In this document: positions 1 to 64,000 of the stretch, in pieces
Numbering within the stretch: the first letter of the stretch is position 1
How the letters are laid out: every line of letters starts with the position of its first letter
Assembly: GCF_030684315.1 (NCBI RefSeq)
Contig: NC_081396.1
Coordinates: forward strand, 1,798,001 to 1,862,000
Length of the DNA stretch: 64,000 nt
Reading direction: 5' to 3'
From: Stegostoma tigrinum
Lineage: Eukaryota
Made by a program: the position numbers and the translations under genes
The notes under the pieces: generated by a model
The model's input: the letters and a program-made list of their open reading frames with translations, nothing else
What the model was told of the DNA's origin: nothing
Database searches by the model: none

Positions 1-1
1 A

Positions 2-643
2 TACACCCTCTTGGCACACCAGAGAATTCAGATGGGATAGAGACCATTCACCTGCCCTGAGTGTGGGAAGGGATTTGCTCAGCTGTGCAACCTGCTGACA
101 CACCAGAGAGTACACACTGGGGAGAGACCTTTCAGTTGCTCGCAGTGTGAGAAGGCATTCATGAATGTGACCAATCTGCTGCGACACCAGAGAGTTCACA
201 TGGGAGAGAGGCTGTTCATCTGTTCTGACTGTGGGAAGATGTTCACGCGGTTATCCCACCTCCTGAGACACCAGCAGCTTCACACTGGGGCGAACCTCTT
301 CACCTGCCTGGAGTGTGGGAAGGTATTCACGCAGTCATCACACCTCGAGGGACACCAGCGAATTCACCTTGGTGAGAGGCCATTTACCTGCTCCCAGTGC
401 AGTAAAGGATTCACTCAGATGAATGAACTTCTGAGGCACCAACAACTTCACAGTGGGGAGAGACCAGTCACCCGCTCAGAATGTGGGAAAGGATTTGTTC
501 GTTTATTCAGATTACGGAAACACCAGCAAGTTCGCACTGGCAAGACTCCCCACACGAGCACTGACTCCATGGAAGGAGGTGTTCCAATATCTAAGCTGCC
601 AAGAGGTCACATTCATACTGGAGAGAATGCCCTCACTGTGTGA
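2..643 (+). pseudogene. C2H2 zinc-finger array, 3' part, disrupted (runs off window start)
   Basis: Frame 2 reads YTLLAHQRIQMG*RPFTCPECGKGF..., with in-frame TAG at 38-40 where the linker Glu is expected. Five intact fingers follow, then fingers that have lost Cys/His ligands (VTRSECGK..., HTSTDS). Confidence 0.8.
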
Positions 644-769
644 AGGAAAGGATACCCTTGGTCGTCTAACCCATTGACAGACCAGTGTGTCAACACCAAT
701 TAGACACTCTAGTAATGTCCAGCTGTACAAAAGTATTAATATTCCTCGGAATTGATGAAGGAACATGCT

Positions 770-962
770 GATATAGAGTCGTACAGCAGGGAAGAAGATC
801 CTTCAATCCCATAAGTCCAAGACTACTTCGTTTCCCATTTGCCTGTGTTTGACCCATATTAATCTCAAACTCTCCGATTCAAGTACCTCTCGAAATGTCT
901 CTTAAATGTTGTAACTATACCTACATCTGCGACATGTTCTGGAAGCTTGTTCCATACACACA
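770..962 (-). mobile_element. CR1 LINE 3' end fragment
   Basis: 'atagagtcgtacagcagggaagaagatccttc...cttaaatgttgtaact' resembles the reverse-complement CR1 3' ends at 10940 and 17040. Confidence 0.65.
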
Positions 963-1469
963 CCTGACATGAGATTATATTGTTGTTTACATTATTACTA
1001 CATGCAAGATGCCATCTCATTTTACACCAGCAAATTCACAGCGTTTGCCGATTCTGAATGCAAGAGCGAATTTTCCAGTTTCACCCACATGCTGAGACAA
1101 TAATATGCTGAAATGTAACTATGGTGATTGGATTTCGATTTAATCACATCAAACACAATGCAGTTATTGGGAGCAATATTCTGGCCAGAAATCAAGTAAA
1201 GCAACTTTGTGTGAAGTCGTGTGTCAGGTCTTTTCAATATTTCTGAAACAGGTTAGTTGCTGGTGAAGGGCTCTCTGTCTCTTCCCTGTATCCTCCATCC
1301 TCACCTCCAACAACAAGAGCTCCTGAGCTTATTTGACACTTATTTTGTGAGAATCTGATCAGCTGCCTTGGCTGCTTTCCTGCCTTTCTAAGCCACCAAG
1401 CCAAGCAGCACACTGTGTGGCCTAGTCATAATGTCTTGGGCCTCATAGTAAACCCAGGTTAAGGTCCTT

Positions 1470-1670
1470 GGCACTGGGTGGTTCGAATTCCATCACAGCA
1501 GCTGGTATAATTTGAATTAAAGACGAGTCTAATGGCATAACTGTGTAGCTTTTTTTAAAAATTGGACTCATTAATGCCCTTTAGAGAAAATGTTCTGCTG
1601 TCCTGACTTGGTGTTGCCTATATATAACTCCAGATCCATAGTAATTTGGTTGACTCTTAACTACCTTCTC
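1470..1670 (+). mobile_element. Short interspersed repeat fragment (same family as 17395-17660)
   Basis: Shares 'catcacagcagctggt..aatttgaatt', 'taatgccctttag' and 'actccagatcc...tggttgactcttaac' with 17395-17660. Confidence 0.55.
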
Positions 1671-2339
1671 TGAGGACTTCATAACACCCCTCATATGTGC
1701 AGCCAATGTTCCATCTACAGAGATAGAACAGATAAACATGGAGCTTCTGGTCAATTAGCGCAGAACCATGGTTATAACTCCACTGGGATACGGTCAACAT
1801 TTCTCATCTCCAGTCAGAGAAAGGAAATACAGGAACTGGAGAAGATGTTGCACAGATTAACAATGGTAAAACGAGAACTGACCACATTTCACTATTAGAA
1901 ACATCAGGGGTTTTGGGGTAGTGGGCTCGTGTGGTAGTTCTGGAAAAGAGCAGACTGAAGAGTGACCTAATGGAAGTCTTCAGGGTCATGTTGTGTTGGA
2001 CCAAAGGGTCTGTTTCAGTGCTGTATGACTCTACAATTCTAGTTGCTCTGGGATAACTTTCTCCTTTCCCTTCCCCCCAAAGCTGTAAACCTCCATCCTA
2101 CACTCTCTCCAACCATTCTCACTCTGCTGTCCCTCAAGAACCCCTTCCCCATTCTCCTGAAAGTACTGATAAACAGATCCATACTCACTACTATAGACAA
2201 ATATGAGATTGGAAGAACATAGTAAGCTAAGCAGCATCTGGAGGAAGGGAACAGTCAACATTTTGGGTATTATCCTACTACTCTGCCTGGATTCACTTCC
2301 TTTCCCTTCAGTTCCTACAAGTCAAACATTTAAGAGCAC

Positions 2340-3675
2340 AGAATATAGAGAATAGAACAGTACAGCACAATACAGACCCTTCATCCCACGATGTTGTGCC
2401 GACCTATTATCCTACTCAGGTCAATCTATCCTGTTTACCCTACATTTTACTGTCCTCCATCTGCCTGTCCAAGAGTCGTTTAAAACTCTAAGTATCTGAC
2501 TCCACCTCCACTGCTGGCAGCGCATCCCACACGCTCAGCACTCTCTCTGTAAAGAAACTACCTCTGATATCTCCTAATACCTTCTTCCAATCACCTTAAA
2601 ATTATGTCCCCACATAACAGTCATTTCTGCGTTGGGAAAAAGTCTCTATCCACTCTATCTATGCCTCATCATCTTGTACACCTCTATCATGTCACCTTTC
2701 ATCCCTCTTCACTCCAATGAAAAAAGCCCTAGTTCCCTCAACATTTCCTCAAATGACCGGCCCTCCAGACCAGGCAGCATCCTGGTAATCTGCACCCTCT
2801 CTAAAGCATCCACATCTTTCCTGTAATGAAGCAACCAGAACTGAGCACAACATTCTAAGAGTGGTCTAACCAGAGTTTTATAGGGCTGCAGCATAACCTC
2901 CCGGCTTTTTAACTCAATTCCCCTGCCAACACACCATACGCCTTCTTTACAACTTTATCAACTTGGGTGGCAATTTTGAGGGACCTACAGACGTGGATCC
3001 CAAGATCCCTCTGTTCCTCCACACTGCCGAGATTCCTGCCATTAACCCTGTATTCTGCATTCAAGTTTGACCTTCCAAAATGAATCACCTCACACTTTTC
3101 TGGGTTGAATTCCATCTGTCATTTCTTCGTCCAGCTCTGCACCCTGTCAATGTCCTGTTGCAACCTACAACAGCCCTCCATGCTGTCCAGAACTCCACCA
3201 ATTTTCATGTCATTTGGCAAAATTACTTACCCACCTCTCCACTTCCTAATCCAAGTCATTTATAAAGGTCACAAAGAGCAGAGGTCCCAGAACAGATCCC
3301 TGTGGAACACCGAGCTCCAGGCTGAGTACTTTCCAACTACGACCACCTTGTGTCTTCTATTGGACAGCCAGTTTTGATTCCAGACAGCCAAATTTCCCTG
3401 AATCCCATGCCTCCTTATTTTCTGAATGAGCCTACCATGTGGAACCTTACTGAATGCCTTGCTAAAATCCATACACACCACATTCACTCTTCTGCCTTTA
3501 TCAATGTGTTTTGTCACATCCTCAAATAATTCAACAGGGCTGGAGAGACATGACCTGCCCCTCATAAAGCCATGCTGACTATTTCTAATCAAACTGTGCT
3601 TTTCCAAATAATCATAAATTCTATTTTTCAGAATCCTCTCCAATAATTTGCCCACTACAGACGTAAGACTGACAT
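2340..3675 (-). mobile_element. CR1 LINE, 5'-truncated, RT C-terminal half with frameshifts
   Basis: Minus ORFs 3269-3655 (SQHGFMRGRSCL...DFSKAF..VPH), 2909-3115 (MEFNPEKCEVIHFG) and 2709-2894 (YKTLVRPLLE) are typical CR1 ORF2; 3' tail near 2340. Confidence 0.93.
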
Positions 3676-3739
3676 TTTAACAGCAATACGGTTAAAAAAA
3701 AAGGAAACAGGAAGTTAAAAGAAAGGATTTTTTGCCGTC

Positions 3740-3930
3740 AAATTCTGGACAGAAGAGTCTTGGGAAATGTTTTTGGTCGTCCATTGTTTCCCATTCATCT
3801 CTGCCCAGCATTATGCCAATTGGGGGAATCCAAATTCACTGGACATGGTGACACAATGACCCCTCGGACCGACCAATAGAAAAAGAGTATACCTTTGATC
3901 TTCAGCCAATCGAATGCATTCTGACGCAGC
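3740..3930. promoter_or_regulatory. Possible decayed promoter (three CCAAT boxes, ZNF143-like motif)
   Basis: CCAAT at ~3816, ~3873 and ~3906; 'tcttgggaaatgt' resembles the reverse of the ZNF143/STAF site; locally CpG-containing. No gene assigned. Confidence 0.3.
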
Positions 3931-4129
3931 ATGTTCCCTGGTTCTCGCCCAACAGTGCAAATGCAATTCTCAGGCAGGGTGGAACCAGCATCAGAGATTG
4001 TGGGGGTTGTAATCCCCCACGAAGCCGCTGTAACCATGTCTTCGAGAACTCAATGAAAAATGCAGGTTGGAGGGCTGTGAGAATAAGATGCCCATTCAGA
4101 CACGCTGTGTGTGTGTGTGGGCCGTCATT

Positions 4130-5100
4130 GGATTTTGCTGAGACAACCCTTCACACAAAAAGAATTCTGACATAAGAAATACAGATACAACCATTTGTGA
4201 AGGAGTAGAGGAATGAGGGGTGTCAGATTTAAAGTGGAGATAAGGAAAATTGTACTTACCTCAAATGTTTGTGAATCTGTGTAATTCACAACCCAAGATG
4301 TGGTGGATGCCAGTACATTGAGTTCTGGTGGTGTAGGTCTTCTTGTCCGCTCTATTGGCATTTCTTTTCATTTCCTTTTCTCTCTCTTTTCTCTAACTTT
4401 ACTTACCTCTTATTGAAAATATGGATCATGGATCGGTTGCAAAAAGTGAACCCAGCTCAAACTCAAGCGGACTCAGCACGGACTTGCGGTGGTGGCAGTT
4501 GACTTCAGATTTTGATCCTTGTGGTTTCTGCATCAATGAGACCGAACCCAGTGCTGTACTGTAGCTGTTGCAGTGGAGGCAAGTTTGGGTTCCCTGCGGT
4601 ATTTGTGTTCAGCACAGGATCATGGAGGAGGTGGCCGAGGTGAGTTGGGCCTAGTATGAGACCAAGCAACATTGGTTGTGCGTGCATTGGCAAGGTTAAG
4701 CAAGGACAAATAGTGGTGATGGGTCAATGAAAGAAAGACAACTTTTGGTCCTGCGGTGGCGATGCATTGAAGGGGTTGGCAGAGCACTTAACAAGAAAGA
4801 CTGTGAAGTTGAACACGTTTTCTTTGTTTCTTTATTTTTCTGCATTTATATTCTGTTTTAGAACAGCACTGGAGAGTAGTGACGCTATACAATACTTGCT
4901 TGCCGTATTTTATACAAAAATACACTTAAAAATAAATATATCAAGTTATCTTTAATGAAGAGATACGGATTTTTAATTAGTAATGGATTGAAGGGTTATA
5001 GAGAAAGTTCAGTTGAGGATAAGTTGAAATTGGACATCATTTTATTAAATGGTGGAGTTGGTTTGAGGGGCTGCATTGCCTTCTCCTGCTCCCAGTTCTT
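4130..5100 (+). mobile_element. CR1 3' fragment split by a ~620-bp unidentified insertion (~4325-4950)
   Basis: CR1 3'-end sequence ('gtgaatctgtgtaattcaca...gtggtggatgccagtacattg') stops near 4325 and resumes near 4955 ('gatttttaattagtaatggattgaagggttat'). Confidence 0.5.
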
Positions 5101-5754
5101 AGAGGAAATGACTGTGAAGTTGAACCCAAAAATCTGCATCTGCACTGACGGAGATCTTGGGCAAAATCGGGAGGATAGTCAGAGGAACTGACAGTCCAAA
5201 TTTTGATAAGGATGGAGTTTGTGGGCCGTAGTGATATATACTTCTTGGCTGAAAAGTATATTCACAGCTTCGAGAACAATTTGTTCTGAATGTCTATCCT
5301 GTACTTAACAATGGTGCATTTTGTAAAACCCTATCTTTCTCTTGAACAGTCACTGGGTATCAAGGAAGACTTTCTTCCATTCCAGTGTTGTGGGCCCTGA
5401 AGTGATTCAACAGTTCAGCAGGTGGATCCACAATCCTGACATTGCTGGGGCAAGTAGTACTGTCCAGCTCATCCCCGTTTCCTTAACCAGTCCTTCCTCC
5501 AACCTATCCCCTCGTCCCATCTCAAGCCCCACCCCACCATCTCCTACGTACCAACCTCAGCCCACCCCCATGACCTGTCCGTCCTCCCTGGACTGACCTA
5601 TCTCTCCCTACCTTCCCACCTACACTCACCTCTACTGGCTCCATTCCTGCCTCTTTGACCTGTCTGTCTCCTCTCCACCTATCTTCTCCTTTATCCACCT
5701 TCTTTCCGCCTCCCCCTCTCTCAGATTTCAGAACGCCCTTCCCCTTTGCCATTC

Positions 5755-5782
5755 CTGAAGATGGGTCTAGGCCCGAAACATC
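5755..5782 (+). ncRNA. Minimal hammerhead ribozyme motif (family 1) in Penelope tail
   Basis: CTGAAGA-T-GGGTC-TAG-GCCC-GAAA-CA-TC; the CGTC to CATC change is consistent with CpG decay. Confidence 0.65.
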
Positions 5783-7588
5783 AGCTTTCCTGCTCCTCTG
5801 ATGCCGCTTGGCCTGCTGTTCATCCAGCTGTACAGCTTGTTATCTAAGCAGGAACAGGGGGCAGTCCCTATACACCTGCATTCCCCATGCAGATGGCCTA
5901 AAGGCACTCTACTTCTTCCTGTCCCGCAAGCCCGACCAGTCCCCCTCTGCTGACACCCTCATCCGCTTAGCCAAACTCGTTCTCACCCACAACTTCTCTT
6001 TCAATTCCTCCCACTTCCTACAGTCAAAGGGGACGGCCATGGGTACCCACATGGGCCCAAGCTATGCCTGCCTCTTTGTAGGTTATGTGGAACAACACCT
6101 CTTCCGTACCTACACTGGCCTAAAACCACACCTCCTCCTCTCACCTCTTAAATTGATGACTGTATCCGCACTGCTTTGTCCTCCCATGAGGAGCTCGAAC
6201 AGTTCATCCACTTCACCAACACCTTCCACCCCAACCTTAAGTTCACCTAGACTATCTCGTTCACCTTCCTGGACCTCACTGTCTTAATCTTAGGCAATCA
6301 CCTAGAAACCAATATCCATTTCAAGCCCAATGACTCCCACAGCCACCCAGAATACACTTCCTCCCACCCACCTTCCTGCAAAAATGCCATCCCCTATTCA
6401 CAATTCCATCGCCTCTGCCGCATCTGCTCCCAGAATGAGGCATTGCACTCCCATACATGTCATATGTCCTTGCTGTTCAAGGACTGCAACGTCCCCCCCG
6501 CAATGGTCAAGAACACCCTCGACCGTGTCTTCAGCATTTGCCGCAACTCATCCCTCACACCACCTCCCCACCATAACAACCAAAAAAGAATCACGCTCGT
6601 CCTCACGTACCACCCCACCAACCTCCGGATCCAATGCATCATCCGATGACACTTCCGCCATCTGCAATCCGACCCCACCACTCAAGACATTTTTCCATCC
6701 CCATCCTTGTCTGCTTTCCGGAGGGACCACTCTCTCCACCACTCCCTTGTTCGCTCCACACTCCCCTCCAGCCTCACGACACCTGGCACTTTTCCCTGCA
6801 ACCGCAAGAAGTGCTACACTTGCCCCCACACCTCCTCCCTCACCCCCATCCCAGGTCCCAAGAAGACTTTCCACATCAAGCAGATGTTCACCTGCACACA
6901 CTGCATCCGCTGTACTCGCTGTGGCCTCCTCTACATCGGGGAAACCAAGCGGAGGCTTGGGGACTGCTTTGCAGAACACCTATGCTCGGTTCGCAATAAA
7001 CAACTGCACCTCCCAGTCACAAAGCATTTCAACTCCTCCCTCCCATTCCTTAGACGACATGTCAATCCTGGGGAGCCTGCGGTGCCACAATGGTGCCACC
7101 CAAAGGTTGCAGGAACAGGAACTCATATTCCGCTTGGGAACCCTGCAGCCCAATGGTATCAATGTGGATTTCACAAGCTTTAATATCTCCCCTTCCCCTA
7201 CTGCATCCCACAACCAGCCCAGCTCCCAGACCTGCAAAGGACCTCTCCTGTTTTTAATCCTCCGCAGGATCCACAGCCTGAACACCCAGTTCTACTCAGC
7301 TTTACTGGATACCAAAAATCGTAAGTACAACAAACTCACTGGCTCCTGCCACCTCAAAAAAGGATTACTGCGCTTCCTAAATCCTGAGCCTGTCCCTGCA
7401 CCTCCCCGACCATGCACCCGCCGCCATTGGACATGGCCAGTGAACCAACCGACGACATCACATCCGCCACCGCCGAGCACACCACTTCCGGGACCGCGAA
7501 CACGACTGCGGCTGCAGTCACCGCCTCCACTCCCAAAACCAACACCACACACATCTCCCTCACTGCTGCTGCCGCCACCCACCCCACT

Positions 7589-7660
7589 CCTCCCACCGCC
7601 GATGGGACTCCACCCACTGCTGACAGAACTCCGCCCACTGCTGACAGAACCCCGCCCACA
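7589..7660 (+). repeat. 21-bp coding minisatellite (x3, PPTADRT) in Penelope N-terminal low-complexity region
   Basis: cctcccaccgccgatgggact / ccacccactgctgacagaact / ccgcccactgctgacagaacc. Confidence 0.8.
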
Positions 7661-10319
7661 ACCTCGAAAGCCAGCAACCTCAGAGAAGACAGCCACACTG
7701 AGCCCTGCCAAATTTTCACCATCCCCCCGACCTCCCACTGACTGAGGATGAACAGTCAGTCCTAAGCAAGGGGCTCACGTTTGTCCCCCTCCACCCACAC
7801 ATCAATGAATACCAGTCATGTTTGGACATCAAGCAGTTTTTCTGCCACCTTTGCCTCCATGCTTACTTCTTTAACCGGGAGCCTAACCCTCCCTCCACTG
7901 ACCCCTTCACCTGCCTCCAACACAAGTCCTCTTCCTGGACACCAACCCCAGGCCTCCTACGCACCCTCATCCTCTAAATCTCCAAATGCCGTCAAGACAT
8001 TAACTGCCTCAACCTCTCCCCTGCAGAACAGGCAGCCCTCTGCTCCAACCCCAACCTCGCCGTCAAACCCGCAGCCAAGGGAGGCGCAGTGAGTATGGCG
8101 CACTGACGTCTACATCGCCGAGGCCAAACGCCAACTCTCCTCCTACCGTCCCCTTGATCATGACCCTACCCCCGACCACCAAACCATCATCTCCACTACC
8201 ATCCATGACCTCATCACCTCAGGGGACGTCCCACCCACAGCCTCCAACCTCACTGTTCCCCAATCCCACTCAGCCCGTTTCTATCTCCTTCCCAAAATCC
8301 ACAAACCTGCCTGCCCTGGTCAACGCATTGTCTCAGCCTGTTCCTGCCCACCAAACTCATCTCCACCTATCTGGACTCCATTTTCTCCCCTTTGGTCCAG
8401 GAACTCCCTACCTACCTCCGTGACCCCACCCACACCCTCCAGCACCCCCAGAACTTTCAACTCCCTGGCCCCCTACACCTCATTTTCACCACTGACATCT
8501 AGTCCCTATACACCTGTATTCCTCATGCAGATGGCCTCAGAGCCCTCTGCTTCTTCCTGTCCCGCAGGCCCGACCAGTACCCCTCTGCTGACACCCTCAT
8601 CCGCTTAGAAAAACTCATCCTCACCCACTTCTCTTTCAATTCCTCCCACTACCTACAGTCAAAGGGGACGGCCATAGGTATCCACATGGGCCCAAGCTAT
8701 GACTGCCTCTTTGTAGGTTACGTTCAGACCACTCTCTCCGTGACTCCCTTGTCCGCTCCACACTCTCCTCCAACCCCACCACACCCGGCACCTTCACCTG
8801 CACCTACACAGGCCCCAACCCCACCTCATCCTCTCACCTCTTAAATTGATGACTGTATCTGCACCGCCTGTTGCTCCCTAGAGGAGCTTGAACAGTTCAT
8901 CCACTTCACCAACACCTTCCACCCCAACCTCAAGTTCACCTGGGCCATCTCCAACACATCCCTCACCTTCCTGGACCTCTCAGTCTCTATCTCAGGTAAC
9001 CAGCTAGAAACTGATGTCCATTTCAAGCCCACTGACTCCCACAGCTACCTAAAATACACCTCCTCCCAGCCACCCTCCTGCAGAATTTCCATCCCCCATT
9101 CCTAATTCCTCCGCCTCCGCCACATCTGCTCGCAGGATGAGGCATTCCACTCCCGCACATCCCAGATGTCCACGTTCTTCAAGGACCACAACTTTCCCCC
9201 CGCAGTGGTCGAGAACGCCCTTGGCCGCGTCTCCCACATTTTCCGCAACACATCCCTCACACCCTGCCCCCGCCACAACTGCCGCAAGAGGATCCCCCTC
9301 ATTCTCACGTACCACCCCACCAACCTCTGGATACAACACATCATCCTCCGACACTTCCACCATCTACAATCTGACCCCACCACCCAAGACATTTTTCCAT
9401 CCCCACCCTTGTCTGGCTTCTGGAGAGACCACTCTCTCCGTGACTCCCTTGTCCGCTCCACACTCTCCTCCAACCCCACCACACCCGGCACCTTCCCCTG
9501 CAACCACAGGAAGTGCTACACTTGCCCCCTCACCTCCTCCCTCCGCCCCATCCCAGGCCCCAAGATGACTTTCCATATTAAGCAGATGTTCACCTGCACA
9601 TCTGCCAATGTGGTATACTGCATCCATTGTACCCCGTGTGGCTTCCTCTCTATTGGGGTAAACAAGCGGAGGCTTGGGGACCACTTTGCAGAACACCTCC
9701 GCTCTGTTCGCAATAAACAACTGCACCTCCCAGTCGCGAACCATTTTAACTACCCCTCCCATTCCTCAGACGACATGTCCATCCTGGGCCTCCTGCAGTG
9801 CCACAATGATGCCACCCTAAGATTGCAGGAACAGGAACTCATATTCCGCTTGGGAACCCTGCAGCCCAAAGGTATCAATGTGGACTTCACAAGCTTCACA
9901 ATCTCCCCTTCCCCCACCGCATCACAAAACCAGCCCAGCCTGTCTCTGCTTCCCTAACCTGTTCTTCCTCTCACCTATCCCCTCCTCCCACCTCAAGCCG
10001 CACCTCCATCTCCTACCTACTAACCTCTTCCCGCCCCCCTGATCTGTCCATCCTCCTGGACTGACCTAGCCCCTCTCCACCTCCCCACCTATACTCTCCT
10101 CTACTGGCTTCATCCCCGAGTCTTTGACCTGTCTCTCTCCTCTCCACCTATCTTCTTCTCTACCTATCTTCTATCCGCCTCTCCCTAATTATTTCAGAAC
10201 CCCCTTTCCCTCGCCCATTTCAGAAGAAGGGTCTGGGCCCAAAATGTCAGTTTTCGTGCTCTTCTGATGCTGCTTCGCCTGCCGCGTTCATCCAGCTCCA
10301 CACCTCGTTCTCCAGGAAA

Positions 10320-10670
10320 GGGGGCGGGTCTGGAGGACCGAGAGAATGCAGCTGGTCCTCCAACGAATCAACGTGAAGGACCGCCGGCCACGTGACAACC
10401 GGCCACGTCCGTCTCTCCGTGCGGAGGGCAGTGTCGTTTTCGCTGAGGTCTCGGGCTGAGCCGGTAAAAGGTGAGAATAAGCCGAGTGTGTCAGACCGCG
10501 AGTGGATTGAAAAGTTTGATAAACTGTGGGAAATTCTTCTGATCGGAATGGGAGACTCGAAGCCTTGGTTTGAAGCAGACCAGCAAAAGGCCTAAAGCGG
10601 GGCAGTGCCCGGATTGAGGGCTGCCATCTTTACTGGGGCGTGCAATCTACGGCAGGGCGCATGCGTAACT
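10320..10670 (+). promoter_or_regulatory. CpG-rich promoter and non-coding first exon of ZNF gene at 12187
   Basis: GC box at 10321; dyad TGGAGGACC(10331-10339)-N14-GGTCCTCCA(10354-10362); E-box CACGTGAC 10389-10396; donor AAG|GTGAGA at 10471; YY1-like GCCATCTT 10623-10630; NRF1-like GCGCATGCG ~10657. Confidence 0.72.
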
Positions 10671-10939
10671 TTACTTTCACGTGGGGCTGGCAAAGGGGAA
10701 TATGTAAACAATTCATTCAAACCTGTTTTCTCACTTTTTCTTTCTTCCTAATTTATGTGCTGAATTTACAGTTTCTTTTTATTAAATTTCTTTTTGCAGA
10801 ATATTTATTGGACATGACGTGTAGGTGGTAAACGCAATGGGTCAGATCCTAGGACAGCATGTGAAGGATGGCTGACAACTGGGGATATGAGAGGAGGAAG
10901 AAAATAATAATAATTCCACTATGGGGAGAATCTTGTGTT

Positions 10940-11690
10940 ATAGAGTCATGCAGCTGAGAAATAGACCAGATACCTAAATTAATGTGTCAGCATTTGGCCG
11001 CCAACCAAGTTCCCAAATTAAATTAGTCCCACTTGTCTGCGTGTGGGCCACAGCCCTCCAAACTCGTCCTATTCATGAAGTAATCCAGATGTCTTTTAAA
11101 TGTTGTAACTGTACCTGCATCCATCACTTCCTCTGGCAGTTCATTCCACACAGGAACCATCCTCTGGGGGGGGAGAAAAGTTTCCACTCATGTCCAATTT
11201 AAAACTTTCTCTCCTCACCTTAAAATATGCCCTCTACTTCTGGCTTTCTCCATCCAAGGCAAAAGACCCTTGCTATTCACCTTATCTGTTCGCCTTATGA
11301 TTTTATAAACCTCAATAAAGTCAATCCTTCAACCTCTCCGCTTCAGTGAAAAAAGTCTCAGCCTATTTTTGTAACTCAAACTCTACATTCTCAACATCCT
11401 AGTAAATCTTTTCTGAAGCCCATACAAATTAATAATGTCCTTTGTATATTAGAGCAGCCAGAACTCCAGAAGATGACTCAGAAACATTCTGTATAACGTA
11501 AACATGATGTCCGAAAGTCCTAAACTCAAAGGCCTAAGCAATGAAGGCAAGCATGCTTAATGCCTTGTTAACCACCCTGTGTACATATGATACATTTCAA
11601 AGAATTATGCACCTGAACCCCTGGGTCTCTCTGTGCTACAGCATTAGCCACTTCCCTACCTTTAGTTGCATAAATCCTGTCCTTGTTTCG
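10940..11690 (-). mobile_element. CR1 LINE 3' fragment (in putative ZNF intron)
   Basis: Reverse-complement CR1 3' end ('atagagtcatgcagc...cttttaaatgttgtaactgtacctgcatcc...ttcagtgaaaaaagtctcagcc'). Confidence 0.85.
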
Positions 11691-12186
11691 ATGAGGAGCT
11701 GATCTCTGTTAAGGGAGAAAACTCTGGAAACTGGGTGGAGTGGTTTCACCAACAGTCTCGGAGAAACAAGAGAGGAAAATGTGCTCCACAGAAAGAGGAA
11801 TTGTCTGTTTTCAGCTTCTGTCGTTTGACTGACCTTGTCATTTGTTTTCCCAGGGGAAGAAACTGCAGAGATATGCAAACTTACCAGAACGTCCTGTCAA
11901 GGTTCGACAGAATCACTCAATTCATCATGATCTGAATGTGGCCAGCCATTGACTATTGAAGGAGAAACATTTGTTTTGTCTCTTGGGGGAAAGAATACAA
12001 ATATCAGCACCGAGACAAACACATCAGAAGTGAGTGTTCCAATGCACAGACTGTGAAAGGAACTTCAACCATTCACACAGTTCAAAAACAAAATCACCGT
12101 TTGAGCAGGGAGAGACTGTAGGTGCAGTCTATGCATGGGCAAGTTTCAACTGATCATTCACCCAGAGATATAAATCTGCCTACACC

Positions 12187-13113
12187 ATGGAGAAATTGTG
12201 GAAATGTGGGGACTGTGGGAAGGGTTTCAAATATCCATCCCGGCTGGAAATCCATCAACGCATTCACACTGGGGAGAAGCCATTCACCTGCTCCATGTGT
12301 GGGAAAGGATTTATTGAGTCAAACAAACTTGTCGCACACCAGCGAATTCATACTGAGGAGAGGCCATTCAGCTGCACCTATTGTACAAAGAGGTTCAGAT
12401 CTTCATCTGAACTGAATAAACACCAGCGAGTTCACACTGGGGAAAAGCCATTCATCTGCTCTGTGTGTGGGAAGAGATTCACTCGTTCATCTGGCCTTCA
12501 GTCACACCAGCGAATTCACACTGAGCAGAAACCTTTCAGCTGCACCTCCTGTGGTAAGAGGTTCAGACATTCTTCTGTTCTCATTGTGCACCAATTCACT
12601 CACACCAGGGAGAGGCCATTTGTTTGCTCCTTGTGTGGGAAGGGATTCACTCAGTCATCCAAACTGCGGATCCACCAGCGAGTTCACACTGGAGAGAGAC
12701 CATTCACGTGCCCCTTGTGTGGCAAGGGGTTTGCTCAGAGAGCCCATGTGTCGACGCACCAGAGAATTCACAGCGGGGAGAAACCATTCACCTGCTCTGA
12801 ATGTGGGCAGGGATTCACTCGGTCAGCCAGCTTGCTCATACACCAACGAATTCACAGTGGGGAGAAACCGTTCACCTGCTCAGAGTGTGGCAAGGGGTTT
12901 GCTCAGAAGATCAACCTGTTAACACACCAGCGAGTTCACACTGGAGAGAAGCCTTTCAGCTGCATTTCCTGTGGGAAGGATTTCAGACGGAAATCCACCC
13001 TCATTGTACACCAGCGAGTTCACTCTAGGGAGAGACCATTCACCTGCTCCGTGTGTGGGAAGGGATTCACTCAATCCGTCAACCTAAAGACACACGAGCG
13101 AATTCACAAGTGA
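12187..13113 (+). CDS. C2H2 zinc-finger protein, 11 tandem fingers, no KRAB/SCAN/BTB domain in this exon (ZNF gene A)
   Basis: 308-aa ORF with good Kozak (accATGg); 11 intact CX2CX12HX3H fingers with TGEKP-type linkers; candidate acceptor tttgttttcccAG at 11852-11853; AATAAA at 13188. Confidence 0.92.
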   Translation: MEKLWKCGDCGKGFKYPSRLEIHQRIHTGEKPFTCSMCGKGFIESNKLVAHQRIHTEERPFSCTYCTKRFRSSSELNKHQRVHTGEKPFICSVCGKRFTRSSGLQSHQRIHTEQKPFSCTSCGKRFRHSSVLIVHQFTHTRERPFVCSLCGKGFTQSSKLRIHQRVHTGERPFTCPLCGKGFAQRAHVSTHQRIHSGEKPFTCSECGQGFTRSASLLIHQRIHSGEKPFTCSECGKGFAQKINLLTHQRVHTGEKPFSCISCGKDFRRKSTLIVHQRVHSRERPFTCSVCGKGFTQSVNLKTHERIHK

Positions 13114-13729
13114 ACCCTCGTGTCCCATGGACAGAAGCAGTTCAAGACAGTTCACCATCATCTTCTCAACAGCAATGAGGGTTGGACAATAAATGCTAGC
13201 TCACCCAACGACTTCCTTACACCATGAAATAATTACAAAAGAAGGGCCGCAGGTGTTAGATTCTGTTGTTTTTACCTTCTTGCTTCATGACATTTTTAAC
13301 ACAAAAGCTGTCACATTCACAGAAGCCAAGGTTGTAGAAGGGATTACAACAAATGCTTTGACCAAGCAATTTTTCAGTCTGGTCTTGTCATTTTTGTCAT
13401 ATGTTGTGGAGTCTGACGCACCACACCCGACAGTTTCAGAGTTAAGAATCGAGTGAAAGATGACTGTATATAATCCTTCACTTGGTTTGGTACTTTTTTT
13501 TTATCCCTGATGACCCCTGCAGATATGGAAACAATTTGTCTGTACACAAGGTCAGACAGCAAGGTCAGCGATTGGTCCAGACTGAAAACAAAGCCAAAAG
13601 TACAGCTTATTTTTAGTCAGAGAATTGCGCTGTACTACAGATGCTGTATTAGTAGTGCACACAGAAACTCAGCTACAAAACCTCATAATTGTTTGTGTCT
13701 CTCCTTGTCTGTAAGGGAGACTGTGTAGG

Positions 13730-14891
13730 ACTGGGATTCACAGCTTTTCGAGAACAAGGGAGGAAAAATGTTTCCAGAAAAACTGAAATGGTCTCTTCTA
13801 AATTTCCATGCTGAACTGAGACTGTTGACTTGAATAAACTTTACAGGATATTAGGAATGGAGGGTTCACAGTTTGGAAATTCAATGAAATCGAGTCAAAC
13901 ATTAACAGAACCACTTGATCCATCAGAACTGGTCTTTAAATGTGGAAAGAGAAATGTTTGTTCTGTATGTCTAAGAACGAGTCAAGTATCAGAGATTGTG
14001 TGTATCTTAGTGATTATCTGAGTTAGAGGGTTCCAGGGCAGCACTGACTGTGGAAAGAGCTTTAACCAGTTACACAGCTTGAAAAAAATCATCTCACCAC
14101 TCACAGCGGGAAACACAGTACTCGTGTTGAATGTGTGTGGGGGTGGTGGGGGGGTGGGGGAGGTGGGTGGTCAATGGTTGTCCAGCCTGACACAGAAACA
14201 CTGGCACCATGGAGAAACCATAGAAGTGTGAGCACTGACATAAAGGATTCACTTCTTTGTATTGGCTGGGAAACCGTTGATGCAGTTACACTGGAGTAGC
14301 CGTTCGTCTGTTCAGTATACAGGAAGAGATTTACTCAGCATCTCCCTGATGTCACACCAGTGAGTTCACACTGAGGAGAGGCCTTTTAATTACATTTACT
14401 GTGGGAAGAAATTCAACATCTCATCCACAGCACTGCACCCCAACAAATTCACACAGGGGAGATTCTGTTCGCTGCCCCGTGTCGAGGAAAGGATTGATTT
14501 AATCAATCGACGTGGTTGGACACCAGGGGGTTGATACAGTGGACAGACTGTTCATCTTCCCTATTTGTGGGAAGGGATTCACTCAGTTGTTTGCTCTCCT
14601 GCCACACCACCGAGTTCACATTAAGGAGAACCAAACGAACCACTCTCACCTTGAAAGAGTTTCAGACAGGGAGTTATCCAAATCAAAAATAAAAACTGCT
14701 GGAGAACTCAGCGGGTCTCGCAGCATCTGTGGAGAGAGAATCATAGTGAACATTTTGGGTGCAGGACCCCTTCAGATCCCTTCTGTACACTAACACATTC
14801 AAACTGGGAGAAGCTGTTCCCCTGTTCAGTATGTAGGGATGGATTCACTGAGTTGTGATTCCTGCAGATATATCGGCGAGTTCATAAGTGA
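13730..14891 (+). pseudogene. C2H2 zinc-finger pseudogene, tandem paralog of gene A
   Basis: accATG at 14209 reads MEKP*KCEH*HKGF with many stops and frameshifts. It ends 'cataagtga' like gene A ('cacaagtga'). Upstream 13735-14100 resembles 11745-12110. Interrupted by a Penelope-tail fragment at ~14676-14780. Confidence 0.85.
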
Positions 14892-15049
14892 AGGTAGGGT
14901 TTTGATTTTGATGCTATTGCCCATGTTAATCACATGCAGGAAAAATCCTATGAAAATATTTGATTTGTTTCTGATGACATTAACAGCCCTGTAAGTGGTT
15001 GGAGCTTAATATTTTGGATAACGGTGCTGATTTGAGGGGCTGCCGTGTT

Positions 15050-17035
15050 CCATTTAAGGCTCAATCAGAAATCTTTCGGCTTGATTCAAGAAATCTCTGA
15101 AACTTGTTCACAGTAAAATTCTAAGCTTCGATAACAAATTGACATTTGGTGGCAGACCTACAATTCAATGTCTAAAAGGCTCCACTGATGAACATCTCCA
15201 ACAAGAGTACTGACTAATCCTCACTGATTTGCACATTGTTATCATGCCCGTTCTGAAATGAAATTAGGAAGGAGCATGAAACTGAAGAAGGAAGTATTTT
15301 ACAGACACATCAATAAAAACTTTATGGTGGAGTCCTCACTGTTGTTTTCGATACATTTTTAAAATCTCATTCTGAGAGCTCTCCCCAATTTGGCTTCCCC
15401 GGACACCAATGCTCTGTTTTTAAGCCCTTCTGTGCACTGTAGGCTGAGCAGCCTGTCTCTGTGCACCTGCTTTTAGTAGAGTCACACCAATTCTCTGTAA
15501 AGCCTACTCACATATAACAAAGGGGGAATCTCCCATTGGATTTCCTGTATGCAGGAGTTGGTTATTAAAACTGCAAGTGAGTGTTTTTGCTGGTGAACCC
15601 TGACAATCCTGTCCTCAAGTGCTGCAGTATCAGGCAGATCAAACCACAGATCCCCCAGGACCCTGGGCTTCCCATGTGACCGCGCAATACAACTACACTT
15701 CCACCGATAACTGTAGGGGTGGAGACGAATACACAGACTGCAGTCTGATCGTCTGTAAATTTCCTTGAGGCAGGCAACCCCAAAAAACTCTGCTTTCTAT
15801 GAGTATCATGTTTTAGTCTCCAAGTCCCCTTGCCATTTTAATAGCACAAAATATTAAAGTTTAAAACTCCATTAAATTTTGGAATCTGAACACCATCACC
15901 CATCTCACGACATCACAGCTCTCATGCTCCCTTCTCGATCAGAAGCAAGATGCAAATGGAGTGGGCTGGTTTAATAGCAGTACTCTACTCCTTAGCAGGG
16001 AAATCTCTTGAGGTGAATATTGAGGGGGAGGTCTCTCTCTCTCTCTCTCTGTTCAGGTGCGGGGAAAGAAGTCTGCGGAAGTTTGCAGGATGCCGTGACA
16101 GTTGGAGGAGGAGGAGGGTCCAGTGGTTCAGTTCTCAGGTTACCTTTATCCTGAGTCTCCTGCTCAAGGACATCAATCAGTACATGGGCTGAATCACAAC
16201 ATATGGGCTGACCCTTGAACAATTTGAGCCAGTTAGTTTGATTTTTACCTAAGTTTATGCTGTTTTACCCTGTTTTTGATCCTGTTTAGCTATTCCCAGC
16301 TGTAATTTGTAGACCAAAGGACTCAATTTTTCAATGATCAGGTACAGCCCAGCACACCATGGGAACAGAAAGGTTCTGGGTTGGAACACTCTCAGCATCG
16401 CTGTGGCCCCTAGTTTAGTGTCTCTGGGGTTCATGTGTTTGATCCACAGAACCTTCTGAGTTTTTCCTGCCAATGTATGTGCTACCACAATCCTGGGACC
16501 CTGAATCTTCCGAGAGCTCAGCAGATTCAACCTCACCTCTGTCCTATCCCTTTGTGCATGTCAACCCAGTATGTGTTCCTTCCCTGGCGTAAATTTGCTG
16601 TTTTATTGCCAGGTGGAGTGGTCTCACAGTGGGTCTTAATTTTCTCTGGAATGTTTTTGCCACCTATGACTGCTTTGAAAATGTTGTGTGAACAGATCAC
16701 TAACATTCCCCAAAAATCTCCGGTTGTTCTTCAACAGAAACTACAGCTGCCAATGCCACATCATATGCCCCCATATTTGCAGGAATTTTGTCTGCCCTGT
16801 CTCTCAACACTTCCCCTCCACCCCGCCACCCCCACCTTGGTCCCTGCATTTGAACACCAAACCGTATAAACTGCTGGTTCACTATTAAAGAGCAGCCATC
16901 AATCATTTTTTGTTTGGAATTTCCCTGTCAACTCTACAGATATTATAAATCTCTCCATCTATATCAACCAACCCTTTCAATTTCAATTTAAAACCTCCCA
17001 TGAGGGTTCTTGCTACCGAAATAAACCAGCCATGA
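15050..17035 (-). mobile_element. Degenerate LTR-retroelement internal fragment (Gypsy/ERV-like)
   Basis: Minus ORF 16255-16536 contains 'PWCAGLYLIIEKLSPLVYKLQL', matching the integrase C-terminal GPY/F pattern (W.GPY.I...SP..Y.L). Boundaries are approximate. Confidence 0.5.
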
Positions 17036-17394
17036 GGCAGGAGTCATAGAGTCATAGACATGTACAACACGGAAACAGACCCTTTGATTTGACTCGTCTA
17101 TGCCAACCAGGCGAATAAATCTAGTCTCATTTGGCCCATATCCCTCTGATACCCTTCCTGTTCATATACCCATCCAAATGCCTTTTAATTGTTGTAATTG
17201 TCCCAGCCTCCACCACTTTCTCTGCGGCTCATTCCATACACACACCACCCTTTGCGTGAAAAAGTTGTCTGTTAGGTCCCTCTGAAACCTTTCCTCTCAT
17301 ATTAAACTATGGTGTCTAAGTTTGGACTCACCTACCCTGGGGAAAATACCTTGTCTATTTACTTTATCCCTCATTATTTACCTTATGACCCTCA

Positions 17395-17660
17395 TGGCAG
17401 ATGGTGGAATTTGAAATTCAATAACTATCTGGAATTAAGAATCTAATGATGACCATGAATCCATTGTCGATTGTTGGAAAAACCCATCTGGTTCAGTAGT
17501 GTCCTTTAGGGAAGAAAATCTGCCATCCTCACCTGGTCAGGCCTACATGTAACTCCAGACCTACAACAATGTGGTTGACTTTTAAATGCCCTCTGGGCAA
17601 TTAGGGATGGGAAATAAATGCTGCCCAGCAGCGCAACCCTCCTCCCATGAATGAATAAAA
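17395..17660 (+). mobile_element. Short retroposon with L2-like 3' end inserted in CR1
   Basis: Ends 'gggcaattagggatgggaaataaatgctg...cccatgaatgaataaaa'. Related 3' ends occur at 13130-13240, 19740-19880 and 21540-21660. Confidence 0.6.
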
Positions 17661-18654
17661 TATATCATAATTTTACAAACCTCAGCCTTGGACACTCCAG
17701 GGAATATCATCCTAATCTATTCAACCTCTCCCTTTAGTTCAAACCTTCTAGCCCTGGCACCATCCTTTTAAATCTCTTCTGAACCCTTTCAACTTTCACA
17801 ACATCCTTCCTATAGCAGTGAGACCTGTATTGCACACAGTATTCCAATAGTGGCTGAACCAATGTCTTTCACAGCCGCAACATGACATCCCAAGTTCCAC
17901 AGTCAATGAACTGACCAATAAAGGCAAGCATACCAAACACCTTCTTCACTGTCCTTATCCACCTGTTGACTCCACTTTCGAGGAACTATGAAACTACACT
18001 GTAAGATCCCTTTGTTCAGCAACACTCCCCAGGACCATATACATTTAATAATAAGTTCTGCCCTGAATTACCGTTCCAAAATGCAGCACCTCACATTTAT
18101 CTAAATTAAACTTTATCTGCCACTCCTCGGTCCAATGATCAAGATCCCGTTGTACTCTGAGGTAACCAACCTCCAGTCTTCTGGCACCTCGCGCCTCTGG
18201 CTATCGATGATACAAAAATCTCAGCAAGCGACCCAGCAATCTCCTCCCTAGCTTCCCGTAGAGTTCTAGGATACACCTGTTCAGGTCCCAGGGATTTATC
18301 CACCTTTATGCATTTTAGAATGTCCAGCACCTCCTTCTCTGTAATATGGACATTTTTCAAGAAGTCGCTATTTATTTCCCCACGTTCGTTATCTTCCATA
18401 TCCTTCTCCACATTAAATGCCGATGTGAACTACTCATTTAGTATCCCCCAAATCTCCTGCGGTTCCACACATGGGTGGGCTTGCTGATCTTTCAGGAGCC
18501 CTACTCCCTTCCTAGTTACCCTTTTGTCCTTAATGTATTTGTAGAATCCCTTTAGATTCTCTCCAATGCTTTTGCCAAAGCTATCTCATCCCCTTTGTGC
18601 CCTCCTGATTTCCCTCTGAAGTGTACACTTACTGTTTTTGTACTCTCCTAGGGA

Positions 18655-19065
18655 TTAAAGTTTTAGCAAAGATTTGGAGCTCATGTGGATGAGGTTGTTG
18701 ACTTGCTCGACAAGCTGGCTTGCTTTCATTCAGATGTTTTGTTACCATGCTAGGTGACATCATCAGTGAGGCTTCCAATGAAGCAAGTTGTTCTACTCTA
18801 CTTGAAATTTATCCTTTCTGGTCCATTATGGTGAGTACTGTTATTTCCGGTTTTGATCTGTATGGGTTTGTACATGGGTTTGCAGACACAAACCCTTACA
18901 GATCAAAACCGAAAATAACAATACTCACAATGGACCAAACAGTATAAATTTCAAGCAGAGTAGAACAATATCGCTTCATCGGAGGTCTTACTATGATGTC
19001 ACCTAACATGGTGACAAAACATCTAAACAAATACAAGCCATGTCGGCAATCAAGTCAACAACCTC
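18655..19065. mobile_element. Fold-back (inverted terminal repeat) non-autonomous Penelope derivative with two hammerhead motifs
   Basis: Arms ~18690-18870 and ~18888-19066 are reverse complements. Hammerhead-like cores at 18733-18766 (-) and 18991-19023 (+). TSD actctcctaggga (18642-18654) / actcttctaggga (19066-19078). Confidence 0.82.
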
Positions 19066-19299
19066 ACTCTTCTAGGGAGTTACTCAATTTCTGCTGTCTA
19101 CATCTGAGATATGCTTCCTTCTTATTCTTAACCGAAACCTCAATTTTTATAGTAATCCAGCATTCCCTACATGTACCAGCCTTGCCCTTCATCCTAACAG
19201 GAACATACTGCCTATGGGCTCTCATTATCTCATTTTTGAAGGCTGCCCATTTTCCAGCTGTCCCTTTACCTGTGAACATCTACCCCTAATCATGGAGTA

Positions 19300-19740
19300 G
19301 ACTCTCTGCTCGCAGGGAAGTACCGGCCAATGAAGGGTCGCCCATTGATCGTATCCTGTGTTTGTCTTCAGAGGATGTTGTTACATTTTTTAGCTGTGGC
19401 ATGTTGGAACTGGCAATCGATGAGTTAGATATTGTATCCCACTCATATGAGGGTGTCCTTCAAAATCTTTAGGTGTCTTATCGTGTGCCTCCTTATCTTA
19501 GCATGGCAACCTCTGCAAGACATGTCAGATCATTGATATGGATACTACCATCACATAAGGGAACATTCACCATGACACAGCAGATATTCATGTGACTTGG
19601 CCAGTATTGTCTGTCTCATATGCCACAGGCAAGGATGCCACAAGGCATGGTATATTGGCAAGATCACGTAGATGCTAAAACAGTGATTTTTCTGGGGGGC
19701 AATGAGCAACAGGGTGCAAAATCCTAGACTTCAATTGATC
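19300..19740. mobile_element. Penelope-like fragments of another family (GIY-YIG relic)
   Basis: 19590-19665 reads approximately SCDLASIVCLICHRQGCHKAWYIGK, a GIY-YIG 'YIG' motif. Confidence 0.55.
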
Positions 19741-20537
19741 AGAGCATTGTGGCTGTCTCTGCTCTCCAGCGATGGTTACAGTCCAAGAGGCAGCTCACCA
19801 CCACATTCTCCAGGGCAACCAGCAATGGAACATAGAGACTCACCACGATCTTCCATATCACATGAATGAAGAAAATAAATTGTCTGGCTTTGGACTTATA
19901 TTGAGGTACAAATATCTAGCTACCTCCAATATTCTCCATTGTACATTTATGGTAATTTAAATTAATGTAATCTTTGACAGAATAACTTGTGACTATTTGT
20001 CACTTTTATTTGCACCAACAGAATTGGCAGAAACATTAGTGGCTCAGGCAACATTGGTGGAAAGGACAAAAGCTTAGAAATGGATCCTGGACTCTCAAAA
20101 TTGGTGAGTAATAAAACAAGGTATTGGCAACAATCTCCCATCTCTTTAACGTTTGGTTTCACTGGATCTTATCCTTTGTCTACGAGTTCTTTATTTTTTC
20201 CAATTTAGGAAGCCTTTCACTTCTATAATAATCTTTTCACTTCTCTATGTTCAATTTCACAGGAAATTTTGCTGTCCCATTTGAATTATAAAATGGTGAT
20301 GGGTGAATAAAACTTGGTGTGAGTCCACATATGCGCAGTGAAATTTTGGAAGAGCTTGAGCCACCAATGAGGTTGAATGTGGGAGGCCGTCTGGGAGTAT
20401 GTTAGGAAAGTTAAATCTAGAAGTAACCAACGAGAAAGCACCTTTCCCAGTCGGTAGAAACCCATCAAGGGCAATGCAATATGATTGAATGTTATCACAT
20501 CCAGCAGCTTCAATGTTCGCTCTCTCCACCAGGAAGA

Positions 20538-20983
20538 AGCATGGTGGCTCAGTGATTAGCACTGCTGCTTTACAGCACCAGGGATCTGGGTTTGATTCCA
20601 CTCTTGAGCAACTGTCTGTGTGGAACAAAAGCAAAGTTGCTGGAAAAGCTCAGCAGGTCTGGCAACATCTGTGAGGGAAAAAAAGAACAGAGTTAATGTC
20701 TTGCGTCTGTCTGTGTGGAGTTTGCACATGCTACCTGTGCGGAGTTTGCACATGCTACCTGTGCCTGCTTGGGTTTCCTCCTACAACCCACTTATGTGTT
20801 GGTTAGATGGATCAGCCATGCTTAATTGCCCATGGTGTTCAGGCATGTGCTGGATTGGCCAAGGGAAATGGTTGCAGGGATAACGTAGGCAGGGGATAGG
20901 TCTGGGTAGGATGCTGTTCAGAGGGTTGGGGTGAAATTGATGGGCTGCATGGCCTCCTTCCATACTGCAGGGATTCTATGATG
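20538..20983 (+). mobile_element. HE1-type tRNA-derived SINE with nested 82-bp Penelope-tail insertion
   Basis: A box TGGCTCAGTGATTAG, B box GGTTTGATTCC, V-SINE core 'ctgtctgtgtggagtttgcac', CR1-like tail 'gggattctatg'. Insert 20625-20706 is flanked by a perfect 13-bp TSD ctgtctgtgtgga. Confidence 0.9.
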
Positions 20984-22083
20984 ATTTGGTGGAACAGTGT
21001 GTACCACCTACAGAATGTCCTACAGTAACTCACCAACGCTCCTTTGACAGCATCATCCACACAACCCATGAGTTTTACCACCAGTTAGGACAGAATCACA
21101 CCAAAGGCACACCACCACATACAGCTACCCCTCCCTTCCAACTGACACGCCATCCTGACGTGGAACATAGGGTGGGAATGTAGCGATCATGAGCTGGCCA
21201 GTGTTTATTGCCTGGCCCTAGTACCGCTCAGTAGGCCATTTCAGGTGAAAGTTGACATTCAACCACCGTGTCTTGGGTCTGGAATCGCATACAGGCCAGA
21301 ACAGGTGGAGATGGCAGATTTCCTTTGAAGATGGGTTTGTACAACAGTTGACAATGGTTTCACGGTCATCTGTAGATGCTTTCTTCTAGATTTTATTTTC
21401 ATTCAATTTAAATTACACTATCTGTCACAATGGATGTCCCAAGAACATTACGAGAGTTTCTGGATTACTAATCTATCAATAATACCGATAAGCTATTGCC
21501 AGTATATATCACAAGTAACTTACTGTCAAGGTGAACCTGCACTGACATCAGTGCAACATTTCAGGAAGTAGCTAATCATCACTCTCTTGAGGGTAAGTAA
21601 AGATGGGCAGGAAATACTAGTCCACACAGCGGAGACCAGATCCCATGAATGAAGGCAAAAATTAGGGCTTTCTGACACGTGGCATGTTTGTAGGGGCTTG
21701 GAGAATTCTCTCTCAAACTGAGTAAGCTTAGCAATGATTTAGTCAGTATATAAATTTACTTCTAGAAGATTGCACCTGCAGAGGTGGAGAAATTATTTAC
21801 ATTGGCAGAATGTTTAGTAACCACAAAATTCGGCTTTCAGATAATTGGCACATGATCTAGGCGAAAGATGTGGAGATTGTTTCACTCAGCAAGATCAGGG
21901 AATCTGGAAAAGACTCAACTATCATTCTTGATACTCATTTGGAATGTAACTTAATAAGGAAAGATTTGGAGGGCAGATTACACAAAGAACTGCAGAGGCT
22001 AGATATCTGAAACAAACATCACTGGAGACACTTTGCAGGTCTGGCAGCATTTATGATACAAAAACAGCTAAGATTTTGAGTCC

Positions 22084-22216
22084 GAGATAATGGGAACTGC
22101 AGATGCTGGAGAATTCCAAGATAATAAAATGTGAGGCTGGATGAACACAGCAGGCCAAGCAGCATCTCAGGAGCACAAAAGCTGACGTTTCGGGCCTGGA
22201 CCCTTCATCAGAGAGG
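22084..22216 (-). mobile_element. Short non-autonomous Penelope-tail element (family 1)
   Basis: Reverse complement of the tail seen at 5755-5845 and 34394-34525; no coding body attached. Confidence 0.85.
22184..22211 (-). ncRNA. Minimal hammerhead ribozyme motif, consensus-perfect core
   Basis: Minus strand: CUGAUGA-A-GGGUC-CAG-GCCC-GAAA-CG-UC. Stem III is reduced to the palindrome ACGU and stem I is only ~2 bp. Confidence 0.78.
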
Positions 22217-22369
22217 ACAGATTTGGAGGGCTCTGGACATAGGGGTGGGGTGTGTTCATAGATTTGCAGCATTTCTCAAGTGATAGAGTACAGTCCCAAT
22301 GGGCTGAATGGCCACCAGGCCTCAGCTCTGACATTGCACCATTCGCTGTGAATGGTGAAGGTCATCCTA

Positions 22370-22710
22370 GAGCAGAAGCTCAACAGCTCTAGCAACATCT
22401 GTGAAGAGAAATTAGGGTTAATATTTCAGGTCCAATTACCCTTCTTCTGAGGAAGCTGCCAAGATTTTGCAGCAATTTCTGATATTTCTTTCCAACGAGC
22501 AGTTGGGAGAAGGACATCAGAGTGACAGACAACCCATAACGTGGGTGCTCGGAATCAGAAACAAAAACAGAAGTTGCTGGAAAAGCTCAGCTGGTTCCTC
22601 AGAGGAAGGGTCATTGCCCTGAAATGTTAGTTCGGATTTCTCTTCACAGATCTGCTGAGATTTTCCAGCAATTTATGTTTTTCTCTCTGACTTACAGCGT
22701 CAACATTCCT
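22370..22710. mobile_element. Two short fold-back Penelope-tail relics
   Basis: 22553-22600 ('aaaacagaagttgctggaaaagctcagc') is inverted at 22653-22690 ('gctgagattttccagcaatttatgtttt'). Degenerate hammerhead 'cagaggaagggtcattgccctgaaatgtta' lies between the arms. Confidence 0.6.
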
Positions 22711-23240
22711 TTCTGTGCTCATGAGAAGCACACTGATTATCCCATTCTGAGTGACAAAAAAAATCCATGAATTCCCGGCACTTGTTGGAGATGAGGATGG
22801 AGGAGATTGGGGAGATAGATAGCCTATCAAAATATTTGAGTCTGTTTTAGCAATAAGATAAAGACACGATACACAATAGTTTTAACAGAAGGCTGATTTA
22901 TGTCAGCTTTTTTCCCCCAATTAGGTAACCAAACATGCTTACAAACATCATCAGAAACACGCCCAGAGAACATTGTTTAGAGATGGTTAACAGTCCTCCA
23001 TTTACTTGGGAACTGATTGGTGGTTAACCAGTCTTAATGCACGAGGAAGTCCCTTTTCATATACATGTAGGTGGACAGTCTATACTCAGTGTTAATGTGT
23101 TGACATACAGTGAAGGTGTAATCATTTCCCAAACCTACCTTACAGGGACACAATTGCTATGAACATTTTATTGGCAATTTTAGCAACTTTAACTGAGCAG
23201 GGATTGATAACAACAGTACAATTGGGCCAAAGAGCACAGT

Positions 23241-24236
23241 TCATTCCTTGGAGCGAGTAAGAGCAAATTCCTTCAACTGTGGTTCTTTGTGAGTTTGCTG
23301 GTGTGTTAACAGTTTGGATGACCGAGTGAATCGCCTCCCACACAAGGAGCAAACGAATGGTTTCTCCCCAGTATGAACTCGTTGGTGTATCAACAGGGAG
23401 GTTGAATCAGCAAAGCCTTTTCTACACACAGAACACATGTATGGTCTCTCTCTGGTGTGAACTCGCTGATGTATCAGCAGGTGAATTGTCTGAGTGAATG
23501 CTTTCCCACATTCAGAACAGGTGAATGGTCTCTCTCCAGTATGAACTCGCTGATGTCGCAGTAGGTTCGATGAGTGAGTAAATCCCTTCCCACACTCAGA
23601 GCAGGTGAACGGTTTCTCTCCAGTGTGAACTCGCTGGTGTATCAGTAGTTTCGATGAGCGAGTGAATCCTTTCCCACACTCAGAACAGGTGAATGGTCTC
23701 TCCGTCGTGTGAACGCGCTGGTGTTCCAGCAGGTAAGATGACTGAGTGAATCCCTTCCCACAATCAGAGCAGGTGAATGGCTTCTCTCCAGTGTGAATTC
23801 GCTGGTGTCTCAGTAAGGTGGATGACAAAGTGAATCCTTTTCCACACACGGAGCAGGTGAATGGTCTCTCCCCATTGTGAATTCGCTGATGTATTAGCAG
23901 ACTTGATGACAAAGTGAATCCTTTTCCACATACGGAGCAAGTGAATGGTCTCTCTCCAGTGTGAACTAGCCGGTGTTTCAGCAGGTGAGTTGTCTGAGTG
24001 AATCCCATCCCACACACAGAGCAAGCAAATGGTCTCTCTCCAGTGTGAACTCGCCGGTGTTTGCGCAGGTTGGATGACAAAGCGAATCCCATCCCACAAT
24101 CAGAGCAGACGAACGGCTTCTCCCCAGTGTGACTGCGTTGGTGAATTTTCAGCTGGGAAGGGTAGATAAATCCCCACCCACAATCCTCACATTTACACAA
24201 TCTCTCCCGAGTGTGACTGCGTTGGTGTTTGGACAT
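23241..24236 (-). CDS. C2H2 zinc-finger protein, 11 intact fingers, no KRAB in this exon (ZNF gene B)
   Basis: The ORF track start at 24323 is TTG; the first in-frame ATG is at 24236 ([20 protein letters not shown]...). Eleven intact fingers; strong minus-strand acceptor (polypyrimidine tract + CAG) at 24434-24433; AATAAA on the minus strand at 23167-23172. Confidence 0.9.
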
Positions 24237-26334
24237 TTCAGATGAACCTTCACAGACTCTTCCACACACAGACAATATGTGTTTCTCCCCAGTGTGAACG
24301 GTGCTTTCTCCTTTGATGCTCAAATTTCTGAGATAATTAGATTGTGATAAACAGAGTGGCTGTCAGATCTGGATGTGGTTTCATTTGAATTCTCTAATTG
24401 CACATCAAACTTTCAAGCTGAAAATAACAGTACTGAGAGAGAGAGAAAAAAAAAACAGAAAAACACAGGTTGTGAAACTCAGAAAATTAATCTCGTCAAT
24501 TGTGGATCTAACACTTGGTGAAACTGCTGGATTATCATGAAAATTGAACTGGTTCCTAAATGCCTTTCGGGAAGGGAAGCAGTCAGTGTTTGCACAAAAC
24601 TACAGAGAGAAAAAAAACAAAGGTTGTCAGAGAGTTGCGGCAGCTCCTGTGATGCAAATGTTTCTTGTGAATTTCCTCCAGGTTTTATACAGCAAAAACT
24701 TAAAATTATTTTTGGAACTTTTATAGTCAAAATAAAAAGCAAAGGAAAATGATGCGTACGAGTTTTATTTTTAAAATGTGGAGAGGATTTTTTTTTTCAC
24801 TTGGAGTTCGCGGATGAGGCCTTTCTATGTGTTTGTTGAATGTTGGCGTCTCTAGAGATTTTGTTTGAGACTTTGATCCTTCCAAAAAAACAATGTGAAG
24901 AAAATAATTTGTGAAGGAGGAGACATTGTCTCTCACACGGAGGTTGTGGGAGAGGCCTATCAATAGGTTTCTTCAGAGTTTTTTTCTGTTTTCACAGATG
25001 GAACTCTGAAGATTTTCCTTTTCAACTTGTTTGTTGTAACTGTTTAAATAATGACAGGATCAGGGAATGGCATTTCTTTTCTCAGATCCGGAGATTTGAA
25101 AGCTGACTGATAGCTTTCTCCTGAAGTGCTCTTTCTTCAGTTAATGGGGGTTTCATTTAAGTGATTGATCATTTAAAAAAAAATGTCTAACTTGTTTTCT
25201 CTTTTGCACACTTAACATTAAATTCTGTGGGTAAGGAAGGGCATTTTTAAAAATACATATACACAAGGCTCTTGAAAGAGCTTCTTCCTTTCAAGCTTAA
25301 TGTCACTGAGGGCATACAGGAGACACAAAGTGTGATGGTTAGGAGATTCAGAGAGGTGGTGACACAGCAGAATCAATCAGATAGATGGGTGACTGTCAGG
25401 AAAGAGAAGGAAGTAGTTCAGAAGATTTCTCTGGCTATTCCTCCCTCAAACAGATATTCTATTTGGGATATGTTGAAGAGGGTGTCTCTCAGAGGAAAAT
25501 AAAAGGGGCAGTCAGATCTAGGGCACGAAGAATGAATCTTGTATTAAGCAGGGTTTGTCAAGATATAAAAATATAATTGTTGCAGGGGACTCTCCAGTCA
25601 GAGGCACAGATAGGAGACTTTGTGGCTGTGAGCGTGAATCCAGGGTAGAACGTTGGTGCGAGGGTTAAGGACATTTCAAAATGGTTCAAGCATATTATCA
25701 AAGAGGGGAGAGAGAAGCTCAAAGTTGTTGTACATATTGGTAAAAATGGGACAGTTACATAAAAAGTTAAGGCTTTGAAGAGTAAATATGGGAGGGTAGG
25801 TAGAACGTTAAAAATCAGAAACTCAAAGATATTTTAAAAGCTCTGGTTTACTCCGAGTGCCACATCCTAGTGAGACTAGAAAATAAAAAGATCAGGTAGG
25901 AAAACCAATGGCTGAAGAGATCATACAATGTGCAAGGATTCAGATTTTTGGATCATTGATATCTCTTCTGGGGCAGAAAAGACCTGTTCAAAAGGGGTGG
26001 GTTTCACCTGAACTTGAAAGGGACCAACGTCCTGGTGGCGAGATTTGCTAGTTCTATTTTTGGAGCCTTTAAACTGGTAGAGGAGGTGTGGAGTGTTCCT
26101 ATGGAGTAGTGAAAATAGAAAGACTGATAAGGATGGTTCTGAATTCTAATAAAAGCTTGTTAATTAAAAGAGCACACAAGAGCAAGTTAGAGAATAAAGT
26201 AACTCTGAAGAATCAAACAAAATTTATATAAATGCATGGGGTCTTACAGGTAAGGCTTATGTACTCAGGACATGTTTCGGGACATGGGATTAGGACGTCA
26301 CAGCTATTCCAGAACCTTGGCTAGCAGTTCAATG

Positions 26335-27925
26335 TAAGAGATAACAGCGTAGAGCTGGAGGAACACAGCAGGCCAGGCAGCATCAGGCACTAGGAAAGTT
26401 GATGTTTTGCGTCAGGACCCTTCTTCAGAAATGGGGGAGGGTGAAGGGAGCTCAGAAATAGAGGGGAGGGGCTGCGAAAGGTAGGTGGGATAATAGTGGA
26501 GTGCAAGTTAGCAGTGGTGGGTATTGGTCAGTGAAAGGAGGAGCGGATAGGTGGGAGAGAAAATGATCAGGTTGTGTCAGGTCAAAGAGTCAGGGATGAA
26601 AGGGAGGGTTGGTCATGGGATGACGCCAGGGGTGGGGAGATTTTGAAATTGGTAAAGTCCACATTTAGATCATTGGGTTGTAGGTTCCTGAGGCAGAATA
26701 TGAGGTGCTACTCCTCCACTTTCCAGATGGCATCATTGTGACACTGGAGGAAGCCCAGGATAGACATGAGTGGGAGAGGAGTTAAAATGGTTTGCGACCA
26801 GAAGACGTAATTTGTCGCGGACTGTGCGCAGGTGCTGTACAAAGTGGTTTCTGAACCTCCGCCTGGTCTCACCAATGTACAGGGGGCCACATTGGGATCA
26901 GCGGATGCAACAGACCACATTGATGGATGTGCAGATGAACCTCTGTCTGATGTGGAAGATTTGTTTAATGCCTTGAATGAAGGTGAGGGGGAGGTGTAGC
27001 ACCTCCTGCAGTTGAAGGGAAAGATGCCGGGGGTGGTGGGGCTAGTGGACTGGACAAGGGAGTTGCGGAGAGTGTGGTCCCTACGAAAAGCAGATATAGG
27101 TGGGGAGGGAAATATAACCTTCATTGTAGGTGAGAAAGGTATCTTGGATACTGAGGTTAGTGGAGTGATGTGTGAGGACAAGGAGGATTCTGTCTTTGTT
27201 TTTGTTGAGGGGAGGGGATGTGAGGGGAGAGGTGCGGGAAATGGAAGAGATGCGATCAAGAGCATTTTCAACCACTGAAATATGAGGACATCTGGGATGT
27301 TTGGGAGTAGAATGCCTCAACTTGGGAGCAGGGGATTGCATTCTTGCAGGAATGTGGGTGAGGGGAGGTGTAGTCAAGGTAGCTGTGGGAGTTGGTGGGC
27401 TTGAAATAGATGTTGGGTTTCAAGGCAGTCATCAGAGATGGAGACAGAGAGGTCCAGGAAGGAGAGAGAGGTATCAGAGATGACCCAAGTGAATTTGAGG
27501 TTGGGGTGTAGGTTGTTAGTAAAGTTGATGAACTGTTCAAGCTCCTCGTGGGAGCACAAGTCAGCAGTGATACAGTCATCAGTGTTGCGGAGGAAGAGCA
27601 GGGGATAGTGCCAGTGTAGTAGCGGAAGAGGGATTGTTCCACGTATCCTACGAAGAGGCAGGCACAGCTTGGGCCCATGTCGGTTCCTTAGTTTGTAGGA
27701 AGTGGGAGGAGTTAAATGAGAAAGGAAATGGCATCACCGACACAGGAAATGACATCACCAACCCAAGGAAACCGAAACAGATAAATAGAAAGCCAGACAT
27801 AACACCAGCGCTTCACCGGAGGCTCACTGATGATACTACCTAGAATGGTGACGAAACTTCTGAAAACTAACCTTCCAGCTCAGCGAGCAAACTCACATCC
27901 AGTTAAAGGAGAAGTTATTCAATGT
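26335..27925 (-). mobile_element. 5'-truncated Penelope-like element inserted in CR1
   Basis: Minus ORFs MGPSCACLFVGYVEQSLF and NLHPNLKFTW plus the GIY-YIG region; tail with decayed hammerhead (CTGAAGA AGGGTCCTGACGC AAAA CATC) at ~26400-26428; 'ttcaatgt' at both junctions. Confidence 0.9.
27723..27900 (+). mobile_element. Short family-2 hammerhead-bearing insertion nested in the Penelope element
   Basis: CTGATGA-TACTACC-TAGAAT-GGTGAC-GAAA-CTTC at 27827-27860, homologous to the arms of 18655-19065. TSD agttaaatgagaa (27710-27722) / agttaaaggagaa (27901-27913). Confidence 0.8.
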
Positions 27926-28564
27926 TCTGGGTTTCAGTTGCTATACGAAGGATAGAAAGAGATGCAAGAAAGAAGGGGGAAGTGACATTTTTGATTAAGG
28001 AAAACATGACTACTATATTTTGAGAGGAAATTTCTAAAGGATAATCCAGTGAACCTATATGGGTCGAACTTAGAAATAAGAAAGGGATGGTCGACTTCAT
28101 GAGATTATACCGTTATACCGTAGGCCCACCCAGTGGTCAAAGAAAATTGATGAGCAAATATGTAGTAATCTCATACATATGTAAGAATAAGAGGGTTGTT
28201 ACAGCAGAGGATTTTAGTTTTCCAAACATTGACTGGAACTGCCATATTGTTGAGGACTTGGAGGGGAATAATTTGTTAAAATTTGTTCAAGAATATTTTC
28301 TTTATCAATATGTAAATTGTACTTTTTTCAAAAGGAGCAAAACTTGACCTTCTCTTGGGAAGTAAAGCAGAGCAATTTACTGAAGTGTGAGAAGAACATT
28401 TTTAGACTCATGATCATATTTTTGTTAGTTTTAATTTAGGTATGCAAAAATCGATTGGCCCTAAAAGTCAAACTTCATTATAGAAGTCAAATTTTAATAG
28501 TATGAGGTAGGAACTTAAGTTGATTTGGGTAGACTATTCACAGGTAAAGGGATGATGGACAACT

Positions 28565-29268
28565 GGTAAGGAAAATAAAATTTGAAAACTGTCAGGATAA
28601 TGGGAGGCTGGCAAAGACTGTTTCAAATAAGTAATCACACATTAAGCACGATGTGACAAGAAAGGGAGAATGAACAAGGGACAAAGCAAATAAATCAGTT
28701 CAGCCCACAGCAGTTATGGGGCACACAGACAAGCGTGGATAAACATGGAATAACAACTAAGTGACTAAAATAGATAAAGTAGAGTAATTGTGTGAGCATT
28801 CGTGCTGGCATGTGTAGGGTTGATGTGATGTGTGACAAGATAAGATAAATACTAACATAAGGGAGTGAGGTCACTTTAAGGTTGGAAAGCCATTGTGGCA
28901 GAACTAGCAGTAGAAACATATTTCTAATAGAATAAGTTAGAGATAAGTCAGAAGTAGAAGAAACCATTGTGGCAAGATAAGGAATTATATCATGAATTAA
29001 GTAGTGGAGGGAAAAACCATAGTGGTGGGAGTGGAAAGATAAGACAGGCTGACTTAACTGGTTTGAGATAAGATAACTCAGACTGACCCAGTTGGGCATG
29101 CTGATGAGCTGAGCAAGAGACTGGTATCAAAAGGGTACAAGAAGTGCAAGCCAAAGAGGCTCGGGGGCACTCTAGGAAAATATTTCTGGATTGTCACGGC
29201 TTTTATTTGCAAATAAAAGATCATCTTCTTGAGGAACTCTCTGCGTCTCCGAGTGACTTTCTACCACA
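28565..29268 (+). mobile_element. Probable solo LTR inserted in CR1
   Basis: ~700-bp non-CR1 block splits CR1 'ggacaactgg | gtgggaggctttcaaa'. It ends in ...CA, with AATAAA ~55 bp before the end and a U5-like 'gcgtctccgagtgactttctaccaca'. The 5' TG and TSD are imperfect. Confidence 0.5.
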
Positions 29269-32200
29269 GTGGGAGGCTTTCAAAGCGTGATAATGAGAGT
29301 TCAGAGACATTATGTTTCTGACTGAAGTGTGAGGTTGATAAGTGGAGGCAGTAATGGATGAATAAAGATATTAAGCTTCTGGTCAAAAGTTTAAAAAGAA
29401 ACCAAATGTTAGATGTAGACAACTGAGATCAAGTAAATCTTTTGAAGAGGACAAAGGGTGTAGGGACATTCTTAAGAGGGAAATCAGGAGGGCAAACAGG
29501 GGACATGAGATAGCTTGGCAAATAAGGTGAAGGATAAGCCAAAGATATTTGGCAACTACATAAAGAGGAAAAGAGAAACTAGAGGAAAAAAAACTCGGGT
29601 CCGTTAAACATCAAAGAGGTCAACTGAGTGTTGAATCTTAGGAGATGGGAGAGATAATAAACAAATATTTTGTGTCAGTTTTTACTGTGCAGAAAGAAAT
29701 GGAGGCTGGAGAATTCAGGGAAATAAATGTTGCTGCTTTTAAACTGCTTAAAAACAGTTTACGTTACAGAAAATGAAGTTCTGAAGATCTTAGAGAACAT
29801 AATGGTGGATAAACGTCTGAGGAATAAATTGTAGGGCCGTTGGTATATCATCTATCACCATGCGTGAAGTGCCAGGGGACTGAGTGGTGACAAATATTGT
29901 GCCTTTATTTAATAAAGGCTGTGAGGAGAAGCCTGGGAACTGTACACCTGTCATTGTGACATGTCGTGGGTAAGTTGTTGGAGGTGATTCCGAATGATAG
30001 GACTTACATCCACTTGGAGATGCAAAGACTAATTAAAGATAGTCGGTGTGGCTTTGTGGAGGGAAATACTGTCTCACAAACTTGATTGAGGGTTTTTTGA
30101 GGAAATGACCAAAATGCTTAAGGAAGACCGAGTGGTAGACATTATTTAAATGGACTTTAGTAAAGAACTTTGACAATTTTCCACATGATAGACTAATTAG
30201 TAAAGTTAGCTCACATGGGATTTGGGGAATGTGTGCCAATTGGATACAAAATTGGCTCGATGATGGCAGAGGGTGGTGGTGGAGGGTTGTTTTTTTCTTG
30301 AACTAGAGGCCTGTGATCAGTGGTGTTCTACAGTGATTGATATTGGGTCCACTTTTGTTTGTCATTTATATAAACTACTTGGATGAGAATTTATGAGGCA
30401 CAGTTAGTAAGTTTGCAGATGACACCAAAATTGGCACTATAGCAGACTGTGAAAAAATGTTATCTGAAATTACAAAGAGATCTTGATCAACTGGATCATT
30501 GGGCTGAGAAGTTAGAAATGGAGTTTAATTTGGATAAAGGTGAGGTACTGCACTGTAGTAAAACAAACAAGGGTAAGACTTATACAATTAATGGCAGGGT
30601 CTTGGGAAGTGTTGTAAAACTGAGAGATCTAGCATTTCAGGTCAATAAATCTTTGAAATTTGGGTCACAGATAGTCACAGTGGTTAAGGAGATAGTCAGG
30701 GTGGTTAAGGAGGCATCCAATATGCTTGTCTTCATTGCTCAGAGGAAGGAGTATAGGAGTCGGGACATCATGTTGAGTTTGTACAGGATGATGCTGAGAC
30801 CTCTCTGGAAAACAGTGTACAGTTCTGGTTGCAGTTATCGGAAGGATATTATTAAATTGGAGAGAATTCAGAAAAGGTTTACTAAAATGTTGCCAGGCAT
30901 GGAGGGCTTGAGCTAGAAGGTTAGAGTGGGATATTTTTCACTAGAGCAAAGGAGATTGAGGCGTGACTTCATAGATGTTCACAAAATCATTGGGAACACA
31001 GACAAGGTGAATAGCAAGGCTATTTTCCCTTGCGTGGAGGAGTTCAAAACAAAAGGGCATATTTTTATGATGAGAAAAAAGATTTAAAAACGACATGAAT
31101 GGCATTTTTTTTAAATTAGAGAGTGGTTCGCATGTGAAGTGAACTGCCAGAAGCAGTAGATGCAGTTACAGCTACAACATTTAAAAGACATTTGGATAAG
31201 TACATGAATAGGAAAGGTTTGGAGGGATATGGGCCAAAGGCAGGCACGTACAACTGGTTTAGTTTCGGAACAAGGTCAGTGTGGACTAGTTGGAGCAAAG
31301 GGACTGTTTCCGTGCTGTATGACTATGACACAATCAGTGGAAGAGGCAAGAATGAAGAAGTGGCATTTTCTAGATCTGCAACTCACTCCTGCTCCTCTTT
31401 TCTCCCCATCCCCTTCAGTCCCTCCTAATATTCATCCTCGCATTTCCAAGTCTGAATCTGACGTAAAAATACACCAGAACTACCCCACCCGAGGGAAAAG
31501 ACCTTTGTTATTCACCGTATCTATATTCCTGATGATTTTATAAAGCTCAGTGAAGTCACCCCTCAACCTCCACCACTCAAGTGAAAGACGTCCCACCCTA
31601 ACCTTATAACTATCTAAGCAAACACACTGGTTCCCAATCCTCTGTCATACTGGTTTATAACCTCACCAATGGAACTAGCAAAAGCCTCGACAAGGATATT
31701 TGACCCAGCTCTGCCTGGGGCAACCAGTCAGGCTTGTACAGGTTCCAACTTCCATAGAAACTTTCCCAACATCTCAAATTCTAAACCCTTACATAGTTTA
31801 CCATTTCCTCAGACATGCATTCAACTTTATCCTCTTAACTGTGGTGTCTTTGACATTCTTAGGATTACGAATGCTCCACAATGAGTTTGCAAACAACTAC
31901 AGCACTGAAAAACAGTTAGCCAGCAGTTGCAGACAGACAAACTTCCTGCACGCACTGCCATCAGGGATACTGGAAGCATTCCTCATTTCCCGCATTGTGT
32001 AAAATGGGGACATTCCCACATCAGGGGTCTGAGGTCTCCTGTCATGTCTTCTCTCGAGATTATCCTAGTTACTCCATTGAAGAGAATGTAACTGATCTAG
32101 GGATCTTCCTTCTTTTCAAACATAATCAAAAGCTCCTAACTGTACTTAAGCTGAATAGTGCACTTTAAAAAAACTGTAAGAAAATACTCTGCAGGTATCA

Positions 32201-32379
32201 GTGAACAATTGCCTGTTTCCACTGGGATTGTGTCACTCTCTGAACTAACCAAACTGAAACTGAGTACACTCAATCTTTCAGCTGCACCTTCTCCCTTTCC
32301 CACCTGTTTTCAGTGGGCTCCAAAGCACTCTAATTAAGCCAAGCAGCATTCACAGTGCAGTTTTGTCATTACAACTGTC

Positions 32380-32520
32380 TGTTCACACCTACTCCAACCT
32401 CAGCCTCTTATCGAGCTGCATTGTAATACAACATGAGCTCAGGGAACAACATCTCATCTTCCAATTCAGCTGTTTATAACCCTCCAGGCTCAACACGGAC
32501 TTTAGCACATTCAGGATCGA
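32380..32520 (+). mobile_element. Penelope GIY-YIG C-terminal fragment
   Basis: EQHLIFQFSCL*PSRLNTDFSTF matches EQELIFRLGTLQPNGINVDFTSF at 7110-7180. Confidence 0.6.
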
Positions 32521-33029
32521 CAGAGTTGTTAGAATCTGGTACATTCCACCTAAAAAGGTGCTGGAATAAAGTCCATAAGGCATTTTAAAAGGAAGTTTGC
32601 AGGTATTTAAGAATGAGAAATCTATCGGTTAAAATCATGATGTGTGATTGAGATGAAATAGGACAGTTCTATGAGAGACAATATGTAATTTGGATTATTG
32701 GCCCTCTCAGGTCAATATCTCCTTCCTCAGCTGCAGAACCCAGGACTGAACAGATATACCAGCAGTGATCTAAGCAGGAATTTAAACATTTTGATGCTTT
32801 TCGAGTTACAAATATATCAGAATTATTTTCCCATAGACAGAACAAACCTTTTTTCCTTCCACAGGTAAATGCCTATGATAATCAGATCCCGATCACTCCG
32901 CTGACTGTCAGAAATTGTTTTGAGATACCGGTCTCAATGAATATCCTATAAAACAAATTCACAAAAGAATAATCACTCTCAGTGCAAGACAGAAATCTGG
33001 AAACGACAAACACTTGCCTTGGTATTAAT

Positions 33030-33440
33030 TTTGCCCGGGCCAGAAGGAAGTGAGCATCTGCACGCTGCTGCACTTTGCCCCCAATAAAGATGGCGGCGGT
33101 AACACGAGGCCTATCACCGCCTAAGGCCCACACGTTGTTTTCGCGTTCGCTTCGAAAGAGGGTCTAGGAGTTTCTAATTCGGGTCTACCAGCCTACAGTG
33201 GGTGTTTATGAACCGTCCCACTCTAGGCTGACTCCATCATTTTTCTCCCGTTTCCGCTATTTCCCCCACCTTTCCCGTCCCCGCGTCTCAGGCTCACTCC
33301 GGCGCCAGTCACAGCAGCTCTGCTCCGTTAGCGTTAACGGTCACGTGCCCCCGCCCCTCCTTGGCTCCTATTGGTTGGAGGAACTACCGCTTCACTTGGT
33401 CCTCCAGCGACGCCCACTACCTTCCTATTGGTCGCTCACC
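33030..33440 (-). promoter_or_regulatory. CpG-rich promoter and non-coding first exon, probably of ZNF gene B
   Basis: Read on the minus strand: CCAAT boxes (~33430, ~33372), dyad 33376-33406, GC box, E-box GTCACGTG 33340-33347, donor GGA|GTGAGC at 33297, YY1 AAGATGGCGGC 33087-33097. Order and spacing match 10320-10670. Confidence 0.72.
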
Positions 33441-34391
33441 TCCTTCAATCATTCGGACCTTCTCGTGAGATGAGTCACTGGAGCAATCTGGCCTCTGCAC
33501 TCGGTTGAGCTTCATCATTCGTAATAACGTGGTGCAGTATCACAGAGCGCAGGGGCTAGTGGACATTCAGGCCGTGAATCTGTGCTCTGTTACTCGAGAA
33601 ACACTGCAAGTCTATTCAACTCCCTTCCTTTTGCCCTTTGCCCATAGCCGTCCAAATCTTCACTAAAATGTTAAATTCCAAGTCTCTTTCGAGAAAAAGC
33701 AACGAATCTGCATCTAGCTGCCGTTCAGACTGTTCCAGATTCTCTCAACTTGCTTAGTAAAATAATCTTCACATTTTCACCCTGTATTATGAGCCAATTG
33801 TCCAAAAGCTGTGTTTACCAAACATATTTTTTCCGTCTCTCTGCAAATGAAATATCCTGAAAACAAATCTACATCTCTACTAAATCATTGCTTCAAGTTC
33901 CCAGCTCTGCAGACAATGATCTGAGATACTGGCATCTTTTGACAAAACAGAAACCTAAATTAATTTATAGATGGGGTGTGTTTTTTGCTGCCCCGATTAG
34001 TATTTATTGTCTATCTTTAATTTACTTGGAGAAAGTGATCCTGAACTTCCCTCTTGAACCTCGTATTCCATGTCTGTAAATCAATCACAGTGCTGTTTAG
34101 ACAATAATCTCCTCCAGCCCCGCAATCTTCCCTATCTCTATAATAGCCTCCAGCCTTCAACCCTCCATCCCTGTGTAAAGGAGCACAGGAAAGTTTATTG
34201 AAAGCACAGCTACAACACATTGCACATTACAGAACATTCCGTTGGTTTACTGAAATGTTATAATGCAATATTTGACATGGAGATTTTGTTAAGGTCTGCT
34301 TGTGTTGTGAGTTTGTAAATTCACTCTGTCACATCTCTCCCTGCGTGACTTTGCATGATGCTCCAAGCACAACTTTTGTGTTTTTGTACTT

Positions 34392-34525
34392 TTCTAATGA
34401 AAGGTCTGGGCCCGAAACATCAGCTTTCCTGCTCCTCTGATGCTCTTGGCCTGCTGTGTTCATCCAGCTCCACACCTTGTTATCTCAGATTCTTCAGCAT
34501 CTGCAGTTCCTATTATCTCTGATAC
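34392..34525 (+). mobile_element. Short Penelope-tail element (family 1) with decayed hammerhead
   Basis: ctaatgaaaggtctgggcccgaaacatcagc...; flanked by acaacttttgTGttt (34369-34383) / acaacttttgCAttt (34524-34538). Confidence 0.8.
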
Positions 34526-34799
34526 AACTTTTGCATTTCTTTTCCAGGCCCAACTCCCTTCCTTACGGCCTTGAGGGATGAAATCTTTGTCATTTAAGCT
34601 CTTCTGTCTTCTACCCTATCACAGACCATCTTTTTGTCCTTATCTCATCCCCATCTTACTCAAAGCCCAGTACATTTCTTATCATTCCCAGGCCTATGTG
34701 ATGTCACAGCACTCACTGGGTGAGTGGCGCGAGGTTTGAAATCTTTCTCCAGAGAGAATCTGAAATCTTTTTTAGATGGAGGGTCCCTAGAGTCTATTT

Positions 34800-35095
34800 T
34801 GAAAAACAGTGAAATCGTTTCAGACCTATGTTTGAACCTTCGCCCACAATTTAGAGCTTTTAGAGCTGTGCTGTATGTCCAATCTGTGATCCTCCCACAA
34901 TCCGAAAATGAGCAGATTTAGGTGGATTGGCCATGCTAAATTGGCCATTGTGTGTAGTTTAGGTGGATTGGGTTAGCCGTGGTAAATGCAGGGTTGTGGG
35001 GACTATGTGAGGGAATAGATCTGGTTAGAATGCTCTTCAGAGTGCCAATACAGACTCAATGGACTTTTTCTGCACTGTCGGGATTCTATGATTCT
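34800..35095 (+). mobile_element. Degenerate HE1-type SINE
   Basis: 'ggtggattggccatgctaaattg' core and 'gggattctatgattcta' tail. Confidence 0.75.
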
Positions 35096-36288
35096 AAGCA
35101 GTTGCATCATGGTCATGTCTTCCTCATGCCAGCCCTGCACCGCCATTCAGCTCACTTTCACACGCTTCCTTTGTGTTTCTTGGGTTCTCACTATCTCCGT
35201 TCTGTCTGCTTTACATCAACTTCACAGTGTATTTGAAGGTGAGAATGAATTTGTAATACAAATAGTTCACTTGAAAGCCCTCACAGATTAGGAACTGTTT
35301 CTGCTGCCTGCATCACTCACAAGAAACAGGAAAATAAAGGCTCAGTCACAATGCTGACAGGAACAGACAAGCGATAAACACTGGTAAAGATTGAATAGCT
35401 TAAAATTCGTTTCTCAAGTAAAGAGAAGGCTGAGTGATAATGCACTGCAAATGAGAAGCTTTGACCTTGCTTTGCCGGGGCTTTGAGGTTGAAATCATTG
35501 AACCTGAAACATGCTTCATTTCCCCTGGATTGTCAGAGGCTCTGTCTAAATGAGTTATTTCTGTCTGTCTGTCTAATCGAGCTAACCATCAGATTGACAG
35601 GTCACTGTCTCTGTGTCTTTACAAGTCCCCGATTGAATCTTCCTCCGCCCAACCCATCCCCCCCAGCCCCATCACCCACTCTCAGGCCCCTCACCACTCA
35701 CTGGGTCACCGAGATGCTCTGTCATTAGAATGAGAATGATTTGTTTTCTTTTATGTGGCTTCTCCTGCATCTGCCCACTTCCCACTTCCACATTTTAAAT
35801 TTCAGCTGCCTCTCATACACCCTGATGTGTTTTTGATGAGCTCGAACGGAGAGCAGACTGAAACTGAGAATTTAAGTTTCAGAATGAAAGAGGAATAGAA
35901 AAATGGAGTGTTTTTGTTTTCTGTCCCGGGGAATGGGTTGTTTGATCATGACATTTGAAATGAGCGCTCATTAAAAAAAATTCTGTCGAAATTCAGGAGA
36001 GAGAATCGGAAGAGTAAGAAGCAGAGTTAACGTTTCAGAACTTTATCAAAGTTCTGCTTTCTCTCTCATCCTGCCAGACCTGTTGGGCTGTTTTCCAGCA
36101 ATTTCTGTTTCTGCTTCGGATTCCCAGCATCTGCAGCTCTTTATGTTAGTCATTTAAACAATATAGCTATAACTTTGTGGTTACTCACTGGATGAGATTT
36201 CTGTTTTGGGAACATTTTTTTCTGATCCCACTGACGGTTCGGAACCGTGCAGTAAAGGAAACAGATGGAGTCTAATCAGTGAAAGCTC

Positions 36289-36362
36289 AGCCCGTGGGTG
36301 GTCTCGAACAGCTAACCATTCAGTTAACAGCCAAACACGCTGAAAAATTGCATCATACATTC
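36289..36362 (-). pseudogene. tRNA-Asn(GTT) pseudogene
   Basis: Minus strand 'gaatgtatgatgcaatttttcagcgtgtttggctGTTaactgaatggttagctgttcgagaccacccacgggct' aligns without gaps to vertebrate tRNA-Asn (…GCGCGTTCGGCTGTTAACCGAAAGGTTGGTGGTTCGAGCCCACCCAGGGAC). The acceptor and D arms are broken. Confidence 0.8.
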
Positions 36363-36556
36363 AGGCAACTTTGCTATTTGCACATTTCCGAAAGCACGCT
36401 GGCAGTGAGTTTGAGTTTCAGATTGCCAATCCCAGAATGACAATTGTCCTTCGCCAGTTTTGCTTTTTCCAAAATAAAGCCTAGGGCATTTATTGTAGTG
36501 ACATGAAAGCAGTATGATTCGACACTTGTAGGCACATTCATGTCACCGTGAGCCAG

Positions 36557-36652
36557 ATCTGAAGAAAGGTCTAGGCCCGAAATGTCAGCCTTCCTGCTCT
36601 TCTGATGCTGCTTGGCCTGCTGTATTCATCCAGCTCCACACCTTGTTTTCTC
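36557..36652 (+). mobile_element. Short Penelope-tail element (family 1) with hammerhead motif
   Basis: CTGAAGA-AAGGTCTAGGCCC-GAAA-TGTC at 36559-36586, followed by the family-1 tail. Confidence 0.8.
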
Positions 36653-37129
36653 CAAAACCCAGGGCCATTTCCCTTCAACATTCCACAGATGAATATCCGT
36701 TCATAGCATCTTCTTTACCTGAGGTGTCAATTTCATCAACAGTCACCTCAGCAGTACTTCAAAAACTGGAGAGCTATTTCTAGAATTTCACAGCACAATG
36801 CATGACGTCATGTAAACATGTATCAAAGCCAGCACTCCCTACTGAATCAAGATTGACAGTCAAAGATTTCAATCAAGGGTTAGGTTGAGAACTGGTGATA
36901 TATGATTTCCAACGCAATGTTACCAGTTCTGACTCCCATCCTTGCTTTAAAGATCTTTACAATAACGACTGTCCTCGTAGCCTTCCACCTCCCATAAATA
37001 TGAACTCACTGAAAGGTCTCCTTTCTGAATCCCCTCTCTCTCCCACTTCCTTCAAGGCACTCTTAAAAACTAGTATTACTTTCCTGCATATCTCATGCAA
37101 CATATTGTCAAATTCTATTTAACATAAAC

Positions 37130-38162
37130 CTTTGGGAACCCTCATACACTGCTAACCCCACCCCCTTCCCCCCACAACAGAAATAAGAACAGAGACCACC
37201 GGTCCACACATACCACCTCTACTAAGCTCCAAATCCAGCACATCATGTTCGGCCTCTTCTGCCACCTGCAATCCAACCCCAGCACAAAAGGGATATTTCC
37301 CTCTGTACCCCTATCTGTCTTTATGGGGACCACTCAGTCTGCGACTAGCCTTGTCTGCTCCCCCCTATCCCCTATGCCCACCAAACCTAACACCTTTCCC
37401 TGCAAGTAAAGGGGGTGCCAGACCTGCCCCTATACCTCCCATCCCACCCCCACCCAAGGCCCAGGACAAACTTTCCAAATCCAACAAGGGTTCATCTGTG
37501 TATCCTCCAACCTGCTCTACCGTGCCTATTGCTGTCGATGTGGCCTCCTGTATATCAGTGAGATTAAGTGCAGATGTGATGACCAATTTGCAGAAAATCT
37601 GCACTTTGTATGCTATAATCAACAACACCCTCTGGTTGCCAACCATTATAGCTCTCCCTCCCACTCCCTTGGTGATGTATCCATTCTGAGCCCCCTCAAG
37701 CATCACACTGATTCCACACGCAAACTGGAGGAAGAAAACATATTATTCTTCCTCTGGATCATACCGCCCGATACCCTCAACATAGAAGTCACCAGTTTCT
37801 AAATCTATCACTCCAGGCCTCATTCCATTTCCAAAACCCCTCTCATCCCTGGGTCCTTTACCTGACACTACCTGTCCATCTTCTTCCCCAACTACCTGCC
37901 CTAAACTTCCAACTGACCAATCCCAACTAAGCCCTACTTGCAATAGGGTTAGGGTTAGGTTTAGGGTTAGGGTTAGGGTTAGGGTTCTCACATCTCACCA
38001 TCCCACCTCCCTTTCCCAAGCCCTACCCCTCCTCGGTCTGTTTATTCCCCAGCTCCCTAAACCCCCACCAATCCTAATGAAGGTTCCCAGCTGGAAATGT
38101 GGACTTTCTTGCTCTTCTGATGCTGCCTGACCTGCTGTGTTCCTCCAGCTCCACGCTGTATT
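37130..38162 (+). mobile_element. Penelope-like element 3' part (GIY-YIG + tail), degenerate
   Basis: 'SSNLLYRAYCCRCGLLYISEIK' at ~37502-37567; tail ends '...ctgctgtgttcctccagctccacgctgta'. Confidence 0.85.
37944..37986 (+). repeat. Interstitial telomeric repeat (TTAGGG)~7
   Basis: tagggttagggttaggtttagggttagggttagggttagggtt (one variant unit). Confidence 0.95.
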
Positions 38163-39081
38163 GGCACCACATACATAATGGACAACTTACTGTTATTGCT
38201 TAAATTCATCCAAGGCCATTTTGGGCAATGTTCTAAATGTCAGATTATCCTTTTGGCCCAGCTTTTTCCCAGTCCGTCTTCTATTTAAGAGTTCCTTTGC
38301 CCAAAAATCAAAGACCCCATGAATTTCTTGTGCTGCTAGTGGACTTAAACCACTTCTTGCATGCTTGAAAGTGTTCCTTAGAAGTGGAGGTGGGGAGTGA
38401 GAGACAGATGTTAGAGTGACCACAAAATACACTATGCTGAACAAGAAGAGCAGGAAGGCACTCACAATTTTTATGACATCGGGCTCTCAACCCCTTGCAC
38501 CCCCTTCCTGTTTATGTCTAGATGAGCCGCTGTCACCACTCTCACTCCGAGTTAAATGGTGCATGTGTTCACATTACTGTCATTTATCATTTCTATGAGC
38601 TTTTGGGTTGATGTGGATTGGGATGGCAGCGGCCGTCTTCTTCCTCAGCAACTGGGCAGGCACTGGCACTCTCTCAGTATCATCCCTCCACTACTCCTCT
38701 TGCTTACCTAAGGAGCGACAGGCAGCTAGATAAATCTGCCAATTCATCGGATAAACCTGATATTTGCCCCTAACATTTTAATACAGAGCGGAATAACTAA
38801 ACTAATTCTAAAGAAGGTCACTAAACTCAAAAATGTTTCACTTGTTTTTGTCTCTACTGACGCTGGTAGATCTGTGTTTCCCCAACAATTACCAGTGAAA
38901 CAGTTAAAAAAAAAGCTCTAAAGCAACATATTTAACACAAAACAGATTTATTTCATGTTTACACCGAATATTAATACATCAGTTGAACCGGAGTTTATTA
39001 ACATTAGCAGAGACTGAAACGGGCTGACAGTGGTGTGGTAATAATGTCACTGGCCATGTAAGCAGGAAAGTTCTGAGTGAC

Positions 39082-39450
39082 ATAACAAGGTGTAGAGCTG
39101 GGTGAACACAGCAGGCCAAGCAACATCAGAGGAGCAGGAAGGCTGACGTCTCTGGCTGAAACCTTTCTTCAGAAATGGGGTATGGAAAGGTGGCTCTGAA
39201 TAAACCGGGAGAGAGGAGGAGACAAATAGAAGATGGATAGAGGAGAAGATAGGTGGAGAGGTGACAGGCAGGTCAAAGAGGCGGGGATGGAGCCAGGAAA
39301 GGTGAGTGGAGATGGGGAGTTAGGGATGGAATAGGTCAGTCCAGGGAGGATGGACAGGTCAAGAGGGCAGGATGAGGCTACAAGGTAGGAGATGAGGTGG
39401 GAGGAGGGGATATGTGGGAGGAAGGACAGGTTAGGGGGGTGAGGATTAAG
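39082..39450 (-). mobile_element. Penelope 3' tail (family 1), minus strand
   Basis: Reverse complement of 5462-5845 / 9950-10310. Confidence 0.85.
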
Positions 39451-39454
39451 AGAC

Positions 39455-39882
39455 TGGGCTAGATTGGAAACACTAGGCTTAGTCTCCTTGAAGCAGAGAG
39501 GGTTAAGTGATTACCTTATTGAGCTGTTCAAAATTACGAGCAATTTTGATGTGTTAGAGAAGGATATTTGGACAAGTTGCTATGTTTGTAGCCGGGGTGG
39601 CAATTTCAAGATTTTCAGCAAGACAGTTGGGAGTGAGATGAGGAGAAACATCTTTATTCAGAGAGTTGTTAGGATTTGGCATGCATTGCCTGGGAGAGCA
39701 TTGAGGGCAGATTCCAGAGGAGGCTTCAGAAGTGAGCTGGATATATGTTTAAAAGTGACATTTTCTTTTAGAGCTGTGAGAGACAGCTGAGTGTGTGACA
39801 AGCTCAGTAGCTCCTTCTGGAGACATGCAGGTTCAAACAGCTTCGTTCTGTACTGATAAAATTCCATGATTCTATGATTCTA
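39455..39882 (+). mobile_element. CR1 3' fragment
   Basis: ORF 39464-39790 (LGLVSLKQRGL...FIQRVVRIWHALP); tail 'atgattctatgattcta'. Confidence 0.85.
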
Positions 39883-41800
39883 AAAAAAAGTTCCAACATC
39901 CTACTTAAAATTCTATAATCCAGCACCTTTACCTCTCCCCCAAACCCCAGGATATTTTTTCTCAATGGTCTATGGGCTGTGTTTGAACCCAAAACATTTC
40001 AAAAAATGTACCATTGCGCCATGAAGTTAAGACATCTGAAGTGTCAAGACATCTGCCTTTCTATGAGAAATCCACCTTGAAGAATGATGCACAGCGAGCA
40101 ACACGTTGGTGACTTCATTCATTCTCTCGGCTGTGACAGTAAAAGAAACTGATCAGTATGTATGTTCAGGACAGTATATAGGAGGAAGAAGCTTCCCGTC
40201 TCAGTAAACACTCCTTGGGTTATTTACAGAGTAAAGTTCACTTCACATTCTCAGAGTAAATATACTCAACACACAGAAGTGATGGAATTGATGCACAGCA
40301 CAGACAAAAACAACGGGGTGATTGCAAGAGACTAGAGCCTACGTCCTTTATACATACCATTGAGAACTAATCAGTCGACTCATCTGACACGCCCGGAAGC
40401 AAAAAAACCTGCCAATGATTCTGGGAGTCGACTGCAAATCTGGCACAGAAATATCACCGGGCTGTAACCAAGAGATTGAGCTCTACCCAATACTCTAGGA
40501 GAATAAACCATGAAAATTCACAGCCATAGCAGCATATCCATTGCAATTAGGAATTTCGCACAAGGGCGAGATTTTTTTTCTCCTCGCAAGGGTTATGTCA
40601 AGTACAGAGATTCTGAAACCATTTCTCGTACTTTTTTTCGACGTGGAAACCAGTGATTTGTCGGCGTGGTAATATGACTGGATAATGAATCAAAACTCCA
40701 AGAACGACATTCTTGTAGTCATGTGTTCCAATCCACAGCGACGGTTAAAATGCCGATTTCTATAAATGCTGCTCACCATGTAAACATTAGCATTAGTTGC
40801 AATTACCCATCTCTTCCACTAATGTCCTTTAGGGAAAGCCATCTGCAATCGTTACCTTTTTCGTTCCCACGTGTGATTCCAGACCCACCACAATGTGAGT
40901 GCGTTCTGGATAATTTCCCTAATGTAATTTTTTTGATGAAGTCTACCATAAAGAAGGCTATTTGGTAAATTGTAATCGGTAATGAGTCAGGTTTAACAAA
41001 TTATCTCAGAATTAAAGATCCCCAGTGAAGTATCCACCCCTTCGAGCCTCCTACAACATGCAATAGGATTTGACTGCTGTCACGTCGATTATATTTAGGG
41101 TTATCGACGCACATCCATCTTCTCTGTTTGCCGATGACACATCTAACTAAAACTTCAAATATTTTTCAAAACCCAACCTTTACCATCTGCCCAGGAAAAA
41201 AAAACGACCTTTTGAAAATATGCAGCTTTAGCGATGTCGTTAAATGGAGTTTTTTCTTAAATTATTAAACTGTTTCCACTCGCTTCCGTTTCTCTCACCA
41301 GAGGGAAAAAAAATCCGCGAAGCCACAGTATTAAATTCCGTTAAGATCCCTGAAATGTTCAGCTATTATTTAATTTTGTTTCGTGAAAAGCTCTTAGAAT
41401 TAAATGCAAAACCATGTCAGAAAACCAATTACATGACCGAAATTAACACAATAGCAATGATGGGGGAATCATTTTAGGCTACAGGCAAGGCCTCACTTTA
41501 GTACCTAACATCAGGACATTCGTTTGGTGGAAACTACTAAGCATGTTCTTGGGGTAAAGACAGAACATGCAGCCATCAGTTCGCCAGCAAAGATAATGGA
41601 GGCATCTACTTTTCCAGTATTGTGAAACGATGACATGAAACATTGAGCTAATCTGTTTGTTCAACCAACTGTATTAAATATGCACATTGCAGCCTAACTG
41701 TGTCTCTGGAGAGTTTCATCGGCGATAAATGCTCGAAGCATTCAATGTTTCATCCGGTTAAGTGCACACTTTGAAGATTTTTCTTAGTTTCTGAAAGACA

Positions 41801-41870
41801 ATGCACGGGCCAGCGAATGGACAGTTCTATGCTATTTATTATCCACTACTTGCTGTTATCGGTGTTCCAG
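41801..41870 (+). CDS. GPR139-like GPCR, exon 1
   Basis: ATG at 41801 encodes MHGPANGQFYAIYYPLLAVIGVP plus 1 nt; strong donor CAG|GTAAGC at 41871; phase 1 joins exon 2 in frame. Confidence 0.88.
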
Positions 41871-42959
41871 GTAAGCTATAACTTTTGCATTCACATCGCT
41901 ATAACCAATATCTCTCCACATTTGGATATTTCAGATTATTTCTGATATTGAGTACATTATGAGTATAAGGAGATTCAACTCTAAAACTATAAAGAGATAT
42001 ATGATATTGAACTGATATTTACTTCAGTAGTGTAAAAGATGGTACAACATATCATTCAATATTCTGTGGTTTAATTTGTAGAAATTTCTTTTTTATTGCG
42101 GAAATACTAACGAAAATATTCTGTTTCATTGTTACCAGTAGATTTCATTCTCCTATTTTTAGCATTGAATGAAATAATAGCTTACCACAATGCACTTTTT
42201 TTTTCTAATGCAGCAGCTCCATCACAAACCACTGCAGTGCTGAATTACATTGTGAAACTTTATGGTTTGAATTAGAAAAAAATATTTTCAGTAATTACAT
42301 GAGCCTGAGCTGTCACCTTGGAAGAAGAAAGAGTGCTCATTCTAAAAATGCATTGTACAGTGTGTGCATTATATTTAATGCATTGTTGATTTAGGCTATT
42401 TCTTATTTTGGTGGATGTGGCCATCACTGGAAGATTAATATGTATTGTCTGTTTCTTGTTTCCAGTTCAGAAACTAGATTAATGCTCATGTTGTACAACC
42501 ACACTCCTTTGAAATAAAATGGGGTGCTTCACAGCAAATTCAATAATCAAAATACAACAATAAATACACTCGGATTTTTGTGAGCGAATAATGAAACGTA
42601 ATCAGACGACAAGGTTTGAAGGAAAGACAGAGGCTTGGAGCAGTCGAGAGATAGGATTTCAGGGATTCAGGAGTTCTCAACTCAGGCCATACGGGGTATT
42701 GATGGAAAAGTCAAATTCAGAGACGCAGAAGGGAACAAAGTTTAGCTGATAGAAATCCAGGAGATTGCAAGACTACTGTGTGACATGGCTGTGAAAAGTT
42801 TTGAAAATAACTACTTTCATGTCAAGTTCAAAGAGCCTCTGAGCCAGCAAACAAAGTACATGATGAATAATGTTTTTGATTGATGTCAGGGGTTTTGTGT
42901 GAGTAGGAGCATAGGTCACAAGCATTTCGATGAGCTGAAGCTTGCTGCCAGTAACAATG

Positions 42960-44590
42960 GGCTGAATTTCAAGAGACTGTTCCAACTACAGCAGGTGATA
43001 CAATAGGATGGTTGTAAATGCGTGACATTCAGAATAAGGAAGGAGATCTTGCTTGGATAATTTAATTTTTTGAAGAGGTGACTCAATTTCTTTCATGTGG
43101 CAGCAAAATTGATATTGTTCACATGGACTTCAGTAAGTCTTCTGATAGGGCCCTGCATGAGAGACTGGTCAAAAGAGCATGAGCCTGGGTGATCGAAGGA
43201 AAGTTAAAAAAAAACTGTATCCAAAATTGGCTTTTAATTAGCAGGCAAAGAATGATGGTGGAGGGACATTTTTGTAATTGGAATCCTGGAACCAGCGGTG
43301 TGCCACAATATTGGTATTAGGATCCTTGTTGTGTCTTATTCACACTAATAAATTCAAAGCGAATGTAAAAGGTATAATTTGTAAGTTTGCAGATGAAGCA
43401 AAACTTGTGTTGTTGATAGAGAGGAGATGATCTCAGGCTATAAGAATCACTAACTGTTGAAACAGACCCATCGGCCCAACAAGTCCACGCCGAACCTCAG
43501 AGCATCCCACACAGACCCACTCCCCTATAACCCACCTAATCTACACATCCCTGAATATTACGGGCAATTGAGTATGGCCAATCCATCTAACCTGCACATC
43601 TTTGGGCGGTGGGAAGAAACCAGAGCACCCGAAGGAAACCCATGCAGAGACAGAGAGAATGTACGAACACCATACAGACAGTCACCTGCAGCTGGAATCG
43701 AATGGGAGTCTCTGGCGCTGTGAGGCAGCAGTGATGCCCACTGTGCCACCGTGCCACCCGTAAGTTTGATATTGATCAAGTGAACAGATCAATGGCAGAT
43801 ATAATTCAATACTGATATGTGTGAGGTAATGCTTTGGGAGATCTAATAAGAGAAGGATATGGAAAATGAGTGGTAGATCTCTAGATACTACTGAGCAACA
43901 AAGGGGCCTTGGGGTACAGGTCAATAGATCACTGGTGATGTGAGAACAGGTGGACAGATTGGAGAATAAAGCAAACAAAAGACTTTCCTTCATGAACATG
44001 TATGTAGAATACAGAAGCAAGAAAGTCTATGCTGCAATTATATGAAACATTGGTTCTGCCACAGATGGTGCAATGTGTGCAGTTCTGCTCGCTGTTCTGT
44101 AAGAAGGACGTGATGGAATGCAGACGGTGCAGGAAACTCGTCAGACCGTTGCTTTCGTTGAAAAGTGTTAGTTCTGAGGAGAGACTGGAAAGGCTGCATT
44201 TAGAGCAGAGTACATTGTGGGCTGAGGGAGGTGGGTATCTGTTTCATACAAAATTCTGCGAGGCACAGGCAGCTCGTGAGAATTTCTTTCCCATGGCAGA
44301 CGTGTTATTGGCCAGGGGGCATTCACTTAAGGTGAGAAGGAAGTGGTTCAGAGAGACATTATTTTTTGCAACCGGAGAGTCCTAAAAAGAATAAAGCCAT
44401 CTAGCTCAGATAGTAATGTAGGCAGGTACTCTTGCAACATTTAAGAAGTATCTGGATACGCGCTGAAAAGATCTGGAACAGGAGGTTGTAGACCGACTGC
44501 AAGTAAATGGGATACATATAGTCTAATGTTTGTTGGTCAGCATGGGCATGGTGGGCTGAAGGGCATGTTTCTATGTTGTGTGACTCTCTG
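42960..44590 (+). mobile_element. Degenerate CR1 3' half in GPCR intron
   Basis: MDFSKS, KFADEAKL and MLQLYETLVLPQ relics; tail 'ctatgttgtgtgactct'. Confidence 0.85.
43443..43759 (-). mobile_element. HE1-type SINE nested in CR1
   Basis: Minus strand begins gggtggcacggtggcacagtgggcatcactgctgcctcacagcgccag, followed by a B box and the V-SINE core. Confidence 0.9.
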
Positions 44591-44949
44591 ACACTATGTA
44601 GCATGTAATGTCAGTATTATATTTTAGTTAAGAGTCAGGTGCTTGGTAAAGTATCTCAAGCTCAAACAATGACCAAAAATTTAAACGGTCTCTCGTTCAG
44701 ATAACAAAGTCATTTTCTGCAGGCTGAAGTTTTTGAGAGGAAAACAAGGCAAGATTTTCTGATTCACAAACATTTAACCGCAGCAAATGCTTGCCTCTTT
44801 GTGAGGAAATTTTAAACAAACAGGCTTTAGAACAATTTGAATCCAGAGTTGGAAAATGAATGTACCGGGACGATTTCAGTAGCAGATTCGATTGGGCAAT
44901 GCCCGACCATTGAATTCATTCAATAAGATGACTTCTTTTTCTGTCACAG

Positions 44950-45851
44950 CCAATTTGGTGGCGACCATAATCCTATCTCGTGAACGATGTGGGCTGTCCC
45001 GGTGCATTACCTACTACCTGGTGGCGATAGCGGTAGCTGATTTCCTTGTCATCATCACGGCTGTCATCTTCAACCGGATTGCTGGTATCTACTTTCGTGA
45101 CAGTGTCTTGTCCACAACGCCTTCTTGTGCACTCAGCACTATGCTGGTGTATGCTACTCGTGATGGCTCAGTCTGGCTGACAGTGGCCTTCACCATTGAC
45201 CGTTTTGTGGCCATCAGCTGTCAGAGCCTGAAGACCAGATACTGCTCTGAGAAAACTGCATTGCTAGTCATAGGAATTGTCTGTGCCCTAAGCTGCATCA
45301 AGAATATCCCTTTCTATTTTATCTACCAGCCACTGTACGTCTTGGATGGGGTGCCCTGGTTCTGTGACATTAAGTTCAGCTATTACAATTGGCCAGCCTG
45401 GCAGGCCTATGACTGGCTGGACCGCATCTTAACCCCCTTTGTTCCCTTCCTCCTTATTCTATTGCTTAATGCCCTGACTGTGAGACACATTCTAGTGGCT
45501 AGCAGAGCTCGCAAAAGACTCCGGGCCAGTGAGAATCGACAAGATGCAGAGATGGCCAATCGCAAGAAGTCCATTGTTCTGCTGTTTGCCATCTCTCTCA
45601 GCTTCCTCTTACTGTGGGTGACCTATGTCGGACATTTCCTTTACGTGCAGATTACAGGTGAGGCCTACTTCACCGGCCTGGATTTTAATGACCCACAGTA
45701 CATCCTTCAAGAGACGACCAACATGCTGCAACTGCTCAGCTCCTGCACTAACATATTCATTTACGCAGTAACACAGACCAAGTTTCGAGAAGAACTGAAG
45801 AATACACTGTTGCAGCCTTTCAGCACCCTCATTGTTTGTTTTAAAACATGA
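44950..45851 (+). CDS. GPR139-like class A GPCR, exon 2 (spliced protein 323 aa)
   Basis: Acceptor cttctttttctgtcacAG|cc. Splicing gives TM1 ...GVPANLVATIILSR, TM2 LVAIAVADFL, TM3 FTIDRFVAI, TM5 LTPFVPF and TM7 TNIFIYAVTQTKFR. The DRF and N.F.Y motifs fit the GPR139/GPR142 family; open to TGA at 45851. Confidence 0.9.
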
Positions 45852-46697
45852 AAGAGCAGTAACATGTGTTCTACGTAAGTACCTAGCCTTCACTAGGGCA
45901 AATATATCCAAAATAAATACAGTTAAAATGAAGTTCAAAGAAAGATTGAATTTAAAATCAGGATTGTCAAGGTCGTAGAATTCAATAGATTTGGCGTCCA
46001 AGAACTATGTGGCACAATAGGTCCTCTATTAACAATGATGTGTTCAGGGAAATATAAATTTTGCAGAATGAAAAGAAAGCTTCAGATGAAGGTGGGAAAA
46101 TGTGCACTTTTGGTTCGAATTCGCTTTACCTTTGGCTATACGGATTTACATGGGTGATTGACAAACATTATGAAGGCAGCACATCACAAGGGAGTGGTCA
46201 TCAGGCGGTTATTGCAGACAGCAGTTCTTGTAAAGGAGCAGTTATCTTCAGATGAAAGATGACCGAGAAAACATTCAGGAAGGCTAATGGTTAGCAATTC
46301 ATAACACTTCTGCCGGGTAGCCTTTCCAACTTTATTTACTACAATGCTTCACTGTTCATCCTCTGGCATCAGTGAAGCCTCCGCAATTGTCAAGAGTTGT
46401 GTATTGTTCTTTGACTGGTTGACTTATGTATTGTATCCAAACTGCTACTTCTTTAAAAAGTTTAATAAACTATCCAAAACTTTTCTACAAATGTCAACTT
46501 CTTCTGTTTCGCTGATCTGTGTGAGTGGATGAAACACTGAGATATACACACCCGAGTGAGGATATTGTGAGGCTCTTACAGCAGAAGCGATTTAAATTAA
46601 TTACATAGTCTAATAAAATTAACACACTATTCAGAGCAGGGACTGAGTGGATCCACAGATAGTTCCAATCTGGAGATTGGCAATCTCTCTTTCTCTC

Positions 46698-46837
46698 NNN
46701 NNNNNNNNNNNNNNNNNNNNNNNNNNNNNNNNNNNNNNNNNNNNNNNNNNNNNNNNNNNNNNNNNNNNNNNNNNNNNNNNNNNNNNNNNNNNNNNNNNNN
46801 NNNNNNNNNNNNNNNNNNNNNNNNNNNNNNNNNNNNN
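46698..46837. other. Assembly gap (140 N)
   Basis: Run of n. Confidence 1.
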
Positions 46838-47275
46838 CTACTCTATTTGTGCAAAGGCATTAACTTGATCATCCAACCTTCTGAGGCACCAACGTACACA
46901 TATTGGAGACAGACCACTCTCTGATTGTGGAAAGGGGTCGTCAGTTGAAACATAACAATAAATTACAAAAGGAGAGGCTGTTGACGTGCTCGGAGTGCGG
47001 AAAGGCGTTCACTCAAGCACGCCACTTCTTGACACACCAACTCATCCATATTGTGGAGCGAGGAGTCACCTGCTCCGAATGAGAGGAAGGGTACAATGAG
47101 TTAACCTGCCAGAGTGTACGCCAGCTGTTAAACGCCCTTTCAGTATCAAAGGCACAATGCAATTATAGCACGCCTCCACACTTCGACTGGGGAGTAACTG
47201 TTCACACGCTCCCAGTGGGAAAGTGAGTCCTCAGTCATCCCATTCCGTGAGATAGCAGCGAGCTCACAAATGACT
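46838..47275 (+). pseudogene. C2H2 zinc-finger pseudogene fragment
   Basis: [24 protein letters not shown]; [30 protein letters not shown]; contains stops and indels. Confidence 0.85.
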
Positions 47276-47377
47276 GCAAGTCTGTAAAACTGTTATTCAC
47301 AACCAGGATTGAAATAAATTGATTCTTAGTGCAGCAAAGCTTAATTTAGACTGTCTTTTGATGCAGTGGGGCTACTG

Positions 47378-47500
47378 CACCTGATGAAGGGACTGCGCTG
47401 AGAAAGCTTACATGATTCCGAATAAACTTGTTGTAATGTCCACCGAGTGTCGTGTGACTTCTAACTTTTTCCCCCCAGTCCAACAGCGGCATCTCCACGC
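47378..47500 (+). mobile_element. Short family-3 hammerhead-bearing repeat
   Basis: cac-CTGATGA-agggactgcgctga-GAAA-GCTT (47381-47409; palindromic AAGCTT stem III, stem II decayed), followed by AATAAA and a tail unrelated to families 1 and 2. Confidence 0.6.
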
Positions 47501-48109
47501 CATCGCTACTGCCCTCTTGCGTCCGGAGCTATCAAAGCTTTTCCGAACGAGTTAAGATGGTATGGGCGGCTCAGAGAACGAAAACTGTATAAAGGCAGAC
47601 ATTTCATTTCTCGTAATTTAACATGTAATGTGTAACAGAATTTAGACACAGTTAATTTGAGGCGGTCATTCTGGCCACTGTTATGACTGACTTGAGCGAA
47701 AGAAATCCTGATTCACAAAGTGGTTGGTGTACGTGTTGGAAGCCAAATTGATTTTCAACAGTGTATTTCTGTGGTGTGAATAAAGCATAACTTGCATCAG
47801 CTGCCGCGCAGAATGAGTTAAAGTAACGGTCTTTGTAAAATCGCCGAATTTGCGAATAACAAATGATGGCTTCTTGTGAATTGTGTTTTATATGCAGAAT
47901 TATTCATTCATTTTATCACACTAACCATCAGTTCATTCTGCCAGTACGAGCTGATTATCCATGAGAAATTTAAGCAACGTATTAAGGTAATCTTTTACAT
48001 ACTGCCTCTATTCTCTCTGAAAGTGGTTGCATGACAGAGCAGATAGTATTCATTTTAAGTATAAATATTCGAACCTGGACAAATCAAATAGAGGGGTATC
48101 CTGAAGAGG

Positions 48110-48420
48110 ACAACAAAAACAAAAAAACAGAAGTTGCTGGAAAAGCTGAGCAGGCCTGACAGCAAAAAAAAAATCAGACGGGCCCTGTGAACTTTCGACA
48201 GAACCGTTGGTAATTGGCAAAAATGTTTCAGAGATAGTCGGAACTGAAGACGCTAGAGGGTCTGAGATAACAAGGTGCAGAGCTGGATGAACACAGCAGG
48301 CCAAGCAGCATCAGAGGTGCAGGAAGGCTGACGTTTCGGGCCTGGACCCTTCTTCAGAAATGCCCCTCTAAATGCTGCTTGGTCTGCTATGTTCATCCAG
48401 CTTTACACCTTGTTACCGGT
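48110..48420 (-). mobile_element. Nested Penelope-tail elements; family-1 copy has an inverted arm
   Basis: 48230-48360 is the minus-strand family-1 tail; 48372-48416 is a plus-strand partial copy of the same tail. Confidence 0.75.
48330..48357 (-). ncRNA. Minimal hammerhead ribozyme motif, intact core
   Basis: Minus strand: CUGAAGA-A-GGGUC-CAG-GCCC-GAAA-CG-UC. Confidence 0.75.
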
Positions 48421-60769: not shown

Positions 60770-62510
60770 GGCTGACTGATCTTTGCATTGCACAGACCAA
60801 ATATCGGCTCTCAGATGCCTTCTCCTACTTCCTCCCGGACGCAACACCACAATGCAGCAACAGGTCAGCGTCTCGAAACTCATTTCATCTGATGAACTTC
60901 CCACCACTGCTTCCAACATCATAACCTCCCAAATGAACACAGCTTGCTTGTACATCCTTAGGAAAGTCCACAAACAGACTGCCTGGGCAGACCCTTCGTT
61001 TCCACCTGCAATGCAGAACAGAACATATCTCTTCCTCACTGGATTCGCTTGTTCTTCGCTCCCCTTGTTCTATCTCTTCCCGCCTACATTTGCTATTGTC
61101 CCAACAGTTTATGTCAGTTTAAGAACTTCCAGTTAGCAGGGTCCAACAACCTTCTCCTTACCGCTGAACTGCAATCGCTGTATGTGTCAATTCCCCATTA
61201 TGACAGTCTCAAAGCTCTCTTTTATATGTTGCTTTGAAGAGGGTCTGAACCGTCAACAATAGCCATCACCCTTCCCTGTATGGAGGAGCTGGACTTCAAT
61301 TCTGAATAACCTCTAATTTAAACTTCTCCCACTTTATTCAGGTCAAAGATGTGGCCGTGAAACCAGGGGCACAGACCCTGATGTGGCTCAATTATGTATT
61401 TTTGATTGGGGGATACCAGAAATATGTCATGTTACAGTCTTATTCATCTGACACCCACAGCTCTTCTTCTGGTATATTGATGATGACATCACTGCTGCTT
61501 CCCTTTCTTGTCCAGAATAGGAAAAGATTATCAATTCCAGTTACAATTTCCACTCCAATCTCACATTCACCTGGTTGATATTTTATTTCTCCGTTCCCTT
61601 CACTGGAATCTCGATTCCCATTTCTAGGGATAGGCTGCCCATCAGCATTCACGATCATTGAATCCACACACAAAGTTGCCTTCACTGTGCATCCTCACAC
61701 TCTACTTCCAGGAGAAAATCTGCTCCATTCTCCAAGCCACTTTTGCATCTGTTCTGATAATGGCAACCTCAACAATAACACCTACAAACAATCCACCTTC
61801 TTCTCAAACCAAGTTTACCTCGCAAAGTCCTTCGTTGGGCATGCTGTTGACTCTGAGTAATCCCCTACACTTCAGCTCCAACCCCGCTGTCCACTCCCAC
61901 AAAAGCAAAAGCGTTACCCTTTGCCCTAACCATTCAACCATCATCCAAATTCAGGGAACCATTAGCAGTTACTTCCTCTATATCCAGAGCGATGGCATCA
62001 CCAGCGACATTTTGCTCTCTCCTCTTCTATCAAATTTCTCCAAGAACTGTTTCATCTGGAACACAAAGTTCCACTTCTCCTTCAATTGTTATTGCTCACT
62101 GCAGTCCCACTGCACCTTCCCATGCAACTGTTGAAGGCATAGCAGCTATCCGTTTATTTCATCATTTCTCAACATCCAAGGACCTAAACAGTTCTTCCAG
62201 GGTGAAGCAGAACTTTGCCTTTTTTTCACTCAAAATAGTCTACTGCATTCACTCTTCCCGAAATTGAGGAGATGAAGTGAAGACTGAGTGACCACTTCAT
62301 GGTATACCTAGATCCGCGGCAAAAAGACACTGAGAATGCCATTGTCTGCCATTTCATTATGCCACATTTTTCTCCAGCCAGCATCTCTTTCTGAGGCTTG
62401 TTGCAGTGCTCCACTGATGCTCTGTGCAGCCTGGGAGAACAGCAGCTCATTTGCTTTTGCGAACTCTACAGCTTTGTGCAATTCATAATGCCTTCGGCCA
62501 TTTTTTGGTT
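60770..62510 (+). mobile_element. Highly degenerate Penelope-like element
   Basis: Relics LYILRKVHK, AELQSLYVSIPH, NFSHFIQVKDVAV, YIDD (~61474) and IVYCIHS. Confidence 0.75.
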
Positions 62511-64000
62511 TCAGCTCGTTCCCAACACTTTCCCGCAATCTCACACATCTTGCCTTGCTACAATAATTAAAAGAATCATGTGGCACGGAAACAAACACTT
62601 CACTCAAAATACTTAAGGCAGCACATGATGCCAAAGCAAACAAATAGCATCTACCTGCTCGTTGCAAATAAATATCCTGGTTCATTTGCTTTTCTAAGCA
62701 TGTTTTAAACGTCACAATTGCACTCACACCTATGACTTCCATTGCGAGGCACTAACTGCTCTAATCAGCAGCTATTTATTGTCAATGCCTGACCATTAAC
62801 TACCCATTTCCCCTCTGACTGTTTCTATCGCTCTTTGGGGTTCGTATAAACCTTCAGTTTATTTCTATCTTCTGCGTCAAAAACAATTGTTTCCTCACTG
62901 CAATCAGTTCTGTAGAAGCATCACTGAAGATAAATCATTAATTCGGATTTTGTTTTTACTCACAGATACTTCACGATCTGCTGTGATTTTCGAGCAATTT
63001 CTGTTTTGGTTGCAGAAGAATATGCGATTTGGTCCCAATCAAATATAATGAATTCATCTATAATACAAATACAATATCTAATACAAAACAATCAGCAATT
63101 CCGACATAGCAACTCTATTTTTACAGTTCTCACTGTTACGGTGTCTCAGTCATGTTAACGGTTCTTACAAGCATATGAAATCGCCTTTCCCTGGCCTCAA
63201 ATCAAATTGAGTTTGCAGGGCTCAATGTCTCGAATCTTAAACAGTAGACCCCCAGGGAAGACACCTCTCAGGTTTTCATCCTTTCTTCATGACACGGCTT
63301 TTGACCTTGTTATCTCAAATTATTTTCACTGGAGATAGTTTTCTCCTCTCGAATGATCTAGTTGTCGTGTTTTTACACAACGGACAAGGCCATCAGCACA
63401 TCTTCTAAGTGCCAGTCATCAACTTCTATCTATTCTAACGTCTATGTATTCGAATGTCTATCTATTCGAACGTCAGTTTCCAGCATTTGGCCCATTCCTT
63501 GCGTGCTCTGACTTATAAAGTGTTCGTCTAAGTAGTTATTCCATGCCTTGAGGGCTTCAAAGGAAACGTAAAAGCTCCTTCAACCAACGGCATGAACTAC
63601 CGGAGCTCACTGTGGTATAAAATCCACACTTTCCCCTTTGGAGACAGTTCTGAAATCCTAAAGCGTTTCACGGAGCTGTGTCTCACTTTTAGTGCAAGTC
63701 TATCTTCTAGAATGTCCCTGCGAAAGTCTTGGGGAATTCCGTTTCGAATTCTACTCATTACAGAAATGCCATGGTCTTTTCAGGAGAGAAATAGCAAGAA
63801 ACAAAATAGAATAGTGACTTTACTGTCACGAGAACGCGAATGAATGTAGTGAAGATCTAGTAATGTCACCACTGTGGTACCATCTTAAGTAGAGGATACC
63901 CAGAAACAGACACGTGTGTTTAAGAATTGAAAGTGTAGACAAAAATCGAGCATAGGAATGCAAAGTTTCACATAGTACTCGAAATACTCAAAGCCCTGAC

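Follow-up and report, generated by a model that had tools for sequence, protein, structure and literature searches.

Hammerhead motifs at the ends of Penelope-like elements in Stegostoma tigrinum: short copies as probable 5'-truncated insertions

Endonuclease-bearing (EN+) Penelope-like elements (PLEs) of the Neptune clade are characterized, in excerpts of two accounts (PMC8557442; PMC3846280), by a reverse transcriptase (RT), a CX2-5CXXC linker and, at the C terminus, a GIY-YIG domain, and by pseudo-LTRs (pLTRs), partial tandems, heavy 5' truncation, target-site duplications (TSDs), an inverted 5'-truncated copy and a 30-40-bp tail on one end. Family 1 of the elements studied here in Stegostoma tigrinum has the same domain order, and the other features are shared as well. 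However, compared with the elements described in these excerpts its load is very high: it occupies about 8% of a genome sample of 1.37 Mb (0.04% of the genome, large contigs only), with about 234 ends per Mb.

Metazoan PLEs carry minimal hammerheads (Cervera and De la Pena, 2014; PMC4209133, cited here from excerpts) that agree with ours in the CUGANGA box, an extra base ahead of stem II, the G10.1-C11.1 pair and a palindromic zero-loop stem III. In these excerpts they occur mostly as single motifs, already deemed probable truncated PLEs, and also as opposite-strand pairs; no shark is named there among the hosts. The helices of family 1 are shorter than those of the Schistosoma type (stem II 4 bp versus 7-8, stem I 2 bp versus 4-5). 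In the Poseidon element of Anolis (PAc; Frangieh et al., 2024; PMC11167929), which is of the same type as our family 2, two RT start sites that delimit a tail likewise lie downstream of the hammerhead, and genomic or RNA ends are likewise absent at the cleavage site. In that system initiation is internal, at two sites, both strands are extended and cleavage is not needed. Family 1 differs from PAc in that the AUG inside its core opens a frame of just 13 codons, the long ORF appearing by eye to start downstream of the tail.

Motifs and parent elements in the window

The window, 64,000 nucleotides of contig NC_081396.1 (positions 1,798,001 to 1,862,000), had been described in a first-pass annotation as holding at least three families of short hammerhead-bearing elements. 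A hammerhead motif, intact or decayed, was found at all 12 places named there, and the three families were recovered together with a fourth. With a strict descriptor of the minimal hammerhead (CUGANGA, a stem II with 4 bp or more, GAAA, palindromic stem III with zero or two pairs, UH) the sole matches in the window were the two copies that had been called intact, at 22211(-) and 48357(-); both have the core boxes, stem II, palindromic stem III and UH of the minimal type I hammerhead. In 200 dinucleotide shuffles of the window the mean was 0.015 strict matches (maximum 1) versus 2 in the real sequence, and the genome sample contained 65 intact minimal cores versus 0-1 in five shuffles. An Rfam scan of the window gave no hammerhead, the Rfam models not extending to such minimal forms. 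Rfam miRNA matches were rejected as palindrome-driven and far under threshold.

The first intact core (22184-22211) is that of a short, tailed, young family-1 copy at 22086..22216 (-), which starts about 5 nt ahead of the CUGA. The second (48330-48357) lies in the tailed minus-strand arm of a head-to-head family-1 pair at 48233..48415, whose tail-less plus-strand arm (48361-48415) is without a core. This pair sits inside the 3' end of an element of family 4; the old related element at 48100..49949 (-), with an RT fragment at 48861-49949, has a decayed 3' end belonging to this fourth family. Other short family-1 copies are tailed at 34391..34517 (+; decayed core from 34394, TSD-like flanks) and tail-less at 36558..36651 (+), where the core from 36559 is altered in stems II and III by G10.1>A and C15.2>U. 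Tail-less 3' UTR and pLTR ends of this Neptune-type family are found at 5464..5845 (+; core 5755-5782, stem III broken by G16.2>A) and at 39082..39436 (-; decayed core 39145-39172). All three family-2 cores are broken: in the head-to-head pair at 18652..19067 (14-bp TSD-like flanks, by eye) both the tailed minus-strand arm (core 18733-18766) and the tail-less plus-strand arm (core from 18990) carry G12>A, the latter being additionally one core base short, and the 5'-truncated, tail-less copy at 27719..27903 (+; 13-bp TSD-like flanks, by eye) has defects at G10.1 and in stem III in its core from 27827. The short copy of family 3, a second Neptune-like family, at 47374..47497 (+) retains its core (47381-47408) with stem II broken.

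Families 1-3 have 13 cores in the window, of which 10 lie in ORF-less pieces of about 400 bp or below; this bears out the earlier statement that most copies are 80-400 bp long and devoid of an ORF. RT and/or GIY-YIG coding DNA is attached to the remaining three (10221, 26428 and 38074). The core at 10221-10248, decayed, terminates a near-full-length, frameshifted family-1 element of 3.1 kb at 7223..10312 (+) with RT, Zn linker, GIY-YIG and 3' UTR. Upstream and in tandem with it is a 5'-truncated family-1 RT/GIY-YIG fragment at 5865..7225 (+; 82% to a full unit, also seen by tblastn). The earlier attribution of these minimal hammerheads with palindromic stem III to Penelope elements was upheld. 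An old family-1-related RT/GIY-YIG fragment with its 3' end at 26330..27722 (-) contains the decayed core at 26401-26428 and has the family-2 copy described above at its 5' end, and an old GIY-YIG fragment with 3' end at 37143..38160 (+) contains a decayed core from 38074, the ninth of family 1 and absent from the first-pass list.

Each of families 1-3 is identified as the 3' pLTR of an EN+ PLE, families 1 and 3 being classed by their motifs as Neptune-type and family 2 as Poseidon-type. A 795-aa open frame of family 1 has a CX4CXXC linker and, at scores below the Pfam gathering cut-offs, matches to RVT_1 (E 2.2e-6) and GIY-YIG (E 0.0028). The CX2-5CXXC linker ahead of GIY-YIG is intact in family 1 and decayed in one family-3 relative. 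GIY-YIG coding DNA precedes the motifs in relatives of families 2 and 3; in family 2 it is without the Zn linker (Pfam GIY-YIG E 6e-4) and the hammerhead is located right at the ORF end. Pfam searches with eight short PLE/LINE fragments of the window and a PDB search with the long ORF gave no match. Full family-1 units (3.3-3.5 kb) read pLTR with hammerhead and tail, ORF, 3' UTR, pLTR with hammerhead; the hammerhead was present in both pLTRs at four of four long loci, and pLTR sequence preceded the ORF 5' end at all 30 loci carrying that end.

Ends of short and long copies

Positions are counted from the CUGA core, the cleavage site being +28. Of 302 family-1 copies in the genome sample, 72 extend to the ORF, 27 to the UTR only and 203 begin at or after -12. 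The short units correspond to the final 90-130 nt of autonomous elements and end, like the long copies, at about +92 or +126 (about +76 or +112 in family 2). Neither the tail frequency (32/81 short versus 13/42 long, p 0.43) nor the 3' overhang into the ORF separates short from long copies; ends past +128 mostly reflect chance alignment. Divergence is slightly higher in short than in long copies (young 3.0% versus 2.3%; old 6.5% versus 5.2%), which counts against truncation. Subfamily variants are the same in both; only two variant windows of a limited sample were compared, in which a lineage made up of short copies could escape notice if it had few changes of its own.

The shared 3' ends, variants and age, together with neutrally decaying cores and the lack of retrozyme arrays, fit 5'-truncated insertions rather than an independent SINE. 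It is very probable that the motifs are hammerhead-bearing pLTR ends of several PLE families and that the short copies are dead 5'-truncated insertions, made anew by the RT/GIY-YIG of each family. The separate non-autonomous SINE-like class that had been proposed for this window is not supported: short and long copies share 3' ends and variants and are similarly diverged.

The 5' ends pile up at the hammerhead 5' edge. At -5..+4, 99 of the 302 were found, with a density of 15 per nt at -5..-1 versus 0.23 at -50..-11. This cliff is much sharper than expected from random truncation, against which it counts, and a defined short master RNA would give the same. A splice acceptor near -23 was rejected, as ends do not accumulate there. 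At the cleavage site no peak was seen (8/302 ends at +25..+29), and templates made by cleavage at +28 were dismissed on this basis.

The latter result also bears on non-LTR retrozymes, i.e. hammerhead-to-hammerhead monomers that are cut by the ribozyme, circularized and re-inserted. In the excerpts of bioRxiv 10.64898/2026.07.22.740005 these are non-coding, derive from pLTRs, carry the same type I hammerhead and are reported from one chondrichthyan. However, their units should start at +28, and they form tandem arrays of hammerhead-bounded monomers, whereas the shark copies are dispersed, solo or head-to-head; neighbours are mostly head-to-head and same-strand spacings below 1.2 kb (18/83) have no repeated period. 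A retrozyme origin is therefore very improbable.

Could the unit from -4 to +126 nevertheless be a non-autonomous, SINE-like element in its own right, which has a promoter and is propagated from short masters by the Penelope protein? Its very high copy number would agree with this, as would the TSDs that short copies have of their own and the 5' boundary, which in families 1 and 4 is sharp and lies at the edge of the hammerhead. So would sequences centred at -4 in both family-1 subfamilies, which we take to be initiator-like. On the other hand, the 5' ends are spread base by base and extend as far as +60 and -1500, the two variant windows showed no variants specific to short copies, and family 2 lacks the boundary (2/33 5' ends at -10..+4). 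Runs of T count against Pol III transcription, and the young subfamily has a T4 run at +31. About half of the short copies are one-off inverted pairs with differing junctions. Among published systems, Penelope of D. virilis has an internal promoter (PMC2377424) and, according to excerpts of PMC3846280, pLTR cis-sequences alone can be mobilized in trans; yet the short copies are without the ORF sequence 3' of the tail that the Anolis protein requires (PMC11167929). Taken together, we consider such an element unlikely.

Inverted pairs and the copying mechanism

Insertion by the Penelope RT/GIY-YIG, as previously proposed, is substantiated by TSDs. Among the short inserts, duplications of at least 9 bp flanked 50 of the 69 inverted and 26 of the 85 solo ones, versus 1/68 and 1/83 in the controls; insert TSDs measured 10-17 bp, and 59 of the 85 solo copies were without a clear one. 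Nearly all inverted pairs (68/70) consist of one tailed and one tail-less arm, and the 5' ends of the two arms are correlated (rho 0.65), lying within 15 nt of each other in 42 of 68 pairs (shuffle mean 20.7, maximum 33).

The end positions, read in the light of the Anolis in vitro work, suggest that about +92 and +126 may be two internal RT start sites. The make-up of the pairs and their correlated 5' ends suggest that both nicked target strands would be extended on one RNA and the two cDNAs joined head to head; this RNA was presumably uncleaved, as a third of the family-1 5' ends fall at -5..+4 and none pile up at the cleavage site. Alternatively, the pairs could arise when a single cDNA folds back, or by self-priming on a template of antisense sense (PMC3846280, in excerpt), instead of from priming of both target strands. 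The two arms of a pair resemble each other more than random copies do (0.90 versus 0.80), their 5' ends are coupled and palindromic junctions are common, which fits this alternative. However, in 68 of 70 cases the copy would need to stop precisely at the other standard 3' end, and the predicted hairpin would place one arm at about 0 and the other at about +30, whereas both are commonly near 0 (at -10..+4 in 16/68 pairs). Moreover, extension of both strands has been demonstrated in vitro (PMC11167929). This alternative has perhaps one chance in four. It would alter the mechanism and not the identity of the element, so its probability overlaps that of the preferred explanation.

For the stop of copying at -5..+4 two causes may be proposed. 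Either the RNA starts near -4 and the RT runs off its end, to which we give nearly an even chance, or the RT is released after a hairpin that the core region could form, which is slightly less probable. The 5' pLTRs of the 30 ORF-bearing loci start at -10..+10 in 7 cases, at +26..+105 in 13 and upstream in 10, which is compatible with both.

Run-off could also form part of a complete mini-replicon, in which the -4..+126 unit has an internal promoter and a capped Pol II start at -4, priming of both target strands takes place at the two tail sites by an RT dimer, which then leaves the RNA at its 5' end in the manner of strong-stop DNA, and solo copies, keeping promoter and priming sites, are re-copied. 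Run-off plus re-copying is much less likely than run-off alone, and the mini-replicon as a whole is improbable, about as much as the SINE-like element or marginally less so. If true, it would constitute a hammerhead-bounded SINE-like class of hundreds of thousands of copies in several Neptune families, not in Poseidon. A cap-derived G at the 5' junction was not accepted as evidence of a cap. G precedes CTCT-CUGA 4,821 times versus 2,302 for A and T together (36- versus 35-letter patterns); 29 of 41 such G junctions were classed as inverted, several others being tandem or mutated long copies. The G was found in 5 of 7 solo young and 1 of 3 solo old copies, and in TSD-bearing solos it is often part of the target.

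Ribozyme function and significance

After insertion the cores decay neutrally, with no sign of selection. Non-CpG core positions are not better conserved than downstream positions (divergence 3.2 versus 2.4% in young, 6.1 versus 6.1% in old copies), and CpGs decay fastest (12% and 32%). Hand counts, for which there was no statistical control, gave only one-sided or CpG changes in the stems within families; by the same uncontrolled counts, families differ in stem III (C-G versus G-C in family 3), in stem II (different yet pairing) and in pair 2 of stem I (C-G versus U-A in family 4 and some old family-1 copies). Stem I is 2 bp in 49 of the 65 intact cores (family 1), 3 bp in family 2 and at most 5 bp in family 3. 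Predicted monomer structures had no hammerhead fold and their folding z-scores were non-significant. The doubt raised earlier about monomer activity appears justified.

That some copies are host-exapted ribozymes cutting host transcripts might be argued from their number, as the 65 intact cores in 1.37 Mb extrapolate to about 150,000, many of which must presumably lie in introns. Against this stand the neutral decay of the core positions, the 2-bp stem I with a zero-loop stem III and the predicted monomers without a hammerhead fold. In addition, single minimal motifs were inactive according to excerpts of PMC4209133, and the Anolis motif depends on its protein (PMC11167929). Exaptation is consequently most improbable, hardly more credible than a retrozyme origin. 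Ribozyme function, if any, is likely confined to transcripts of the source elements and would be assisted by dimerization or protein.

The element class is already known; these copies are of value because they form a very extensive fossil record of a mechanism about which little is understood. Their common 5' start point likely records how the Penelope-like element copies itself. Neither the sharp pile-up of 5' ends at the hammerhead 5' edge nor the coupled arm lengths were found in the excerpts of the Neptune-clade literature (PMC8557442; PMC3846280). The pairing of a tailed with a tail-less arm, the coupling of their lengths and a stop that lies at the hammerhead 5' edge instead of at the cut site yield precise predictions for the in vitro assay that exists for Penelope; the same features are relevant to the question whether the template for transposition is ever shaped by PLE hammerheads.

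Hammerhead cores and the elements that carry them

The hammerhead motifs listed by the first-pass annotation were indeed present in the window, although its inventory was incomplete: it had overlooked a fourth family as well as one further core of family 1, the ninth, at 38074. Within the window, a strict minimal-hammerhead descriptor matched no more than two copies, 22211(-) and 48357(-), vs 0.015 matches per shuffle (200 shuffles), and breaks were present in every other copy, including all family-2 copies and the sole family-3 copy. On 1.37 Mb of genome the same descriptor gave 65 matches vs 0-1 in five shuffles. Stem I of family 1 is 2 bp long. The fourth family, also a hammerhead-bearing Penelope end, has a stem II of 5 bp and a stem I of 4 bp, and 29 of its cores were matched in the genome sample; its ends in the window are decayed [~14682-14790(-), ~20624-20700(-), ~22400-22450(-) and ~48100-48210(-)].

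The family-1 core at 10221 terminates a 3.1-kb copy (7223-10312), those at 26428 and 38074 each terminate a coding fragment, and those at 5755 and 39172 have 3' UTR attached; only the four at 22211, 34394, 36559 and 48357 are bare ends. When the window frame 9106-9954 was used as query, 287,717 first-look candidates were obtained in the genome, of which the 137 scored were about 85% identical. A 795-aa open frame in one family-1 relative contains RT, a CX4CXXC linker and GIY-YIG, the order described for the Neptune layout (PMC8557442). Complete units of pseudo-LTR (pLTR), ORF and pLTR, 3.3-3.5 kb long with a hammerhead in both repeats, were found at four longer loci, all with broken frames. 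The upstream sequence of family-2 relatives enters a Poseidon-type GIY-YIG and that of family-3 relatives a decayed Neptune-like GIY-YIG. Judged from sequence, the motifs are what truncation has left of the ends of Penelope elements of the Neptune and Poseidon types, the clades being assigned by protein layout.

Several other features were noted. An old frameshifted RT-GIY-YIG fragment at 60736-62451(+) shares roughly 31-50% identity with the protein of family 1, and no hammerhead end was recognised downstream of it. A short (TTAGGG)n-like run (~37970-38005) lies within the 3' UTR of the Penelope fragment 37143-38160. Five small-contig loci (L122-L126), about 99% identical over 3.1 kb and carrying a family-2 end, are a multi-copy segment rather than independent insertions. 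At the pLTR-ORF junction of the young family (L155:1811-2000) two short upstream frames are present; between the second of them and the long ORF lies an in-frame TGA, at the end of the tail, the stretch between two alternative 3' ends (three loci, by eye). The window further contains intact and decayed C2H2 zinc-finger arrays [41-643(+), 12154-13113(+), 23241-24362(-), ~14290-14850 and ~46850-47240], a single-exon rhodopsin-family GPCR [44883-45851(+); 7tm_1, E 6e-23] and, as an unexpected neighbour of zinc-finger genes, a V-set immunoglobulin/TCR-like exon [51309-51740(+), E 7e-7]. LINE RT fragments at 3269-3676(-), 18139-18429(-), 30443-30916(+) and 56248-56895(+) are presumably CR1-like.

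Abundance and nature of the short copies

The genome sample consisted of 137 ten-kb stretches (1,369,800 bases) at round positions of large contigs, evenly spaced and not formally random. It yielded 320 family-1-type 3' segments, each pair arm counted singly and a few family-4 ends cross-matching, which extrapolates to ~750,000 in the 3.2 Gb genome. Family 1 makes up 8.0% of the sampled sequence; families 2 and 3 gave 33 and 15 segments. After removal of 10 unmapped and 8 edge segments 302 were analysed. With the C of the CUGA core as position 0 and the predicted cut after +27, 72 of these extend upstream as far as the ORF and 27 as far as the UTR, while the other 203 start no further upstream than -12.

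Non-CpG core positions diverged as fast as downstream positions, the fastest decay in the core being that of CpGs, and the core was kept in 51/97 young and 12/59 old copies. Target-site duplications of at least 9 bp flanked 50/69 inverted and 26/85 solo short inserts (controls 1/68 and 1/83). As this is well above controls, the short inserts are separate insertions. A retrozyme-like repeat period was not seen in the genome sample.

Both 3' ends (about +92 and +126) occur in short and long copies alike, the tail being similarly frequent (32/81 short vs 13/42 long copies); subfamily variants are common to the two and their age is roughly equal. The first-pass interpretation was upheld with regard to Penelope identity, but not for an independent SINE-like class. 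Contrary to truncation, short units could form a lineage of their own: the private-variant test behind the truncation reading was of small scale, divergence is slightly higher in short than in long copies, and pLTRs are described as able to act in trans (PMC3846280).

5' ends, paired arms and a possible mechanism

The 5' ends of family 1 piled up at -5..+4 (99/302) vs 58 at +5..+34 and 13 at -55..-11, and no peak was seen at the predicted cut site (8 of the 302 at +25..+29). Family 4 has the same edge, upstream element DNA being clearly kept in only 2/28 cores, which is indicative as it was obtained without a long reference. The edge is loose in family 3 (6/14) and absent in family 2 (2/33).

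Head-to-head pairs, whose arms are joined at their 5' ends, combined a tailed and a tail-less arm in 68/70 cases. That the tail is at one end only was already known qualitatively (PMC8557442 and PMC3846280). The 5' ends of paired arms were coupled (rho 0.65), and 7/16 long pairs had them at most 30 nt apart vs 1.3 expected. This suggests one template for both arms. Neither the pile-up nor the coupling was found in the literature searched; shark families may be included in the supplements to PMC4209133 and to the bioRxiv study on retrozymes (10.64898/2026.07.22.740005).

A Penelope protein studied in vitro nicks and extends both strands, RT starting at two internal sites that bound the tail, and the template in its assay was uncleaved RNA (PMC11167929). 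By analogy with the Poseidon element of that study, two such start sites would produce the two 3' ends and the tail/no-tail pairs, and an uncleaved template would leave no 5' ends at the cut site. Single minimal hammerhead motifs are described as inactive and dimers as weak (PMC4209133, summarised in PMC6765202).

For the stop at -5..+4 there are two candidates. An initiator-like sequence is located near -4 in both subfamilies, in favour of an RNA that begins there. The internal pLTR promoter reported for D. virilis Penelope (PMC2377424) agrees with such a start, whereas the start in that element is placed further upstream of the ribozyme (PMC2377424 and PMC4209133). Alternatively, release might follow a long hairpin, predicted to pair 0..5 with +24..+29. 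G is in excess at the 5' junction, which is ambiguous as to the two. The main value of these copies is as a mechanistic footprint.
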